Virus record (IMG/VR): IMGVR_UViG_3300037424_001372 | Location: 64,001 to 128,000 of that record | DNA: 64,000 nt | Source: a virus | Lineage: Duplodnaviria > Heunggongvirae > Uroviricota > Caudoviricetes | Reading direction: 5' to 3' (one strand) | Part shown: piece by piece, positions 1 to 64,000 of the stretch | Numbering within the stretch: position 1 is the stretch's first letter | Layout of the letters: the number at the start of each line of letters is the position of its first letter | Position numbers and translations under genes: made by a program | The notes under the pieces: generated by a model | The model's database searches: none | What the model was told of the DNA's origin: nothing | The model's input: the letters and a program-made list of their open reading frames with translations, nothing else

Positions 1-420
1 ATACCAACCGAAATAAAACAAGCAAATAAAGAACTACTTGAAATATTATTTAAATGGTTTATGATTGGTGACGGTAGATCGGTAATTTCTAAAAATCCTA
101 CTTGGAGTAAGAAGGAATCAGTATTCTCAACATCAAAAAAATTAATTTATGACTTGAAAGAAATTTTATTGAAGATTGGTGGGTCTGGGGATATTACCAA
201 ATATCAACCTAAAGATAGAATATTTGCGGGGAGACTGATCAAAGCAGAGAATAGTCAATTATTATATAATTTAAATATTGCAAAAACTAAGCACATTTAT
301 TTAGATAAAAGAAATGTTGAAATAACAGAAATTGATTTTGATGATTATATTGGGTGTGTTAGAGTTCCTAATGGAAATTTTTATGTTATGGTAAATGGTA
401 AATCTCATTGGACCGGTAAT
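1..420 (+). mobile_element. C-terminal part of a LAGLIDADG-type intein in the prohead protease
   Basis: LFKWFMIGDG (LAGLIDADG-like block), then block F/G GCVRVPNGNFYVMVNGKSHWTGN ending in Asn at 418-420, followed by +1 Ser (TCT at 421). Confidence 0.85.
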
Positions 421-846
421 TCTTCAATTATTTCACTACAAAACATATCACATATGATCACTAAAATGTGGTGGGGTAAGGGTCAACAAGAAAATGTTTT
501 ATTTGGGCAATTAAAACTCATAGTATCTCCCGGATTTATAAAATATGGTGTGGTTTCAGTTATTGGTGATAAAATAGTTTTGTATTTACAAAATAAAATA
601 AGATTAGGTATTTCATCACGTGGTGTTGGAACATTAAAAGAAATTAATGGTGAGAATTTGGTTCAAGATGATTTTGAATTAATTGGATTTGATTTAGTTG
701 CGACACCAAGTACTCCCGGGGCATTTTTATTTCCTGAAAAAAACGTAAATATCAGTTTTGGTGAGAATTACGTTAATAAAAATAGTGTGTTAATTAAAGA
801 AGATGATAATAAAATAATTAAGGCGATTAACAAATTTATTTTATAA
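1..846 (+). CDS. Prohead (head maturation) protease, T4 gp21-like, containing an intein; 5'-truncated by the window
   Basis: Frame is open from base 1. C-extein has the gp21 motifs LGISSRGVG and FDLVATPS. Lies upstream of scaffold and MCP genes. Confidence 0.9.
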   Translation: MPTEIKQANKELLEILFKWFMIGDGRSVISKNPTWSKKESVFSTSKKLIYDLKEILLKIGGSGDITKYQPKDRIFAGRLIKAENSQLLYNLNIAKTKHIYLDKRNVEITEIDFDDYIGCVRVPNGNFYVMVNGKSHWTGNSSIISLQNISHMITKMWWGKGQQENVLFGQLKLIVSPGFIKYGVVSVIGDKIVLYLQNKIRLGISSRGVGTLKEINGENLVQDDFELIGFDLVATPSTPGAFLFPEKNVNISFGENYVNKNSVLIKEDDNKIIKAINKFIL

Positions 847-931
847 ATGATCTGTTTTTTTTTATAAAAACATTAATAATAAGAAAATTAGCATTGTTTT
901 TATAAAAAATAACACTTTTTCATAAAAACAA

Positions 932-941
932 TGTATTTATA
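932..941 (+). promoter_or_regulatory. Putative phage late promoter (GTATTTATA)
   Basis: Motif recurs upstream of virion genes on both strands throughout the window. Confidence 0.6.
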
Positions 942-977
942 ATAAAATTATTTTCTAATTGATAAGATTTTTTAAAA

Positions 978-2513
978 ATGAGTAACGATAATAAGACATC
1001 AATCATAAAAGAAGCTCTTCTTGAGTATTCTCAAATTCAGGAAGCTGCTGTTGCAAATGCAAAAAAAAATTTAGCTGATAATTATCCAGATAAATTTAAT
1101 GAACTATTAAAGGAAGAAATGAATAAAAATAAAAGGTCATATAAAAAAATTGACGAACCTAAAGATAATGATATTTCAAATAATGAACCAGATATGAAAA
1201 ATCAAAACGATGTTTCAAAAAAAGTTGTGAAAGAAAATGCTGGCAAAGACGGTGTTTTTACAGACAAACCGAAAATGCCTGATATGGTTAAAGAAGAACG
1301 TGAAAAAGAATTTATGGGTGATGTTGAGAATGACACTCCTAATCAGGGTAAAGGTGATGCTGAGAAAGGTAACGTTTTTACTGATAAAATTAAAACAAAG
1401 AAAGACACTCTTGCCAATAAAACATCAATCAAAGAAGAATTTAACATAACTGAACTTAATGAAGAAGATTTTAATAATGCTTTAGATAGTGCCGAAGAAG
1501 ATGATGAAATTATCACAATGAATGAAATTGAAGAAGAAATCCAAGGAATGGAAAATCTTGGTGAGGAACTAGATGGTATGGGTAATTTACCCCGTCCAGA
1601 ACTTGAAGATTTTGGTGTTCCTAAAGGTCAGAGTGGTGATGCATATTCCCAATTAATTAAAATGAGAAAACAACTTGATGAAATGATTAATTCAATGGGA
1701 GGTGTTGTTGAACAAAAAAATCATGGAGGTGCAGGTGCTAATAATGTAAATCTTGGAGGACCTTCACGATCAATGATTGATGAAATTGGTGATGACGAAA
1801 CAATTACAGATGCTGATATTGAAGCAGCTCTAGGGGAAGCATATGAATTATATGACGAAAAAGGTAATGAAGTTTCAAGTTTACCCGATGAAATTGAAAT
1901 GGATGAGGCACATGGTGTAACATATGGTAATAGAAGAAACACAATCGGTAGACATACTCCATCACCAGACTATTTAAGTAAAGGTGAATTAGATCAATCA
2001 CCCGAATATGTACAAGAATCTCAAAAAAAGATTAGTGGTTTAATTAAAGAGAACAAGAGTTTGACAAAAAAATTAAACGAAACTAAAAAATATAAGCAGT
2101 CAGTGACTACGTTAGTAGAACAATACAAGTCTGCGCTTGAAAAGTATCGCAATCAATTAAAAGAGATGGCGACTTTTAACACCAATTTAGCTCATGTTAA
2201 CAATTTACTTGTAAATGAAAGTCTAAATTTGACTCAAGAAGATAAAATTAAGATTATCAATGAGTTTAAAAAAGTAAACACAATTGCCGAATCGCAGGAA
2301 AAGTATAAAACTATGTTATCAGAAATGACGATAAGTAAAAAGACTTTAACTGAAAGTATTGAAGGTAGGGTAAGTGCTTCCGTATCACCATCTTCAAAAC
2401 AAAAATTGGATGAAGCAAAAGAAGTAACTGCATATACAAATGATAATCATCTTAATAAGATGAAAAAAATAATTGAATATGTGGAACATAGAGGAAGTAA
2501 AAAAATAATTTAA
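978..2513 (+). CDS. Prohead core/scaffold protein (gp22-like)
   Basis: Acidic low-complexity N-terminal half, coiled-coil C-terminal half, many (L/I/V)-x-E sites, located between protease and MCP. Confidence 0.7.
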   Translation: MSNDNKTSIIKEALLEYSQIQEAAVANAKKNLADNYPDKFNELLKEEMNKNKRSYKKIDEPKDNDISNNEPDMKNQNDVSKKVVKENAGKDGVFTDKPKMPDMVKEEREKEFMGDVENDTPNQGKGDAEKGNVFTDKIKTKKDTLANKTSIKEEFNITELNEEDFNNALDSAEEDDEIITMNEIEEEIQGMENLGEELDGMGNLPRPELEDFGVPKGQSGDAYSQLIKMRKQLDEMINSMGGVVEQKNHGGAGANNVNLGGPSRSMIDEIGDDETITDADIEAALGEAYELYDEKGNEVSSLPDEIEMDEAHGVTYGNRRNTIGRHTPSPDYLSKGELDQSPEYVQESQKKISGLIKENKSLTKKLNETKKYKQSVTTLVEQYKSALEKYRNQLKEMATFNTNLAHVNNLLVNESLNLTQEDKIKIINEFKKVNTIAESQEKYKTMLSEMTISKKTLTESIEGRVSASVSPSSKQKLDEAKEVTAYTNDNHLNKMKKIIEYVEHRGSKKII

Positions 2514-2537
2514 TAAAAAAATAAAATAAATAATAAT

Positions 2538-4226
2538 ATGGGATTTTTAATGGAAAGTGCCGAAGTTGGTAATATTGGATTAAAACAACTTCGTGAACAA
2601 AGAGAAATCACTACAAACCGTTGGGAAAAGATTGGTTTGTTAGAAGGTTTGGAAGGTAATGTTAGAGAAAACTGTGCTCAATTATTTGAGAATCAGTTGA
2701 CACATATGATTAACGAATCGTCAGATTCATCTAATAGCGGTCAATTTGAAACAGTTGCGTTTCCTGTAATCCGTAGGGTTTTTGCCAAATTATTGGCAAA
2801 TGATATTGTATCTGTACAAGCACTTAACTTACCTATTGGTAAATTATATTTTATTAACCCTAAAACTTCTGTAAGGGTTGATTCAACTACTGCTCCTTGG
2901 GCTGAACAAGCTAACGGTTATCATACTTCACCTGACGGTGCTTATGGTAATGCTGCTGATAAAGTTGCCAATCAAAAAACTATGTTCGAATCTCGTTCAT
3001 TATATGATGCATTTTATGCTACTAAATATGATGACGAAGGAACTTCATTGTTTGATAATTCAAAAGGTGATATTACTACAGTAACTGCCAGTACCACTGC
3101 TTCAACATATGTACTTGGTACTGATAAATATGTCACATTAAATGTTGGCGGTATTTATAGTACTTCTGAAGGTAAATTAGTTGGTCCTACAGGTGTCCCA
3201 ATGGATACTGAATCGTTTCTTGCCGGCTTAAAGGTTGTTGCAAATATCGATTTAACTGCTCCATCTCCCTACGCTGCTGAAGGTATTACTGCTGGTGAAA
3301 ATATTCCTTGTAATGTAAAGTATCAAAAATATGGTCAAGCCATTGTTAGTAAAGAAGGTGTTTTAACAATTCTTGCTGACTTAACTTATGCTGGTGCTGA
3401 TGGTTATCAGCCATTATCAGGTACAACCGGACTTACTTTTACCGTAACATATAAAACTTATTCAGACCTTGAAGAAGATTCAAGAATGGCTGAAGTAACG
3501 TTCCAATTAGATCAAGTTACTGTTTCAGTAGAAACTCGTAAAATGCGTGCTATGTGGACACCAGAATTAGCGCAAGATGTTTCTGCATTCCATAACATAG
3601 ATGCCGAAGCAGAATTAACTGCTTTATTGTCAGAACAAATGGCTGCTGAAATTGACCGTGAAATTCTTCGTGACCTTCGTAAAGGTGCTGCTTGGACTGC
3701 TCGTTGGGATTATAATGGTTTGCGTAAAGGAACTAACACTTATTATGGTGTGCAGAAAGACTGGAATCAGACTTTGGTAACTAAAATTAACCAAATCTCT
3801 GCTCAAATCCACAAAGCCACTCTTCGTGGTGGTGCATCTTGGATTGTAGTTTCTCCTGAAGTAAGTGCCGTATTTGATGATCTCGAATATTTCCATGTAT
3901 CAAATGCTGCTCCTGAACAAGATAAATATAACATGGGTATTGAGAAAATCGGTACTTTAAGTGGTCGTTATCTTGTATATCGTGACCCATATTCACCGGC
4001 AAACACGGTTCTTATTGGCCATAAAGGTACTAGCATCCTTGAGACCGGTTACATATATGCACCATTCGTGCCAATGCAATTAACTCCTGTAATGTATAAC
4101 CCATTTGATTTCACACCTATTCGTGGTATCATGACCAGATACGCTAAGAAAATGGTGCTTAACCGTTACTATGGACGTATTTATTGCGATGGTCTCCAAA
4201 CTTTTGGTATTGGTGATTTACAATAA
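2538..4226 (+). CDS. Major capsid protein, T4 gp23-like
   Basis: gp23 motifs: FPVIRRVF..LLANDIVSVQ, WTPELAQD..AFHNIDAEAEL..LLSEQ..AEIDREI, GYIYAPFVP, F.PIRGIMTRY. Confidence 0.97.
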   Translation: MGFLMESAEVGNIGLKQLREQREITTNRWEKIGLLEGLEGNVRENCAQLFENQLTHMINESSDSSNSGQFETVAFPVIRRVFAKLLANDIVSVQALNLPIGKLYFINPKTSVRVDSTTAPWAEQANGYHTSPDGAYGNAADKVANQKTMFESRSLYDAFYATKYDDEGTSLFDNSKGDITTVTASTTASTYVLGTDKYVTLNVGGIYSTSEGKLVGPTGVPMDTESFLAGLKVVANIDLTAPSPYAAEGITAGENIPCNVKYQKYGQAIVSKEGVLTILADLTYAGADGYQPLSGTTGLTFTVTYKTYSDLEEDSRMAEVTFQLDQVTVSVETRKMRAMWTPELAQDVSAFHNIDAEAELTALLSEQMAAEIDREILRDLRKGAAWTARWDYNGLRKGTNTYYGVQKDWNQTLVTKINQISAQIHKATLRGGASWIVVSPEVSAVFDDLEYFHVSNAAPEQDKYNMGIEKIGTLSGRYLVYRDPYSPANTVLIGHKGTSILETGYIYAPFVPMQLTPVMYNPFDFTPIRGIMTRYAKKMVLNRYYGRIYCDGLQTFGIGDLQ

Positions 4227-4249
4227 CAGATATTGTAACATGAATTTTG

Positions 4250-4280
4250 AAAGACTCACTAAACTAGTGAGTCTTTTTTT
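4250..4280 (+). terminator. Rho-independent terminator after MCP
   Basis: AAAGACTCACTA-AAC-TAGTGAGTCTTT followed by a T-run. Confidence 0.85.
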
Positions 4281-4381
4281 GTTATAATAACTTAAAATAA
4301 TTTTACCCCTTTTTATGGTTTATTATCCAATCTCTAGTATTTATTTAAAAGATTAATTATATTTGCATTATATTTTTTTTT

Positions 4382-6010
4382 ATGAAAAAACTAGAAATAT
4401 CTGAAGGGAGTAGAACCGAGATTTATAATAAATATTGTTCGGGAATTTCAATGAATAAAATCGTAAATGATTCGGGTTATTCATTCACTGTAGTTCAAAA
4501 ATTAATTAATTCATTCGATTATGAAAATCAACTAAAAACTAATTATCCACAAAAAGACGGATATTATATAATTGCAGTTTGTAATCAAACACAAAAAGAA
4601 ATAAGTGATTATAAAAATGAATCTGGAGCAATTACTGAACATATTTTTAGATTATATTCAGAAGAAGCGAAAAATAGTAAATATATTCGTAAATCAAAAG
4701 AATATAAAACGGGCAAGTTTTGGTATGACCAATATTTCACATTTAAATACGAAAGAATAAGAGAAGTAAAAAAATGTTACTATTGTGATTGGACTACCGA
4801 AGATATTAATAACTTATCTGGTGCGTATGAAAAACATTTATTATTAATTCACAATAAAACCATTGAAAATTATTTAATTGATAATATTACAGATGCTACT
4901 TATTTTAAACATTTAACTCCTGACGATGCAATTACGTGTGCTATTTGTGGAGAAAAATTACGAATATTAAATGATAAGCATTTAAGTAGGCATAATATAA
5001 CTGTTGATAATTATAAATTAAAATATTCTGATTTAATCGTTTCGCCAAGTACTCATATAAAATTAAGTTCTTCGGTTAAGATAACTAATCAAAACATGAC
5101 ATTTTCAAAAACATCTAAAGGTGAAAATGAGGTAAAGGATTTTTTATTTAATAATGGTGTTATTGTAAAACAATCAACAAGAAAATTATTAGATGGCATT
5201 GAAATCGATTTATTTCTTCCTGATTATAACATAGGCATTGAATATAATGGTAATTTATATCATACGGAAAATTATGGGAAAAAGGGTTTTAATTATCATC
5301 TAAATAAAACAAAAGTAGCGACAGATAAGAAGATTAAATTATTTCACATTTTCGAGGATGAATGGCATTTAAGAAATGAGATTGTAAAAAATAAATTATT
5401 ACACATTTTAAATAAAAATTATTCAACAAAACTACATGCGAGAAAATGTAACATAACTGAAATTAATAAAGATATTAAATCCAAGTTTTTAGAAAAGTAT
5501 CATATTCAAGGGGATGACCGTTCAAATTATTTTTTGGGAGCATATTATAATGAAACACTTATTGCTGTAATGTCATTTAATAATAATAGAAATTTAAATA
5601 AAGAAAAAAATCATTCAGATGACACATATGAACTTACAAGATACTGTACAAATAGTGATTATATTATCAATGGCATTGCTTCTAAACTATTAAAATTTTT
5701 TATTTTAAATAAAAAACCAAAAAAAATAATAAGTTTTGCAGATAGACGATGGACACCATTATTTAATAATAATTTATACACTAATTTGGGATTTGATTTA
5801 ACTAAAATATTAAAACCCGATTACACATATTTCAATAAAAAAGCACATCGAAGCAAAAGATTACATAAGTTTGGATTCGGGAAAAATGCGATTAAAAAAA
5901 GATTTCCTGAAATATATAACGAAAACAAAACTGAATGGGAGATGATGCAAGAATTGGGGTATGATAGAATATGGGATTGTGGAAAATTTAAGTATGAATT
6001 AAATTTATAA
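4382..6010 (+). CDS. Hef-like free-standing endonuclease: Zn fingers + Vsr/PD-(D/E)XK-like nuclease + Mom-like GNAT domain
   Basis: CYYC..H..H and CAIC..H..H; EIDLFLP..IGIEYNGNLYH..HIFEDEW; HIQG, YELTRYC, ASKLL, SFADRRW, LY..LGF, WDCG..KYE. Confidence 0.75.
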   Translation: MKKLEISEGSRTEIYNKYCSGISMNKIVNDSGYSFTVVQKLINSFDYENQLKTNYPQKDGYYIIAVCNQTQKEISDYKNESGAITEHIFRLYSEEAKNSKYIRKSKEYKTGKFWYDQYFTFKYERIREVKKCYYCDWTTEDINNLSGAYEKHLLLIHNKTIENYLIDNITDATYFKHLTPDDAITCAICGEKLRILNDKHLSRHNITVDNYKLKYSDLIVSPSTHIKLSSSVKITNQNMTFSKTSKGENEVKDFLFNNGVIVKQSTRKLLDGIEIDLFLPDYNIGIEYNGNLYHTENYGKKGFNYHLNKTKVATDKKIKLFHIFEDEWHLRNEIVKNKLLHILNKNYSTKLHARKCNITEINKDIKSKFLEKYHIQGDDRSNYFLGAYYNETLIAVMSFNNNRNLNKEKNHSDDTYELTRYCTNSDYIINGIASKLLKFFILNKKPKKIISFADRRWTPLFNNNLYTNLGFDLTKILKPDYTYFNKKAHRSKRLHKFGFGKNAIKKRFPEIYNENKTEWEMMQELGYDRIWDCGKFKYELNL

Positions 6011-6066
6011 AAAGTTGAAATATTCTAACATCTTTTTATATGTTATATAATATTAATAATCAATAA

Positions 6067-7569
6067 ATGAAAAAAATAATAATTAATGATACAATTTTAT
6101 TGTTTTTAGGAATTAATGATTTTGAAAAAATCACTAAGAATGATTTAATTAATCTTAAGAAGAAATATTTAATTAAATATGATAATTGTATAATATATAA
6201 TTATTATGATTTATGTAATAAAAAGAAAATCATTAGAGATAAAATTAATAAAATAAAGTTTAATAATCAAATAAAAATTGGTGCACGTAATTGTAACATA
6301 CAATTAGTTGATAATAAAATAAAAAATGATTTTCTAAATGAATATCATATTCAGGGAACAGATAAATCTCAAATTTATTTTGCTGCATATTATAATAACG
6401 AAATAATTTCAATAATGTCATTTAATACATCAAATAAATTTATTGGAGGATTAAATGAAAATGAATATGAATTATCAAGATTTGCGATTAAATCTGGTTA
6501 TATTATTAATGGATTATTTGAAAAAATGTTAAAAAAATTTATTAACGTTTATTCGCCAAAAAAAATATTATCATTTGCTGACTTAAATATGTCAAATGGT
6601 GTATCAAATATATATGTAAATAATGGCTTTATTTTAAATAAAATTATTCGTCCTGATTATAGATATTATTCAAAAATCGATAATAGAATATATCATAAAT
6701 TTACATTTGGTACAAAATATGATAAAAATGAATCAATCTCAAATCATATTAAAATAGATAGAAAAAATCAATTAATTAAGGTTTGGAATTGTGGTAAATT
6801 AAAATATGAATTATTTATTGATAATAACAATCAAATTGTTTTTGGTTTTATTTATATGATAACCAATAAAATTAATAATAAAATATATATTGGGCAAACA
6901 ACTCGCAATATTCAAAAAAGAATTTATGAATATAAATCTGCATTTAATTTAAAAAATCATAATAATCCTCATCTATATAATGCATTTAATAAATATGGAT
7001 GGGATAATTTTGAATTTAAAATAATTGATACTGCACAAACGATTGAGGAATTAAATGATAAAGAAATTAATTATATTCAAAAATATAACACAACCAATAA
7101 AGAATTTGGTTACAATATCGAATCAGGTGGTAAAAATGCAATTCCTAATATTGAAACACTTGAAAAGATGTCCAAATCTCATTTAGGATTAAAACAAACA
7201 GAGAATTGGGTTTCTAAAAGAATTGCCATTGCTGGTAGTGACGGAGCAAAGAAATATGGAAAAGTAAAGAGTGAAGAAGAAAAAAATAATATTAGTATTA
7301 AATCACCCAAATATTGGCTAGGCAAGAATAGGGACGTTAAAACTAAATTAAAAATAAGTGAAACAAAAATGATGAATGGTTTATCTGATAGACAAAAGGA
7401 AGTGATCTGTAAGAAAGTATATAAAACTGATTTAATTAACAATGTGACAACAACATTTGAATCAGCAACAGATGCTGCAAAGTTTGAAATGGTCAATCAA
7501 TCAACAATTTCAAGATGGTGTCAAAAAAATAAGATAATTAATAACATTTCTTGGGGATATTTATTATAA
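6067..7569 (+). CDS. Mom-like GNAT domain fused to a GIY-YIG endonuclease with NUMOD-type tail
   Basis: N-half: HIQG, YELSRF, SFADL, WNCGKLKYE. C-half: GFIYMITNKINNKIYIGQT.R...R, then TLEKMSKSHLG and FESATDAAK. Confidence 0.8.
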   Translation: MKKIIINDTILLFLGINDFEKITKNDLINLKKKYLIKYDNCIIYNYYDLCNKKKIIRDKINKIKFNNQIKIGARNCNIQLVDNKIKNDFLNEYHIQGTDKSQIYFAAYYNNEIISIMSFNTSNKFIGGLNENEYELSRFAIKSGYIINGLFEKMLKKFINVYSPKKILSFADLNMSNGVSNIYVNNGFILNKIIRPDYRYYSKIDNRIYHKFTFGTKYDKNESISNHIKIDRKNQLIKVWNCGKLKYELFIDNNNQIVFGFIYMITNKINNKIYIGQTTRNIQKRIYEYKSAFNLKNHNNPHLYNAFNKYGWDNFEFKIIDTAQTIEELNDKEINYIQKYNTTNKEFGYNIESGGKNAIPNIETLEKMSKSHLGLKQTENWVSKRIAIAGSDGAKKYGKVKSEEEKNNISIKSPKYWLGKNRDVKTKLKISETKMMNGLSDRQKEVICKKVYKTDLINNVTTTFESATDAAKFEMVNQSTISRWCQKNKIINNISWGYLL

Positions 7570-7683
7570 CAATGTATTAATAAAATACTATTTATTAAAT
7601 TTCGTATTGTTGACCAATTATTTATAATTATAATTAATTAGTTAAATGATGTGATATGCAATAGTTATAACATTTAAAGAAGC

Positions 7684-7911
7684 CTATCCACGTTTAATCC
7701 AGTAATTGTAAATTCCCATTCCCCATGAATATGTATAGAAAGCAGTTAACGCAACTATACCCCATTGTTCATTCGTGATTGATGTATAAAACCAAAATGG
7801 CTGCCCAATAAGTCCGATAATATAACCCCATCGCTTCCATTCTTCTTTTCGCGCAACTAACCAAATCGCAGTACATCCGAATATTAAAATCATTATTTGC
7901 GAAAAATCCAT
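7684..7911 (-). CDS. Small PnuC-like three-helix membrane protein
   Basis: Hydrophobic helices with IWLVARK..W.RWG..IG...Q..W and G.YNYW patterns. Confidence 0.55.
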   Translation of the reverse strand: MDFSQIMILIFGCTAIWLVARKEEWKRWGYIIGLIGQPFWFYTSITNEQWGIVALTAFYTYSWGMGIYNYWIKRG

Positions 7912-8035
7912 GGAAATAAATGTTGCCTAACACACGTAGTAGTAATACGGGTGTTAGTTGTTATTAGAATATACTACATTTTATTAAGTTCACTATTAAT
8001 TGATAGCGTATCAATCTATGTGCTATTGTCAACAG

Positions 8036-8278
8036 TTATGTGATATTAGCCAACGTCTGTAACATTTTTACACATTTATCCAAAGTATCATCAATGTCAA
8101 CATTAGCAGATGAACTTAATCCCCATATAAAATCACCAAGATACGTTATTAAATCATCATCATCTAAATGTCTTTTAATCATTTTCATGGCATCATGAAT
8201 ATGTTCGGCAGGGTCAATATAACTATACAGTTTTTCTTCTAAGATGTTTAATACATCAATTACTGTTTGTCTTATCAT
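8036..8278 (-). CDS. Hypothetical protein
   Basis: ATG ORF within a co-oriented run of small genes. Confidence 0.6.
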   Translation of the reverse strand: MIRQTVIDVLNILEEKLYSYIDPAEHIHDAMKMIKRHLDDDDLITYLGDFIWGLSSSANVDIDDTLDKCVKMLQTLANIT

Positions 8279-8325
8279 ATAAGAGTCTTTTTTTGTTAAT
8301 TAACATTTATACTTGTCTGTTATGA

Positions 8326-8589
8326 TTAATTAAACACATACCATTCACCATCTTCTAACAATTCTAATTGTAAATAAGGTATTTTATCAATATCTTCAAT
8401 ACTTAATTTATAATTAACATTCGGTATTAATGGTTTAAATGAATTAGAGTTATGATCATCATTATACCCATTTTCATATAAATAAAAAACTACATCCGAA
8501 TCCACCTTCTCTAGTGTTGTTTTATCCGCAATTTCATATCGATATTTATCAAATATTTCGCATATTTTTTCTTTATATTCGCTATTCAT
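8326..8589 (-). CDS. Hypothetical protein
   Basis: ATG ORF within a co-oriented run. Confidence 0.6.
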   Translation of the reverse strand: MNSEYKEKICEIFDKYRYEIADKTTLEKVDSDVVFYLYENGYNDDHNSNSFKPLIPNVNYKLSIEDIDKIPYLQLELLEDGEWYVFN

Positions 8590-8614
8590 ATTTATTAAAA
8601 TTAACTAATTATCT

Positions 8615-8962
8615 TTAATTTGTGGTCGATAGATATAATATTTGAGGAAAATTACCAAAAACGAACTTCGTAACATCACAAAGCCAAATTTCAAGACCTA
8701 TTCTAATTCCTCGATATTTTTCAAGTTTGTAAAATGCTCCGTTTTCAATTTCGGTAGCAAGTCGCAAAAATTCTAACTTATCACAGTTTTTAAATTTTTG
8801 TTCTGATAACATTATTAAAACTTGAGATTCACCGTCTGCAATATATTCTAGCATAGTATCTGCACCAGCAACCATTTCAAGATCAGTTTTGCTACCAGTC
8901 CATTCAGCTAAATCAATGTACCATCTATTATCACTTTCTTTGTAAAATCTTAATTTTTTCAT
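8615..8962 (-). CDS. DUF6717-like protein
   Basis: WYIDL.EW.G.K.DLEMVAGADTML and WLCDVT.FVFG.FP motifs. Confidence 0.6.
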   Translation of the reverse strand: MKKLRFYKESDNRWYIDLAEWTGSKTDLEMVAGADTMLEYIADGESQVLIMLSEQKFKNCDKLEFLRLATEIENGAFYKLEKYRGIRIGLEIWLCDVTKFVFGNFPQILYLSTTN

Positions 8963-8980
8963 ATTTTCAATTTCATTAAA

Positions 8981-9361
8981 TCAATATTCGCTAATTAAAT
9001 TAGATGAATTATCAATTAAATGCGATAATTGGCTTTCAAACATATGACCAACATTATTATCACTTAATTCACGAATTACCATCATTTTTTGAGCTAAAAC
9101 CCATGTACCTCCTTGTGATTCTGGTCGTTTATAATATTCAAAATCTTGAATTTCAACTTCAATCCACACACGATTTTTAGTTGATAAATGAGGTGCAATT
9201 GGTTTTAAAGTACAATGCCAACCTTTACGATATGCAAATCCTTTTGTTGGGTGAGATTCAGCTTCTAACCATTCACCAATAGGTATTCTACTTTGTTTAT
9301 TAATAAATAATGGAGATAAACTACCATCATTTAATTTACGTATTAATTTATATGCAATCAT
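8981..9361 (-). CDS. Conserved phage hypothetical protein
   Basis: AYKL.R...G.L.PLFI, GFAYR.GWHC, RP..QGG.W pattern. Confidence 0.65.
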   Translation of the reverse strand: MIAYKLIRKLNDGSLSPLFINKQSRIPIGEWLEAESHPTKGFAYRKGWHCTLKPIAPHLSTKNRVWIEVEIQDFEYYKRPESQGGTWVLAQKMMVIRELSDNNVGHMFESQLSHLIDNSSNLISEY

Positions 9362-9380
9362 TTTTTATTCATTTAAATTA

Positions 9381-11930
9381 TTACTCATCTTTCCAATTAT
9401 GGTCATATATCAATTCTAAACGACTTCTTGTTATCGCAACATATTCTAAATTTTTTTCTTGGGCAAATTGCCAAGGTTTAGGTGTTTGCATAGGTAATAA
9501 ATCAGGTCTGATTATAAATACTCTATCAGCTTCCAATCCCTTAACCTTATGAACAGTACTCAAAACAATTCCTTGAATCTCATCAGTAAAAATAGAATTA
9601 ATTTTAAATTTCAAATCAACAATACTATTAGATAATCTTGCTAAAAATAATAATGTATTTACTTTATCTTCAAGAATAGCATAACCACTATGGTCATTAG
9701 GATTTAAAATACCGTCTTTTTTTAAACTATTGCGATATTGCAACAATTCATCGTTCCAAAAACTAACTAAATTCTCAACACTATTTATTTTTCCAATTAG
9801 TTCAATTAAATGCACTCCAATATCACTACCTTTAATTATGGCTTTTTTTCTTTGAACTAAAAATTCGAAGAAAAGTTTTACCAATGGCATGGTTGTTCGA
9901 CAAATAACAAAGTCACCACTTTGTGCTTCATCAACAACACTACCTTCTCGAACACATCCTTCAGGAGCATCTGGTAATGCTTTGATGTCGGGTACTATTT
10001 CCTGTGCTTTACGAATAACTGCTTTGGAGCATCTGAAAGAAGTGGTTAATGGTAATACTTTTGTATTTTCAAATTTTTCAAACCATTGAAAAGATTTATC
10101 ATCAACGGCATTGAAACCGTAAATACTTTGTGTTTCATCTCCGAAAGAAAATAATCTACCCTCAAGTTTTTTCGTAGTTCTATTACGTTTTAAAACCTTT
10201 TCAATAATTTTTATTTGACATCTATTAATATCCTGACAATTATGGGTAATAATGCCATAATTTTCAGCATTTCCTTTAAACATTGATGTCGATGTAGTTA
10301 TAAAATTATGATTATCTTCAACTGTCATATCATATGTTTTCTCTTTTTTATGAAATGTGTGTTCTTTAGTAACAACCATACAACCTATTTCATGAGTATT
10401 TATTTTCCAATAATCATTATTATAATAACCCCTATCCTCTAAACATAATTTATAATCCATTGATGGATGAATATATTCTCTCAATAAAAATGAGAGTTTA
10501 CGTGTGTTTTCTGCATTAAATTCTAACCAATAATATTTTTTATTTGAAGAAGAACTTTTGCCTGTACAAACTTTTGATTCAATATTCCAATTATTTTTTA
10601 TTTTATTTGAAAATTTAATTGAATTATCGTAACTTTTTGCAGTTGAATACAATCTGGAATAACTATTTCCTAAATTACCATCATCCATCCATGATATAGC
10701 CAATGATTGTAGTGATATGTTATCAATATAATCAATGGTATTATCCCAATAAAAAGTATTACTACAAAAAACAAATGCATTTTTATTTGAATATCCGTTA
10801 TTATAATTTTCATTTATTTCTTCATTAAAAAATTTTGCTTTCCATTGAATATATTCCTTCTGATTCTTACCGTGAATTACCCTTAATCTATATATAAAAT
10901 CTGAAATTTTATTAATATTACCATCACCTAATTTAGAACCAATAACTATGTTTTTTTGTGTATTATTTAATAATAAATGATATGGTTGTTCGTAATAATT
11001 AGATAAAACACAATCACCAATTATTAATTCATCTAATCGTTTCCAACCATTAGATGTTAAAAATTTATGATTAACTGTCGATTTTAATTTTCTTTTTCCG
11101 TTTAACATAACATAATATACATCTTTTTCACCAGTACACCAAACATCAAGAATTTTTTTATTTTCAAATATTTTCTTATTTTCATTATATGTAATAACAT
11201 TAGGTAATTTTCTTTTTTTCTCGTTCAAATTAAAAAGACTACCAATTTGTTTTTTACCATCAATAGTTGATATATATGTTTTATAAGGCAAACATTCATC
11301 GACAAACACATAATCCTGCGGAAAAAACCATATTGTATTATCTATTGCTGGTAAAAAAATCATATCAGTGTAATCATAAGTATTTCTATCAATAGTCATT
11401 GTATCTAATACTTTCAACACTCGTTTAATATCATTGGGTTTTGTTAACGGTATATCATATCTATCAGCAACAAATGGTATATAATCTGCTTTAGTGGTTA
11501 AAGTAAGTCTACATAAATTACAGAGTTTCTTAATATTATCTAAATATATTAAAACCTCTTCTTCAGATTTAAATTCATCATTTAACTTCCAAGATTTGGC
11601 TTTCTTTTGAATAATTTTATCTGACTTAAATTCATCAAAAACAATTTTATCACCATATTTTCGTTTAATCGCAGAATTACCTAAACCATATGTTGTGTAA
11701 CATCTAACATGTTCAGGTAATTTAGTTTCAAGTTCATCTTTAATATGTTTATTAAATGCTAAAAAAGTAATTGACTTATCCTTAGGTAATAATTTAACAC
11801 ATTCTACAGCAGTACTGGTTTTACCACTACCTGCTCGTGCTTTAATTAAAATATTTTCAGGTCTGTTTTTAGTAAATAAAAAAATTCTTTCTTGTTCAGC
11901 AGTTGGTTTAAAATTCATAATTTTACCCAA
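9381..11930 (-). CDS. UvrD/Rep SF1 helicase with an intein
   Basis: Walker A ARAGSGKT; Walker B VFVDE|CQD split by the intein; GD..QSIYGF, SFRC, STVHKVKGLE, YVAITRSR. Confidence 0.93.
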   Translation of the reverse strand: MGKIMNFKPTAEQERIFLFTKNRPENILIKARAGSGKTSTAVECVKLLPKDKSITFLAFNKHIKDELETKLPEHVRCYTTYGLGNSAIKRKYGDKIVFDEFKSDKIIQKKAKSWKLNDEFKSEEEVLIYLDNIKKLCNLCRLTLTTKADYIPFVADRYDIPLTKPNDIKRVLKVLDTMTIDRNTYDYTDMIFLPAIDNTIWFFPQDYVFVDECLPYKTYISTIDGKKQIGSLFNLNEKKRKLPNVITYNENKKIFENKKILDVWCTGEKDVYYVMLNGKRKLKSTVNHKFLTSNGWKRLDELIIGDCVLSNYYEQPYHLLLNNTQKNIVIGSKLGDGNINKISDFIYRLRVIHGKNQKEYIQWKAKFFNEEINENYNNGYSNKNAFVFCSNTFYWDNTIDYIDNISLQSLAISWMDDGNLGNSYSRLYSTAKSYDNSIKFSNKIKNNWNIESKVCTGKSSSSNKKYYWLEFNAENTRKLSFLLREYIHPSMDYKLCLEDRGYYNNDYWKINTHEIGCMVVTKEHTFHKKEKTYDMTVEDNHNFITTSTSMFKGNAENYGIITHNCQDINRCQIKIIEKVLKRNRTTKKLEGRLFSFGDETQSIYGFNAVDDKSFQWFEKFENTKVLPLTTSFRCSKAVIRKAQEIVPDIKALPDAPEGCVREGSVVDEAQSGDFVICRTTMPLVKLFFEFLVQRKKAIIKGSDIGVHLIELIGKINSVENLVSFWNDELLQYRNSLKKDGILNPNDHSGYAILEDKVNTLLFLARLSNSIVDLKFKINSIFTDEIQGIVLSTVHKVKGLEADRVFIIRPDLLPMQTPKPWQFAQEKNLEYVAITRSRLELIYDHNWKDE
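10239..11294 (-). mobile_element. 352-aa intein with a LAGLIDADG homing endonuclease
   Basis: Starts CLPYKT, block B T.NHKF, LAGLIDADG-like IGSKLGDG and ISWMDDG, block F TYDMTVEDNHNF, ends THN before +1 Cys. Confidence 0.92.
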
Positions 11931-12400
11931 TTTTCGTTATTAATTCCGTTAATTAACTCATAAATTTCATATGCTGGTTCAAAATTAAATAGATTATAGG
12001 TAAGTACTTGAACTTTTAATTCTTCAATTCTATCGAATATTTTATCATTAAATAAAATATCTTTATATGGCAATGCATCACGTTTTTCAATACTATTAAC
12101 TGAAATATGATACGGTACATTCATAAACATTATCATATCGCCAACACCTTTCATATTATCGTGAAGTATGTGAGCAACCTCATCACCTAATTGACCTAAT
12201 AGTCTTTCTGAATCTATCATTAACTGAGTAGTGTTATTATCTAATCTATCATCATTTCTTTTTAATAAATCTTGAAGTATATATCTGGTGATTTCAAGTG
12301 CGAAGAAACGATCTTCTGATCTCTGTTCATAATCATCAGGTAGTTTGATGTAAGGTCTACCAAACTCATTTAAATCAATTTCATATTCAATATTAAACAT
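11915..12400 (-). CDS. Hypothetical protein
   Basis: ATG ORF overlapping the helicase start, preceded by TATATTTG. Confidence 0.65.
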   Translation of the reverse strand: MFNIEYEIDLNEFGRPYIKLPDDYEQRSEDRFFALEITRYILQDLLKRNDDRLDNNTTQLMIDSERLLGQLGDEVAHILHDNMKGVGDMIMFMNVPYHISVNSIEKRDALPYKDILFNDKIFDRIEELKVQVLTYNLFNFEPAYEIYELINGINNENWVKL

Positions 12401-12424
12401 AGCATAATCAATTAAGTTTAACTA

Positions 12425-12432
12425 CAAATATA
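12425..12432 (-). promoter_or_regulatory. Bacteroidota-type -7 promoter element (TATATTTG)
   Basis: Matches TAnnTTTG, about 25 nt upstream of the minus-strand operon start. Confidence 0.5.
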
Positions 12433-12461
12433 CTGTAATCTTTTTAATATTAAAATTTTTT

Positions 12462-12472
12462 TAGTATTTATA
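12462..12472 (+). promoter_or_regulatory. Putative late promoter TAGTATTTATA
   Basis: 16 nt upstream of the neck gene ATG. Confidence 0.65.
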
Positions 12473-12488
12473 TGAAAATATTCTTGTA

Positions 12489-13607
12489 ATGGCATTAATT
12501 AGTGTAGCAGATAGAAATAAATTGTATCTCCATGTTAAACATGAATTGGGTTATCCTATGAGGCCGTTTGAAATTCCTGATGAAAACATGGATTCTTATT
12601 TAGAAATGGTTATTGAGGATTATTCATCATTAGTAAACAATTGGTTAATATATCAACAATGGATTGGTTTAGAAGGTATGAATAAAGAAACTGGTGATTT
12701 CCTTGCAGCATTTACTACTAAACCAAATACTTATATGGAAAGTTTTACTTATGCATATTCACGTCAAGTAGGTTTAGGTACTAATGCCCCTGCTGCGACA
12801 GGTTGGGAGTTAAAAAGGGATTTTATTATTTGTTCGGCAAATACACAACATTATATTATACCCGCAGGAAGAGAAGTTAATGAAGTTTTGTGGGAAACCC
12901 CTCCTGAAATTGATGGTGGTTTGGTCGATCCATTTGCATTAAATGCATGGAGTGCTGGAATGATGGGAATGTCGTATCTTGGGCGACCTGCACAATATGT
13001 GCAACCAACATATTCAACATTATTGGCTGCACAAGACCGTAGAATGAAACAAAGAGTATTGCAATCGACATTAACATATCGTATTACAGGTCTTGCTACT
13101 GGTGAAAAAATGTTACATCTATATCCAAACCCGGGAGATAGGCATGAAATTGCTGGGTCATGGGGAAAACATTATGAAGGAAGAAAGGTGTGGTATTGGT
13201 ATTACGATACGATAAATAAGGATAGGAATAAATGTTTAGAAGAAAATAGTGACATCATTAAATTACCATCAGACCCACCAACAAAAACATTAGAATGGGC
13301 GAAAATGAACGATGTTGCTCGTCAACAGATTCGTAATTTCTTAATAGCTAAAATTAAAATGGTAATTGGCGGTGTTCGTGGTTTTTATTCTGGTGAATTA
13401 GGTGTCGCTGAAAAGCAATTAACTATGGATTATCGTCATTTACTTGATGAAGGACAAAAATTAAAAGAAGATACTGAAAAAATAATATTAGAACAATTAA
13501 ATAAATTAAGTCAAGTTAATTTAACAGAAGAACGTGCTAAAATTGCTGAGAACGTGAACCGCGAAAGAGGATTTATGCCTCCTATGTACCCCATCATCGC
13601 AATCTAA
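12489..13607 (+). CDS. Neck/head-tail adaptor protein, gp13-like
   Basis: N-terminal HELGYP..E pattern, C-terminal G.VRGFYSG.L......L.MD...LL.EG typical of gp13-like proteins, late motif upstream. Confidence 0.7.
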   Translation: MALISVADRNKLYLHVKHELGYPMRPFEIPDENMDSYLEMVIEDYSSLVNNWLIYQQWIGLEGMNKETGDFLAAFTTKPNTYMESFTYAYSRQVGLGTNAPAATGWELKRDFIICSANTQHYIIPAGREVNEVLWETPPEIDGGLVDPFALNAWSAGMMGMSYLGRPAQYVQPTYSTLLAAQDRRMKQRVLQSTLTYRITGLATGEKMLHLYPNPGDRHEIAGSWGKHYEGRKVWYWYYDTINKDRNKCLEENSDIIKLPSDPPTKTLEWAKMNDVARQQIRNFLIAKIKMVIGGVRGFYSGELGVAEKQLTMDYRHLLDEGQKLKEDTEKIILEQLNKLSQVNLTEERAKIAENVNRERGFMPPMYPIIAI

Positions 13608-13609
13608 TT

Positions 13610-13648
13610 AAATTCGAGATGATTAAATTATAATATCATCTCGAATTT
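13610..13648. terminator. 14-bp perfect inverted repeat between convergent genes
   Basis: AAATTCGAGATGAT-11 nt-ATCATCTCGAATTT. Confidence 0.5.
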
Positions 13649-15298
13649 CATATTCCCACAATCATATACACAATGATAACCCCTTTCCATCATAATTTGA
13701 TGTTCTGTTTTATTTTTATCAAATCCTTGCTCAACCAAAACATTCTTTCTAAATTTAAATCTATGATAACGAATCAACGTATTTTTTATAAAATACCAAT
13801 AATTGATATCTGAATTACCAATGAACTTAAATCCTAATTTTAAATATAAACCACCATTACTGTAACGTCTATCTGCATATGTTAAAATAGATTTGGGTTG
13901 GTATGTTTTAACGAAATAACTAAGTAATTTACTTGCACCGCCTATTACTGTTGTGTTAAGTTTATTACAAAACCTCAGCATTTCATATTCACCATCAATA
14001 CTTATTTTATTGCCCATTGCTAATCTTTTTTTACCAAATGTCATGATTGATACTAATTCATCATCATAATATAAACCTAATTTAATTTTACCTCCTATAA
14101 ATCCTTGTATATGATTATTATTTAAAAAATTACGAATTGAATTATTATTGTTAATTTCTTTAATTTCACATTTTCTAGCAAATATTTTATTTTCAATAAT
14201 TCCTAGTTTGGATTTTATTATTGATTTAACAATATCTCTTTTATTTGCCCATTCATCTTCAAAAATATGTAGCAATTGAATACCTCGTTTTTTGCATAAA
14301 TTAGTTTTATTTAAATGAAAATCTATATTTTTAAATTTTGTTGAATGATAATAAATTCCATTAAATTCAATACCTATTTTATGCTCAGGTAAATAAATAT
14401 CTATTTCACATTTATCAATTTTTATTTTTGATGCGTTAAGGTTTAATTCATTTATTATAAAATCAAGCACCTCAAGTTCATTTATTGATGATTGTTGTGA
14501 TATTGGATAACATTCCGTACATAAATTAGTATTACTTCTTAATCTCGAAAAATAATTATTTTTTATTATTGTAAATGTTTTATGATATTTACAATAATTG
14601 CTTATTATCAATTCATTATCATGAATATTAACATCACAGTTATTTAAGTTTAAAGTATTTGAAACATTTTCAATCATTTTAATTTTAGCATTTAATTTTA
14701 TTTTATTCTTAATTGAATTAATATGATTTTTATCATATGATAAATGTTCAACACCATATTTTATTACATTAGTTTTCTTTATTTTCTCTTTAATGACTTC
14801 AGATTTAAATACATTATCAACACCATATTTATTGAATGTCGTTTTTTTTTGCTTATCTCTAATTTTCTGTACCTTCATTGGGTTATCAACACCATAATTA
14901 TTCCTACACGTTATTTCTATTTTTCTTCTAATGTCTTTTTTTTTCGATATGTGTTCATCTGAATAATATGTGATTTTTTTCTTATTTAACGTTGATTCAG
15001 ATTTATTACTACATGTAGATGAACAAAATGTCGAAAACCCCCTATTAACACTACCCAAAAATGTACAATTTTTACCACAAATAGGACATTTAGGTATTTC
15101 GTTTATATTATTAAGATATAGAAGAATTTTCTCTTTGAATAAACAACTATTTGCAGAATTATTTATTATTTTCTCATATAGTTTCGGAAGATGTTTACTC
15201 AACCATTTCTCTGTTGACTTATATCCAGACACGTTATCTGTGGTAAACCATATCTTTAATTCTTCCTCAGTGTAATTATTAACATCATTCTCAATCAT
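13628..15298 (-). CDS. Hef-like endonuclease/Mom-like GNAT fusion with 3 KYGV repeats
   Basis: PKCPICG..FCS..C, three YGV repeats, EIDIYLP..GIEFNGIYYH..HIFEDEW, HIQG, EMLRFC, GGASKLL, YADRRYS, YDCG. Confidence 0.75.
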   Translation of the reverse strand: MIENDVNNYTEEELKIWFTTDNVSGYKSTEKWLSKHLPKLYEKIINNSANSCLFKEKILLYLNNINEIPKCPICGKNCTFLGSVNRGFSTFCSSTCSNKSESTLNKKKITYYSDEHISKKKDIRRKIEITCRNNYGVDNPMKVQKIRDKQKKTTFNKYGVDNVFKSEVIKEKIKKTNVIKYGVEHLSYDKNHINSIKNKIKLNAKIKMIENVSNTLNLNNCDVNIHDNELIISNYCKYHKTFTIIKNNYFSRLRSNTNLCTECYPISQQSSINELEVLDFIINELNLNASKIKIDKCEIDIYLPEHKIGIEFNGIYYHSTKFKNIDFHLNKTNLCKKRGIQLLHIFEDEWANKRDIVKSIIKSKLGIIENKIFARKCEIKEINNNNSIRNFLNNNHIQGFIGGKIKLGLYYDDELVSIMTFGKKRLAMGNKISIDGEYEMLRFCNKLNTTVIGGASKLLSYFVKTYQPKSILTYADRRYSNGGLYLKLGFKFIGNSDINYWYFIKNTLIRYHRFKFRKNVLVEQGFDKNKTEHQIMMERGYHCVYDCGNMKFEMIL

Positions 15299-15443
15299 TT
15301 TTCATATCATTTTCTAACAACACTCTTATTTTTTCAGATAATGAATACCTCTTATCTTTACAATATTTTTGATATTGATTCTTTAACTCTGGACTTATTC
15401 TAATTTTAAGTTCAGTTGTTTTATCTTTTAAATATTTTTCCAT
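15291..15443 (-). CDS. Ribbon-helix-helix DNA-binding protein (50 aa, absent from the ORF track)
   Basis: MEKYLKDKTTELKIRISPELKNQYQKYCKDKRYSLSEKIRVLLENDMKND: alternating beta-ribbon ELKIRI, helix, then LSE.IR..L. Its stop overlaps the next start. Confidence 0.7.
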   Translation of the reverse strand: MEKYLKDKTTELKIRISPELKNQYQKYCKDKRYSLSEKIRVLLENDMKND

Positions 15444-15463
15444 TTTAATTTTGAATTAGTTCC

Positions 15464-15507
15464 CACAAATATAAATACTATAAACTTATAAAACAACAGT
15501 ATTTATA
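15464..15507. promoter_or_regulatory. Back-to-back promoters: late motif on each strand plus a minus-strand TATATTTG
   Basis: TATAAATACTA at 15470-15480 (minus), CAGTATTTATA at 15497-15507 (plus), CAAATATA at 15466-15473. Confidence 0.6.
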
Positions 15508-15545
15508 TTAAATATATTTTATGTGTAATATTTAATTGAACTTAA

Positions 15546-16106
15546 ATGAAAAAAAATAAACAAATAATTGATTTAGAAACAAATCGAATGGGTATGTTTA
15601 TGACAAACAATTCATTTAATTTGGATATAATGTATGGCAGAAATTTTCTTCAAACAGATAATGCTCAAACAGTAAAAATACATAAAATAAATATTATTGA
15701 AACTAAATCACATTCATTATATGGTCAAACAAAATCTAAAGATAAAAAATTCTTACCTCCTGTTGAATTAAGTGTTATGGTTAATATTGCTGGAGGTAAA
15801 CAAGAATATTATGGAAGTAATCAAGGTGGCATCGCTCGTGATGATAGTGGTAATATTAGTTTTGGTGTTTATTTAAAGGAATTAGAAGAAAAACAAATTG
15901 AAATTGATAGGGGTGATATTATTGAATATAATATGAGTGGTGAAAAAAATCGTTATTATGAAGTTGAAAATGCTAATAATGTTACTGATGAAACAAGTAA
16001 AACTATTGGGGGATTCAAAAATTACTGGAAAAAGATAACTGGTGTCCCCGTAAAATCTGACGTATTTAATTTTAATGATGGTGAAAAGGGCGATTTTTTA
16101 GTTTAA
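15546..16106 (+). CDS. Neck/head closure protein, gp14-like
   Basis: SLYG....K.F.PPVEL and GDII.Y......YYEV pattern, late motif, follows the gp13-like gene. Confidence 0.6.
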   Translation: MKKNKQIIDLETNRMGMFMTNNSFNLDIMYGRNFLQTDNAQTVKIHKINIIETKSHSLYGQTKSKDKKFLPPVELSVMVNIAGGKQEYYGSNQGGIARDDSGNISFGVYLKELEEKQIEIDRGDIIEYNMSGEKNRYYEVENANNVTDETSKTIGGFKNYWKKITGVPVKSDVFNFNDGEKGDFLV

Positions 16107-16125
16107 ATATTTATAATTTTTAAAT

Positions 16126-16368
16126 TTATTCATCTTTCAAATATTTTGTTTTTATTTTATTTAATTCTTCTACAATCTTTTTATGTTGTTCTTTCGATTG
16201 TATTCCTAAATCATCGGCATATTCAATATAGATATCAATAACAAAGTTTAAAAACTCTTTCTCTTTATCTCTTAAATATACCGATGATTTAATGATCTTA
16301 AACAATGTCAGTGCTAATAGCAGTATAATTACCACCAATAATAATATTATAATATATAACACTAACAT
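16126..16368 (-). CDS. Small single-pass membrane protein
   Basis: About 23 consecutive hydrophobic residues at the N-terminus. Confidence 0.6.
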   Translation of the reverse strand: MLVLYIIILLLVVIILLLALTLFKIIKSSVYLRDKEKEFLNFVIDIYIEYADDLGIQSKEQHKKIVEELNKIKTKYLKDE

Positions 16369-16385
16369 TCAATATTTATTTTTAA

Positions 16386-17216
16386 TTAGATTGCAATTTC
16401 CAATGTTTTGCTTAATTTTTGAATACCTTCAATATTTTTTATTTCAAAATCATCAATAGTATATTCATAAAAGTTTTTCATTTCTTTTAAAACTAATATT
16501 GGTTGTTCTTCTAATGGTTCACGTTTTAATAATTCATCGACAGAATCAAAATGTTTATCATATATATGTAAGTTTTGTGTCAAATGACAAAATTTACCAA
16601 TATTATATCCTAAATGACCAGCAATCATCATTTGCAATGCAACATATTGAATTTTATTAATGTAACCAGCCATAATATAATCATTACTTCTCTGTATAAG
16701 TGTTAAATCTAAATAAAAAATATTATTAACTTTTCTAACTGACCAAATAGTTTCATAAGCACATGGGTCTAAACCAATTGTAGAATTAATATCTTCATAT
16801 TGATACATGTTTATAATGTGTCTACGCGCAAATGGATTATATTCTAAAGAATATAAAAGTTTATTAATTAAATCATGTTTCTTAACTGTTGCACCATATC
16901 TTTGTCCAATAGTCCCATCACCAACATTCCATTCATCCCACCAATTAATACCTAATTTGTGTGCATCTGATAAAATATTAGATTGTTTCTGATAAATCCA
17001 AAACATTTCTTTAATTCCAGTTTTTATTGCAGTATTTCTTAAAGTAGTTATTGGAAATTCCCCTTTAGATAAATCATATTCTTCAAATATTTGAGTAATA
17101 AATTTACTATGTGCTGGTTGACCATCTTTCCATTTTGGTCTTGGGTTTTCATCCCACTGTCCATCATTTAAAATTTTATTTAAATTTTGAATGTAATAAT
17201 TATCTGCTTTTATCAT
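16386..17216 (-). CDS. thyA: Thymidylate synthase
   Basis: FPITTLR, IG.RYG, catalytic LDPC, QRSND, N..QY, NLHIYDKH. Confidence 0.95.
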   Translation of the reverse strand: MIKADNYYIQNLNKILNDGQWDENPRPKWKDGQPAHSKFITQIFEEYDLSKGEFPITTLRNTAIKTGIKEMFWIYQKQSNILSDAHKLGINWWDEWNVGDGTIGQRYGATVKKHDLINKLLYSLEYNPFARRHIINMYQYEDINSTIGLDPCAYETIWSVRKVNNIFYLDLTLIQRSNDYIMAGYINKIQYVALQMMIAGHLGYNIGKFCHLTQNLHIYDKHFDSVDELLKREPLEEQPILVLKEMKNFYEYTIDDFEIKNIEGIQKLSKTLEIAI

Positions 17217-18195
17217 AATAAAATTGATTAAATTTTTTTATATTATTAGTTAAATCTTCAATTAATATAGATGAATGTCTTGATTTTCTTATATTATCAC
17301 TCCATAATATTAATTCTAAATTAGATGGATGTGAAATTATATCAACCTCAATATTATTAATAAATCCTTCAAACACACTGAATTTATGGTCAAGTTGATA
17401 TCCATCATTACCATTTGTAACTCTTTTTAAATTTTCTGGATTAATAAATTCATTATATTTAAGATAGTTTTTTCTGGTTAAATTTCTCACACTCTTACTA
17501 TATTTTTTAAAATCACTTAAAAATTCATCTGGAATAATCAATCCTCTTAAAATTTTAGTATTCCTTTGTTTTTTCACATTTTCTTCATTATTAATTAAAA
17601 AGGAATTGGTTACACCATATTTTGTTTCAATAATGGTTTTTATTTTATGAATTATTTCGGAAGATTTAAATGGATTATCAACGCCATAATTAATTAGCCA
17701 AGTTTTCTTTGCTTTATTTTTTATTTCTTCAGAATGAAATGAATGAAATACACCAAAATTTTGAAACATTTTTTCCTTAACCTTATCATTAAGTGATTTT
17801 ACTTGAAATGTATATCCCCCGTATTTAATATTAAATGTTTCGGTTCTTTTTTTAATTCTAATTTTCTTTTCATCATCACTTAAATTCAAATAACATTCTC
17901 TAAATTTATTTTTAGTTTCGTCCGAATTGTTATTACATTTATGGGAACAATATTTATTTTGAATATTTAACATATTTTTACCACATTGTGCACATTTATT
18001 AATACTATATTTATTATATAGTATATAATTTATTCTTACACTCAACGAAGGATTCATTTCATTTAAAAATGATGTTTCTTTTTGAATTTCAAAAATAAAA
18101 TTCTCGTTCAAATGTGACATTTTTTTTGATGAAATAAGTGGTTTACTATTTCGTATAAAACAAACTTCATTAATTATTTTTTCTTTTATATTCAT
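17200..18195 (-). CDS. HNH-type free-standing endonuclease with 4 KYGV repeats
   Basis: CAQCG..YCS..C, YGV repeats, C-terminal YQLDHKFS..GF...HPSNLE.....N.RK. Confidence 0.7.
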   Translation of the reverse strand: MNIKEKIINEVCFIRNSKPLISSKKMSHLNENFIFEIQKETSFLNEMNPSLSVRINYILYNKYSINKCAQCGKNMLNIQNKYCSHKCNNNSDETKNKFRECYLNLSDDEKKIRIKKRTETFNIKYGGYTFQVKSLNDKVKEKMFQNFGVFHSFHSEEIKNKAKKTWLINYGVDNPFKSSEIIHKIKTIIETKYGVTNSFLINNEENVKKQRNTKILRGLIIPDEFLSDFKKYSKSVRNLTRKNYLKYNEFINPENLKRVTNGNDGYQLDHKFSVFEGFINNIEVDIISHPSNLELILWSDNIRKSRHSSILIEDLTNNIKKFNQFYYDKSR

Positions 18196-18306
18196 GTTTG
18201 ATTGCTTTTCTCATAAATACTAAGAAACCATAAAAAATCATAATTTATTTTGAAATATGTTTACTTTCTTTTTCAACACCATTATTTATGATGTTTTGTA
18301 ATAAGT

Positions 18307-18654
18307 CTAAAGATTGTTTACGTGTTTATTAATTAATGTTTCAAATTTTTCATTAATTTCTTTTGTTTTTTCAGATGACAATGGGAATATTGCTGGTTTT
18401 ATTATTTCAATAATTTTATTTATTTCTTTATTTTTATAAGCATTTTCAGTTATAAATATATCTCTAACTGTTATTCCACATAAATGCATTGCTTTTGAAA
18501 TACAATGATATGTAAATTTATCAGTATTAATAAACTTCCCATATCTTGATGTTTTTATATTAAAATTATCACCTACTAATGAATCAACATAATTTTGAAA
18601 ATCTTCAGTTGTTTCAGCGATAACTCCAATAGTTATTTTTTCTTTTATATTCAT
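18307..18654 (-). CDS. Hypothetical protein
   Basis: ATG ORF co-oriented with dut and thyA. Confidence 0.6.
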   Translation of the reverse strand: MNIKEKITIGVIAETTEDFQNYVDSLVGDNFNIKTSRYGKFINTDKFTYHCISKAMHLCGITVRDIFITENAYKNKEINKIIEIIKPAIFPLSSEKTKEINEKFETLINKHVNNL

Positions 18655-18667
18655 ATTTAATTAGTTT

Positions 18668-18944
18668 CTATTTGGTTATAAATATTTTTGAATCACTATA
18701 AATAGTTCTTGGAAGATTGTACACCGAAAATAATAGTTAAATCATCAAGGTCTTTCAAAATACTATTTTTAGTGTTTTAAATACTTCATAAAGTATCGTC
18801 ATGTTGTTCACCACGCATTGTAATAAATATAATTTAATGACTTTCAGAATGTAATTTAATTATCATTTCTTTAGCCTCTTCAAATCATTCATTTGTATGA
18901 TATTTTACGATAGTATTATCAATATCGGAAAAATGTACTCCCAT
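18668..18944 (-). pseudogene. Degraded HAD-family phosphatase gene
   Basis: Reads MGVHFSDIDNTIVKYHTNE*FEEAKEMIIKLHSESH*IIFITMRGEQHDDTL*SI*NTK...; DxDxT and IIFIT.R motifs with four in-frame stops and a later frameshift. Confidence 0.7.
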
Positions 18945-18950
18945 ATTTAT

Positions 18951-19391
18951 TTAATTATTACCTGTTGAACCAAAACCATTGGTACTTCTAACAGTAATTT
19001 TATTAAAACTGCTGACTTCAATTAGACTAATTTTAGAATATTTAGCAATAACCATTTGTGCAATTCTTTCATCATTATTTATAATAAATGATTCTGCGCC
19101 AAGATTGATCAAAATAACCTTAATTTCGCCTAAATAATCTGTATCAATTGTACCCGGAGAATTAAGAACAGTAATTCCATGCTTGGCTGCTAATCCACTT
19201 CTTGGTCTAATCTGTGCTTCATGACCTTCAGGTAATTCAATAAAAATACCTGTTGGGACTATTGCTCTTTCTAACGGTTTTATTTCAATAGGTTTTTCAA
19301 TAAAAGCCCTTAAATCCATTCCAGAAGAACCTACTGTTGCATAGTTAGGTAGTTCATTGTTAGATTTATTAATAATTTTTATATTTTTCAT
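18951..19391 (-). CDS. dut: Trimeric dUTPase
   Basis: [37 protein letters not shown] motifs I-V. Confidence 0.97.
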
Positions 19392-19392
19392 A

Positions 19393-19674
19393 CTAGCGAT
19401 TTTTCAAATTATTTAAAATATCATTAATTGTTTCTGGATAATCAGTTGTTTTTTCAATATCATTAATGAATTTTTGATAATCATCTTCAATTTTCTGACT
19501 ATTTTCACGAAATTCATTAATTTTTTTTAATGCAAATCTTGCTTGATAACCTTGTTCATCACAATCAATCCCAGCTAGATTACCCATAGCACAACTATAA
19601 TTTTTTTCATTAGCATAAAATTTCAATGCTTGTTCGAGCAAAGTAATTAAATTTTCATAATCATTATTCGTCAT
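19393..19674 (-). CDS. Hypothetical protein
   Basis: AL.FYA...NY motif, operon-like spacing. Confidence 0.6.
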
Positions 19675-19999
19675 CTTTTAATTCATTTTCTTGTATGATA
19701 TTCTTTAAATCTTGGACTTCTTTAGGATATAAAGAAAATTCTCTTCGGTATGGATATTCATTTTTTTTGTTTATTTTACTATAAAAGAATTTTCCATGAG
19801 ATTCAGATTCTTCAAATTGTTTATAAAATTCCGGATTAATATTACTATAAGAATATGTGTCACCACGACTAAATGCAATATATAATCTCCGAATATTAGG
19901 AAAATACGTTGTTTTTAATATATTATCTGATTTAAAAACAGATTCAACGTATCCAATACTCTTATCTTCGTTTAATATTTCTTTTCTTTCAACTAACAT
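19664..19999 (-). CDS. KTSC-domain protein
   Basis: S.NI....Y......L.I.F..G..Y.Y.N.....Y..F..SESHGKFF...I. Confidence 0.75.
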   Translation of the reverse strand: MLVERKEILNEDKSIGYVESVFKSDNILKTTYFPNIRRLYIAFSRGDTYSYSNINPEFYKQFEESESHGKFFYSKINKKNEYPYRREFSLYPKEVQDLKNIIQENELKDDE

Positions 20000-20070
20000 A
20001 GTTTGGTCATTTTGGCAAATGTAAACATTTAATATTTAATCTCAAAGAGTATTTATATTTAAAGTAGTAT

Positions 20071-20838
20071 ATGTCGCTTCCAAAAAAAAATACCAAGTTA
20101 ACATTAGATATTAATCCGCCTGAAATAGGGACTAAATATCTTGAATACGGTTTTGATAGGATTGAAGAACTTATGAGGTTAACAGATGAGAAAACTAAAT
20201 ATCTTCCAAGAACCATATTATTAGAGGATATTGACCAATCAGTATTTGATTATATTAATATCGATAAAATGAAAATTGCTTTAGATGGTAAAGTAGTTCC
20301 GACATTTTATTTAGATAATGACCGTTGGGGGGAATTTAGTAAAACATGGAAATTTATGGACAACGATAAAAATGTACCTACTCCGTATATTACGATTAGA
20401 AGAATTGATAAGCAAGCGGGTACTCGTTTGGGCAGTAAATATAGAATTCCCGCACCACGTAGTTTTAGATACGTAAACGTTCCTATTTTAGATGAAGGTC
20501 AAGTAATTTATTTACAATTTAAAATGCCAGAACCAGTTAATGTTGACATGACATATGAAGTGGCTTTATTTACTAAATATCGTGTTGACGTGAATCAATA
20601 TGATGAACTAATTTTAAAAAATTTCGCATCCAGACAAGATTATATTTGGATTAAAGGTAATCCAATGCCTTTATTATTTGAAGGTTTTGCTGAAAGCAAT
20701 ACTATTGAAAATATTGATGGTGATCGTTTCTTTGTATCTAAATATGCGCTAAAAACACTTGGTTTTATTCAAGATGAAAAAGAATTTGAAATAGTTAAAA
20801 CAATTAGAAAAACAAGATTAGGTTTTTCAATAGAATAA
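20071..20838 (+). CDS. Tail completion/sheath terminator-like protein (gp15/gp3-like)
   Basis: P.ITIRR and P.PVNVDMTYEV..FT pattern; late motif at 20047-20057. Confidence 0.55.
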   Translation: MSLPKKNTKLTLDINPPEIGTKYLEYGFDRIEELMRLTDEKTKYLPRTILLEDIDQSVFDYINIDKMKIALDGKVVPTFYLDNDRWGEFSKTWKFMDNDKNVPTPYITIRRIDKQAGTRLGSKYRIPAPRSFRYVNVPILDEGQVIYLQFKMPEPVNVDMTYEVALFTKYRVDVNQYDELILKNFASRQDYIWIKGNPMPLLFEGFAESNTIENIDGDRFFVSKYALKTLGFIQDEKEFEIVKTIRKTRLGFSIE

Positions 20839-21729
20839 TCACACATTAATATTTGTCGAACCATTATCATAATTACCGTCATTTGATTGAAAAGTATTTC
20901 CTGAAGGGAACACTGGTTTTAAATTAGTAATATTTTCAACACCATTATTAATTTTCTTATGATAAGCATTATTCGATAATACTTGATATGGTTTAATTGT
21001 GATTGGTGTTGTTAAATCATTATAATTAAAAAAATTATATTTCCAAGTCATATCACTTATATTAATTTCAATTTTGAAGTACATTTTTTCAGGCGTTGTG
21101 AAATTTTCTATGGTTTTATTATAAAATAAATTCACGACACCTGTTTTTGAATTATAGAAACTATATTTACAATAAACATTAACAATATTATCTGTTTGAC
21201 CATCAATAAATTTTTTTGGAATTGTTATATAATAAAATGGATTTATTGAATTGAATGATATAAAGTATTTAGGTATTGAAGTATTATTAACTAACACACT
21301 ATTTAATATATTTGTATTATAATTTGATGATATTTTATTTTGAGTATAGCTATCGTAACTATCATATAAATCAACAATATAAAAACTATTTTTTACATTA
21401 ACAGTTCCATTTTGTATTTCATGTGTAGTAAAATTTGCCCCACCAGTTGGTCTGCCTAAAAGTACATCCCAAATTGTTTTAGTAAAAGAATTGGAATATG
21501 TAGAGTTATCTGAAGTAAAATAAAATTCAATATAAGTGCTTTCAAAAGGTGGGTTATATTTAAATCTATAAACCTCATTATCTGTAATTGGGTTTATTAA
21601 ATTTATTTTAGTTTTTTCAACAAGATTATCTATTTCTTGTTGAAGACCTAATATTTTATTATTTCCACCAAGATTAATTAACATTACTTTATCTTGTGAG
21701 TTAAATTTTATAGTTTCTTTAATTAACAT
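20839..21729 (-). CDS. Putative virion structural protein
   Basis: Asn/Thr/aromatic-rich, coupled to the upstream late-motif gene. Confidence 0.5.
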   Translation of the reverse strand: MLIKETIKFNSQDKVMLINLGGNNKILGLQQEIDNLVEKTKINLINPITDNEVYRFKYNPPFESTYIEFYFTSDNSTYSNSFTKTIWDVLLGRPTGGANFTTHEIQNGTVNVKNSFYIVDLYDSYDSYTQNKISSNYNTNILNSVLVNNTSIPKYFISFNSINPFYYITIPKKFIDGQTDNIVNVYCKYSFYNSKTGVVNLFYNKTIENFTTPEKMYFKIEINISDMTWKYNFFNYNDLTTPITIKPYQVLSNNAYHKKINNGVENITNLKPVFPSGNTFQSNDGNYDNGSTNINV

Positions 21730-23324
21730 GGTTTTCCAATATTATTTAAATCGGTCAAAGGTTTATTGTTTAATATTATTGAATTGTTCAGGTAAGATAT
21801 TTCTGAAAATACTTTAATCGTATTGTCGTGTATTTCAAATGATTCTATACTTAAATTGGGTTCAATACTAAGTATAATTTGATTATACACGTATCTTCTT
21901 CCATTAATAAAGGGATAATCTACTCCAACGCCAGTTAATGGTTCTACATAACCTTGTGGTAAAATATCTCGCCAAACATAAATACCAGACTCTTTTATCA
22001 TTGTTGCGTAATTAGGTATTTCACCATAAGCTTGGCCATTTGGGTTTGGGGTTAATTCGACTCTTATTCGTAATTCATCTCCAATTTTATAATGTTTATT
22101 AAATTTAGTTACGCCGATATATTCTGAATCATTATATATTCTAGTAGTACCATTAACTAAAACATAATCAGTCCCATTCGTATTTTCTTCGATATATGTT
22201 TTTACTAAATAAAAATCGTTTTCATAATTTAACCACATTTGTGATATAAATTCAAAATCATAGTTTGCATTTGTTTTAAATATTATCACACCTGTTGATG
22301 TATTCCAATAGTATTCATCGGTAATTTGATTATCCCAATTTTCGACATTGCTAGGATTATTAACAATACTTTGCCAAATTGATTTATTAAAAACAATATT
22401 TAAATTTGAATTATCTGGTGAAGATATTTTAAGTTTGGTAATATTTTCACGAATAATATCTAATTTAGCAGTATTAACAATATTATTTAAATATCTTAAT
22501 CTAATTGGAATAAGTGGATTATATGACCATTCTAACCAATAATTAATACCTTCTTTAATATATTTTGTTCTAATATAAAATTTTTGATTATCGATAACTT
22601 CTTGATAGAAATTATTTTTATCATAAACAACAATATCTTGAATATATTCGTTATTATTGGTTTTTACAATACTACCAATAGTTAAATCGGTTGTATTTAA
22701 AATATTTTTGATTGGATTAATACTGTCCCATTTTTTAAATGACATTTCTTCATTAAGACTATTGTTTCTTCTATATTGAATGAATATAAACACTTCGGTA
22801 ATTGGAAAACCAAAATAATCAAACATTTCACTTATATCAATGTCACAAGTAAAATTAAACGAATAGATTTGTTCACCATAAACATTATTACTAAAACCAG
22901 CATTATAAATTTCAAAAGATTTGTTTGTGGCAATTACTTGAAAATTCCTACCATAAAAATCATTACCTAAATCATTATAACTAGTTCCAGATGCAGGAGT
23001 AACTAAATAAAAATCAAATGAATTGAAAATGTTTTTTATATCGTTACTTGATTTAGGATTAAAGAAGTTATTTAAACCACTATAATTAGCAGATAATCCG
23101 TTTAACAATGATAAATATTCAATTCTACCATATATTCTATAAATAGCGTTTTTTTCTCTTTCTTCATCAAATACTTCCGTTGAGTTTACGGCATCATTAA
23201 CAGTAAATTCAGTGTTTTCAGACAAACTATTAAATAATTCGATTTTAATGATATTATCTTTATTAACACTATTAATGTTTTTTTGACTTCCTAATAATAT
23301 ATCGTATTGATTATCCATATCCAT
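21723..23324 (-). CDS. Putative virion structural protein (start probably ATG 23324 or 23318)
   Basis: EREK...YRIYG.I and WRD.L..GY......DYPF.NG..Y segments; late motif at 23322-23332. Confidence 0.55.
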   Translation of the reverse strand: MDMDNQYDILLGSQKNINSVNKDNIIKIELFNSLSENTEFTVNDAVNSTEVFDEEREKNAIYRIYGRIEYLSLLNGLSANYSGLNNFFNPKSSNDIKNIFNSFDFYLVTPASGTSYNDLGNDFYGRNFQVIATNKSFEIYNAGFSNNVYGEQIYSFNFTCDIDISEMFDYFGFPITEVFIFIQYRRNNSLNEEMSFKKWDSINPIKNILNTTDLTIGSIVKTNNNEYIQDIVVYDKNNFYQEVIDNQKFYIRTKYIKEGINYWLEWSYNPLIPIRLRYLNNIVNTAKLDIIRENITKLKISSPDNSNLNIVFNKSIWQSIVNNPSNVENWDNQITDEYYWNTSTGVIIFKTNANYDFEFISQMWLNYENDFYLVKTYIEENTNGTDYVLVNGTTRIYNDSEYIGVTKFNKHYKIGDELRIRVELTPNPNGQAYGEIPNYATMIKESGIYVWRDILPQGYVEPLTGVGVDYPFINGRRYVYNQIILSIEPNLSIESFEIHDNTIKVFSEISYLNNSIILNNKPLTDLNNIGKPC

Positions 23325-23407
23325 AAATACCAATATTTTTTAATAATTTGTAACAATTAGAATATTTTATCGTAATAATTGACATATTCTAACTAAATTT
23401 TTATAAT

Positions 23408-23875
23408 ATGAAAACATTAAATTATTTACCAATTATCTTATTCTTAACAACAATTTCAATGACAAGCTGTAGTAAAGAAAATGATCAGATTAACGATGGA
23501 CTTATTAACAAAGATCAGATTAATGATGAACCTATTGACACAAGTACTCTCGAACAAAAACATCTTGATTGGAAAAATCTGACTTATGTTCGTACTGAAA
23601 GAGATGGTGTTGTTCTCGATGTTGTTTATGTACATCCATATTCGATTAAAATTGTTGGTAATGATATAATTATTAAAGATCAAGAACATGATAAAATTTT
23701 TGAAGAAACATGTAATGATATTGAACTTATTTCGAATGAAGTTTATTTTTATCAACCGGATTTAACAAATGTATCTTATCCAAGATACATTTGGAATTAT
23801 GAAAAAAATAGTGGTTATATTTTATTAAGCACCACAGGTGCTTCCAATTATAAACATTGGATGAAGATAAACTAA
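23408..23875 (+). CDS. Bacteroidota-type lipoprotein
   Basis: MK + hydrophobic stretch + lipobox MTS|C followed by SKEND; internal DQIND duplication. Confidence 0.7.
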   Translation: MKTLNYLPIILFLTTISMTSCSKENDQINDGLINKDQINDEPIDTSTLEQKHLDWKNLTYVRTERDGVVLDVVYVHPYSIKIVGNDIIIKDQEHDKIFEETCNDIELISNEVYFYQPDLTNVSYPRYIWNYEKNSGYILLSTTGASNYKHWMKIN

Positions 23876-23883
23876 AATAATAA

Positions 23884-23908
23884 TGGGGACTTAATTTAAG
23901 TCCCTATT
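23884..23908. terminator. Bidirectional terminator hairpin
   Basis: GGGACTTA-AT-TTAAGTCCC between convergent genes. Confidence 0.6.
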
Positions 23909-23910
23909 TA

Positions 23911-26325
23911 TCATACTATTCTAAATTCCTTAACCAAAGCAATTATATCATTTTCATACATCCCCTTAAAAATATAAGCACTTGCATGGTCTTCGACAGC
24001 ATAAATACTTGCATATTCATCCCATCCATATTCAGTATATTCTTGTCCATTTGTGGTAGAACCACTACCAATTCCACCATATAATGGTCTTGGTTTAAGA
24101 TATTTATATAAACTTAAATTTAATGAGGTGTCAATACCTGTTTTAGCAAATATATCGCCTCTAGTATCACCAGTATATTTAATACTATCTGCTTCTTTAA
24201 ACATACGTGTATCGCCTTTTCTATTCCATAAACCTGCATTAATACCTTTATATGGAATATTTGCCAATTTATTTAATTCATTAGATGGTAATTGTATGAA
24301 AGTCGTTTGAAACGCATCGCCCCTTAATAAATTACGAGTATTGGTGATGTATGCAAAAATTTTTTGATTATTTTGTGTGACAAAGTGTTCAGAACCATTA
24401 GTGGTATCCCAATGATAGACATCTGCGAAACTATAGTTACGATCTTTACCTGAATCATAGGCCCAAACATATTGTGGGAATATTAAACTGAAGTTTAACC
24501 ATTGTCCGCCGAAATATCTATTAAATCGAAATTTATTGGTTGTTGAATATATACTATTTTCTTGACTACTATTTTTAATGAATTTAACATTATATGGAAA
24601 ATCATATCTATAAAATAAATCATTTACATCATTAGAATATGTTGAACCAGATGTGGTTGGAACCAAATAATTTAAATCATCGGTTGAATCTGATTGTGTA
24701 ATACTATCATATCCAGATGTTTTAAACCATAAACCTGCGGTGAATTTAGTATCGTAATAACTAATATCATTTGGAAATACACCAGTAGTGCCCATAGGAT
24801 CATAGAACATATTTTCGGTATTATCTTTACCAATACCATTATTATTAGTTGTTGATTTAACTGGCATAAATTGTGCTACTGCATAAACACTTCCACCGGT
24901 AAATGCAAAATATTCTCTTCTCCATTTATTATTATATTCGTTAAATGTTAATCCGTCAGTATAGCTATCGCTATTAGTTGTACTATCACTAGCTCTCAAT
25001 CCAGTACTTTGTGGAAGTTTTAACCAACCTCTAGCTTTATGTGCCAGATTAGGACCATTAAATTTTTTATCCCATGAATTATTAATTGGCAATTCTTCAA
25101 GGTTTGGATATTTAATCAACATCATACCATAAAATCTTGAAAAAATCCCCAATTCATAATCATCGTCAACAACGATCTCTTCACCCTCTTCATTAATATA
25201 TGATTTTCGTCTATTACATTGTAGATTAATTAAAAAACTGCCATCTTTTTGAACTATAAAATATTCTGATTTATCAACTTCATATATATCTTTATCATAA
25301 TCAAAATCATTTGGGAATATTAATTGATCATTTATGTCTATTGGAATTCTATTAGAAAACGTAAATATTCTGATTTCAGGATTACTTACCCTATAAGTCC
25401 TTATATCAAGATTATTTCCAAAACCACCTGATTGTGTGTGCAAAGAATAAAAACCCCTGTCTTCATCATTTGCATCAGGATTACCATATATACCATAACT
25501 ACCCATTGTCATTGTATTGCCAATAATTATGGTATTGGAAGTCAATACTGTTTTACTTGTTCTAAAATCTTGTCGGGTTATACCAATTTCAAAATTATCA
25601 ACATCCCCCCAAAATGGTCTAATATCAACACTAATTTCCTGAGTTTCGATATTTGGTAAATTATTTAAATCATCACTGGGTTTAATTGAGGTATTATTAT
25701 CAGTAAAAAGATTTTCGGAATAACCTGCAATAATCATACTACTGGGATTCATACTATATTCACCAATATCTGTAATATCCACACTCATATGAATTAATTG
25801 TGTTCCAATTGGCAATCCAAAAATCATATAATCACCAAATTTATTTGTTAATGCAGTATATTTATAATATTTCTTATATACATTAATCAATAAATTATTT
25901 CCAAGGACCTCTTCTTTTATTGGAAATGAACCAAACGGTTGACTTGGTTTATATGAACCGGTTTCATTGTTTATTTTAGCAACTCGTGGTAATAAATTAT
26001 ATCTCTTACCATTAAGATTTTTATCTCTTGGAGTTTTATATGGGTAAACACTATAAATTTCAGCATCATTTGCATCTTCATCAGTTAAAGGTATAAAAAC
26101 ACTAATTTTTGTATTAGGAATACCAACACCACCATTAGCTACAACCCTACCAACTAACACACCATAATCTGAATTAAAATTTTGATAAGCATCCTCTGTT
26201 GATATATTCATAGTTAAAAACTCAATTGTCTCAATATTTTGTTCGAGCTTAACAACAATATATTTATCTTGATTTTCATTACCAGTACTACCACTATTAA
26301 AATAAATTCTTTGTGATTTATTCAT
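23911..26325 (-). CDS. Large virion structural protein with an N-terminal carboxypeptidase-regulatory-like (Ig) domain; start revised to MNKSQRI
   Basis: GVLVGRV..NGGVGIPN.KISVF...TN.FGDYMIFGLP.G; late motif at 26340-26350 lies 14 nt upstream of ATG 26325. Confidence 0.6.
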   Translation of the reverse strand: MNKSQRIYFNSGSTGNENQDKYIVVKLEQNIETIEFLTMNISTEDAYQNFNSDYGVLVGRVVANGGVGIPNTKISVFIPLTDEDANDAEIYSVYPYKTPRDKNLNGKRYNLLPRVAKINNETGSYKPSQPFGSFPIKEEVLGNNLLINVYKKYYKYTALTNKFGDYMIFGLPIGTQLIHMSVDITDIGEYSMNPSSMIIAGYSENLFTDNNTSIKPSDDLNNLPNIETQEISVDIRPFWGDVDNFEIGITRQDFRTSKTVLTSNTIIIGNTMTMGSYGIYGNPDANDEDRGFYSLHTQSGGFGNNLDIRTYRVSNPEIRIFTFSNRIPIDINDQLIFPNDFDYDKDIYEVDKSEYFIVQKDGSFLINLQCNRRKSYINEEGEEIVVDDDYELGIFSRFYGMMLIKYPNLEELPINNSWDKKFNGPNLAHKARGWLKLPQSTGLRASDSTTNSDSYTDGLTFNEYNNKWRREYFAFTGGSVYAVAQFMPVKSTTNNNGIGKDNTENMFYDPMGTTGVFPNDISYYDTKFTAGLWFKTSGYDSITQSDSTDDLNYLVPTTSGSTYSNDVNDLFYRYDFPYNVKFIKNSSQENSIYSTTNKFRFNRYFGGQWLNFSLIFPQYVWAYDSGKDRNYSFADVYHWDTTNGSEHFVTQNNQKIFAYITNTRNLLRGDAFQTTFIQLPSNELNKLANIPYKGINAGLWNRKGDTRMFKEADSIKYTGDTRGDIFAKTGIDTSLNLSLYKYLKPRPLYGGIGSGSTTNGQEYTEYGWDEYASIYAVEDHASAYIFKGMYENDIIALVKEFRIV

Positions 26326-26375
26326 ATTTAAATATTTATTATAAATACTAATATCTAAAAACCGTTTTTTTTTCA

Positions 26376-28370
26376 TTAATATAGTTTTAATGAAAATTTT
26401 ATCGTTCCACAGTTATAGATTTTATAAATATTATGTTCGATTAATATTTCGTCAATAGTTTTATTATCATCATACCAACCCAATTCAATAATTCTTTTTT
26501 TTCTAAAATTAAATCTATGATATCTCTGTTTTTGATTGTTAGCAATATAATAATATGATGGTTTGTTAACATGAACTTCGTTAAAACCAATTTGTTTGTA
26601 TAAATTACCTTGACTAAATCTTAAATCTGCATATGTTATAATTTCATGTGGGTTGTATGTTTTAATAAAATATTTTAATAATTTACTCGCACCACCAATA
26701 ACATGTGTATTAATTTTATTACAAAATCTTGATAAATTAAAAAATTTATCAGAATTTTTAGCATTACCCAATCCTTTTCTTGCCGTATCAAAACACATAA
26801 TTGAAACTAAATCATTATTATAATATAAACCAATTGAAATTTCAGAAGGAACTGCTCCTTGGACATGATTTAACATTAAGAAATCACTTGTAGTCGATTT
26901 ATCAATTTCTTTTATGACTGTGTTTCTACCATAAATATTATTTTCAATAATATTTAGTTTTGACTTAATTATTGACTTTATTATTTCTTTTTTATAAATC
27001 CATTCATCTTCATAAACATGTAATAATTGAATACCTTTATTATTACATAAATTTGTTTTATTCAGATGATAATTTTTATCTTTAAATAATTCAGAATGCC
27101 AATAAAGACCATTAAATTCAATAGCTAATTTATATTCTGGAAGATAAAAATCTAATTCTTGTTTGTTATCTAAAATAGATTTATCATTATTAACCAATTT
27201 AATATTTAATGACATTAAAAATGATTTTAATTCTAATTCAATTATTGATTTATTTTCAGAAACGGGATTACATTTAGTACAAATATTTTCATGTTTATTC
27301 CAAATTAATCTACTATATAACAATGATTTGGAAATATTAAAATTATCATGTTTTTTACAATAATTATTAATAGTTACATAATCCCCAATAATATCAATAT
27401 CATTTTGATTTACATTTAATAAATTAGAATATTTTTTTATAAAATTTAAAATATTGGTTTTTTTAATTTTTAATATTATTTCAGGTGATTTTGAAATATT
27501 ATCGACACCATATTTTTTTATTGTTGTTTCTTTTGATTTTATTCTATTATTAAAATTTTCATCACCATATTTTTCTAATTTTATTTTTTTTACACTTTCT
27601 TTAATAACATCGCTCTTCATTGGGTTGTCGACACCATATTCTTTTATTAATGTTCTATTTTTTTTTAAACTAAATTCATTAGAATTAAAATAATGTTCAA
27701 CATCATACTTTTCTTTAACAGTCTTTCTGATTTTGTTTTTAATCTCATCAGATTTATTAGGATTGTCGACGCCATATTTTTTTAAATTAGTATTTTTGAC
27801 TATTTCTTTAATAACTTCACTCTTCATTGGATTGTCGACACCATATTTTTTTAAAAGAGTTTCTTTTTTTTTGTTTTTAACTTCATCTAATTGATTATGA
27901 CTTTCAACATTGTATTTCAATAAATTAGTTTGTCTTGTTTTTTCTTTAATAGTTGTAAGTTTTTGAGGGTGCTCAATACCATATCGTCTAATATTGGTTA
28001 ATTTAATTTTTTCTTTTATTTCATTAGATTGTAAAGCATATTTTACCCCATTTTTTATTATTGAAGTTTGTTCTCTTTTTCCTTGAACAGTTTTATCTAA
28101 ACCAAGACATTTCATTGAACAATATGACGAATAACCTTCACTAAATTTTTTAAATCGAACATCATTTTCACAAATAATACATTTGGGTGGATTAATCATG
28201 TCATGAGTAATTAAATATAACATTTCTGAAAATGAAATGTTGTTATCTAAAAACGTTTTAATTATCTCGTTATATAAATTAGTATAATATTTTTGAAAAT
28301 ATTCTTTTGTCATTCTTTTTCTATTGATTTTACCTTCAACAAAAATAATACTATAAATCTTTTCTTTCAT
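26376..28370 (-). CDS. Hef-like endonuclease/Mom-like GNAT fusion with about 9 KYGV repeats; start revised to MKEKIYS
   Basis: PKCIIC..YCS..C, 23-aa repeats, ELDFYLP..AIEFNGLYWH..HVYEDEW, HVQG, LSRFC, GGASKLL, YADLRFS, YNCG. Promoter motifs at 28390-28404. Confidence 0.78.
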   Translation of the reverse strand: MKEKIYSIIFVEGKINRKRMTKEYFQKYYTNLYNEIIKTFLDNNISFSEMLYLITHDMINPPKCIICENDVRFKKFSEGYSSYCSMKCLGLDKTVQGKREQTSIIKNGVKYALQSNEIKEKIKLTNIRRYGIEHPQKLTTIKEKTRQTNLLKYNVESHNQLDEVKNKKKETLLKKYGVDNPMKSEVIKEIVKNTNLKKYGVDNPNKSDEIKNKIRKTVKEKYDVEHYFNSNEFSLKKNRTLIKEYGVDNPMKSDVIKESVKKIKLEKYGDENFNNRIKSKETTIKKYGVDNISKSPEIILKIKKTNILNFIKKYSNLLNVNQNDIDIIGDYVTINNYCKKHDNFNISKSLLYSRLIWNKHENICTKCNPVSENKSIIELELKSFLMSLNIKLVNNDKSILDNKQELDFYLPEYKLAIEFNGLYWHSELFKDKNYHLNKTNLCNNKGIQLLHVYEDEWIYKKEIIKSIIKSKLNIIENNIYGRNTVIKEIDKSTTSDFLMLNHVQGAVPSEISIGLYYNNDLVSIMCFDTARKGLGNAKNSDKFFNLSRFCNKINTHVIGGASKLLKYFIKTYNPHEIITYADLRFSQGNLYKQIGFNEVHVNKPSYYYIANNQKQRYHRFNFRKKRIIELGWYDDNKTIDEILIEHNIYKIYNCGTIKFSLKLY
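27455..28065 (-). repeat. Array of about nine 23-aa T-x-x-x-KYGV-x-x repeats (69-nt period)
   Basis: For example TLLKKYGVDNPMKSEVIKEIVKN / TNLKKYGVDNPNKSDEIKNKIRK / TLIKEYGVDNPMKSDVIKESVKK. Boundaries approximate. Confidence 0.85.
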
Positions 28371-28618
28371 AATACAATTAATTAGGTTACAAAGATAAAT
28401 ACTTAATCTTTTAATTTCAAATAATTTTTTAATTAAATTAGAATAATAATTTGAAATTCGATTAAAAATGAAATAAAAAAATATAAAAATTGGATGATTA
28501 TTGTGGCGGAATCTGAATTGTATCAAATAATTAGTCTTTTGAATATTTTTCTAGTATTTATTTGAAATAGAAATGAATTTTTCAATAAAAAATAAATATA
28601 TTAAATAAAAAAAATAAG

Positions 28619-31384
28619 ATGGCAGATTTCGTATTTACATCTCCGGGTGTTAAATTTAAAGAAAGAGATATTACTTTTGTAACACGTAATGTTGGTATCA
28701 CGACATTAGGATTAGCTGGTGAAACATTAAAAGGACCTGCTTTTGAACCGGTTTATATTCAAGACCAAACCCAATTTTTAAATAGATTTGGTGGACAAAG
28801 TATAAAAAGGTTTCAAAACGGTGAAAAAACATTACAATATCAATTACCTTATGTTGCAAATGCTTTTTTGGAAGAAGCTCAACAACTTTGGGTAACTAGA
28901 GTACTTGGACTTAGTGGATATAAGGCAGGTAAATCATGGAATATTTTATTAGATGCAGGTGTTGATTTATCTACATCAGGTGTTACAGGTTCTCCGGTAA
29001 CAACAACAGATATTCCATTTACCGGAGCAGCTTATTTAGGCGTTTCACTTAATGGTATTGGGGTTACTGGTTCAACCGCCACAGGATACACAAAAAATAA
29101 TAGTATTTTCTATCAAACAGTTCATGAATTCACTGCTACGACATATACTTCAGGTACTGGTACTGTTACTGATATAACAACAACATATTCAGCAAATTCA
29201 TTAACAGAATATGAAAATATGGTATTGGCCGTTATTAGAAGTAGGGCGGTTTCAAATATTCCGATAGATTCAATTGCAGTAACAACACCCATTACAACTG
29301 ATGTTGAAATTACTCAAAATGATACTTTAATTGATGCAGGTGATTTATTTGCGACAATTAAATTAGATGTTAATAATACTGATAATAGTTCGATATATTT
29401 TGGTACTAATGCAACATATTATGTATCATTAAATCCAAACGATTCCAACTATTTACCAAATGTTATAGGTCGTGAACCTAAAGATAAGAATACCATGATT
29501 TGGGTTCAAGCAATCTATCCAGATTTAATTAGAAAACTTGATGCCGATAGCATTGCATATGGTATTAAATCAGAAATGATTGAAACTGATGAAAATAATA
29601 CATATTTTGCGGATTATGAAGTTGGTTATCAAACACCTGAAACTCCTTGGGTAGTATCTCAATTAAAAGGTAATAGTGTTGATAAATTATTTAAATTTAT
29701 AAGTATTTCGGATGGAGATTCTGCTAATCAAGAAATCAAAATTAGTATTGCAAATATTGACCCATATTCATTAGAATTTGATGTGGTTATTCGTGATTTT
29801 TATGATACCGATGCAAATGTTTCTGTTTTAGAAACCTATACAAGATGTAATTTAACCAAAGGTAGTTCAAATTATATTGGTCAACGTATTGGTACTAGTG
29901 ATGGCGAATATAGTTTAATTAGTAAGTATATAATGGTAGAAGTTTCCGAAGAATTGGCTAATGATGTATACCCTGCCGGATTTGAGGGTTATTTGTTTAA
30001 CAATTATTCGACTGAAGTGACCGGTAGTGCTACTGAAGGTATTTGTCCCGAAATATTTTATAAAACTTCTTATGCCGATACTGATAAGTTAGTGAAAACA
30101 TATTTAGGTATTTCTGAATTAGCATATACTGGTAATGGTATTAATCAAAATTTTTTTAATTTTAATAACTATTATAATGGTCAAACCGCTAGTGGATTTA
30201 CTAAAACAAAAGGTTTTCACTTAGATTCTGGAGTAACTATTATTACTGGAAATACCGAATTTGTTGGTGGTGCAGCAGCATTTAATACTACTGTTGATAG
30301 TAATACCACTGGTCCATATTATAACATTAAATCAAGAAAATTTACATTAGTTCCAGCAGGTGGTTTCGATGGTTGGGATGTAAATAGAACTGAACGTTCT
30401 TATGGAGATGATTATGTTCAAGGTGGAAGGAGAAGTGGACACCCCGGTGAACCATTAGTTGTTCCGACAAATGATTTTCAGGCATGGGAAACAGCTATAG
30501 ATACTTTTGCTAATCCAGAGGATATTACTATTAACCTTTTCGCAACCCCCGGAATTGAGTGGGCTAATCAAACAACTTTAGTTCAAAATACTATTGATAT
30601 GATTGAACAACAAAGAACAGATACTCTATATGTTATTGATGCGCCTCAATTAAGCGAAGATTTTCTTTCAACAGTTGGTGATAGTGGTAAGGCAGATGTT
30701 TTAGCTGCCACAGAAATTGCCAATTTATTAGAAGATACATCGATAGATAGTAGTTATGCATGTACATACTATCCTTGGATTCAAATGCGCGATACTCAAA
30801 ACAATGTTAATGTTTATATTCCACCAACTGGTGAAGTGGTTAAAGCAATGGCATATACTGATAACGTATCATTCCCTTGGTTTGCAGTAGCTGGTCTTAA
30901 TCGTGGTGTTACTAACGCAAGAAAATCACAATTTAAACTTTCTTTGGATGCTCGTGATATTCTTTATGCCGGTCGTGTAAATCCTATGGCAGATTTTGCA
31001 AATACTGGAACTGCTATTTTTGGCCAGAAAACACTTCAAGTTAAAGAAACTGCACTTGATAGGATCAATGTTCGTAGATTATTATTGCAAATCAAAGTGT
31101 TGATTTCAAATATTGCAGTTAGATTGTTATTCGAACAAAATGACCAAGCGACTATCGACCAATTCTTAAATAAAGCAAATCCTATTCTTGATAGTATTAA
31201 ACGTGAGAGAGGTTTAACTGATTTTAGAATAAAAATGGATAGTAGTAATAACACCCCTGAAACTCGCGATAGAAACGAATTGTATGGTGAAATCTTCTTA
31301 AAACCAACTCGTTCGGTAGAATTTATTGGAATTACATTCACGATAACGCCATCAGGAGCAAATTTTGCTGATGCAGGTGCTTAA
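28619..31384 (+). CDS. Tail sheath protein (gp18-like)
   Basis: SPGV...E.D, G...KGPAF.P, YYPW, WFA.AG..RG, GQKTL, DRINVRRLL, LKPTRSVEFI.I.F. Confidence 0.96.
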   Translation: MADFVFTSPGVKFKERDITFVTRNVGITTLGLAGETLKGPAFEPVYIQDQTQFLNRFGGQSIKRFQNGEKTLQYQLPYVANAFLEEAQQLWVTRVLGLSGYKAGKSWNILLDAGVDLSTSGVTGSPVTTTDIPFTGAAYLGVSLNGIGVTGSTATGYTKNNSIFYQTVHEFTATTYTSGTGTVTDITTTYSANSLTEYENMVLAVIRSRAVSNIPIDSIAVTTPITTDVEITQNDTLIDAGDLFATIKLDVNNTDNSSIYFGTNATYYVSLNPNDSNYLPNVIGREPKDKNTMIWVQAIYPDLIRKLDADSIAYGIKSEMIETDENNTYFADYEVGYQTPETPWVVSQLKGNSVDKLFKFISISDGDSANQEIKISIANIDPYSLEFDVVIRDFYDTDANVSVLETYTRCNLTKGSSNYIGQRIGTSDGEYSLISKYIMVEVSEELANDVYPAGFEGYLFNNYSTEVTGSATEGICPEIFYKTSYADTDKLVKTYLGISELAYTGNGINQNFFNFNNYYNGQTASGFTKTKGFHLDSGVTIITGNTEFVGGAAAFNTTVDSNTTGPYYNIKSRKFTLVPAGGFDGWDVNRTERSYGDDYVQGGRRSGHPGEPLVVPTNDFQAWETAIDTFANPEDITINLFATPGIEWANQTTLVQNTIDMIEQQRTDTLYVIDAPQLSEDFLSTVGDSGKADVLAATEIANLLEDTSIDSSYACTYYPWIQMRDTQNNVNVYIPPTGEVVKAMAYTDNVSFPWFAVAGLNRGVTNARKSQFKLSLDARDILYAGRVNPMADFANTGTAIFGQKTLQVKETALDRINVRRLLLQIKVLISNIAVRLLFEQNDQATIDQFLNKANPILDSIKRERGLTDFRIKMDSSNNTPETRDRNELYGEIFLKPTRSVEFIGITFTITPSGANFADAGA

Positions 31385-31392
31385 CATAAAAC

Positions 31393-31429
31393 AAAAAAAA
31401 TGCGATATATTTAATATCGCATTTTTTTT
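31393..31429. terminator. Bidirectional rho-independent terminator
   Basis: A8-TGCGATAT-loop-ATATCGCA-T8. Confidence 0.85.
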
Positions 31430-31431
31430 AT

Positions 31432-32973
31432 CTATAATATTAATTCATATTTAAAATTACCACAATCATAAATTCTAGGTATTTTTCTATCTAACATTAT
31501 TTCATGTTCGGATTTATTTAAATCAAAGCCCTCTTGAATTAAGTTACTTTTTCTAAAATTAAATCGATGTTTACGTTGTTTATTTATTACATAAAAATAA
31601 TTTGGTGGTGTAATCTTTGTTTGTTTAAAATTTAATTTTTCATATAAATTACCGTTTGAATATCTTCTATTCGCATATGTAATAATTTTATTTGGTTTAT
31701 TTTTTTTTATAAAAAAATCTAATAATTTAGATGCTCCTCCAATAACAGAAGTATTTAACTTATTACAAAATCTCAATAATTCATAATCATTTAAATTTGA
31801 TTTTGAGCCTAAAATATTTCTTAAATTACCGAAAGTCATTATCGAAACTAATTCATTATTATATAATAATCCAATATTATATTTACCATTAACATTTCCT
31901 TGAATATGATTTTTTTCTAAAAAATCTTTGGTAGTAATATTATCGATATAAGTGATTTCACATTTTCGGGCAAATATTTTAATTTTTGTTAAATTTAATT
32001 TATTTAATATTATGGATTCAACAATATTAAATTTTTCAATAATTTCGTCTTCAAAAAATTGTAATAAATCATAATTAATGTCATTACATTTATTTAGTTT
32101 ATTTATATGATAATGTTTATCAACATAATATTCTGAATGCCAATGTAATCCATTAATTTCAATTCCAATATTTTTTTCAGGAATTAAAATATCGATTTCA
32201 AGATTTTTTAACAGTTTTCTATCATTAGCAATATAATTCACATTATTAATATTAAGAAAATTACCTATTTTTAATTCTAATGTTGATTTGGGTGCAGAAA
32301 CCGGTAATAATATTGTCGATAATTCAACATTATGATTTAAACGATTAACTAATAACTTTCTATGATTTTCAAAAATATGTCCATCTGGATGTTGAATTTT
32401 AATATTATCATTATTAAAGTCAATTATTTTATAATTGATTTCTGCAAACCTTTGTATTAGATTTAAATTTCTTTTATTAATTATTGTTGCACGTGCTTTT
32501 TTTATTGAATCATGATTATTGTGTTTTATTTTATTTTGAATCGATTTTAATTTAAACAATGAATCAACACCATATTTTAACATCAAAGATTCTTTGCTTT
32601 TTTGTATTCTATTATTTTTATTTTCAATATTATTATTCCAAATATTCCTACATAAAATTGAACAAAATTTTTTATCGTATTTTATCCTTTCTTTAAATTC
32701 ATTTCCACATATTAAACAAATTCTATTCTCAGTACTATTAACATGTTTAGCCTCTCCAGAACATTTATATGAACAATATTTTTTATTTTCTTTTATTTTA
32801 GATTTAAACAATTTACTACAATTTTGACATTCTTTCATTTCAAAGAAAATTTCGTCTTTTTTTAATCTAAATTGTTTTTTACATTCATTAGAACAAGTTT
32901 TTTTTTCTTTTCCTTTTCTAACTTCAAAAGATTTGCCACAATTTTCACATATCATATTTACAATAACTGCCAT
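31432..32973 (-). CDS. Hef-like endonuclease/Mom-like GNAT fusion with three CxxC...CSxxC zinc modules
   Basis: CENC/CQNC/CLIC modules, one KYGV unit, EIDILIP..GIEINGLHWH..FFEDE, HIQG, ELLRFC, GGASKLL, YANRRYS, YDCG. Confidence 0.75.
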   Translation of the reverse strand: MAVIVNMICENCGKSFEVRKGKEKKTCSNECKKQFRLKKDEIFFEMKECQNCSKLFKSKIKENKKYCSYKCSGEAKHVNSTENRICLICGNEFKERIKYDKKFCSILCRNIWNNNIENKNNRIQKSKESLMLKYGVDSLFKLKSIQNKIKHNNHDSIKKARATIINKRNLNLIQRFAEINYKIIDFNNDNIKIQHPDGHIFENHRKLLVNRLNHNVELSTILLPVSAPKSTLELKIGNFLNINNVNYIANDRKLLKNLEIDILIPEKNIGIEINGLHWHSEYYVDKHYHINKLNKCNDINYDLLQFFEDEIIEKFNIVESIILNKLNLTKIKIFARKCEITYIDNITTKDFLEKNHIQGNVNGKYNIGLLYNNELVSIMTFGNLRNILGSKSNLNDYELLRFCNKLNTSVIGGASKLLDFFIKKNKPNKIITYANRRYSNGNLYEKLNFKQTKITPPNYFYVINKQRKHRFNFRKSNLIQEGFDLNKSEHEIMLDRKIPRIYDCGNFKYELIL

Positions 32974-33091
32974 TTTGATGAAATTTAATTTAATGTTATT
33001 AGTTACACATAATTACTAATTAAATTTATAATTGTTTCATTTTTTTATTATTTATTTAATTATTTAGTATTTATAATAAAACCATAATAAA

Positions 33092-33298
33092 ATGAGTGAA
33101 AAAAATATTTTAAATCAAGTCAGTAAACTAATTGTAGGTACAAGTAATAATAAAATTATTCCTGCAACTGAAACAAAATCAGAAGAAATAATTTCTTTAA
33201 TTAAACAAATTGATGAACCTAAAAAAGTTAAAACATTATCAGAATTAACAGAAAAAGAACTTAGGCATTATAAAAGAACAGGTTTATTACCACAATAA
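33092..33298 (+). CDS. Small hypothetical late protein
   Basis: ATG 16 nt downstream of TAGTATTTATA (33065-33075). Confidence 0.6.
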   Translation: MSEKNILNQVSKLIVGTSNNKIIPATETKSEEIISLIKQIDEPKKVKTLSELTEKELRHYKRTGLLPQ

Positions 33299-33359
33299 TT
33301 TTAAATGTGTAAGTATTTATAATAAATAAACTGAAAACATATTATCAAAATAAAATAAA

Positions 33360-33857
33360 ATGGCAGCAGAAGAAACTATGATTAGAACGATGCCGTTCGA
33401 TTATGAACCAAAAAGAACGAATCGATTTTTTGCAGTATTCGATGATTCTTTAGGTATTCAAGTTTGGAAAGTTCAAAAATTCAAAAGACCGTCAATGAAA
33501 ATAAATTCAGTTCCTATTCAATATATGAATGAACAGAATTATGTGGCTGGTCGATATACTTGGGATACGATGTCAATAACTTTTCTTGACCCGATAGGTC
33601 CTTCAACCTCACAACAATTAATGGAATGGGTTCGTTTACATGCGGAATCACTTACAGGTCGTATGGGTTATGCTGCGGGTTATAAAAAAGACATTGTGTT
33701 AAAATCTCTTGACCCAACAGGTGTTGAAGTTGAAAAATGGTTTTTAGAACAATGTATGATTACAAGCATTGACTTTGGTGAAAATGATTATGGTAATGAT
33801 GAGTTAACTAATGTCAGTTTAGAAATCCAGCCGTGGAGGTGCGTACTTAACGTATAA
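33360..33857 (+). CDS. Tail tube protein (gp19-like)
   Basis: EPKR.NRF, RP, Y.AGR..W, DPI.PS..Q..MEW.R, GY...YKKD, DPTG..VEKW. Confidence 0.9.
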   Translation: MAAEETMIRTMPFDYEPKRTNRFFAVFDDSLGIQVWKVQKFKRPSMKINSVPIQYMNEQNYVAGRYTWDTMSITFLDPIGPSTSQQLMEWVRLHAESLTGRMGYAAGYKKDIVLKSLDPTGVEVEKWFLEQCMITSIDFGENDYGNDELTNVSLEIQPWRCVLNV

Positions 33858-33938
33858 TTATCTGAAAATTATTATGTCAAACAAGCTACAATTAATTTAA
33901 CAAATAATAGAAAATGTTGAAATTATATTTAATACAAT

Positions 33939-33968
33939 AAAAGGCTATTCGTTTGAATGGCCTTTTTT
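33939..33968. terminator. Terminator hairpin
   Basis: AAAAGGCTATTC-GTTT-GAATGGCCTTTT plus a T-run. Confidence 0.75.
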
Positions 33969-34335
33969 ATTTTAATAAATCATCACAATCAAATCTCCAA
34001 AATTTATTGCCAAAATGAGTAATACCTTTTGTATCAGTATTTTCATTAATTTTTTTTATTTCAGTCCAATCATCATCTAAATGCCAAATAAAATCTTTAT
34101 TTAAAAAGAAAGTAAATTTAGATTTTAAATTAAGAAAAATTACTTGATTTTTGGGTATGTTTAAATATTTAACTACTTGCCACAAATCAAGATTCCTGCT
34201 TTTATTAGGAGCATCTTCATCACAAGGTCTTTGTGTACAAATCCAAACATCAATACCTTGATTAATTAATTCTTTAGCATAAGTCTTAATAGTTATTATA
34301 TCAAGAGTATTATCGAAATCAAAACATACTTTCAT
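33967..34335 (-). CDS. HAD-superfamily hydrolase
   Basis: FDFDNTL, WICT.R, K, HLDDD motifs. Confidence 0.8.
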   Translation of the reverse strand: MKVCFDFDNTLDIITIKTYAKELINQGIDVWICTQRPCDEDAPNKSRNLDLWQVVKYLNIPKNQVIFLNLKSKFTFFLNKDFIWHLDDDWTEIKKINENTDTKGITHFGNKFWRFDCDDLLK

Positions 34336-34388
34336 ATTATGAAATTCAGAACGGTGTCAATATTCATAACGACAAATATACGAAAGAT

Positions 34389-35276
34389 TTAGTTAATAAC
34401 AATATTCTTTTGCATAATCTGTTCAAATCGGATATTTTCAAGTTTATTAATTATTGAAGTTTTATCTGCTGGTAATCCCGAATAACCGTGAATATGTGCA
34501 ATTAACGCTGTTCTAATAATTTCAAGAGCTTCTACCAATACATCAGCACGAGCAATTGGATGACCTTCTTCAAATATTCGTTCTCTATCTTTAGGTGTTA
34601 ATCTTGCTGATTTAAAATTAGGTTTACCGTCATGACTAATTATAGCAATTTTATCGCTTTGAATGATGGTATTGCTATAATAATCTTTATTATCATATGG
34701 TTCATAAACCATATGTATAGATGCAGGATTAGTTGTATTTAATTTTAAAATATCATTATTTTCATGTTTACCTGCTCTAATATGAATTTCATTTAATCTT
34801 AAAATAATATCGGTATTAACTTTACCAATGATTGCAACATCTGTTTTTAATGGAAACACACCATCCGCATCAGGATATGTACTTGGAGCTTTTTCGGGAT
34901 TAGTTAATCCTAAATTAGTTGTTGATAATGCAGTGAATTTACCATCATATCCAATTTTTTGTGGTTGCGAAATAACACTACCTAACCAAAATCGACTTCT
35001 ATATGGAAATTTATTATCTTCAACCAAAACCCTAACAATTTCACCTATCTGAGGCATTACATGGAAAAATTTAGGTAAAAAGGGATAACATAATGGTAAA
35101 TCAGTATCATTAGTACGATTATCTAATTCGGCAATTCTAACTTTAATATTACCACCATCAGTATTATCTGTTATATCAATAACTTCCCCATAAAATATTG
35201 TTCTATTTCTGACAATACTAGTACTTTCAGGTTTATAAGGATTACTCCTTTGTATTATAGGTTTATCAAATGACAT
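34389..35276 (-). CDS. Baseplate central spike, gp5/gpV-like OB-fold
   Basis: GEV.DI.D...G.IKVRI, P.IGE.V.V, RFWLG; C-terminal HIH metal-binding motif. Confidence 0.7.
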   Translation of the reverse strand: MSFDKPIIQRSNPYKPESTSIVRNRTIFYGEVIDITDNTDGGNIKVRIAELDNRTNDTDLPLCYPFLPKFFHVMPQIGEIVRVLVEDNKFPYRSRFWLGSVISQPQKIGYDGKFTALSTTNLGLTNPEKAPSTYPDADGVFPLKTDVAIIGKVNTDIILRLNEIHIRAGKHENNDILKLNTTNPASIHMVYEPYDNKDYYSNTIIQSDKIAIISHDGKPNFKSARLTPKDRERIFEEGHPIARADVLVEALEIIRTALIAHIHGYSGLPADKTSIINKLENIRFEQIMQKNIVIN

Positions 35277-35479
35277 TATTCCACTAATTTTTCAACAATT
35301 TCAACATAATTTTCTTCAAGTTTTTTTAATTCTTGAACTTTATCGTTCAACATATTTTCAAGTACTTCCATATCATGACTTAAATCAATAATTTCTTGTC
35401 TAACACCATCATGTTTAGATTTTATATCATTACCCATTTTTTGAAGTTCAATCAGCGTATATTTACTTAAATCATTCAT
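35276..35479 (-). CDS. Small coiled-coil protein
   Basis: Start/stop overlaps with both neighbours. Confidence 0.6.
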   Translation of the reverse strand: MNDLSKYTLIELQKMGNDIKSKHDGVRQEIIDLSHDMEVLENMLNDKVQELKKLEENYVEIVEKLVE

Positions 35480-35886
35480 TATTGTGCTACTCCATAACCT
35501 TTTATAAATGTTATTGTTGAACCAAATACTGTAACAGGTCCTGATGGAGAAGTTCCTGCTGCAGTAAGTGTGATTCCCGGAGGTACTGCAATACTAATAA
35601 TCATTTCTTGTTGAATAGCTTTTATGATTTCTTCAATACGTATTCTTTCCATAATTTCATCAGGATTTGTTTCACCCGATGGTAATGCTCCAACAGGTAA
35701 TCCTGCTTCAGATTTTCTACTAATAATTCTTGAAGCAATTTTTGTTGGTGATAACCCTGAACGCTGTGGTACACCAACTAATATAAGAGGTGTTGGTACA
35801 GGTGGGGGACCACCTACAGAAGATAAACTAAGTACTTTCGTAAATCCACCAATTATTGATTCAATATTATTGAAATTAATTGCCAT
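35479..35886 (-). CDS. Putative baseplate/spike-associated protein
   Basis: Pro/Gly-rich, C-terminal beta-rich PGI...A.G....GPV.V.G; coupled operon. Confidence 0.5.
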   Translation of the reverse strand: MAINFNNIESIIGGFTKVLSLSSVGGPPPVPTPLILVGVPQRSGLSPTKIASRIISRKSEAGLPVGALPSGETNPDEIMERIRIEEIIKAIQQEMIISIAVPPGITLTAAGTSPSGPVTVFGSTITFIKGYGVAQ

Positions 35887-36062
35887 TACTTATTTTTTAA
35901 ATCTTTAATACTAATCCATATCCAACCTAAAAACAATTCAATACATATTCTTCTAAACCAATTTGGTTTAGAAGTAGTTGCTAATTGAGTACCTTCCTTA
36001 TCACCATTATCGATAAGGTAAACTCCAATAAATTGTTTATTTAATTTTTGATCTACTATCAT
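35886..36062 (-). CDS. 58-aa hypothetical protein (absent from the ORF track)
   Basis: MIVDQKLNKQFIGVYLID...KPNWFRRICIELFLGWIW...; fills the gap with a TAATG overlap. Confidence 0.6.
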   Translation of the reverse strand: MIVDQKLNKQFIGVYLIDNGDKEGTQLATTSKPNWFRRICIELFLGWIWISIKDLKNK

Positions 36063-36078
36063 AATAATATATTTTAAT

Positions 36079-37410
36079 TTAAATTAATTTATTTGCACCA
36101 ACTAAACTTTTTAATATTCCTAAATATTGATTTATTTTTTCTTTAATAACCCTTTTTATTACAGGTGTTAATAATTTCATTAAATATCCAACTGTAATAT
36201 TAAAAATAAATTCAGAAATGTTGGCCGAAATTTCTTTAGCAACACAATTAATAAAAACATCAAATTTTTTCATATCCTCATCAGGGCTACTTATTGAAGT
36301 AATACCATCGTTTTGAAACGAACTCATTAATGCAAATAATGTTCTGACTTGTGGTGTTGATATAGATTGTTCAATCATTTTTATTGTAAATAAATTAATA
36401 ATTCCCTGAAAGAAGCTATCTTTAATAGTTTCTTTATTTTCAATGGTATTATCTATACTGTTAGTATCTCCACTAGTACTTTGATTAATAGTATTACCAA
36501 TTTGATTTCCAATCAAAAATGGGTCGGTTGTCCCAGATATTGTTGTAATTAAATTATTAAAATCATTAAAACTTAATTCGGCAGCCATTAAACCACACCC
36601 TAAATCATAATTGATAATTCCTGTTGATAATTCTTGAGCTTTAGTTAATAAATTATTATATTCGTCAGAAGGTATATTATAAGCATCTTCTTCATCATTA
36701 AGTACTCGTTCAATAATAATATCTACTTTAAGTTCGTTATATATTTGGTCAACAGTTTTTTCTTGATTACTAGACAGCGTACCATAAAAAGCATCCATCA
36801 CAGTAGTCATAATTTCTTTTTTATTTAAAATTTCAGTATTGTTTATATATGTTTCAAAATATTCACCAATAGTTGGATTAGTATTATCTATATTTGGTAT
36901 GATTTGTATTGAATCATTTGATTCTATATATTTAATGGACATATTATTATATATCTCATAACCACCATTATTTAATATAGCATCATATGAAGTCTTATCA
37001 AAACTTTTTTTTGTAGAATCATATAACATACTACCGGTATCCGAATCAGGATTAATTTTTAATTTTCCTTTATAGTCAATATCTTTTACAGGTAATGATA
37101 TTCCAGAATTTTTAAAACTAGTCGGTAAAGCATCACTAGCATTTGTTTGAATTAACTGTTTTTTTAAAGCTTCCTTAATTTTAGGTTCTGAATTTTCTAT
37201 TAAAGTTGTGAACATAGCTCCAATAAGTTCGACTAAAGCAGTACTTCCTGCAACAGTTTTTAAAATATCCAATAAAAAAGATGTGGTATCATTTTTATTA
37301 TTAATTGATGAAAATGAATCAATTTTACGTGACGATTTTTTTAATTCTTTTAATGAATTATATGAACCAATGGTTGTGAAAACATTTCGTTTATCGTCTG
37401 CAATACTCAT
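36079..37410 (-). CDS. Hypothetical (probably virion) protein
   Basis: 443-aa ORF in the late-motif operon leading to the spike gene. Confidence 0.55.
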   Translation of the reverse strand: MSIADDKRNVFTTIGSYNSLKELKKSSRKIDSFSSINNKNDTTSFLLDILKTVAGSTALVELIGAMFTTLIENSEPKIKEALKKQLIQTNASDALPTSFKNSGISLPVKDIDYKGKLKINPDSDTGSMLYDSTKKSFDKTSYDAILNNGGYEIYNNMSIKYIESNDSIQIIPNIDNTNPTIGEYFETYINNTEILNKKEIMTTVMDAFYGTLSSNQEKTVDQIYNELKVDIIIERVLNDEEDAYNIPSDEYNNLLTKAQELSTGIINYDLGCGLMAAELSFNDFNNLITTISGTTDPFLIGNQIGNTINQSTSGDTNSIDNTIENKETIKDSFFQGIINLFTIKMIEQSISTPQVRTLFALMSSFQNDGITSISSPDEDMKKFDVFINCVAKEISANISEFIFNITVGYLMKLLTPVIKRVIKEKINQYLGILKSLVGANKLI

Positions 37411-37416
37411 TTAATA

Positions 37417-37803
37417 TTAATTTTTAAATTTCTTTTTTTCTAATTCATTTTGAACCATTGACAATAATTCATTTCTTCTATCAGTACTAACATCACCGGA
37501 TGATTCACCACTATTATTGGTATTTGAATTATTGGGGTTATTGTTGGTACCATCAAAAACAACCTCTTTTAAATACTTTAACAACATTATTTTTTGATCT
37601 TGGTTTTTAGCTGCTGCTGCAATTAATTTAACAACTTGATCGCCAATAGCTGCGATCTCACCACCTTCTTTAACTTTATTTTCCCATTTAGTAAATAGTC
37701 TTGTAATAATTGCTTTAATGTTATGAGATTCATTGTAAATTTCTTGTAATAATTCATTTACACTATGTTCATCAAACATTATTTTTTTTCGGGTTGGTCT
37801 CAT
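37417..37803 (-). CDS. Hypothetical helical protein
   Basis: ATG ORF downstream of the late motif at 37908-37918. Confidence 0.6.
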   Translation of the reverse strand: MRPTRKKIMFDEHSVNELLQEIYNESHNIKAIITRLFTKWENKVKEGGEIAAIGDQVVKLIAAAAKNQDQKIMLLKYLKEVVFDGTNNNPNNSNTNNSGESSGDVSTDRRNELLSMVQNELEKKKFKN

Positions 37804-37993
37804 ATGTTAAAATTTATTTCCTTTTGTTTATTATCTATAGTAAATTCAGAATACTCTTTTTTAAAATTACAACAAATACAAATTTTCATTTCAATTGTTT
37901 TAGTACATATAAATACTATTTAATTATTTTTATTAAAAATGATTAAATGTGTTGCTTAATATTGATTGTTTTAATAATAGTTAAATAAAAATA

Positions 37994-38848
37994 TTAATCA
38001 TCTAAACATTCTAATTTTTTAAGAAGATAAATATCTTTAAATGGTTTAATCCCTACTCTAATTTCTTTTGTGGTCAGCCCTGTTTGTTCTTTCAAATAAA
38101 ATAAAATTTTATTTTTAGCAAATTTATTAGTAACTTTTTTATCGTATTTTCCTTCGGAAGTATCTTCCATGAATAAAACTTCCCAATTTTTTAAAACATT
38201 AACAATCGCATATCCAACGAGAGATTCGTTCTTTTTTATCAATAAATCATTTTCAATACGTTCTTCAATTTTATTAGCAATATCTACAATTAATTTTTCT
38301 AATTTAAATTGATTTTCAAATTCGATTTCATATGTAAAATCATTAATATCATTAATTTCATCAAGATATTCATCAAAATTTAAATTAATTTTCTTCTCAA
38401 TATAACTTTTTTTACTATGATCTTTATAGTGATTTCTTATAATGGTTTGACAATAACTAAATGCACTTGCATAAAATATCCTATAATCATCATTATTGAT
38501 TATTTTAAGTGAATCCTGAGCATCAATTATATTAAAAAATCTATAATCATTACCCATCCTAACCCATTTATTATTACCAACATTTTGTTCAATAATATAT
38601 GGTCTATATTTAACAATATTTTCAATCAAATGAGTTAATGCATTTGATTCAACCACATTCATATCGTAATTACCGATATGAATGGGGTATTTCCTTAATA
38701 TTGATTCGATCATTATTCGAAATGGTTTAATCAATATTTCGTTATATATCTTATTTTTTTCTTCAAATAAATCAGATTTAATGTAATCTAAAACTGCTTG
38801 TTCTTCGCGTTCTGCAAAATATTGTAATGTAATCTCACTTTTTATCAT
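37994..38848 (-). CDS. Phage sigma factor for late transcription, gp55-like
   Basis: YF...EE.AV..Y, PF..MIESI, KYRP...AFSY..TI.RN resemble the sigma region-2 core of gp55-like factors. Confidence 0.6.
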   Translation of the reverse strand: MIKSEITLQYFAEREEQAVLDYIKSDLFEEKNKIYNEILIKPFRIMIESILRKYPIHIGNYDMNVVESNALTHLIENIVKYRPYIIEQNVGNNKWVRMGNDYRFFNIIDAQDSLKIINNDDYRIFYASAFSYCQTIIRNHYKDHSKKSYIEKKINLNFDEYLDEINDINDFTYEIEFENQFKLEKLIVDIANKIEERIENDLLIKKNESLVGYAIVNVLKNWEVLFMEDTSEGKYDKKVTNKFAKNKILFYLKEQTGLTTKEIRVGIKPFKDIYLLKKLECLDD

Positions 38849-38875
38849 TATTCATAACATCAAACAATAAAATTA

Positions 38876-39685
38876 TTATTCAACGATTTTAGTAATTTTA
38901 CTTAAATCAATTAGTCTATCTGTGGTGAAATTAGATTCTTTATTTGCTGTTTCAAACCAAAATTTTCTTTCAACAACTGACATATTTCTCAAATATTCTG
39001 AAAACATACTTCCATCACGAGAAGCTAAGTGTTTATAACCTATTTTAGGTATTGAATATATTTTACATGCATTATTTAACGCTCTCAATAAAAATTCATA
39101 CATAAAAGTTAATTTAATATTAGTTTTATATTTACCAATATTTTTAAATTCAGATGTTTTAATAATTGCGCCAGATAATTTAAAATCTGTGTATTGTTTC
39201 AATGCATTAAGATTAAGATAGCCCATTTCACCATTTTCACCAATAAATTGTTGTGCCCAAACAGTTTCATTAGTTAGTTTTATTGCATGATTTTCATCAT
39301 TAACCTCGATCATCATTGTTAAAAAAATATCTACTTCTGGATATGATTTAGTATACTTTTCAACATTTTTAAAATAAGTATTAGCATATTCATCATCAAA
39401 TTCAAGTACTGAAAAATATTCTGTTGAAATTAAATCAACGGCAAGATTTACTTGTGATTGGTAATCAATATTACCAAAATTAGTGATAAATCGAATTTGA
39501 GGATATATAGATTCTGTATTTAGAACAGATGATAATAATTCAATCACTTCTTTAGGTCCAACCACAATTATCTCCGGGATTGTATTAACATTTTCTTGTT
39601 TAAAAACAGAATTAATTGATTTTTTTACTAATGATAACACATTATCATTATATTCATGTATTGGAATAATTACGCTCGTATTCAT
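38876..39685 (-). CDS. GT-A fold (GT2-like) glycosyltransferase
   Basis: SVIIP.H, S.NSV..Q, N.AV....TEYF..LEFDD, EFLLR. Confidence 0.8.
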   Translation of the reverse strand: MNTSVIIPIHEYNDNVLSLVKKSINSVFKQENVNTIPEIIVVGPKEVIELLSSVLNTESIYPQIRFITNFGNIDYQSQVNLAVDLISTEYFSVLEFDDEYANTYFKNVEKYTKSYPEVDIFLTMMIEVNDENHAIKLTNETVWAQQFIGENGEMGYLNLNALKQYTDFKLSGAIIKTSEFKNIGKYKTNIKLTFMYEFLLRALNNACKIYSIPKIGYKHLASRDGSMFSEYLRNMSVVERKFWFETANKESNFTTDRLIDLSKITKIVE

Positions 39686-39712
39686 TGTTTATATTTTAGT
39701 TAAAAAATTAGA

Positions 39713-40852
39713 TTATTTTAAAGTATTTGAATTAATTATTGAATTAAATAAACCGATTCGCTTATTAATTAAACTATTATAAATTTCAATAAGGCGATTT
39801 TCACTATCATTTTGATTATATTTAGCAACAACCTTGTCCATGTTTTCATATACTTCTGCAGGAATATTATCATCTAAAAATTTTATCAATACATCACCAG
39901 TTAATAACGGTAAATCATAATAATTTTCGGTCCAAACACCAGCATTATTAATAGCTTTAACAGGATTACCGTTTTCATCTCTTTCAATCATATAATCTGG
40001 CATAATATCTGGTTTTAAACAAATCGGAATAGTGCCAACTTTCATACATTCGAGAGGAAATGTACCAAATGATGAAATCCTATCAATCCAAATAGCTGCA
40101 AAATTATTTTGAAGTCTTTTAGCAAAATCTACTCGTCTCATTGGTTGAGGGGGTTTGCTCCTAGTTACCATTGGGTCAAATGTTACCCAATTATAATGGG
40201 GATACTTATTAAAAAATAATTTAACAAATTTAGATATTTCATTAGCATTTCTACCGATTACAGATATTACAGGCTTTTGTGGTTTATCATTTTTTTCAAA
40301 ATATTCTGGTATACCAATATTATATGTTTCCACATTATATTTTTCACCATAATAAGATAAAAACAAATCTTTAAGAGTTTGTGAAGTAGTAATAACCTCA
40401 TTAATACCAAAAGAAGACCAATCAGTTCCGGGTATTAATGAACTTACCATATAATCAATAGATTGTAATAATCCTACTCTTAAACATGGTAAATTTTTTG
40501 TTTGTTCCATAACATTTGAAAATACTTCAGGTATGATCATAATATCTTCAGAAGAAACAGTAATTTTAGGGTCGGCCATTGGTACATGTTTATGATTGGT
40601 CAATTCTTTTTCAATCCATATTGGTGCGACATAGTCACCCTTTTCTACCATGATTATAACATCATACCCTAAATTTTTTACAACTGTTGCATGAAAATAA
40701 ATTTCATATATACTTGCTGCAGGACTTTGAGATTCTGGTATAACAAATAAAAATTTTGATTTTTTATTTTCTAAATTACTTAGAGAAAGTTTAATTTTCT
40801 CAATTTTCTCAATTTCAGCTTGCTCTACTGATTTGTTTAACATTTCGTTCAT
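39713..40852 (-). CDS. GT-B fold (GT4-like) glycosyltransferase
   Basis: D...IPE, S+SFGTFPLECMK.G (variant of E.FG...LEAMA.G). Confidence 0.7.
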   Translation of the reverse strand: MNEMLNKSVEQAEIEKIEKIKLSLSNLENKKSKFLFVIPESQSPAASIYEIYFHATVVKNLGYDVIIMVEKGDYVAPIWIEKELTNHKHVPMADPKITVSSEDIMIIPEVFSNVMEQTKNLPCLRVGLLQSIDYMVSSLIPGTDWSSFGINEVITTSQTLKDLFLSYYGEKYNVETYNIGIPEYFEKNDKPQKPVISVIGRNANEISKFVKLFFNKYPHYNWVTFDPMVTRSKPPQPMRRVDFAKRLQNNFAAIWIDRISSFGTFPLECMKVGTIPICLKPDIMPDYMIERDENGNPVKAINNAGVWTENYYDLPLLTGDVLIKFLDDNIPAEVYENMDKVVAKYNQNDSENRLIEIYNSLINKRIGLFNSIINSNTLK

Positions 40853-40853
40853 T

Positions 40854-41594
40854 TTATTTTAATTTCTTATATTTAATTATTTTTTCAAATTCAACATGAT
40901 TTATTAAATCAGCTAGTTGTAATTCTTCAATACAATTTAATTTAATATCAATATTGTATGGTCGTTTAATTTTAATAATTTTCTTACCCCAAGGAGCACC
41001 TATTTTCAAAATTTCGGGATCGGATGTTATCAGAACATCGACTTCTTTCCACATGTCAATATTATTATCAATAAAAACATAATTTTTAAAACGACTACTA
41101 ATCTTACTTAAAAAGAATAATGTCGGTGGAATACTAAATTTATTTTCAACAGATAATATTGTAAAATCAACAGTATTACCATATTTAAGTAAAAAATTAT
41201 TAACATCTAAATCTAATTGAGGATACATTTTCGGTGCAGAGCCATGTATCTCAAAAAGGAAATCTTCATACATAAAACGATTATAAACTTCTCGTGCCGA
41301 TAATTTCACTTTTTCGGTTGATTTAAATAATAAAAAATCTGCTGCCGCTTCACCATTTTCATCGACCCTATAATCAATAGGGTTAATGTGTTCAGGTGTT
41401 TCTTCAGGTTCTCTCATTTCTTTAATTTCTTCAACAGTATCATTCCATTTATATGATTTAAAAAAATCATACGTATATGGTTGTTCATTAGGAATTCCTT
41501 CTTCACCAAATTCTTGGGCATAGAATCGATCAAATTGTAACCATTTTGCTCTTAAAATTTCATCAACTACAATTCCAACCTTTAATTTACTCAT
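40854..41594 (-). CDS. Degenerate HAD 5'(3')-deoxyribonucleotidase-like protein
   Basis: GIVVDEILR in place of DxDGVL; DVLIT.DP, IK..RPYN tail. Confidence 0.5.
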   Translation of the reverse strand: MSKLKVGIVVDEILRAKWLQFDRFYAQEFGEEGIPNEQPYTYDFFKSYKWNDTVEEIKEMREPEETPEHINPIDYRVDENGEAAADFLLFKSTEKVKLSAREVYNRFMYEDFLFEIHGSAPKMYPQLDLDVNNFLLKYGNTVDFTILSVENKFSIPPTLFFLSKISSRFKNYVFIDNNIDMWKEVDVLITSDPEILKIGAPWGKKIIKIKRPYNIDIKLNCIEELQLADLINHVEFEKIIKYKKLK

Positions 41595-41871
41595 AATTAT
41601 CTTTTTTTATTTGATTTATTTGATGTTGAAGTTCTTGGTGTAATTCATTCATCAAAGTAGTGTGTTTTTTAATTAAATTTTTATCGGTAATATACACAGG
41701 ATTAATACATTCAATTCTTATATCATTAGATGATATCGGTAAAAAAATAATTTCACCTTGAATTGTAGTTGGTGTTATCTTTTTAGATAATTCTGTTATA
41801 TACGATTCAATATCTTCTGTCCTAATACCATTCACACCAACATATATTGCAATAATTTTATGTTCATTCAT
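41587..41871 (-). CDS. Hypothetical protein
   Basis: First gene of the minus-strand operon; IECINP motif. Confidence 0.6.
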   Translation of the reverse strand: MNEHKIIAIYVGVNGIRTEDIESYITELSKKITPTTIQGEIIFLPISSNDIRIECINPVYITDKNLIKKHTTLMNELHQELQHQINQIKKDNYE

Positions 41872-42013
41872 TCATTAATATAATTAATATATTTTTTATT
41901 CATTTAGTGTTATATATAATAATACGTATATAAATGAAAAATCTTGAGGGGTGTGAAATTTTTTTTACTGTATTTATAAAAAAATAATAACATTCTATAA
42001 AAAATTATATATT

Positions 42014-42997
42014 ATGGAAAATAATATTCCTCAAAAAGAATCAATCGGTGATGTGTTAAAAAAATATAAACAAATGCAAAATAATGGCACATTACCTAAA
42101 ACACCGCAACAAGAACATTTATCTGACAGTGATATTGATGATGTTGTTATACAACAAACTTTTCAAAATAAATCAACCGTGGTTTCAACACATATCCCAT
42201 CGACATCAAATTCATTTAATCCTCAAGATTATGAAAGAGCAATGTCAAGAGAAACTGACCCAGATTTAATAACTTCATATGAAGTTATTAAATTACCTTC
42301 AAAGGGAATTTTTTATAAAAACGGACTAACCGAAGTTAATGTTGAATATATGACATCAATAGATGAAGATATCTTAACTACACCATCCTTAATAGAAAAC
42401 GGTACTGTATTTGAAGTTTTAATGCAAAGAAAAATTAAAACTAAAGGAGTGAATCCTAATGATTTACTTGTTGGTGATAGAAATGCCATATTATTATTTT
42501 TACGTAGTTCAAGTTATGGTTCAGATTATCATGTACAAGTTCCTGATCCAAGGACTAATATACCATTTAAAACAACAATAAATTTAACTAAATTAAAATA
42601 TAGAAACATAACCGAATTACCTGATGAATCAGGATGTTTTATTGTAGAATTACCTATGCGTAAAAAAATAATAAAATTCAAATTACTTACTTATGGTGAA
42701 GAAATGATATTACAAAAAAAATCTGATGCAATTAAAGAAGCATATGGTCAAGAATTTAGTGAATTTAATACCTTAAAATTAAAATCACATATAATTTCTA
42801 TTAATGAAAAAACCGATAGGTCTTATATTAATAAATTTGTTGATGCAATGCCAGCATTAGATGCCTTAACCATCCGTAGAAAAATTGTCGAAGTTAGTCC
42901 AGATGTTGATATGAATTATGAATTCACTACTAAAGATGAATTTAAATTCAATGCACAATTATCGATTGGTATAGATTTTTTTTTCCCAAACAACTAA
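42014..42997 (+). CDS. Tail/baseplate hub assembly chaperone (gp26-like)
   Basis: LPSKG.FY, MT..DEDILT, LL.GDRNAIL..LR...YG..Y, LP, ends FFFP; directly upstream of the TMP. Confidence 0.75.
   Translation: MENNIPQKESIGDVLKKYKQMQNNGTLPKTPQQEHLSDSDIDDVVIQQTFQNKSTVVSTHIPSTSNSFNPQDYERAMSRETDPDLITSYEVIKLPSKGIFYKNGLTEVNVEYMTSIDEDILTTPSLIENGTVFEVLMQRKIKTKGVNPNDLLVGDRNAILLFLRSSSYGSDYHVQVPDPRTNIPFKTTINLTKLKYRNITELPDESGCFIVELPMRKKIIKFKLLTYGEEMILQKKSDAIKEAYGQEFSEFNTLKLKSHIISINEKTDRSYINKFVDAMPALDALTIRRKIVEVSPDVDMNYEFTTKDEFKFNAQLSIGIDFFFPNN
42976..42987 (+). other. Putative -1 ribosomal frameshift site (T9CCC)
   Basis: T TTT TTT / T TTT TTC heptamers; the -1 frame is open to 43188. Confidence 0.6.
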
Positions 42998-43014
42998 CGG
43001 GGGAGTATAAAAAA

Positions 43015-43188
43015 ATGATTGATGAGGAAATATATATTTTAACAAAACATGCTAAATTTCAAGCAGATTATGTAACTAAATTACCAATATATCGAAGACG
43101 ACATTTTTTACGCTTATTAGAAAAAGAAAATGAAGAAATTCAAAAAATAAGAGATAGGGAAATTAATAAAAGCAGAAAACCGAGGTAA
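43015..43188 (+). CDS. Small chaperone partner (gp51/GT-like C-terminal extension), absent from the ORF track
   Basis: MIDEEIYILTKHAKFQADYVTKLPIYRRRHFLRLLEKENEE..., in the -1 frame of the preceding gene. Confidence 0.75.
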   Translation: MIDEEIYILTKHAKFQADYVTKLPIYRRRHFLRLLEKENEEIQKIRDREINKSRKPR

Positions 43189-43207
43189 ATAAAAATCTCG
43201 GTTTTTT
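43176..43207 (+). terminator. Terminator hairpin
   Basis: AAAACCGAG...CTCGGTTTTTT, immediately followed by the late motif. Confidence 0.6.
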
Positions 43208-43230
43208 GTATTTATATAATATATGTAATT

Positions 43231-45750
43231 ATGGCATCAAATAGATTAAATGAATTAGAGAATGAAAGAAAAAGACTGAATGATATTCAAGAAAGTCTTA
43301 AAAATATTAATGATATTGATAGTAAAAGATTAATTACTAGTCAACAAATTGCTAATTATCAAAAATTGATTAATGAAGCAATTAAAGACGAATCTTTAAC
43401 TGTTAATGAAATTAACAAAAAAGTTATTGAATACGATGCAGAATTAAAACAAATACTTGAAAAGGAAAAGGAACTCAATAAACAATTAGAAAGACAAATT
43501 GATAAGAAAAAGTTATTAGTTAATCTTACAAGAGAATTGGGTAATCAATTAAAAATAGGTTGGAAATATCTTCAAGATCAAGATAAAATTATTAAATCAA
43601 CTAATTTAAATCTTGGTTTATCGGGTGTTAAAGCAGATGCAATGCGAAAATCGTTTGAAGATTCAGCAGTATTTGTTAGTAGACTGAGTGGTAATTTAGG
43701 TGATATTCAAACAATAATGACCACATTTTCCGAAGAAACTGGTCGTGCACGTGCTTTAACTGCCGAAATGGTTAGAGATGTTACTTTAATTGGTAAAGGA
43801 ACTGGTTTGGGTATTGAACAAGCATCTAAATTAGGAGCACAATTTGAAATGATGGGAGTGGATACAAAAAAAACTGTTGAATTTGTTCAAGGAATTGTTG
43901 ATACTAGTGAACGTATGGGTGTGAATACCACTAAAGTAATGAGAAGTATTAATGATAACTTTAAAAAATTAAATACATATACATTTCAACAAGGAACTAA
44001 AGGAATGTCACAAATGGCAAGTTATGCCGAAAAATTTAAAATTGATATTGGTCAAGCATTAAATGCTGTTGATGTTGCAAGAACTCTTGAAGGTGCTATT
44101 GATTTAACTGCTCAATTACAAGTAATGGGTGGTGAATTTGCTAAAACAGACCCTTTTGAAATGTTATTTTTAAGTCGTAATGACCCTGCTAAATTTACTG
44201 AAAAAATCGGTGATATGACCAAAGGATTGGTAAGTTTTAGAAAAATGGCTGATGGTAGTTTTGAAAAATTTATTAGTCCTGCAGACCGTGATAGAATTGC
44301 GGCTGTTGCAAAATCAATGGGTATGGAAGCCTCTCAATTAACAGACATTGCACAAAAACAAGCTGAAATACAAAAAATCAGACAGCAAACTGCCGGAATG
44401 GGATTAAGTAAAGAACAACAAGATGCTATTGAAGGTGCAGCTATTTTCGATAGTAAAACAGGTAAATTTCAAGTTAAATTAGGTGAAACATTAACTAATA
44501 TAGGTAATTTAACTAAAGATCAAACAAAACAATTTATTGCTGAAAAAAATAGTCTTGAGGAACGTGCAAAAAATGCACAAACATTTAATGAGACCCTGAA
44601 CAATACTATTGAAATGTTAAAATCGTCATTATTACCTGTTTTAAGATTAATAAATAAAGTGGCAGAATTTACTGTTAAACCATTAGCCAATTTAGCTGAA
44701 AAAGGTTGGGGAGGCTTAGCGACTACTGCTGGAATATTATTAGCTGCAGGGGTTGCATGGAAATTTGCAGCATTCACTTTTAATAATGCCATGACTAATT
44801 GGGCCAATAAAGATGGTGCTAGAAGAACTATTGGTGGAATGTTAGGTGGTGGAAGAAGTACCATTCCCGGTCAATCATTAGTTCCTGAAATAGGTAAGGG
44901 TAGTAGTGGTTTAGGTCAATTACGTGCTGGTCAAGGAGCATTAGCTGCTGGAAAAGGTGCTGGTTTAAGTGCATTAGGAAAAGGTGCCGGTGTTGGTGTT
45001 GCTGCTGCTGGTATTGGTGCTGGTATTGGTGCCGCTGCAGTAGGCATTGGTCAATTGGCTAAAGCAATTAAAGATATTGATATCGATAAATTAAAAGTGA
45101 TGAATTATACTATAGGTACAATAGGACTTACAATGACAGCTATTTTAGTACCAGCAATATTTGCTGTTGGTGCTGCAGGTACTGCAGGTTCAATTGGTTT
45201 ATTAGCTGTTGGTGCTGCAGCATTAGGTGTTGGTGCAGGTATTGGGATTGCTGCATGGGGTATTGGTGAAATGGCCTCTGGTTTAGGCAATTTAATTGAA
45301 AAAGGAAAGGGTTCTGGAACAGAATTACTTAAATTAGCTGGTGGTATTGGGGCAATAAATTTAGCATTAGCTAGTTCAATGGGAGGTATTTTTGGTTTAC
45401 CTGCTTTTGCAGCTACTATGGCAACAATCAGTAGTTTTGCTCCTGATATAAAAGGAGTTGGTGATGCTTTTGGTAATATTGCCGCTGTTTTAAGTGGTAC
45501 TAAAGAGGATTGGATTGCTGTTGAAAATGCCGTTAAATCAATTAGTCAAACTAACGTTAGTAATGGTAGTGTGTTTTCAGAACTAAGTAATTTACTTAAA
45601 CAACCACTTAAAGTAACTTTTGATAATAGTAATGTTACATTGAAGAATAACATCACATTAGAAATTGATAGAACTACATTTATGAATAAGATTTATGATT
45701 CTAAAATTGCTGTTCAATTACAAAATGAAACTAAAACAAGAGGTATTTAA
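43231..45750 (+). CDS. Tape measure protein
   Basis: 839 aa, helical/coiled-coil, Gly/Ala-rich hydrophobic C-terminal repeats, follows the chaperone. Confidence 0.85.
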   Translation: MASNRLNELENERKRLNDIQESLKNINDIDSKRLITSQQIANYQKLINEAIKDESLTVNEINKKVIEYDAELKQILEKEKELNKQLERQIDKKKLLVNLTRELGNQLKIGWKYLQDQDKIIKSTNLNLGLSGVKADAMRKSFEDSAVFVSRLSGNLGDIQTIMTTFSEETGRARALTAEMVRDVTLIGKGTGLGIEQASKLGAQFEMMGVDTKKTVEFVQGIVDTSERMGVNTTKVMRSINDNFKKLNTYTFQQGTKGMSQMASYAEKFKIDIGQALNAVDVARTLEGAIDLTAQLQVMGGEFAKTDPFEMLFLSRNDPAKFTEKIGDMTKGLVSFRKMADGSFEKFISPADRDRIAAVAKSMGMEASQLTDIAQKQAEIQKIRQQTAGMGLSKEQQDAIEGAAIFDSKTGKFQVKLGETLTNIGNLTKDQTKQFIAEKNSLEERAKNAQTFNETLNNTIEMLKSSLLPVLRLINKVAEFTVKPLANLAEKGWGGLATTAGILLAAGVAWKFAAFTFNNAMTNWANKDGARRTIGGMLGGGRSTIPGQSLVPEIGKGSSGLGQLRAGQGALAAGKGAGLSALGKGAGVGVAAAGIGAGIGAAAVGIGQLAKAIKDIDIDKLKVMNYTIGTIGLTMTAILVPAIFAVGAAGTAGSIGLLAVGAAALGVGAGIGIAAWGIGEMASGLGNLIEKGKGSGTELLKLAGGIGAINLALASSMGGIFGLPAFAATMATISSFAPDIKGVGDAFGNIAAVLSGTKEDWIAVENAVKSISQTNVSNGSVFSELSNLLKQPLKVTFDNSNVTLKNNITLEIDRTTFMNKIYDSKIAVQLQNETKTRGI

Positions 45751-46150
45751 TGTTAAAAATTATTAAATTTTAATGTAATTTACATTAAAATCATAAAAAC
45801 TGTTGTTTTAATGAAAAATAGTTTGTAACTTCGAAACTGTTTTTCAACAGGTTTAAAAAACATTATTCAATTCTTCGAATTAAATATTCAAAATTACTAG
45901 TTTGTAATCAACTTCTTTGAATCTGATTAAAACTTGAATAAAAGGATAACTATATCTATTTCTAACCGAAATAGATATTTTTATTTTATAGTGTTCTATA
46001 TTAAAATTATACATTGTAATTAGTACTTTAAGTTAGAAAAAAATTAACTTTTAAATCTTCAAATATAATATTGATTTTAATTTAATGATAGGTTTTTAAT
46101 ATTTTGAACCTAAATAATTAGTTATAATGGTTCCATATAAAACGAACATT
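45751..46150 (+). other. Hairpin-rich non-coding region (candidate ncRNA or origin)
   Basis: Inverted repeats at 45767-45791, 45813-45845, 45952-45978 and 46089-46112; no ORF in the track. Confidence 0.4.
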
Positions 46151-46174
46151 TAAGTATTTATAAAAAAAGTTTAA

Positions 46175-49100
46175 ATGGCTGAAGTACCTTCAAGATTATC
46201 AGATGGAAATATAATATATTATGGTGATAATATACCTATCCAAGAGTATCGTGAAAAGATATATGCACGTAGTTTATATAGTTTAGATAATGAATATGGT
46301 AATACCAATAAATTTTCTTTAAGAAATAAAGGTAATGTCGCTAGTGGAATTCAAAGTGTTTTAAATGTAGTACCTCAATATAATCGCATACAAACAAGCA
46401 CTAATTTATTAGGAAATGTTTATGATGCATTTCGAGATGAAGGTTCCCCATTATCAAAGATTGGTTTAATAATGTTAGGTAAACAATTAGCATATAATTC
46501 TGCTGCTAATTTAGCTACTAAATATTTACCAACAATCGATTTAAGTCAGGTATTAAAAGGCAATCCTACTGATATTTTTAAAAAAAATATTGATAATACT
46601 ATTACAATTAAAGATAGTTCAACTTCAACCTTTTTAGATAAGGTAGGTAAGACTGCTAGTAATATTTTTGGTTTTGATACATACAATGTTTTTGGAAATG
46701 CAAATCCATTTACTAAAAATCCTACCAATGTTGATTACATTAAAAATACTGGTAATGCTCAATTAACTCGATTCTTTAAGTCAATTAACTTAAATCCATA
46801 TAAATCAATTAATACTTCAGATAATTCTGATTATACCACAGTATTACGTGAATATAGTAATAATGTGGGCGTTAATTTATTAGATGGTTCTGATATCATT
46901 AATAATAAAAAGTTTTTTATTTTTGACAATAAGAAACAAAAACCTTATTTTAGTAGAAGTTTAACTATCAATCCTATTGAGTCTAATGCTATTGCAAATT
47001 CAAATATGGTTTCATCATATTTTAATTCTGGTTTAGGTGAAATTCAGGAATATGGTCCTAGTTACCAATTCGTTATTGAAAATTTTGGCGAAATTAAAAA
47101 ATATCAAGGGAAAACTAATATTTTAAATTATGTTAGTGATGAACCAAATTTATCTTATGATGATAAAAATGATAAATTAGTATGGGGTCGTGATGGTGTT
47201 GGAGTACAAGCCGAAACATATATTAAAGATTTACGTGGTGATTACGATAGTATTGATCTTAATCAAGATAATGGTATATTAGATAGTGGCAATAATGGTG
47301 CTAAAACAGGTTTACTTAATTACACCAAAAACTTATTAAATGCTAGTGAAGGTAATTTTGTTGATATAACTCGTAAAGCATTTAAGGAAGGTACAAATTA
47401 TATTGGATTTAATGGTTCTCCATTGTGGAAATCCAATAATAGTAAATATGCTCTTGAGACTGGTTATAATGTTGATGAAGTTGGTATTAGACAACATACA
47501 GTACTAGACCCATATAATAATTTTATTAAAACAATTAGATTTAAAGGTAATTATGTTTATGACGGCAGTGAAAATTCTGTGATAAATAAAACTATTTTAC
47601 CTAAAATCCATCCAATTAGAACCGATGATGGTAAAATCGATAATAGAAATTTAATATTTAGTCTTGAAAATCTTGCTGTCGATACAATTAAAAAAGATAC
47701 TTATGCAATATTGGCCGATGAATATGGTACAGCGATTCCATTAAGCGAAGCAGGTCCTTTTGGAGGTAGATTAATGTGGTTTCCTCCATATAACATTACT
47801 TTAAATGAAACTGCTTCTGCAAAATATGATTCCACTGTTATGATTGGTCGTAGTGAACCAATGTATAATTATATGAATTCTGAAAGAACTGCCACACTAA
47901 CATTTTCATTATTAGTTGATTATCCCGAACAATTAAGAAATTTAAAATATCAAGGCAATAATAAAAATAAAATAATTGCAGATTTTTTTGCTTACGGTGG
48001 TGATAATATCCCAATCGAATCAAAAATAGATGATATTGAATTACGAATAACCAATCTGAAAGCTCAAATTGATAATTATGGTACCCCTGTCATTCAAACA
48101 GAACCACCGGCACAAATACTTCCAGATGTGACAATATTTTACCCTAATGATGAACCACATGATTATAATGTTGATTCTATTATAGATAAAATGTATAATG
48201 ATTATCATTATGAAATTATTGATGGCTTAAATTCCGGTGTTAATGGTGGTGATGGTAATGGTTTTGGATTAAATAATAGTATGTATTTTGTTTCAGGACT
48301 AACAGGGACTATTGTTGAAGGTAAACAAGTTTGGACTTTAGTCGATAATAGTGTTTCACAATATAACAGTATTGATACTTATGGTCAAGATGATAATTTT
48401 TGTAAATTAAATGAAAATTTAAAGAATCTTTTTAGTGACGAAAATACTAGAAAATATTATTCAATATACATAAGGTCAACGTCATCTAAATTATATTTAG
48501 GTGATAATGAAGATAAATATAATAAAGAGTTAGGTAATAGACGAAATTTAGCTGCAAAAAATCTTATTGTTAATAAATTAGTTAAGATGTTTGGTATGTC
48601 AGTGGCTAATGAATTGGAATTAAATAATATTGTGTTATATAATAGTATTGGTAGTGTCGATAGTGGTACTGTTGGTGCTAAATCTGAAAATATGCATTTA
48701 AGAGAAGTTAAAGAAGAAAGGAAAACTGTTATAAGTTTTGGTCGAAATAAAGTTCCAATTGATAAGAAAGAAAATAATTTAACTACTAAGGAAAAACAAG
48801 AAATTGCTTTAATTAATGCTGATATCGATAAATTAACCATCCAGTTAAATAAATTAAAAAAGAATTTAACTGAATTTGTGTTTAATGAAAGAGATAATTA
48901 TAAAGGTAGTTTAAGTGGATTTGAATCTATTAGCAATAATCAATATAGACCTGTTTTTCATAGTCAAACTCCTGAAGATTTTCATAGAAGATTAACATTT
49001 TTACATCAATGTACCAGACAAGGACCTGCTAAAAGATATAATATTGTTGATACTAATGGTCAATTAAGAGCAAGAAATAGTGTTTTTGGCAAACAACCAA

Positions 49101-49495
49101 TATGTATTTTAAGAGTTGGCGATTTTTGGCACACTAAAGTAATTATTGAAAACGTAACATTTGATTATAATGAAACAACGTGGGATTTAAACCCCGAAGG
49201 TCATGGATTACAACCAATGTTAGTTAATATAACCTTACAAATGAAAATAATTGGTGGTCAATCATTGAAAGGTCCTATCGATGCACTTCAAAATGCTGCA
49301 ACATTTAATTATTATGCCAATTCGACATTTAATTCTAAAGAAGATATTTATAAAAGAGCTACTGATGTAGAATCAAAACAAAATAGTTATTATTTTGGTA
49401 TTGATACTAAATATGATGAAAATGGTAATGTAACAACTGGAATAATGGGTGAAAGAAACAAATCATTAATAAAATCAATAGGAGGGACCGAATAA
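46175..49495 (+). CDS. Large baseplate/tube-initiator-like protein with an OmpA-like insertion
   Basis: WFPPY....NE...A.Y.....IGR.EP.Y.Y...ER...L.F.L and LRVGDF....V.I..V...Y....W tube-like halves, with YNKELGNRR between them. Confidence 0.6.
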   Translation: MAEVPSRLSDGNIIYYGDNIPIQEYREKIYARSLYSLDNEYGNTNKFSLRNKGNVASGIQSVLNVVPQYNRIQTSTNLLGNVYDAFRDEGSPLSKIGLIMLGKQLAYNSAANLATKYLPTIDLSQVLKGNPTDIFKKNIDNTITIKDSSTSTFLDKVGKTASNIFGFDTYNVFGNANPFTKNPTNVDYIKNTGNAQLTRFFKSINLNPYKSINTSDNSDYTTVLREYSNNVGVNLLDGSDIINNKKFFIFDNKKQKPYFSRSLTINPIESNAIANSNMVSSYFNSGLGEIQEYGPSYQFVIENFGEIKKYQGKTNILNYVSDEPNLSYDDKNDKLVWGRDGVGVQAETYIKDLRGDYDSIDLNQDNGILDSGNNGAKTGLLNYTKNLLNASEGNFVDITRKAFKEGTNYIGFNGSPLWKSNNSKYALETGYNVDEVGIRQHTVLDPYNNFIKTIRFKGNYVYDGSENSVINKTILPKIHPIRTDDGKIDNRNLIFSLENLAVDTIKKDTYAILADEYGTAIPLSEAGPFGGRLMWFPPYNITLNETASAKYDSTVMIGRSEPMYNYMNSERTATLTFSLLVDYPEQLRNLKYQGNNKNKIIADFFAYGGDNIPIESKIDDIELRITNLKAQIDNYGTPVIQTEPPAQILPDVTIFYPNDEPHDYNVDSIIDKMYNDYHYEIIDGLNSGVNGGDGNGFGLNNSMYFVSGLTGTIVEGKQVWTLVDNSVSQYNSIDTYGQDDNFCKLNENLKNLFSDENTRKYYSIYIRSTSSKLYLGDNEDKYNKELGNRRNLAAKNLIVNKLVKMFGMSVANELELNNIVLYNSIGSVDSGTVGAKSENMHLREVKEERKTVISFGRNKVPIDKKENNLTTKEKQEIALINADIDKLTIQLNKLKKNLTEFVFNERDNYKGSLSGFESISNNQYRPVFHSQTPEDFHRRLTFLHQCTRQGPAKRYNIVDTNGQLRARNSVFGKQPICILRVGDFWHTKVIIENVTFDYNETTWDLNPEGHGLQPMLVNITLQMKIIGGQSLKGPIDALQNAATFNYYANSTFNSKEDIYKRATDVESKQNSYYFGIDTKYDENGNVTTGIMGERNKSLIKSIGGTE

Positions 49496-49806
49496 TGCCT
49501 TATCAAGATTATAATAGATACGAATTATTAAAAAATTCAAACGGTACTACTGATGCAATGCCGTTTGTAAAATTACCTGAAAATCCTAGTGATAAATTTG
49601 AATATTGGAATACTAATTTTAGTAGATTGGATATTTTATCTCAAAAATATTATGGTAATCCTTTTTACGATTTTTTAATTCTTTATGGAAATAATGTTTA
49701 TTTAAGTGAATTTGATATACCTGATGGTACATTGATAAAAATACCATTTCCACTTTCTAAAGCAAAGGCAGATTATGAGCAGATTTTAATGTCATTTAAA
49801 ACTTAA
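49495..49806 (+). CDS. Baseplate wedge protein, gp53/LysM-like
   Basis: RLD.LS.KYYG.P.Y..LIL..N.....I..G..IKIP. Confidence 0.8.
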   Translation: MPYQDYNRYELLKNSNGTTDAMPFVKLPENPSDKFEYWNTNFSRLDILSQKYYGNPFYDFLILYGNNVYLSEFDIPDGTLIKIPFPLSKAKADYEQILMSFKT

Positions 49807-49861
49807 TAAAAATTTGATTTTTTCATTTTTAATGTATTTATTTGTAGCAAATATTTTATAG

Positions 49862-51745
49862 ATGAAAAAAGAATGTATTGAAATTTTAGAAAAAAAAATA
49901 TATTTTGAAAAATATATAAAAAAAACTTATCCATTATTATATGATGAAATAATAAAATTTAATTCTAAATTAGATATTTCATGGTTAAATAAATTATATA
50001 ATTACATATTTAATATTAAAATTCATCCTAAATGTGAATATTGTAATACACAATTAAATTTTAGAAATAAAATTAGTATTGGATATGGTCAATATTGCTC
50101 AAAAAAATGTACTTCTTTAGCTACAAGAGATAAGGTAATAAATACTAATTTAGAAAAATATGGTGTTGAATATCCTTTACAAAATAAGGAAATTTATCAA
50201 AAATTAATTAATACTAATTTAGAAAAATATGGTGTTATTTCAACACTATTAGATGAAAAGGTTCAAGAAAAAATTAAACAAACTAATTTAGTTAGACATG
50301 GCGTTGAAAATCCGTCTCAATCAGATTTAATAAAATATAAACGCAAACAAACTAATTTAAAAAAATATGGTGTTGAGAATGTTTTTTGTGTAAATATTAT
50401 AAAAAATAAAATTAAAGAATGTAATGAAAATAAATCCCATTTTGAAAAAGAGTTTATTAAAGAAAAAACTAAAAAAACTAATTTAAAAAAATATGGGGTG
50501 TCAACAGTTCTTATTTTAGAAGAAAATAGAAAAAAAATGATTAATTATAATATTAATCATTTAGGTGTTAAATATCCTTTACAAAATGAAGAAATTAGAA
50601 ATAAATCAAAAAAAACTATTTTGAATAAATATGGCACCATTAGTATTAGTAGTTCCAATTATTATAAGGAATGTATTAATACTAATTTAATTAAAAAATA
50701 TTCATTATTACTTAATTTAAATAATAATAATATTAAATATAATAATAATATTTTTATTATTAAAAATTATTGTGAATTACATAAAAAATTTCATATAAAA
50801 TATGATGATTTATATAATAGAATATTTCTTGGTTGTAATAACATTTGTACCAAATGCAACCCAATATCTAAACAATCTAAAATAAAGGAAAACGAAATCA
50901 ATGATTATATCAAATCATTGAATGTTAAATACATAAGAAACGATAGGAAAATTCTATCCCGTAAAGAGCTAGATTTTTATCTCCCAGATAATAAATTGGC
51001 AATTGAATTCAACGGTTTATATTGGCATTCGAATAAATATAATTCAAATAATTATCATTTGGATAAAACCAATTCTTGTGAAGAGCAAAACATACAATTA
51101 TTACATGTGTTTGAGGATGAGTGGGTTTATAAAAAAGAAATTGTTAAAAGCATTATTAAATCTAAGTTGGGAATAATTGAAAATAAAATATTTGCAAGAA
51201 AAACAGAAATAAAAGAAATAACTGATAATAATTTAACTAAAGAATTTCTTGAAAATAACCACTTACAAGGTTCTATCAATTCTTCAATTAAGTTAGGATT
51301 ATTCCATAATAATCAATTAGTTAGTCTTATGACTTTTGGAAAAAAACGGGTTGCTTTAGGCAATAAAACACAAAATATTGGTGAATATGAGATGTTAAGG
51401 TTCTGCAATAAACTTAATACTCAGGTAGTTGGAGGTGCTAGTAAATTATTAAAATATTTCACAAACAATTACCGACCCAAAGAAATATTAACTTTTGCAG
51501 ATAGGAGATATAGTAATGGTAATCTATATAAAGAACTAGGATTTAATTACTTAGGAAATACCAAACCTAATTATTGGTATTTTAAAAAGAACGAATTGGT
51601 AAGATATCATAGATTTAATTTCAGAAAAGATATTTTGGTTAAAGAAGGTTTTGATTCAAATAAAACCGAACATCAAATAATGGAAGAAAAGGGATATTTG
51701 AGAATATACGATTCGGGGAATATGAAATTTAAAATAAAATGTTGA
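49862..51745 (+). CDS. Hef-like endonuclease/Mom-like GNAT fusion with about 7 KYGV repeats
   Basis: PKCEYC..YCSKKC, TNLEKYGV repeats, ELDFYLP..AIEFNGLYWH..HVFEDEW, HLQG, EMLRFC, GGASKLL, FADRRYS, YDSG. Confidence 0.78.
   Translation: MKKECIEILEKKIYFEKYIKKTYPLLYDEIIKFNSKLDISWLNKLYNYIFNIKIHPKCEYCNTQLNFRNKISIGYGQYCSKKCTSLATRDKVINTNLEKYGVEYPLQNKEIYQKLINTNLEKYGVISTLLDEKVQEKIKQTNLVRHGVENPSQSDLIKYKRKQTNLKKYGVENVFCVNIIKNKIKECNENKSHFEKEFIKEKTKKTNLKKYGVSTVLILEENRKKMINYNINHLGVKYPLQNEEIRNKSKKTILNKYGTISISSSNYYKECINTNLIKKYSLLLNLNNNNIKYNNNIFIIKNYCELHKKFHIKYDDLYNRIFLGCNNICTKCNPISKQSKIKENEINDYIKSLNVKYIRNDRKILSRKELDFYLPDNKLAIEFNGLYWHSNKYNSNNYHLDKTNSCEEQNIQLLHVFEDEWVYKKEIVKSIIKSKLGIIENKIFARKTEIKEITDNNLTKEFLENNHLQGSINSSIKLGLFHNNQLVSLMTFGKKRVALGNKTQNIGEYEMLRFCNKLNTQVVGGASKLLKYFTNNYRPKEILTFADRRYSNGNLYKELGFNYLGNTKPNYWYFKKNELVRYHRFNFRKDILVKEGFDSNKTEHQIMEEKGYLRIYDSGNMKFKIKC
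50141..50640 (+). repeat. 23-aa KYGV repeat array
   Basis: AATACTAATTTAGAAAAATATGGTGTT occurs exactly at 50141 and 50210 (69 nt apart), with further diverged copies. Confidence 0.85.
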
Positions 51746-51785
51746 TAATATCGATTTAAATTATTAAATTTGTTTTTTAAATTTT

Positions 51786-52472
51786 ATGAGAAATCAATAT
51801 AATAAAATTGTAGTTGTTTTTTCATCACATTTAGGTGATGAAAAAAATAATGAATTTATAAACCATATTCATGATACTATTGGAGTTAATCATGAAGTTA
51901 TTTGTTATGAAAATTATAATGAATATTCTCTAACTGAAATATATAATAAAGCAATTGATGAATATAATTCAGAAAATATTATAATGGTGTTTTGTCATCC
52001 TGACATTATATTAAAAACAAAAAATTGGGGCAGAATATTATTAACTAAATTTAATAGTACTAATTTTGATATTATTGGTGTTGCAGGAACTACTTATTTA
52101 GCCGAAACGGGACGATGGTGGGAAGATAGAAGTAAAATGTTAGGCATTGTTGAACATACTAATGGATTATCTGAATGGGTTAGTGAATATTCTAAACCTA
52201 TTAATGAAATTAAAGAAGTTGTTATGATTGATGGTTTATTTATGGCAATTAATTGTAATAATATTACTCATAAGTTTGATGAAGATTTCAAAGGTTTTCA
52301 TTTTTATGAAATATCAATGATATTCCCTAATTACCTTGACGGTTGTAATATCGGTGTAACGACATCAATTAGGATATTACATAAATCAATTGGTATGACA
52401 AATCAACAATGGGAGGATAATAGACAATTATTTATTAAAAAATATAATGATGAATTACCTATTTTATTATGA
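51786..52472 (+). CDS. GT-A glycosyltransferase-like protein (Glyco_tranf_2_5-like)
   Basis: SL..IYN, FCHPDI, IIGVAG, IDGLFMA, FDE.F.GFHFYE. Confidence 0.8.
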   Translation: MRNQYNKIVVVFSSHLGDEKNNEFINHIHDTIGVNHEVICYENYNEYSLTEIYNKAIDEYNSENIIMVFCHPDIILKTKNWGRILLTKFNSTNFDIIGVAGTTYLAETGRWWEDRSKMLGIVEHTNGLSEWVSEYSKPINEIKEVVMIDGLFMAINCNNITHKFDEDFKGFHFYEISMIFPNYLDGCNIGVTTSIRILHKSIGMTNQQWEDNRQLFIKKYNDELPILL

Positions 52473-53230
52473 AAAATATATTAGATATTGAAACATTTAT
52501 TTTTATTCATAACCAAGAAATTTTATTGGAGTTTGAAAAAAATAATAAGTTTAAAAATTTTTGTAATTATAAATATGTCTTTTTAGGTTATGGTGAAACT
52601 AATAAATTAAATTATTTAAATAATATTATTTATGCAAGAGATTTACCTAATAATTTGGAAAAATATGATAAAATGTGTGCATATTCTGGATGGTATGTAT
52701 TATATATGAATGAATTAATTAGTTCAGAATATGTTAATTTATTTGAATATGATATATCAATAACAGATGATTTTATTGATAAATTAGGTGAGATAATTAA
52801 TGAAAATTCAAATATCTATTCATATGTTCCATTTGATATTAGAGTAGAATTTTTAAATCCTAAATGGATTGGTGATTTAAGTAAATTTTATAAAGTAAAA
52901 AAGAAAATTGATTTAGTTCCAGAATTAATGAAAAAAATTAATGAAAAAAATATTAGTCATTGGGCTTCAACTAGTAATATTACATTCAATAGTGATTTCT
53001 TTTTTGATTATATGAATGATGTTGCAGAAATTTTCGAATGGATGAAAATTTGGGGTAGTGTTGGACATGCGTTAGAAAGATTATTATCATTTTATTTGAT
53101 ATTAAATAATATTAATAATATTACTTATGTAAATGGATTATTACATCATTATCAATTAGATAGCCATAAAACTCAATTACATTTTACTGATTTAAATAAT
53201 AATTTGAAAAAAATTGCAAATAATGAATAA
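52469..53230 (+). CDS. Putative glycosyltransferase
   Basis: LFEYD (DxD-like) and GHALER motifs; ATGA overlap within the cluster. Confidence 0.5.
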   Translation: MKNILDIETFIFIHNQEILLEFEKNNKFKNFCNYKYVFLGYGETNKLNYLNNIIYARDLPNNLEKYDKMCAYSGWYVLYMNELISSEYVNLFEYDISITDDFIDKLGEIINENSNIYSYVPFDIRVEFLNPKWIGDLSKFYKVKKKIDLVPELMKKINEKNISHWASTSNITFNSDFFFDYMNDVAEIFEWMKIWGSVGHALERLLSFYLILNNINNITYVNGLLHHYQLDSHKTQLHFTDLNNNLKKIANNE

Positions 53231-53894
53231 AGCAGTTAGTTTTGGTTTATGGGGACACAACCCAATGTATGATGTAGGGGCAATTAAAAACATTGAATTA
53301 CATAAAAAATACTATGTTGATTGGGATTTTGTTATTCATTATGACAATACAGTACCTGTTCAATATATTAATCAATTAAAAAACATGGATTGTATATTGA
53401 TTAATAATACTGGAAGTTTGATTAGTCAAATGTTTTGGAGATTTTTATCATATTCAGATTATGATGTAACAATTTTTAGAGATTGTGATTCAAGAATATC
53501 TCTTAGGGAAGAATTGGCAGTAAATGAATGGTTAGAATCAGGAAAAAGAATTCATGTTATGAGAGACCATCCCGCTCAAATAATTCCATATCCATGTAAT
53601 AAACCCGGGATTTTAGGTGGGATGTGGGGTATTATTAATAAACCAGATTTTGATTTAATTGGAAAAATTAATGATTTTCATAATGGAAAATTAATATTAA
53701 ATCCTTATGGCCAAGACCAATTATTTTTAATGTCTGAAATATATGATGTATTTAAAGACGAATGTTATATTCATGATGAATTTCATTCAGGTAATAAATT
53801 TCCAATTGAAAGAGAAAATTATCATTTTATCGGAGAAAGATTTAATGAGTTTAATCAAAGACATAATGATTATTTAAGTTTAGTGAAAAAATGA
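53223..53894 (+). CDS. Putative GT-A glycosyltransferase
   Basis: SFGLWG..P.Y..GA..N, MFWRF, RDCDSR (DxD), H.MRDHP, GGMWG, DQ.FL. Confidence 0.65.
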   Translation: MNKAVSFGLWGHNPMYDVGAIKNIELHKKYYVDWDFVIHYDNTVPVQYINQLKNMDCILINNTGSLISQMFWRFLSYSDYDVTIFRDCDSRISLREELAVNEWLESGKRIHVMRDHPAQIIPYPCNKPGILGGMWGIINKPDFDLIGKINDFHNGKLILNPYGQDQLFLMSEIYDVFKDECYIHDEFHSGNKFPIERENYHFIGERFNEFNQRHNDYLSLVKK

Positions 53895-54613
53895 ATATTG
53901 ATTATGTTATTGTTAGTTCTGATAATAATCCCACGTATTTAGATTTTTGGGATATTACTAAAAAGATGTGGTGTGATTTAGTTGGAATAAAACCAGTATT
54001 ATTAAAAATATCCGATAAAGATAATTACACTGATAATGGAGATAATATTGTTATTGAAGTTAAAGCTATTGAAAATATTAATACAGGATTACAATCACAA
54101 ATAATTAGATTATTTTGTTCCAAATATTTTGAAAATAAAAACATATTAATATCTGATATTGATATGATACCATTAAATAAATCATATTTTATCAATAGTG
54201 TTTCAAAATATGATGATGATTCAACAATAATATATTCGTCAGATGCTTATGGCGGTCATAGATACCCAATGTGTTATGTATTATCTAATTCAGAAACATT
54301 TAATAAAATCTTTGAATTAGATAACCATCCAAATTTTGAATCATTTGCTAATTATTTGATTGAAAATGAAAATAATGGTTGGAATACCGATGAATTATAT
54401 TTGACTAAAAAAATTAATGAATATAATAAAAATATTATTAAATTAAATCGTGGTTGGAATAATGGTAGAGCTAATAATAGGATTGATAGAGTTTTTTGGA
54501 ATTATAATATAAATGAGTTGAAAAATAAGATATATATTGATTCACATTTATTAAGACCTTATTCACGATATAAGAATGAAATTAATGATTTAATTAAACT
54601 TATTAATTATTGA
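53891..54613 (+). CDS. Putative GT-A glycosyltransferase
   Basis: SQ.IRL, ISDIDMIPL (DxD), YPMCY, W.TDE, RIDR..W, DSH..RP. Confidence 0.65.
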   Translation: MNIDYVIVSSDNNPTYLDFWDITKKMWCDLVGIKPVLLKISDKDNYTDNGDNIVIEVKAIENINTGLQSQIIRLFCSKYFENKNILISDIDMIPLNKSYFINSVSKYDDDSTIIYSSDAYGGHRYPMCYVLSNSETFNKIFELDNHPNFESFANYLIENENNGWNTDELYLTKKINEYNKNIIKLNRGWNNGRANNRIDRVFWNYNINELKNKIYIDSHLLRPYSRYKNEINDLIKLINY

Positions 54614-54619
54614 AATTAT

Positions 54620-55297
54620 ATGAAAAAATATAAAGTTATTACAATTGCTGTAAGTTCAATACTAGAACCTTGGATTACAATAGAGAATGAGGGTATTAGA
54701 AAAACGTGGTTATTAAATAAAAATGATAATGATTTAGTATTATTTTATTATGGTGGTGTTAATGATTTAACAGTTAATGATGATAGAATATATTTACCAC
54801 ATCCAGAGGGATTTATGAATATCGGACATAAAACAATTATGCTGATGGAATATATATTAAAAAATTATGATTTTGATTATGTTTTTAAAACAAATACTTC
54901 TTCATATATCGATTTAAAAAAATTAAATGAATATGTCGATAATATGCCATTAAATAATTTATATTCGGGTGTTATTGGCGATTATAATAATGGTAATAAT
55001 ACAATTAGATTTGTTTCTGGCTGTGGTGTTTTGTTGAGCAAAGATATGGTAGAACTTTATATAAATAATAAAAACGATGTAAATCATAATATTATTGAAG
55101 ATGTTGCTATGGGTGATTTTTTTAATAAAAAAAATATAAAATATTCCATTGGGCCTCGAATTGATATTAATTTTAGTAATGAAAATAATATTCCATTGGG
55201 GCATTTTCATTACAGGTGTAAAGACTATGAACGTAATAATAGAAATAATGATATTAAAAGAATGCATTTAATAAATAAAAGATTAGGATATGAATAA
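54620..55297 (+). CDS. GT31/galactosyltransferase-like protein
   Basis: KT...M.Y.....DFDYVFKTN.SSY, F.SG.G..LS, EDVAMG. Confidence 0.65.
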   Translation: MKKYKVITIAVSSILEPWITIENEGIRKTWLLNKNDNDLVLFYYGGVNDLTVNDDRIYLPHPEGFMNIGHKTIMLMEYILKNYDFDYVFKTNTSSYIDLKKLNEYVDNMPLNNLYSGVIGDYNNGNNTIRFVSGCGVLLSKDMVELYINNKNDVNHNIIEDVAMGDFFNKKNIKYSIGPRIDINFSNENNIPLGHFHYRCKDYERNNRNNDIKRMHLINKRLGYE

Positions 55298-56027
55298 TAT
55301 TTTTTATCATATTTATTTATTTGATAAAATCGATTCAATGGTTATTAACCAATTAAATCGATTAAAAAATAGTGGTTTGTTAAATATATCAGAATTGCAT
55401 GTTATCATATTGAATAATCCTGAATATAATAAATCACTTAATGATAACACATTGAAATTAATAAATGAATTATCAAAAAATATTTATCATGAAACAAATA
55501 ATTATTATGAAATTATTACACATAAAAAAATATTTGATCATGCACAATTAAACGATAGTAATTATTTGTATATGCATACAAAAGGTTGTACAAGAGTTAA
55601 TCATCAAAATAGTGGTAGTTATTCATATCACAATATTGAAAATTGGAGGCATATGCAAGAATATTTTACAATTGATATGCATAAATATTGTTTAGATGGA
55701 TTAAAAACACATGATATTGTTGGTAGTAATTATGTGCCACAACATATCATGTCAGTACCTGCACATTATTCTGGCGGTTTTTGGTGGTCTAAATCAGAAT
55801 TTATTAGGAAATTACAAAATCCTCAGTTGTTTTTGAATGAAAAAAATATTAATAGGTTTCATGCAGAATTTTGGCTTGGATATACACCTCATAAAGCATT
55901 ATGTTTATATCCAATACCTGAAAAAAATAACAATAATCAATATTCACAGCACAGAGGTTTTAGTTATTGTGATGAAACTATTTATAAAAATAATATTATA
56001 AAAAATACATACATAAATACAATATGA
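55290..56027 (+). CDS. Glycan-biosynthesis protein (YxHxKG family, putative GT)
   Basis: YE..T, LYMHTKG, WR..M.YF, HYSG.FWW, E.W.G. Confidence 0.55.
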   Translation: MNNIFYHIYLFDKIDSMVINQLNRLKNSGLLNISELHVIILNNPEYNKSLNDNTLKLINELSKNIYHETNNYYEIITHKKIFDHAQLNDSNYLYMHTKGCTRVNHQNSGSYSYHNIENWRHMQEYFTIDMHKYCLDGLKTHDIVGSNYVPQHIMSVPAHYSGGFWWSKSEFIRKLQNPQLFLNEKNINRFHAEFWLGYTPHKALCLYPIPEKNNNNQYSQHRGFSYCDETIYKNNIIKNTYINTI

Positions 56028-57946
56028 AAATAGTTGTTATTGGCGGTACAGGATTATTAGGTACTGCTTTAAAAAAAATTGATAATGATTTAATTTGTTT
56101 AAATAGTGACTATGATATAGTCGAATTTACTAAATTAAATAAAAAATTAAATGAAATTTCTCCGGATATTATTATAAATGCTTGTGCAATAAAAACTAAT
56201 CAAGTTTTAGAAGATAAAAGCAAATCAATAAATGTTAATATTATCGGAGCATCTAATGTTGCTAAATATTGTATTGAAAATAATATAAAATTAGTTTATA
56301 TTAGTAGTGATTATATTTATAAAGGTGATGTTGGAAATTATTCCGAAACAGATTCAATTTTTCCAGAAAATCTATATGCATGGACTAAATTAGGCGGTGA
56401 ATGTTCTGCAAAATTGGTTAATAATCATATTATAATTAGAACAAGTTTTGGTAGTGATATTTTTCCATATTCCGGAGCATATGATAATTTATATACAAGT
56501 AAGGATTATGTAGATGTTATTGCCAAAATGATTATTGATGTTATTCCAACTAAATATATTGGTGTTTTAAATATTGGGACATATAGAAAAAGTATATATG
56601 ATTATGCAAATAAAAAAAATATTATTAATAGAATTTCATTAATACATCAAAAGGATTTTAGTTTAAATTGTAATCTATATAATAAATTGATTGATGATAT
56701 TAGAAATAATGTAAATTTTAAATATAATAATATTTGCCCAATAACGAAACGAGATAATAAAATTAAATATTTTGATTTAGGTAATTTACCTCTTGTAAAT
56801 AATCTATCTAATAGTTTCGAAGAATCTATTAATTGTGAAAGGTTTCCATTATCAATATCATTATTTGTTGAATCTGGTTTAAGTGGTTTAGATGTTACAA
56901 TTGATTCAGATAAAATGTTTTTAAATTATGTTTATCGATCAAATACAAATAAACCGTATTTGATTCATTGTAAGAATATGTATTCATATTTAATGAAATA
57001 TATTAAATTAGATGGTAATGATTTATGTGTTGATATTGGTGGTAATGATGGTACTTTATTGACGGCATTTAATGAATTTTGTTTGGAAAATAATATAAAT
57101 TCATGTGAAAAAATTAATATTGAACCATCAAAAAATATTTCAAAAATATCTTCAGATAATGGTATTAATACAATTAATGAGTATTTTACATCAAAAATTT
57201 ATAAAATAATTGGTAAGAAGGCTAAATTAATTACAACAACAAATGTCTTTCAACATTTATTAGATATACAAGAATTTGTTAATGGTATTAATGCATTAAT
57301 TGATGATAACGGTATTTGGTGTTTAGAATTTCCATATTGGGGTAATAGTATGGAAACTAATCAATTTGACCAAGTATATCATGAACATATGTATTATTAT
57401 TTAGTAACACCATTAAATACATTATTTAATAATAATGGTTTAAGAATTGTTAACATTTCTGATCAATATATACATGGTGGTTCGTTGAGGTTAATAATTA
57501 CAAAAAATTTATCAAATATTATATCTGATAATAGCGTAGATTATTATCTATCTAAAGAAAAGAAATTCAATGTTGATTATTATTCAAATTGGTCAAAAAT
57601 GGTCAAATCACATTTATCTGAATGTTATGATTTATTATATATGTTAAAAGATTCTAATGTTGTCGGTTTTGGGGCGGCAGCAAAGGGGTGTATTTTTTTA
57701 AACACGTTAAAAATTGATCATAATTTTATGAAATATGTTATTGACGATACGATTGAAAAACAAAATAAATATATTCCGGGGACTGGAATTAAAATTGTTG
57801 ATCGATCAATATTAAATGATAATAAAATCGATTATATTTTAATATTAGCACATAATTTTTCAGAATATATTATTAAATCATTAAGAGAATCAAATTATAT
57901 GGGTAAATTTATTGTTTTATTACCTGAAATTAAAATAATCGAATAA
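56024..57946 (+). CDS. RmlD-like NDP-sugar 4-ketoreductase fused to an NDP-hexose C-methyltransferase
   Basis: N-terminus GGTGLLG, ISSDY, YAWTK. C-terminus DLG.LPL.N, DIGGNDG, FDQVYHEH, HGGS, GAAAKG. Confidence 0.85.
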   Translation: MKIVVIGGTGLLGTALKKIDNDLICLNSDYDIVEFTKLNKKLNEISPDIIINACAIKTNQVLEDKSKSINVNIIGASNVAKYCIENNIKLVYISSDYIYKGDVGNYSETDSIFPENLYAWTKLGGECSAKLVNNHIIIRTSFGSDIFPYSGAYDNLYTSKDYVDVIAKMIIDVIPTKYIGVLNIGTYRKSIYDYANKKNIINRISLIHQKDFSLNCNLYNKLIDDIRNNVNFKYNNICPITKRDNKIKYFDLGNLPLVNNLSNSFEESINCERFPLSISLFVESGLSGLDVTIDSDKMFLNYVYRSNTNKPYLIHCKNMYSYLMKYIKLDGNDLCVDIGGNDGTLLTAFNEFCLENNINSCEKINIEPSKNISKISSDNGINTINEYFTSKIYKIIGKKAKLITTTNVFQHLLDIQEFVNGINALIDDNGIWCLEFPYWGNSMETNQFDQVYHEHMYYYLVTPLNTLFNNNGLRIVNISDQYIHGGSLRLIITKNLSNIISDNSVDYYLSKEKKFNVDYYSNWSKMVKSHLSECYDLLYMLKDSNVVGFGAAAKGCIFLNTLKIDHNFMKYVIDDTIEKQNKYIPGTGIKIVDRSILNDNKIDYILILAHNFSEYIIKSLRESNYMGKFIVLLPEIKIIE

Positions 57947-57948
57947 TT

Positions 57949-58572
57949 ATGATAAAAAAAATTATTAATTTAAACAAAGAAGAATTATATCAGTGGTTGA
58001 AATTTGATGCCGGTGTAAATAATGGAAAACATTTTGGTGCATATGAAGGTGGTTTAGAACTACAACAAGTTCCTGAAGAATATGTAGAATATTTATGGTT
58101 TTTAAAAACCATAAATTTAAAATCATATTTAAATGTTGGTATTGGAAATGGTGGTTCTTTCATGGTTGAATCATATATTCAATCAAATTGTAAACGCTGT
58201 GTTGCAGTAGATAATACATCATATGGTAAATTTACTAATATTAATAATATTAATGCTCGTTTAACTTGGTTAAAAGAAAATACTGATAAATCAATTGAAT
58301 TTTTTAATATGAATAGTAGTGATTTTTTTAAATCAAACACTGAAAAATTTGATATTATTTTTATTGATGGAGACCATACATATAATGGCGTTAAACAAGA
58401 TTATGAAAATGCATTAAATTTCATAAATAATGGTGGATATATCATATTTCATGATATTGGTAGTGCACAATGTGAAGGTGTTGTTCGAATCTGGAATGAA
58501 ATTAAAAATGAAAATTCTAAAGAATTTATTTTCAGCACTGTTTGTGGAATCGGAATAATTCAAATAATATGA
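57949..58572 (+). CDS. Class I SAM methyltransferase (Methyltransf_24-like)
   Basis: VG...GGS, FIDGDHTY..VK.DY, GG.I.FHD. Confidence 0.85.
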   Translation: MIKKIINLNKEELYQWLKFDAGVNNGKHFGAYEGGLELQQVPEEYVEYLWFLKTINLKSYLNVGIGNGGSFMVESYIQSNCKRCVAVDNTSYGKFTNINNINARLTWLKENTDKSIEFFNMNSSDFFKSNTEKFDIIFIDGDHTYNGVKQDYENALNFINNGGYIIFHDIGSAQCEGVVRIWNEIKNENSKEFIFSTVCGIGIIQII

Positions 58573-59204
58573 AAATTGCTAATATTATATATGGTGATGA
58601 ACTTATTAATCATACTAAAGTCCCATATATAAATTATATAAAAGAATCTAAAACATATAATGATTTAGATTCTTCATTACCAACATTATATGTTGGATGG
58701 TCATTTATGAAAGAATGTAATCTTAATAATAATGTTATGGAAAATGCTAATATCTTAAAGAAACATGTGATTTTAAATAAATTATATTGGGAATTTAGTT
58801 TTATTGAAAATAAAGCATCTCATGTCAAAGGAATTAATATGTTTGCTGATTTAGCTCCACAATATTATTTTACACCTAATTATGAATATATTAATTTAGA
58901 CCCTGTTTTTAATCAAATTAAAACTATTGAAGATTTTATTTCTTTATTACCCAATAAATTTGAATTAGGTTATAATTATAGAAATGAAGCCGTTTATTTA
59001 TTGTCTGACAATAAAATCTATGGAATAAATTTAAAAATGTTTGAATATTTTAAGTTCAGGAATATTGATATTTTAATTAAAATTCAATCAAAAACAAAGT
59101 CAATGATTTCTGATTATGATGGTAGTTATTATCAATCATATTATAAAAAATTCCCTAATTTTCCTCAATTAAAAAGATATATTGTAACCATGTTGTCAAA
59201 ATAG
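58569..59204 (+). CDS. Hypothetical protein (start revised to MKIANI)
   Basis: ATG overlaps the previous stop; LPTLYVGW motif. Confidence 0.6.
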   Translation: MKIANIIYGDELINHTKVPYINYIKESKTYNDLDSSLPTLYVGWSFMKECNLNNNVMENANILKKHVILNKLYWEFSFIENKASHVKGINMFADLAPQYYFTPNYEYINLDPVFNQIKTIEDFISLLPNKFELGYNYRNEAVYLLSDNKIYGINLKMFEYFKFRNIDILIKIQSKTKSMISDYDGSYYQSYYKKFPNFPQLKRYIVTMLSK

Positions 59205-59366
59205 TTTTTTACTATCGTTTATAATAAAAAAAATCATTTAATGTTTATGTTAAATGATTTTTTTATTTGAGATATAAATGGAATGTTGAAACTGCTTTTA
59301 ATATAGAAAATATTTAAAATAACATTATTTGTAATTTTTATAGTATTTATAATAAATTGTTTAATT

Positions 59367-59552
59367 ATGAAAAATGAAAATAATATTGGTAAAGCATTAG
59401 TTTCTTTTTTAGAAAATGAAAAAGAAATCAATAACGTTGATAATAATGTCGATTTAAATAAAAAAATTAAATCAGATAATTCAATCATTGAAAGAGTTGA
59501 TAAAATAATTATTGTTGGTGACAATAAAAATAGAATTTTATTAAAAGATTAA
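59367..59552 (+). CDS. Small late protein
   Basis: ATG 15 nt after TAGTATTTATA (59341-59351). Confidence 0.6.
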   Translation: MKNENNIGKALVSFLENEKEINNVDNNVDLNKKIKSDNSIIERVDKIIIVGDNKNRILLKD

Positions 59553-59563
59553 TTTATTTAACT

Positions 59564-60319
59564 ATGACAAATAAAATTAAATCGAATTTGTCTGAAGAAT
59601 ATTTAAGACAGTTCAGACATCGGGTGAATTATGTTGTAAATGAAAGTCCTAAATATCGTCCTTTGGTCGGTACTAGTGAGGAATTTGATGAAATGCCAAC
59701 ATTTACTAATGAAGCTGGGGAGCAAGATAATATACCTAAACCACCTAAACCAGAAGATGATAACACATCACCAGAATCAGCCAATAATCAATCACAGGAA
59801 ATAAACTCTCCAGTCCCAGCGTTTGATGCTGGCGAAACATCACCTGATGAAGTAGATAGTCCTATTGGAGACCCAATGACATCGAATTCATCAGACATGC
59901 CCTCCACTGAAATGCAACATCCTGAAAATCAAGTTAATGATATACAAAATGAAATTATTAAACACAATATTGAGGCAATGAAAAGTATTCACTCTCAATT
60001 AGAAAGTTTAAATAATACTGTTTTGGGTTTGAATAATAAATTAAATATATTAACAACAGATGTTGAAGAAGTTAGAGAACCAAGTAATTCAGAAAAATTA
60101 ATGAATAAAACTAATGTAAGCTATCCTTATTACTTTAATCTTAATGATTTATGGCACGATAACTGGTTTGATAAAAAACATGGTGATATAAAAAATGAAA
60201 AAGGTGAAGTTGAGGTTGAAAGAGGTATTAGAGAATTACCTGATGGTAGTTTTATTGCCGATTTTGATGAATTGCCTAAAAATTTAAATATTGAAGATAG
60301 TTTTAATGATATTAAATAA
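59564..60319 (+). CDS. Acidic putative head/internal protein
   Basis: Pro/Asp/Glu-rich disordered segment, coiled coil, SYPY...L.D.W. Confidence 0.55.
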   Translation: MTNKIKSNLSEEYLRQFRHRVNYVVNESPKYRPLVGTSEEFDEMPTFTNEAGEQDNIPKPPKPEDDNTSPESANNQSQEINSPVPAFDAGETSPDEVDSPIGDPMTSNSSDMPSTEMQHPENQVNDIQNEIIKHNIEAMKSIHSQLESLNNTVLGLNNKLNILTTDVEEVREPSNSEKLMNKTNVSYPYYFNLNDLWHDNWFDKKHGDIKNEKGEVEVERGIRELPDGSFIADFDELPKNLNIEDSFNDIK

Positions 60320-60759
60320 TGAAAGTTAATCATCCATATGGTTCAAAAGAAAGATTATTTGAAATGTTTAATAAAATTAATTGTATTAATGAAGATATTC
60401 TTCCTAAAGAGAATAAAATTGAGATAATTAATAAATTTATTAAAGAAGTTTCAGAATATCTTGGTGTTGATGATAATAAAATTGAAATATCATATAAACC
60501 CACTGAAGCTGCTGAAATGCAATCATTTGGTAAACACACTCCTAGTACAGGTATTATTAGAGTAGTCGCTATTAATAGAAATTTAGCAGATATTTTAAGA
60601 ACACTTGCACATGAAATGGTACATCGTAAACAAGAAAAAGAAGGTAGGTTATATGCAGGTGCTGGTGAAGATGGTACTGATATCGAAAATGAGGCTAATG
60701 CTGAAGCTGCAATAATAATGAGAAGGTTTGGTAAAGCCAATCCAATAATTTTTGAATAA
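60319..60759 (+). CDS. HEXXH (zincin-like) protein
   Basis: RTLAHEMVH..Q and downstream E.EAN. Confidence 0.7.
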   Translation: MKVNHPYGSKERLFEMFNKINCINEDILPKENKIEIINKFIKEVSEYLGVDDNKIEISYKPTEAAEMQSFGKHTPSTGIIRVVAINRNLADILRTLAHEMVHRKQEKEGRLYAGAGEDGTDIENEANAEAAIIMRRFGKANPIIFE

Positions 60760-60772
60760 AAAGACAGAAATA

Positions 60773-62200
60773 ATGAAAGTATATAATTCAATCGGAAGTA
60801 AAGAAAGATTTCTTGAAATGTTTAAAGGAATTAATAAAATTCAATTAAATGAAGATGTTATTAATTCTAATCAAATCGGTTATCGCTTACTTGAAAATGA
60901 GTTTAATAAATTAAAAAGCGGAAATGCTCGTATTAAACAAAAAAATACTCAAGTTGATGGTAAGAATAATTATGTTGAGGTTATTATTGGTGATGATAAT
61001 AGTGATGTTATATTTAGATTCAAAATAAATTCAACTGAAGGCGAACAAGACGATACATATGATGTTAATAACGCTAATTTGGTTGAATTTGATTTTAATT
61101 CTTCATCACAAAATATTGAATTGGATGAAACTAGTAAAGAAATTCAAAATTTTAATTCATCGCATAAACACGAAATAATGGACATTGTTACAGAATATGG
61201 TGATTTTGAAAGCGATGATATTGGTGTTGATGATGAATTATATGAAGAAGCAATTAAATTGATTGATAAAGTTCCATATAAAAATGGTACCGAAACTATG
61301 CAAACAAATAAAGCATATGTAGACCAAAAACCCACTAATTCAAAATTAAGAGTTAATGCTGATGAGTTAAATAAATTTGCTGTTAGTGAATCTGAAGACG
61401 AGTATATTAGAGATGATTATACTGAACCTAATAATGATGAAGATATGTTTGCTCTTCCTCCTGATTATAATCCTGCTGATTTACCTAAAGCAACTACCGA
61501 TGATAATAGTAAGGGTATTGACCCATATAATCAATTACATAGTGGTGAAGAGGAAGATGCTGATGCTGAAGAACAAACATTATTTAGTCAAGCATATGAT
61601 AATTTACTTTCTCGTGGAATGAGTATGCCTACAAGATTCTATATTGAAAAGGAAATGGAAAAAATTAAAAATGGTGATAAACCTGTTGAAAAGACAAGAG
61701 CATTTAGCAAGGAAAGACCTGAATGGGCGTTAGAAGAAGATGTTCACACACAAATAATGGCCGGAAATACTTATGACACATTATCTCCCGAATTAAAAAG
61801 AAAATTAATAATAAATGCCGATAAAATTTTATTTAATGAATTGGGTCAAAGATATCTCGAAATGCCAAATAATGAACATAATAGATTAATTAAAGATAAA
61901 GCAATTGAATTATATAGTGATTATGTTGGCAATACTTATAATTTAGGTAGATTTTCAACCGGTTTAAATGAAGATAATGAAAAAAGTTATCCTAAAGGAA
62001 TTGGGGGCGAATTTAAACCTGAACCACAAATACACGATAAAAAGAAAAAATCAAAATCAGTTGTTAAATTAAAGGAGGATGATGAAATGGACTTTGATGT
62101 TGATAATGTAATTGTTGATAAAGAAAAAAGGGGCAATATTATTTCAGGTGGTAAGGCAGATGATAATATACTTAATTTTAATATGGATTATTTTTTATAA
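60773..62200 (+). CDS. Acidic putative head/internal protein (start revised to MKVYNS)
   Basis: N-terminus similar to that of the preceding gene; many L-x-E sites. Confidence 0.55.
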   Translation: MKVYNSIGSKERFLEMFKGINKIQLNEDVINSNQIGYRLLENEFNKLKSGNARIKQKNTQVDGKNNYVEVIIGDDNSDVIFRFKINSTEGEQDDTYDVNNANLVEFDFNSSSQNIELDETSKEIQNFNSSHKHEIMDIVTEYGDFESDDIGVDDELYEEAIKLIDKVPYKNGTETMQTNKAYVDQKPTNSKLRVNADELNKFAVSESEDEYIRDDYTEPNNDEDMFALPPDYNPADLPKATTDDNSKGIDPYNQLHSGEEEDADAEEQTLFSQAYDNLLSRGMSMPTRFYIEKEMEKIKNGDKPVEKTRAFSKERPEWALEEDVHTQIMAGNTYDTLSPELKRKLIINADKILFNELGQRYLEMPNNEHNRLIKDKAIELYSDYVGNTYNLGRFSTGLNEDNEKSYPKGIGGEFKPEPQIHDKKKKSKSVVKLKEDDEMDFDVDNVIVDKEKRGNIISGGKADDNILNFNMDYFL

Positions 62201-62336
62201 TAGAAAACAACATTATGATTATAATGGAGAATTAAAGAAAAAAGATATTATTAGACAACAAGAAATTATAAGTGAGTTAAAATGTAAATTTTATAGATAT
62301 AACGAAAATAAAAATGTATTATATGAAATATTCTGA
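62197..62336 (+). pseudogene. C-terminal remnant of a Vsr/DUF559-like endonuclease
   Basis: KQHYDYNGELKKKDIIRQQEIISELKCKFYRYNE with no start and no upstream catalytic segment. Confidence 0.5.
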
Positions 62337-63111
62337 TTATATTAAAGATTTCCAATACATTGGAAATGGAAAAGGCATTAACACATCACCCAATGATGTT
62401 GATTTAAGTGAATTATTAGTTGGAATTGCTGTTGAATTTGAACATACTGATGATATTAATATGTCTACATCAATAGCACTTGACCATTTAAGTGAAAATG
62501 ATAAATATTATACAATATTAATTAATTCAGGTCTTGTAGATGAAAATAAATCAATACAATTGGCATTGAAATTTTTACAGGATGTTAATATAATGTATAA
62601 TAATGGCGAAGAAAAATCTCAAATTGAAAAAGATGATTCTAAACTTTATCCTGATAGTCGGAAAGAAATGAATGATATGAATGATATGATTTTAAGTCCA
62701 AATAGTCCACAATATTTAAATAATGATGATGATACTACCGATGAATTATTGGGTTATAAACCACATAATGTTGGCGATTATACTAATGAAGTTGATATTG
62801 TGAGCAGTAATGAATTAGATAATGGTGACCGTTATCAAAACACTAATGATAATAAAACATATACTGTTCAAGGAACTGAAAATAATAATAAAGAAGTAAA
62901 ACTCCAAGGTAATGATGGTACTGAAAAAGTTGTTTCTATTGATAATATGGATTTGTTAAAAAAATTGAGCGAAACAGAAATAAAAAATAATGATTTAATC
63001 ACGGAAGAACAAATTAAATTAGCAAGACAAGCCCTTAATAACAGAGGTATTATTAATAATATGACAAAACAAGAAGCTGTTAGATTATTGATTAAACATA
63101 ATATTAAATAA
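62314..63111 (+). CDS. DUF5661-like domain protein
   Basis: EL..GI.VE.EHTDD......IALDHL.E..KYY. Confidence 0.65.
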   Translation: MYYMKYSDYIKDFQYIGNGKGINTSPNDVDLSELLVGIAVEFEHTDDINMSTSIALDHLSENDKYYTILINSGLVDENKSIQLALKFLQDVNIMYNNGEEKSQIEKDDSKLYPDSRKEMNDMNDMILSPNSPQYLNNDDDTTDELLGYKPHNVGDYTNEVDIVSSNELDNGDRYQNTNDNKTYTVQGTENNNKEVKLQGNDGTEKVVSIDNMDLLKKLSETEIKNNDLITEEQIKLARQALNNRGIINNMTKQEAVRLLIKHNIK

Positions 63112-63128
63112 TTATTTAAAATTTTAAC

Positions 63129-63163
63129 AACAAAAAAGACTACTATGAGTAGTCTTTTTTGTT
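63129..63163 (+). terminator. Rho-independent terminator
   Basis: AACAAAAAAGACTACT-ATG-AGTAGTCTTTTTTGTT. Confidence 0.85.
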
Positions 63164-63191
63164 TGAGAGTATTTATATTAAAATATTATAT

Positions 63192-64000
63192 ATGAGTATT
63201 TTTCGTTCATACTATTCAAAAAATAATACTTTAATTAATTCGAACACAACAAATAATGGGCAAAATCCAGTGACTGAAATTGCTTATGGTTCACCTGAAG
63301 CAATTATTAGTAGATTTATTTTTGATGTTGATTTATCTAATCTTCTTAATAAAATAGATAATGGGTTTATTATACCTAATAATTTAACTCATATCTTACA
63401 TATGACAAACACAATTGCATATGCCCCACAATATGTTGGAAAAAAATCATATTCAACAAGTATTGATAGGGCTAATAGTTTTGAGTTAGAATTGTTTAAT
63501 ATTAATGAAGATTGGGATGAAGGTAGTGGTTATGATTTTTTCCTAGGCAATTATGTTCCATTAAATTTAACAGAACAAGCATCAAATTGGAAATATCGTA
63601 AAACAGATATATTATGGTCTACTGAAGGTATTTATGAAAGTGGAGTCACTCAAATATTTGGTTCTCAAACATTTGATAAGGGTAGTGAAATGTTAAGTAT
63701 TGATGTTACTGATTATATTAATCAAAGATTATTTAATAGCGGAACCACATATTCGGGAGATTCATATGGATTGGGTCTTAAATTCATTGATAATCTTGAA
63801 GAAATTAATACATTAAACACTCAAGCAGTGGCTTTTCATGCTAAAAATACTAATACTTGGTATGAACCATATATTGAAACTATTATAGATGATAGCATTA
63901 TTGATGATAGAAATTATTTTTATCAAAATAAAGATAATTATCTTTATTTATATGTTAATATTGGTGGAGCGAATCAAAACATTATTGTTAATAATGTTAT
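63192..64000 (+). CDS. Putative virion structural protein, 3'-truncated
   Basis: MSIFRSYYSKNNTLI..NPVTEI.YG..SRFIFD..WDEG.GYD; appears open to the window end; late motif at 63167-63177. Confidence 0.7.
   Translation, partial: MSIFRSYYSKNNTLINSNTTNNGQNPVTEIAYGSPEAIISRFIFDVDLSNLLNKIDNGFIIPNNLTHILHMTNTIAYAPQYVGKKSYSTSIDRANSFELELFNINEDWDEGSGYDFFLGNYVPLNLTEQASNWKYRKTDILWSTEGIYESGVTQIFGSQTFDKGSEMLSIDVTDYINQRLFNSGTTYSGDSYGLGLKFIDNLEEINTLNTQAVAFHAKNTNTWYEPYIETIIDDSIIDDRNYFYQNKDNYLYLYVNIGGANQNIIVNNV

Follow-up and report, generated by a model that had tools for sequence, protein, structure and literature searches.

The window analysed here, i.e. the whole stretch of 64,000 nucleotides, belongs to the genome of a T4-like jumbo phage of 325 kb (324,744 bp). 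It carries six ORFs that have a domain of ~195 aa in common, as had been proposed in a first-pass annotation of the window, and the six ORFs have been verified at the positions listed below, where they are given with their predicted parts and with one small neighbouring ORF.

4382..6010, + strand: P0001, 542 aa, predicted Hef-type homing endonuclease located directly 3' of the major capsid gene; Ros/MucR-like zinc finger at aa 174-215 and Vsr-like nuclease at ~aa 248-341 (nt 5123-5404)
5414..6007, + strand: Mom-like GNAT domain of P0001, aa 345-542
6067..7569, + strand: P0002, 500 aa, in which the Mom-like domain (aa ~60-255, nt 6244-6831) precedes a complete module of the GIY-YIG homing endonuclease type (GIY-YIG at aa 260-345, nt 6844-7101; NUMOD1 at aa 449-473)
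13628..15298, - strand: P0003, 556 aa, predicted Hef-type homing endonuclease; zinc ribbon, DUF7487 23-aa repeats (nt 14699-14971), Vsr-like nuclease (nt 14222-14506), Mom-like domain (nt 13631-14221)
15291..15443, - strand: Arc/ribbon-helix-helix-like ORF, 50 aa, with its 3' end overlapping the 5' end of P0003
26376..28526, - strand: P0004, 716 aa as listed, predicted Hef-type homing endonuclease located between the gene of an 821-aa protein and the tail sheath gene; ~9 DUF7487 repeats (nt ~27327-28079), Vsr-like nuclease (nt 26970-27251), Mom-like domain (nt 26379-26969)
31432..32973, - strand: P0005, 513 aa, predicted Hef-type homing endonuclease located between the genes of the tail sheath and the tail tube; Vsr-like nuclease (nt 32017-32301), Mom-like domain (nt 31435-32016)
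49862..51745, + strand: P0006, 627 aa, predicted Hef-type homing endonuclease; DUF7487 repeats (nt ~50132-50641), Vsr-like nuclease (nt 50864-51148), Mom-like domain (nt 51149-51742)

In five of the copies, zinc-ribbon and DUF7487-repeat modules at the N-terminus precede a Vsr-like (EDxHD-type) nuclease, and a GNAT domain of the Mom family forms the C-terminus; the reading frames of all six genes (500-716 aa) are intact. No direct repeats resembling target-site duplications have been found around the six genes, the sole periodicity being that of the DUF7487 repeats (69 nt), which is internal. In P0004, where Pfam matches to DUF7487 (E 1e-34) and Vsr (E 1.4e-4) occur, the TTG start is probably wrong, as the ATG at 28370 (residue 53) agrees with the N-termini of the homologues. 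The 50-aa ORF next to P0003 matches the Arc-like repressor family phrog_582 (E 1.3e-4) and has homologues in related phages, including L296, the bearer of the P0003-orthologous endonuclease; it is a possible regulator of the P0003 cassette.

The Mom-like domain and the nuclease halves

The shared domain can be aligned from end to end in the six ORFs; 27 columns are invariant, and the identity of the copies to the first one is 36-46%. A search of the 324,744-bp genome with the domain profile has returned exactly six places (E 8e-75 to 1e-99), all within the window, with no copy beyond it; sharing of this extent among six genes is far beyond chance. The structure model of the domain from P0006 (pLDDT 90.8) has the Mu Mom structure 8bv8_A as its best Foldseek match (E 6e-8, TM 0.60/0.54, 195 columns), followed in the list by more than 100 GNATs. 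In the model, helices 155-180 are located between strands 152-154 and 183-187, so that a helical insertion precedes the last strands; it carries conserved R/K residues and corresponds in position to the HTH-like DNA-binding insertion that is essential in Mom. The predicted fold of the shared domain is that of the GNATs, with Mu Mom as the nearest solved structure, and the earlier description of the domain as GNAT/Mom-like is thus borne out.

At the level of sequence, alignment of the domain profile with the Mom family alignment by hhalign (E 8.6e-5, probability 60%) places residues of the domain opposite Mom H58, R111, S124, D149, R151, Y159 and H183. A profile of the six sequences alone, compared with the single Mom sequence, has given a probability of 2%, which is too weak for use, and the same type of profile has not retrieved Mom in a sequence search of the PDB, where the best match was glyphosate N-acetyltransferase (E 0.03). 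Only the P0006 domain exceeds the cutoff of the Pfam Mom family PF25680 (37.1 bits; cutoff 27.1), while P0005 (20.0 bits) and P0001 (17.6 bits) are below it and P0002, P0003 and P0004 have no match to this family; the P0001 domain exceeds the cutoff of Acetyltransf_1 (23.1 bits), and a PF25680 match is precomputed for many close relatives of the six copies.

The full set of essential Mom residues (R111, S124, D149 and R151) is kept in P0001, P0003, P0004 and P0006; in P0005, the equivalent of D149 is N, and in P0002, the equivalents of S124 and R151 are E and N, respectively. Among 274 relatives, conservation amounts to 99.6% for R111, 82% for S124, 87% for D149 and 58% for R151; R111 is among the best-conserved positions, together with Y159 (100%) and H58 (98%), and a G-G-A-S loop, similar to the pyrophosphate loop of GNATs, is 82-99% conserved, position by position. 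Conservation of the active-site positions across the relatives agrees with the suggestion of the first-pass annotation that the GNAT/Mom motifs are under selection. In the clade where the domain is linked to a GIY-YIG nuclease, S124 is lost in 15 of 16 copies and R151 in 13 of 16, while the domain itself is kept, along with R111, H58, Y159 and H183. The loss of S124 and R151 in P0002 and its clade means that modification of the Mom type is not general to all six genes, and the earlier idea that each gene may couple modification to cleavage is unlikely to hold for the copy at 6067.

The motif D..LP..IE.NG..H...EDE is located directly N-terminal of the Mom-like domain in five copies, as had been noticed previously; the sixth copy, P0002, has its GIY-YIG domain after the Mom-like domain. 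In the AF2 model of the nuclease and Mom unit of P0006 (pLDDT 93.1, pTM 0.88), the N-terminal half matches the catalytic domain of I-Bth0305I (3r3p_B; E 6e-4, TM 0.75), with 23% identity over 99 columns. Across 44 sequences, residues E45, D47, E58, G61, H65, E94 and D95 of the nuclease are either invariant or conserved to at least 90%; judging from the order of the motifs, the conserved E/D/N/H/D positions would correspond to residues of I-Bth0305I. Matches of the nuclease to the Vsr/MTES_1575 families of Pfam and NCBIfam are weak and below threshold; the structure model assigns this half to the Vsr-like (EDxHD) fold of the PD-(D/E)xK superfamily, for which I-Bth0305I is the prototype among homing endonucleases, and Taylor et al. 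2011 have placed the Hef-type enzymes in the Vsr-like family. In P0002, the GIY-YIG domain (PF01541, E 2.6e-11) and NUMOD1 are part of a full I-TevI-type module at residues 260-491 (TIGR01453, 100.3 bits; cutoff 56). The Mom-like domain is present in all 33 distinct Vsr-type ORFs of the related loci, and in only 18 of the 74 distinct GIY-YIG ORFs.

Family membership, insertion sites and phylogeny

The five Vsr-type copies match phrog_3339, annotated as 'homing endonuclease', over its full length, with E values from 5e-87 (P0001) to 2e-145 (P0003: 3e-132); the match of P0002 is confined to its Mom-like part. This Hef-type family has more than 17,000 cluster representatives and many annotated phage copies, and our tblastn search has found relatives in 428 phage records, where they are annotated as 'homing endonuclease', 'Hef-like endonuclease' or 'F-LimX'. 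A Tequatrovirus homologue is located between nrdA and nrdB, i.e. at the mobE/hef locus, and the Hef of phage U5 is reported, at second hand, to cleave nrdB, acting as a homing enzyme (PMC2988022). The earlier likening of the genes to Hef-type endonucleases is upheld by the phrog_3339 matches, the annotated relatives and the nrdA-nrdB homologue; by sequence, the six genes are assigned to the free-standing, Hef-type homing endonuclease genes, a known gene type with a known fusion. F-CphI, which was considered as a further relative, has been ruled out, as it uses a motif of the Endo VII type and is a member of another family.

Each copy occupies an intergenic gap that adjoins a conserved gene (capsid, helicase, sheath or tube), and in related phages these gaps, with median lengths of 273-551 bp when empty, mostly hold no copy: a copy has been found in 4 of 75 relatives at the site of P0003, in 2 of 37 at that of P0004, in 3 of 59 at that of P0005 and in 0 of 29 at that of P0006, i.e. 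in 0-5% of the related phages at these four sites. Among the related phages, the region 3' of the capsid gene is a hot spot of polymorphism. In the tree of the domain, the deep nodes of which are weakly supported, five of the six copies are sisters to copies that occupy the same site in other phages (supports 0.85-0.99): P0001 is sister to L122, a copy located 3' of the capsid gene in another phage, P0003 to L296 (support 0.93) and P0004 to L011 (support 0.99), both at the same site, while P0005 clusters with L035 and L062, again at the same site; the architecture of P0002 recurs 3' of the capsid gene in related phages. P0006, whose own site is empty in the 29 relatives, clusters with copies from other sites. 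Same-site sister copies for five of the six genes form the pattern that is expected of homing. Recent duplication within this genome has been rejected as the source of the six copies, each being nearer to copies of other phages than to its paralogues.

Probable homing and the possible role of the Mom-like domain

Our reading of the locus as a whole, to which we assign a probability of roughly 0.72, is that of Hef-type homing endonucleases that spread by cleavage and repair, with the Mom-like domain as a working part. By analogy with the family, the nuclease would cut the copy-less allele of a related phage during co-infection, and recombinational repair would then copy the endonuclease gene, with its flanking markers, into the cut genome (homing/marker exclusion). 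In the Vsr-type enzymes, the Mom-like domain would be an indispensable, working component and not a decaying passenger. For its role we favour, at about even odds, engagement of the target DNA by the Mom-like cleft and the basic helical insertion of the model, which may flip an adenine and aid site recognition. The residues of the Mom cleft are near-invariant in the Vsr-linked class, beyond what a plain DNA-binding module needs, so an enzymatic role is possible; retention of acyl or aminoacyl transfer in the four copies whose Mom catalytic set is complete is a tentative proposal that we regard as less probable than DNA engagement, and such transfer is unlikely in P0002, to judge from its substitutions. 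The acyl-CoA dependence that the first-pass annotation had assumed is outdated: Mom is an adenine-N6-modifying GNAT that takes glycine from Gly-tRNA(Gly), not from acyl-CoA (PMC13219725).

Free-standing endonuclease genes leave their targets undisrupted, and a self-immunising 'homing R-M' could spare the carrier genome nevertheless: the Mom-like domain would acylate or aminoacylate an adenine of the site that the enzyme itself recognises on the carrier genome, and the target sequence in the essential neighbouring gene would stay intact. Four of the six copies retain R111, S124, D149 and R151, which are mostly conserved in the 274 relatives, R111 being specific to Mom and not general among GNATs; the conserved G-G-A-S loop resembles the GNAT pyrophosphate loop, and the retention of its own Mom-like domain by every Vsr-type nuclease (33/33) is expected if protection matches the site of each enzyme. 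Nevertheless, R151 is replaced in 42% of the close relatives, P0005 carries D149N, and the GIY-YIG-linked clade keeps the domain after the loss of S124 (15/16) and R151 (13/16). Other free-standing homing endonucleases gain immunity through target-site polymorphism, with no modification involved, and phages with Hef-like genes are not known to contain a modified base; we consider self-immunisation by the domain rather unlikely, below the retention of transfer activity as such.

Still less probable is a system of general restriction, in which the Mom-like domains would modify the phage DNA broadly (momylation) and the nucleases would destroy unmodified DNA of the host or of superinfecting phages. 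It is supported by the GNAT/Mom fold and by a catalytic set that is largely intact, and Iyer et al. 2021 have already predicted that the Mom-REase fusions of jumbo phages are momylation/restriction defence systems (PMC7824862), so that the selfish, restriction-modification-like element proposed in the first-pass annotation is not a new idea. However, one broad modifier would be enough, yet six diverged copies each retain a domain of their own; the copies are sporadic (0-5% of the relatives at four sites), unlike core defence, five of the six belong to site-specific lineages, the nuclease comes from a family of long-site homing enzymes, and Hef is reported as a homing enzyme (PMC2988022). The evidence fits ordinary homing endonuclease biology better than selfish restriction-modification: the genes are inserted sporadically, at fixed positions between other genes, and their lineages keep to particular sites. 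That the genes are decaying or domesticated remnants that have lost nuclease activity, with the Mom-like domain as an inert relic, is scarcely credible: decay is predicted by the homing cycle after fixation, and P0002 and P0005 are substituted at Mom catalytic positions, but the insertion sites are far from fixation in the lineage, the frames are intact in all six genes, the motif residues of the nuclease are at least 90% conserved and both structure models are confident.

On the present evidence, the six genes are ordinary representatives of a family that ranks among the most abundant of the selfish genes of phages, and they should be annotated so; the same proteins go under two names in the literature, as Vsr-like EDxHD homing endonucleases and as Mom-REase 'momylation/restriction' systems. 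The remaining interest lies in the role of the Mom-like domain, which is now directly testable, since the chemistry and the essential residues of Mom were defined in 2026; the Vsr-linked copies with the full Mom catalytic set and the GIY-YIG-linked copies that lack S124 and R151 are natural controls. If the domain reads or marks DNA, homing enzymes would have in it a targeting or self-immunity module of a new kind; were self-immunisation true, a free-standing selfish nuclease would gain immunity with no change to its essential target gene, as a site-specific unit on one polypeptide, and the Mom reaction would have a second biochemical use.

Comparison with known systems

The closest known systems are Hef and the Hef-like enzymes of T4-related and jumbo phages (U5 Hef, F-LimIII/VII/VIII/X of LIMEstone and the multi-copy sets of Campylobacter phages), which belong to the same sequence family, have the same full-length architecture and are likewise multi-copy and free-standing beside conserved genes, e.g. 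those of the tail tube and the baseplate, with a T4-like homologue located at the nrdA-nrdB hef/mobE locus. The differences are limited to the genome that hosts the genes, their sites of insertion and the N-terminal DUF7487 repeats, which vary in number; no functional difference is evident. I-Bth0305I (PDB 3r3p) shares with the five Vsr-type copies the fold of the nuclease, along with its conserved acidic and histidine positions; it is intron-encoded, with N-terminal NUMOD/HTH DNA-binding modules and a C-terminal nuclease that is not followed by a Mom-like domain, whereas in the Vsr-type copies this domain always follows (33/33). Residues 260-491 of P0002 are of the same type as the I-TevI/Seg-type GIY-YIG endonucleases (TIGR01453, GIY-YIG, NUMOD1), from which P0002 differs by its extra, N-terminal Mom-like domain that lacks the equivalents of S124 and R151.

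Mu Mom (8bv8) has in common with the Mom-like domain the GNAT fold, the helical insertion ahead of the last strands and positions that align with H58, R111, S124, D149, R151, Y159 and H183, at an identity of ~15-19%; Y59 of Mom is replaced by I/L and W181 by R, and the N-S-E-S loop of Mom by G-G-A-S. Unlike Mom, the domain does not occur by itself in this genome, but always fused to a nuclease, and no com-like translational control has been seen here. The Mom-REase fusions of Iyer et al. 2021 are apparently fusions of the same kind, i.e. of a Mom-family GNAT with an REase-fold nuclease in jumbo phages; they have been viewed as defence systems, whereas the distribution and the tree of the copies described here point to homing elements.

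Six genes and their shared domain

The source virus record is 324,744 bp long and complete by CheckV; the window, which covers its bases 64001-128000, has a G+C content of ~25% and carries T4-like virion genes, a baseplate hub gene among them. The features that concern us here are the following:

2538-4226: gp23-type major capsid protein (T4-like virion gene)
4382-6010, +: P0001, Vsr-type nuclease with the shared domain
6067-7569, +: P0002, shared domain with GIY-YIG nuclease
9381-11930, -: UvrD-like helicase gene, split by an intein
13628-15298, -: P0003, Vsr-type
15291-15443, -: 50-aa Arc/ribbon-helix-helix-like ORF
16386-17216: thymidylate synthase
17200-18195, -: 331-aa ORF
26376-28526, -: P0004, Vsr-type
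28619-31384: tail sheath (T4-like virion gene)
31432-32973, -: P0005, Vsr-type
33360-33857: tail tube (T4-like virion gene)
49862-51745, +: P0006, Vsr-type

The first-pass annotation had described six ORFs that share a domain, preceded in five of them by a nuclease motif, and both statements hold: the ~195-aa domain is common to all six ORFs, whose alignment has 27 invariant columns, and the motif D..LP..IE.NG..H...EDE lies directly upstream of it in 5/6, while in P0002 the domain is located near the N-terminus, with GIY-YIG and NUMOD1 after it, which together make up a full I-TevI-type module (TIGR01453, 100 bits). A profile search of the entire 324,744-bp genome with the shared domain returned exactly these six places (E 8e-75 to 1e-99), all of which lie inside the window. 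As listed, P0004 opens at a TTG, which lengthens it by 52 low-complexity residues, the likely start being the ATG at 28370; its stop shares one base with the start codon of the 821-aa gene that lies downstream.

The same annotation had read the shared domain as a Mom-like GNAT, and this reading is right, on four grounds. From a 36-sequence alignment, AlphaFold2 gives a confident model of the P0006 domain (pLDDT 90.8), and the solved structure that this model matches best is the phage Mu Mom crystal structure 8bv8 (E 6e-8, TM 0.60/0.54, 195 columns), with more than 100 GNAT acetyltransferases ranking after it. With PF25680, the Pfam model for Mom, the P0006 domain reaches 37.1 bits against a curated threshold of 27.1; P0005 and P0001 are under this threshold and P0002, P0003 and P0004 have no match, while many close metagenomic relatives have a precomputed one. 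A profile-profile comparison against 30 aligned genuine Mom proteins (E 8.6e-5, probability 60%) pairs Mom residues H58, R111, S124, D149, R151, Y159 and H183 with the window-family motifs HxQG, ELxRF, GGAS, ADxR, LY and YH; these residues have been found important or essential in Mom (Silva et al. 2026, PMC13219725; Karambelkar et al.), and R111 is a Mom-specific residue that GNATs in general do not share (Karambelkar et al.). Lastly, the domain model has a helical insertion with nearly invariant Arg/Lys residues before its last two strands, the position at which Mom carries an essential HTH-like, putatively DNA-binding insertion (PMC13219725). A sequence search of the PDB with the shared domain did not retrieve Mom.

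Nuclease family and insertion sites

The nuclease and Mom-like unit gave a confident, rigid model (pLDDT 93.1, pTM 0.88), the N-terminal half of which matches the I-Bth0305I catalytic domain (3r3p; E 6e-4, TM 0.75); among 44 sequences, conservation at the acidic and histidine positions of the motif is at least 90%. PHROG 3339 (“homing endonuclease”) is matched across its full length by the five Vsr-type proteins, and by P0002 in the Mom-like part only. With 17,108 cluster representatives at E ≤ 0.001, this is a very large family; relatives occur in 428 phage records, annotated as “homing endonuclease”, “Hef-like endonuclease” or “F-LimX”; in Campylobacter phages it occupies up to 11-12 places per genome, and a Tequatrovirus homologue is located between nrdA and nrdB. 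In T4 this gap is the mobE locus, and in phage U5 it holds hef; Hef is reported to cleave nrdB (PMC2988022).

The occupancy of the sites was counted in related-phage loci fetched around four flanking genes.

Table. Hef-like genes at the equivalent sites of related phages
Site; relatives with a Hef-like gene; median empty gap
P0004, 821-aa gene to sheath; 2/37; 273 bp
P0005, sheath to tube; 3/59; 532 bp
P0003, 372-aa to 186-aa gene; 4/75; 319 bp
P0006; 0/29; 551 bp

The gap that follows the capsid gene (window 4227-8600; related loci L068-L147) is an endonuclease-gene hot spot in this phage group, being empty in some relatives and occupied in others by a GIY-YIG, a Mom-like/GIY-YIG or a Vsr/Mom-like gene, or by tandem pairs as in the window. 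In the tree of the Mom-like domain, five of the six copies in the window have as sisters not their paralogues but copies from the same site in other phages: P0004 with locus L011 (support 0.99), P0002 with L074 (0.97), P0003 with L296 (0.93), P0001 with L122 (0.88), and P0005 with L035 and L062. P0006 clusters with copies from other sites, one next to the 372-aa gene (L246) and one at the P0004 site (L055), which suggests that it moved to a site new to its lineage. Genes that occur only sporadically at fixed intergenic positions next to conserved genes, and in lineages specific to each site, bear the signature of free-standing homing endonucleases; during co-infection, as we infer from the family, the nuclease would cut the allele that lacks a copy and repair would then copy the endonuclease gene across. 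No direct repeats were found flanking the six genes. At the capsid-downstream site, the Mom-like domains of Vsr-type and GIY-type genes form mutually nearest clades (weak support, 0.64), a hint that the nuclease may have been swapped on a retained Mom-like module.

Arrays of the DUF7487 “KYGV” repeat, a 23-aa (69-nt) unit of variable copy number that presumably binds DNA, occupy N-terminal parts of P0004 (27327-28079), P0006 (50132-50641) and P0003 (14699-14971). The 331-aa ORF, which adjoins the thymidylate synthase gene, also has DUF7487 repeats, and its match to the family is confined to the N-terminal half (phrog_3339 positions 29-234); it has neither a Vsr-like nor a Mom-like domain, and is either a relative that has been truncated or a repeat module with another kind of C-terminal domain attached. 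The 50-aa Arc-like ORF (phrog_582, E 1.3e-4) overlaps the start of P0003; its homologue in L296 adjoins the orthologous endonuclease, and further homologues occur in the same neighbourhood at about a dozen loci (L267-L272, L279-L280 and the overlapping L077-L081), where no Mom-like gene was detected. The helicase intein (Intein_splicing, aa 228-545), with its LAGLIDADG endonuclease (LAGLIDADG_2, aa 327-479), is a further mobile element in the same region; relatives match the helicase as two blocks of variable spacing.

Role of the Mom-like domain

The Mom-like domain is an obligatory partner of this Vsr-type nuclease, since it is present in 33/33 distinct Vsr-type ORFs of related loci as against only 18 of the 74 GIY-YIG ORFs, and I-Bth0305I has none. 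The Mom residue set (phage Mu numbering) is complete in P0001, P0003, P0004 and P0006, whereas P0005 has D149N and P0002 has S124E and R151N. Among 274 close relatives, H58 (98%), R111 (99.6%) and Y159 (100%) are more uniform than S124 (82%), D149 (87%) and R151 (58%). Related phages supplied 16 distinct GIY-YIG-linked domains, in which R111, H58 and Y159 are invariant and H183 is present in 15/16 (one gap), while S124 is lost in 15/16 and R151 in 13/16, each mostly to Asn. The Mom-like cleft is under strong selection everywhere, but in at least one clade the function selected for is probably not Mom-type transfer.

We favour, with a probability of about 0.5, a role in which the domain uses the Mom cleft and the basic insertion to engage the target DNA. 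The GIY-YIG-linked clade keeps the domain despite its altered “catalytic” set, with the equivalents of R111, H58, Y159 and H183 (nearly) invariant. For the copies with a complete set, an active transferase could instead mark the enzyme's own site and confer self-immunity; as a full model we consider this unlikely. The broader proposal of Iyer et al. 2021 (PMC7824862), close to the cut-and-modify system of the first-pass annotation, is that the genome is momylated and everything else restricted, which fits poorly with the sporadic, multi-copy, site-linked distribution of these genes. The acyl-CoA part of the annotation is also outdated for Mom itself, whose donor is Gly-tRNA(Gly) (PMC13219725).

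Relation to known systems

The gene family, the nuclease class, the Mom fusion and its cut-and-modify hypothesis are already in the literature; what we add is a mapping of the catalytic residues onto the 2026 Mom data, the finding that the GIY-YIG-linked clade has consistently lost S124 and R151, the obligatory pairing of Vsr-type nuclease and Mom-like domain, and the division into site-specific lineages. I-Bth0305I, whose catalytic domain the nuclease half resembles, is the prototype of the Vsr-like “EDxHD” family of homing endonucleases, in which Taylor et al. 2011 had already placed the “bacteriophage Hef type homing endonucleases”; unlike the Vsr-type enzymes of the window, this prototype lacks a Mom-like domain. 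Compared with Mom, the window subfamily is distant (15-19% identity) and keeps a GNAT-like G-G-A-S loop that Mom does not have.

Follow-up and report, generated by a model that had tools for sequence, protein, structure and literature searches.

The locus examined here raises the question of what a tandem array of 23-residue units, each carrying the motif KYGV, contributes to a phage homing endonuclease. The window, which is a 64,000-nucleotide stretch of the genome of an uncultured jumbo phage, contains five genes with this unit (designated genes A to E) and also holds an intein among its structural genes. The unit belongs to DUF7487, which is among the commonest unexplained parts of homing endonucleases in phages and giant viruses. 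The initial annotation proposed that the units form a TALE-like DNA-recognition code. In this work, we infer with moderate confidence that the KYGV array is instead a modular, NUMOD-like region with which the endonuclease holds DNA. A DNA-holding ribbon, if confirmed, would account for the ability of Hef-like enzymes to locate their long sites and would enlarge the small set of DNA-tracking repeats by a new repeat fold, and a coded array would be of interest for practical DNA targeting. For the window itself, the outcome is mainly annotation.

Domain architecture of the carrier genes

Gene A (26376..28370, minus strand; 664 aa, ATG at 28370) was assigned to phrog_3339 "homing endonuclease" (E 1e-145) and encodes a Hef-like, free-standing homing endonuclease. 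A tblastn search with this gene found F-LimVIII of LIMEstone1, a published Hef-like enzyme with six KYGV units, and ORF039 of RaK2, which has nine; both are annotated as homing endonucleases. At the N-terminus, a Cys4 zinc-ribbon-like knuckle can be read from the translation (C64, C67, C84, and C88; 28107..28181, minus strand). This region forms short strands in the AlphaFold2 model and resembles the folds of MYND, zf-HIT, and TRASH only weakly (E 1.3 or worse). It is followed by the array, which had been placed at 27455-28065 and which Pfam and a unit HMM resolved into nine DUF7487 units with a strict 23-residue period (27456..28064, minus strand; aa 103-305); unit 8 is shortened to 19 aa. 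Between the array and the nuclease lies a second knuckle of the form CxxH...CxxC, also read from the translation (C338, H341, C364, and C367; 27270..27359, minus strand), which is present in genes B and D as well and for which no family match was found.

The nuclease domain of gene A (26961..27251, minus strand; aa ~374-470) is Vsr-like, probably of the EDxHD type. It matches the catalytic domain of I-Bth0305I (PDB 3r3p; E 5e-4), with D406, N419, and H424 aligned to D196, N208, and H213 of that enzyme. The position of I-Bth0305I D222 is taken by a conserved His in the proteins of the window, and an equivalent of E170 could not be placed. The Pfam Vsr model scored 22 bits on gene A, under its cut-off of 27. 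The C-terminal domain (26481..26918, minus strand; aa ~485-630) is Mom/GNAT-like by transitive assignment through protein P0020, which has 40% identity to aa 378-660 of gene A (E 7e-52) and whose matching stretch scores over the cut-off for both Pfam Mom (38.2 bits) and GNAT (23.3 bits). The domain of gene A itself gave no direct Pfam match.

Genes B and D share the architecture of gene A according to Pfam and phrog matches. Gene B (49862..51745, plus strand; 627 aa) carries seven clear units and a degenerate one without YG (50147..50686, plus strand; aa 96-275), and gene D (13628..15298, minus strand; 556 aa) carries three (14702..14908, minus strand; aa 131-199); these and the following arrays were delimited with the unit HMM. 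Gene C (17200..18195, minus strand; 331 aa), recognized by its DUF7487 match, combines a zinc knuckle, an array of three clear units and one degenerate unit (17563..17838, minus strand; aa 120-211), and an HNH-like C-terminal domain. The HNH reading comes from a D-H...N...N pattern seen by eye and from weak ESM Atlas leads, and the domain has no Pfam or PDB sequence match that would identify it as HNH. As a lead only, structure comparison in the ESM Atlas likened this domain to one that neighbors NUMOD3 in other clusters, and DUF7487 and NUMOD3 would then be interchangeable partners. The 3' end of gene C overlaps a thymidylate synthase gene; the phage genome has thymidylate-synthase-family and glycosyltransferase genes.

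Gene E (31432..32973, minus strand; 513 aa) consists of three knuckles, one unit, a Vsr-like nuclease, and a Mom-like domain. The tandem knuckles (CxxC...CxxxC, read from the translation; 32647..32949, minus strand; aa 9-109) match Pfam DUF2116, "probable treble clef," at E 0.009. The lone KYGV unit (32518..32586, minus strand; aa 130-152) was found only by the unit HMM built from the window (18.5 bits, E 6e-7), and E-like genes in L033, L058, and L060 retain a single unit.

Taken together, four of the five carriers combine a putative zinc ribbon and the array with a Vsr-like nuclease and a Mom/GNAT-like domain, and one has the putative HNH-like end. The array had been described as always lying between a zinc knuckle and a nuclease. 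The knuckle half of this description holds throughout, with a Cys4-type knuckle 5' of the array in all five genes (three of them in gene E), and the nuclease half holds for genes A, B, D, and E, which have the Vsr-like domain downstream of the array; in gene C it depends on the domain judged HNH-like by eye. As judged from their sequences, these five carriers are free-standing Hef-like homing endonucleases, that is, selfish genes.

Mobility and domain partners

Among 65 related phage contigs, the junction between the sheath gene and the gene on its baseplate side was empty in 38 and occupied in two, and the junction between the sheath gene and the next gene was empty in 59 and occupied in three. 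In empty contigs such as L006 or L012, the spacer on the baseplate side of the sheath gene measures roughly 266 bp. The occupancy at the same gene junctions is thus about 5%, and on the basis of this comparison the KYGV carrier genes appear to behave as mobile elements. The homing endonuclease genes found at one junction across related phages have nine, nine, seven, and seven units.

A Vsr-like domain is present in 214 of 256 long-array relatives. Other arrays are fused to MTES_1575 or DUF559 nucleases, TnsA-N, PvuRts1I-N, HTH domains, or an N6/N4 DNA methylase, such that the array was always found joined to DNA-acting domains. These fusion partners include restriction-type nucleases and a TnsA-like nuclease.

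The 23-residue unit and its family

The KYGV unit corresponds to Pfam DUF7487 (PF24308), a catalogued family without an assigned function. The gathering score of 27 bits was cleared by the arrays of genes A (121 bits), B (102 bits), D (47 bits), and C (40 bits), with E values ranging from 8e-35 to 5e-10 (5.5e-10 for gene C). A six-frame search of the 324,744-bp genome with DUF7487 agreed with the per-gene matches and yielded no sixth carrier, so the unit is restricted to genes A to E. Units were counted with an HMM trained on the window's own units (E per unit 1e-7 to 1e-12). The resulting numbers, nine in A, seven to eight in B, three to four in C, three in D, and one in E, bear out the earlier counts of 9, 7, 4, 3, and 1.

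DUF7487 occurs in phages and giant viruses with one to 19 units per protein, and 16,862 cluster representatives were collected at 50% identity, including 8,766 with E 1e-10 or better. Variable copy number, as noted in the window, is also seen in the family. Successive units are spaced by exactly 23 residues in 850 of ~990 pairs. K/R4, K19, T/S23, Y5, and G6 are 86-98% conserved across thousands of diverged units, and position 8 is E or D in 83% of units. The description of the unit as basic applies well to the window (net charge +1 to +4 per unit) and less well to the family (+1.2). We found no paper that names the family and neither a named function nor a solved structure for it, and literature matches for "KYGV" were limited to unrelated peptides. 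Also, language-model comparison gave no usable look-alikes of the unit outside DUF7487.

Predicted structure and co-variation

The earlier suggestion of a helix-loop repeat agrees with AlphaFold2 models, which reached pLDDT of 87.7 and 94.1 (about 90 along the array of gene A). Each unit is predicted to form a helix, a loop, and a 3-10 turn, with one long helix per unit according to DSSP. The predicted helix comprises 15 residues, from position 14 of one unit through position 5 of the next, and successive helices are separated by the G-V-E-N loop and a one-turn 3-10 helix (P10-Q12). In these models, L2, Y5, V7, residue 11, I16, and I20, together with a K21-E8' pair, would form a small core at each corner, and through these corner cores successive helices would join up as an extended ribbon instead of stacking into a bundle.

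Co-variation was detected for the corner contacts 10-16, 11-20, 13-16, and 21-8', and none was seen between units i and i+2. Co-variation also ties the loop positions 8, 10, 11, 12, and 13 to helix positions 12, 16, 20, and 21, and these loop positions are therefore probably structural, as packing residues. The K/E pairs 14-17 and 18-21 co-vary as intra-helix salt bridges, so part of the unit charge is structural too.

Comparisons with PDB structures revealed no solved DNA-binding fold that matches the array. The best Foldseek E values against the PDB were 0.95 for the 266-residue model and 5.7 for the 108-residue model, and the highest Z scores from VIA-align, run on 48,161 chains, were 3.8 and 3.6, far under what is usually regarded as noise for helical models. 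Searches of the PDB by sequence and by profile recovered the nuclease domain (3r3p) and, apart from chance matches to zinc fingers, nothing else.

Variability of the units

The residues that follow YGV vary as previously listed. The accompanying picture of a conserved scaffold with a few hypervariable residues did not survive the comparison, since units within one array mismatch at ~55% of all positions. Variability between units of one array is highest at the loop positions 9-11 (0.69-0.82 mismatch). Between matching units of related arrays, the same positions are more conserved than the helix surface (ratio 0.62 vs 0.84; 59 independent pairs, Wilcoxon p 3e-7). Unit-specific information is thus richer at positions 9-11 than on the helix surface, which supports the idea of variable loop residues; the packing-like co-variation of positions 8 and 10-13 counts against it. 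At position 9, the usual residues are N, Y, H, S, and C, and no long-range co-variation was detected for this position. Among 2,683 units, we counted 508 different triplets at positions 9-11 and 1,244 different pentamers at positions 8-12.

An exact 27-nt duplication had been cited as a sign of recent expansion. The two copies exist, 69 nt apart, in gene B (50141-50167 and 50210-50236, plus strand) and outside the array interval of gene A, within which no exact repeat exceeds 19 nt. The units that hold this 27-nt word are identical at only 44 of 69 nt, and the word spans the codons of the conserved N-T-N-L-E-K-Y-G-V stretch, which makes it poor evidence of recent expansion. The closest pair at the DNA level, units 4 and 7 of gene A, shares 56 of 69 nt, and units of the five genes have in common only words of 12-20 nt at the conserved motif. 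Based on these values, recent duplication or exchange of units was rejected, including swapping between the five genes.

Possible functions of the array

If the array holds DNA, it would lie along the duplex next to the cut site and keep the Vsr-like nuclease there. The units would make many weak contacts, mostly to the backbone, and a larger number of units would give a longer footprint and a higher affinity. K/R4, K19, and T/S23 are candidate DNA-contact residues because they are highly conserved and have no co-varying partner. In its binding geometry and in its division of labor with the nuclease, such an array would parallel the NUMOD modules of I-TevI and I-Bth0305I. In its favor are the homing-endonuclease identity and mobile behavior of the carriers, the DNA-acting partner domains, the positive net charge, the confident fold prediction with its co-varying corner contacts, and the precedents of I-Bth0305I and of repeated DNA-binding modules in phage homing endonucleases (PMC10448857). 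Counting against a DNA-holding array are the single unit of gene E, which cannot make an array, the consensus DUF7487 unit, in which acidic residues equal basic ones in number, the share of the charge taken up by intra-helix salt bridges, and the failure to match any solved DNA-binding fold.

In a TALE-like code, each unit would read a fixed few base pairs, one or more loop residues would set the base, and gain, loss, or exchange of units would re-aim the nuclease. The strict period, the variable copy number, and the different unit numbers at one junction are compatible with such a code, but variation would then be expected at one or two positions rather than at more than half of them. The pattern at positions 9-11, variable within an array yet kept between matching units, and the small residue set at position 9 without a long-range partner also speak in its favor. 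Against it stand the hundreds of loop triplets and pentamers, which leave no small alphabet, the predominance of E/D at position 8, and the co-variation of positions 8 and 10-13 with the helix; N9-P10 may also be read as an ordinary helix cap. Furthermore, the five genes share only short DNA words at the conserved motif, and specificity resides mostly in the nuclease domain of the characterized relative I-Bth0305I. Overall, a code of this kind is quite unlikely. A broader proposal, which we likewise regard as rather improbable, is that DUF7487 represents a new kind of helical ribbon, folded before it binds, that would follow a DNA groove at a few base pairs per unit, with the exposed loop residue at position 9 and perhaps its neighbors biasing the bases; arrays of one to 19 units would then be a natural, re-arrangeable DNA-addressing system in nucleases of phages and giant viruses.

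The array may also act as a spacer, ruler, or scaffold, in which a rigid ribbon sets the distance between a DNA-binding zinc ribbon and the nuclease, or dimerizes or contacts a protein, with the units off the DNA. This is unlikely. A rigid, extended, and regular predicted ribbon would suit the role, as would the many co-varying K/E pairs, which resemble those of stable single helices, but a spacer has no need for the strong conservation of K/R4, K19, T/S23, Y5, and G6 or for unit-specific conservation of the loop. In line with a spacer, the array is flanked by knuckles, which partly take its place in gene E, and the I-TevI linker, which sets distance, provides a precedent; a constrained length would nevertheless be expected at one site, where nine, nine, seven, and seven units were found. 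Finally, it is very improbable that the ligand is single-stranded DNA, RNA, or hypermodified phage DNA, for example in the discrimination of self from target. The lack of a solved structural neighbor and of an assigned function, the thymidylate-synthase-family and glycosyltransferase genes of the phage, and the Mom-like domain on many carriers (Mom being a DNA-modifying enzyme family) are consistent with such a ligand, but nothing observed points to it, and the array is partnered by nucleases that act on duplex DNA and by a DNA methylase.

Comparison with known systems

As in I-Bth0305I (PDB 3r3p), the targeting region of the carriers is N-terminal and the Vsr-like nuclease, whose D, N, and H residues align with those of that enzyme, is C-terminal. 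Unlike the carriers, I-Bth0305I has two NUMOD2 helix-turn-helix motifs in place of KYGV units and has no Mom-like domain, and clear conservation of its D222 was not seen at the matching position in the proteins of the window. Its footprint is ~60 bp, with largely non-specific contacts beyond the central 14 bp; most specificity comes from the nuclease dimer, with long, tolerant contacts contributed by the N-terminal modules (PMC3239194). The carriers are also similar to Hef-like/EDxHD enzymes such as U5 Hef and F-LimVIII, which are free-standing, patchily distributed, and located beside conserved structural genes.

Like NUMODs (the zinc finger, minor-groove helix, and HTH of I-TevI, and NUMOD3), which give long and tolerant target sites, the KYGV units are short modules next to a nuclease, often with a zinc finger. 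NUMODs occur singly or in small numbers, whereas KYGV arrays have nine to 19 strictly periodic units with a packing core of their own. With E values as high as 10 allowed, the NUMOD3 profile (PF07460) did not match the array, and its matches in the genome fall at two non-array places only.

TALE arrays likewise consist of tandem helical units in variable number and, when engineered, are attached to a nuclease. A TALE unit has 34 residues and two helices and is near-identical to its neighbors except at two hypervariable residues, which contrasts with the ~55% mismatch and the absence of a small alphabet in KYGV arrays.

The STPR domain of silkworm FMBP-1 (PDB 5d23) has the same 23-residue period, with one helix per unit joined in a zig-zag. 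It follows the major groove, with 4 bp covered by each unit, and its preference for AT-rich DNA is based on shape (PMC4856987). Unlike the KYGV unit, the STPR unit is a 21-residue helix with a 2-residue linker, lacks a hydrophobic core at its corners, and acquires its fold only when bound to DNA. VIA-align gave a weak match of STPR to the long model (Z 3.6, rmsd 5.1 Å over 56 residues) that was absent with the 4-unit model, and no sequence similarity was detected by profile search of PDB sequences.

For T5orf172 homing endonucleases with CapR-like zinc-finger modules, the idea that repeat recombination permits fast change of target has already been published (PMC10448857). The fingers of these enzymes fold independently as "beads on a string," unlike the continuous helical repeat predicted for the KYGV ribbon.

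Repeat Arrays and Their Protein Family

The 324,744-bp virus record from which bases 64001–128000 were analyzed has a G+C content of about 25%. Its structural genes, the tail sheath gene included, distantly resemble those of T4, such that the record can be assigned to an uncultured jumbo myophage. In this window, we found a K-Y-G-V motif every 23 residues in the translations of five ORFs, namely, genes A (26376–28370, −), B (49862–51745, +), C (17200–18195, −), D (13628–15298, −), and E (31432–32973, −). An HMM built from the window's own unit sequences (per-unit E-values of 1e-7 to 1e-12) identified nine units in gene A (aa 103–305, nt 27456–28064), seven clear units and additional degenerate ones in gene B, three clear units and one degenerate unit in gene C, three units in gene D, and one in gene E; none was found in the other genes of the record. 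These results agree with the initial annotation, which had reported about 9, 7, 4, 3, and 1 units and placed the gene A array at 27455–28065. The repeat arrays are thus confirmed.

An exact 27-nt duplication, previously placed in the gene A array and read as a sign of recent expansion, does exist but lies in gene B (positions 50141 and 50210); the longest exact repeat in 27455–28065 is 19 nt. The expansion itself is not borne out. The two gene B units that share the 27-nt word are identical at only 44 of 69 nt, and the word covers the conserved N-T-N-L-E-K-Y-G-V codons; given the low G+C content and strong codon bias of this genome, it is poor evidence of recent duplication. At the DNA level, the only tandem signal is a weak one of 69 nt (72% matches over 2.2 copies).

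In Pfam, the array corresponds to DUF7487 (PF24308, "family of unknown function"; E = 8e-35 for gene A), with genes A–D scoring above the gathering score. No paper mentioning this family was found. A full HMMER scan of 50% clusters recovered 16,862 array representatives at E = 1e-3 or better, including 8,766 at 1e-10 or better. The copy number ranges from 1 to 19 per protein and the period is rigid, with 850 of about 990 successive spacings being exactly 23. The family consensus unit is N-L-E-K-Y-G-V-E-N-P-s-Q-S-E-E-I-K-E-K-I-K-Q-T, in which G6 (98%), Y5 (90%), K/R4 (90%), K19 (86%), V7 (82%), and T23 (81%) are conserved. Among predicted viral proteins, the structural neighbours include ones from Klosneuvirus, Marseillevirus, an iridovirus, and many phages. 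DUF7487 also scored above the cut-off in a control genome, Corynebacterium glutamicum, a species that has a bacterial member of the EDxHD family (PMC3239194). The repeat is therefore not restricted to viruses; this bacterial copy may lie in a prophage.

Domain Architecture of the Carrier Proteins

Genes A, B, D, and E share the same architecture: a Cys4 knuckle (three in gene E, one in the others), the array, a second knuckle (CxxH...CxxC), a Vsr-like nuclease, and a C-terminal domain of about 150 residues. For these four genes, the earlier statement that the array always lies between a zinc knuckle and a nuclease holds. For gene C, whose short C-terminal domain shows an HNH-like D-H...N...N pattern, the nuclease was not confirmed by sequence searches of Pfam or PDB; a resemblance to Atlas look-alikes, including clusters with NUMOD3 and HNH, provides a lead only. 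The three tandem CxxC...CxxxC knuckles of gene E (aa 9–109, window 32647–32949, −) stand beside its single KYGV unit, which suggests that zinc knuckles and KYGV units may be alternative modules. Exactly one unit is also present in the E-like genes of three related-phage contigs (L033, L058, and L060).

In PDB, the nuclease domain has a match in 3r3p, the I-Bth0305I catalytic domain (E = 5e-4), with D406, N419, and H424 aligned to D196, N208, and H213, and phage "Hef type" homing endonucleases were assigned to the EDxHD family of this enzyme by its authors (PMC3239194). All four proteins match phrog_3339 "homing endonuclease" (E = 1e-101 to 1e-145). Relatives were found by tblastn in 425 phage records, including RaK2 (ORF039) and LIMEstone1 (F-LimVIII), the latter published as a Hef-like free-standing endonuclease (PMC3296691). 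ORF039 has nine KYGV units and F-LimVIII has six, indicating that the repeat is also regular in Hef-like enzymes of cultured phages. Among 256 long-array relatives, 214 have a Vsr-like domain, and 130 of these also have a Mom-like domain; other array partners are MTES_1575 or DUF559 nucleases, TnsA-N, PvuRts1I-N, HTH domains, and N6/N4 DNA methylase. A transitive link marks the C-terminal domain of gene A (aa ~485–630, window 26481–26918) as Mom/GNAT-like: P0020, a protein whose corresponding domain shows 40% identity to it (E = 7e-52), matches Pfam Mom and GNAT (Acetyltransf_1) above the cut-offs. This Mom/GNAT-like domain is also present in genes B, D, and E and in about half of the long-array relatives. 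The five genes add new members to a family that is catalogued but functionally unexplained; the class of selfish nucleases to which they belong is known.

Evidence of Mobility and Neighbouring Selfish Elements

We placed the neighbouring genes in 65 related-phage contigs with sheath proteins 53–91% identical. Where an 821-aa upstream gene meets the sheath gene, 38 contigs have an empty junction (median gap 266 bp) and two carry a repeat-bearing endonuclease gene; L002 likewise has such a gene, with the upstream gene beyond the contig end. On the other side of the sheath gene, 59 contigs have an empty junction and three an occupied one. Such patchy occupancy is typical of homing endonuclease genes of the free-standing kind. 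Among the gene A relatives at one junction, L009 has nine units and L053 and L002 have seven each, indicating that units were gained and lost over time among same-site enzymes. L009 shares the eighth unit of gene A, which is shortened to 19 residues (window 27492–27548, aa 275–293 region; loop Y-G-x-E-N-[FY]-N-N). This short unit is kept as a landmark in the same-junction relatives (L009, aa 287–305; L053, aa 207–225), and a degenerate unit of gene B (aa 188–206) likewise has 19 residues.

The KYGV-bearing Hef-like genes of LIMEstone1 (103128–104918) and RaK2 (19700–21703) adjoin tail sheath/tail tube genes, resembling genes A and E, and sheath-gene neighbourhoods may be a recurrent target. 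Gene C shares 17 nt with the start of a thymidylate synthase family gene (16386–17216, −; Pfam E = 5e-61) and lies directly upstream of this conserved nucleotide-metabolism gene. The seg and mob genes of T4 often adjoin conserved nucleotide-metabolism genes in like manner. A sixth selfish endonuclease of the window, of the LAGLIDADG type, belongs to an intein that interrupts a UvrD-like helicase gene (9381–11930, −; Intein_splicing E = 4e-15, LAGLIDADG_2 E = 3e-9). Outside the window, a 270-aa ORF matches NUMOD3 above the cut-off (21.1 bits; G000:C1:35025–35099, −, of the phage genome record), such that the classical module, too, occurs in at least one endonuclease-type gene of this phage.

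Predicted Structure and Proposed Mode of DNA Binding

The proposal that each unit forms a helix and a loop is supported by AlphaFold2 predictions for gene A aa 55–320 (26 aligned relatives; pLDDT 87.7, pTM 0.48) and for a 108-residue four-loop fragment (150 aligned windows; pLDDT 94.1). The predicted helix of 15 residues begins at unit position 14 and ends at Y5 of the unit that follows; after it come a G6-V7-E8-N9 loop and a one-turn 3-10 helix (P10–Q12), and S13 is placed to serve as a cap. No solved structure is a credible match to either model: Foldseek E-values were 0.95 or worse, and the best VIA Z-scores were 3.8 and 3.6, well short of the 14 that chance alone commonly gives for helical models. 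Co-variation across 1,961 unique adjacent-unit pairs was strongest for 8-12, 10-16, 13-16, 11-20, 14-17, and K21 coupled to E8 in the following unit; units i and i+2 gave only same-position, lineage-type signals. This pattern suggests that each loop contacts two helices, packing against the beginning of its own and the end of the one before. It fits a chain of rigid corners that make up an extended ribbon and not a stacked solenoid of the TPR type, and such a ribbon is consistent with the low pTM and with the absence of neighbours in PDB.

The initial annotation interpreted the arrays as a candidate TALE-like code, in which a conserved scaffold presents a few variable base-reading residues. 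Part of this interpretation is supported. For loop positions 9–11, the ratio of mismatch between matching units of related arrays to that between units of one array is 0.62 (59 independent pairs), compared to 0.84 for helix-surface positions 14, 15, 18, and 22 (Wilcoxon p = 3e-7), so the loops are under unit-specific constraint. No long-range partner couples with position 9, which is N in 34%, Y in 24%, and H in 18% of units, with S and C also used. Both patterns could reflect either packing idiosyncrasy or ligand contact. The scaffold is not TALE-like, however: within one array, 55% of positions mismatch between units, 83% of units have E or D at position 8, 2,683 units contain 508 different 9–11 triplets and 1,244 different 8–12 pentamers, and variable loop positions 8, 10, 11, 12, and 13 all have intramolecular co-variation partners. 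The DNA-level comparison also gave no sign of recent unit swapping among the five genes. A coded reader is thus quite unlikely.

We consider it probable that the array is a modular ribbon that holds DNA, much as an extended series of NUMOD modules would. In this model, the zinc ribbon and array would bind DNA beside the cut site, with the conserved K/R4, K19, and T/S23 as possible phosphate contacts; the Vsr-like nuclease would provide the core specificity, probably as a dimer like I-Bth0305I, and unit number would tune footprint and affinity. That the array acts instead as a spacer or scaffold seems unlikely, and that it binds other nucleic acids very unlikely.

Among known DNA-binding repeats, the STPR domain of silkworm FMBP-1 also has a 23-residue repeat with one helix per unit. 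Its helices zig-zag along the major groove, 4 bp each, with AT-rich DNA preferred by shape (PMC4856987). The STPR–DNA complex gave a weak VIA match (Z = 3.6, rmsd 5.1 Å, 56 residues), which was absent with the short model, and no sequence similarity to STPR was found; the resemblance is treated as an analogy, with no kinship implied. Target change by recombination of repeated DNA-binding modules has already been proposed for the T5orf172 enzymes (PMC10448857), in which the repeated modules are zinc fingers, whereas those of the present arrays are KYGV helical units.
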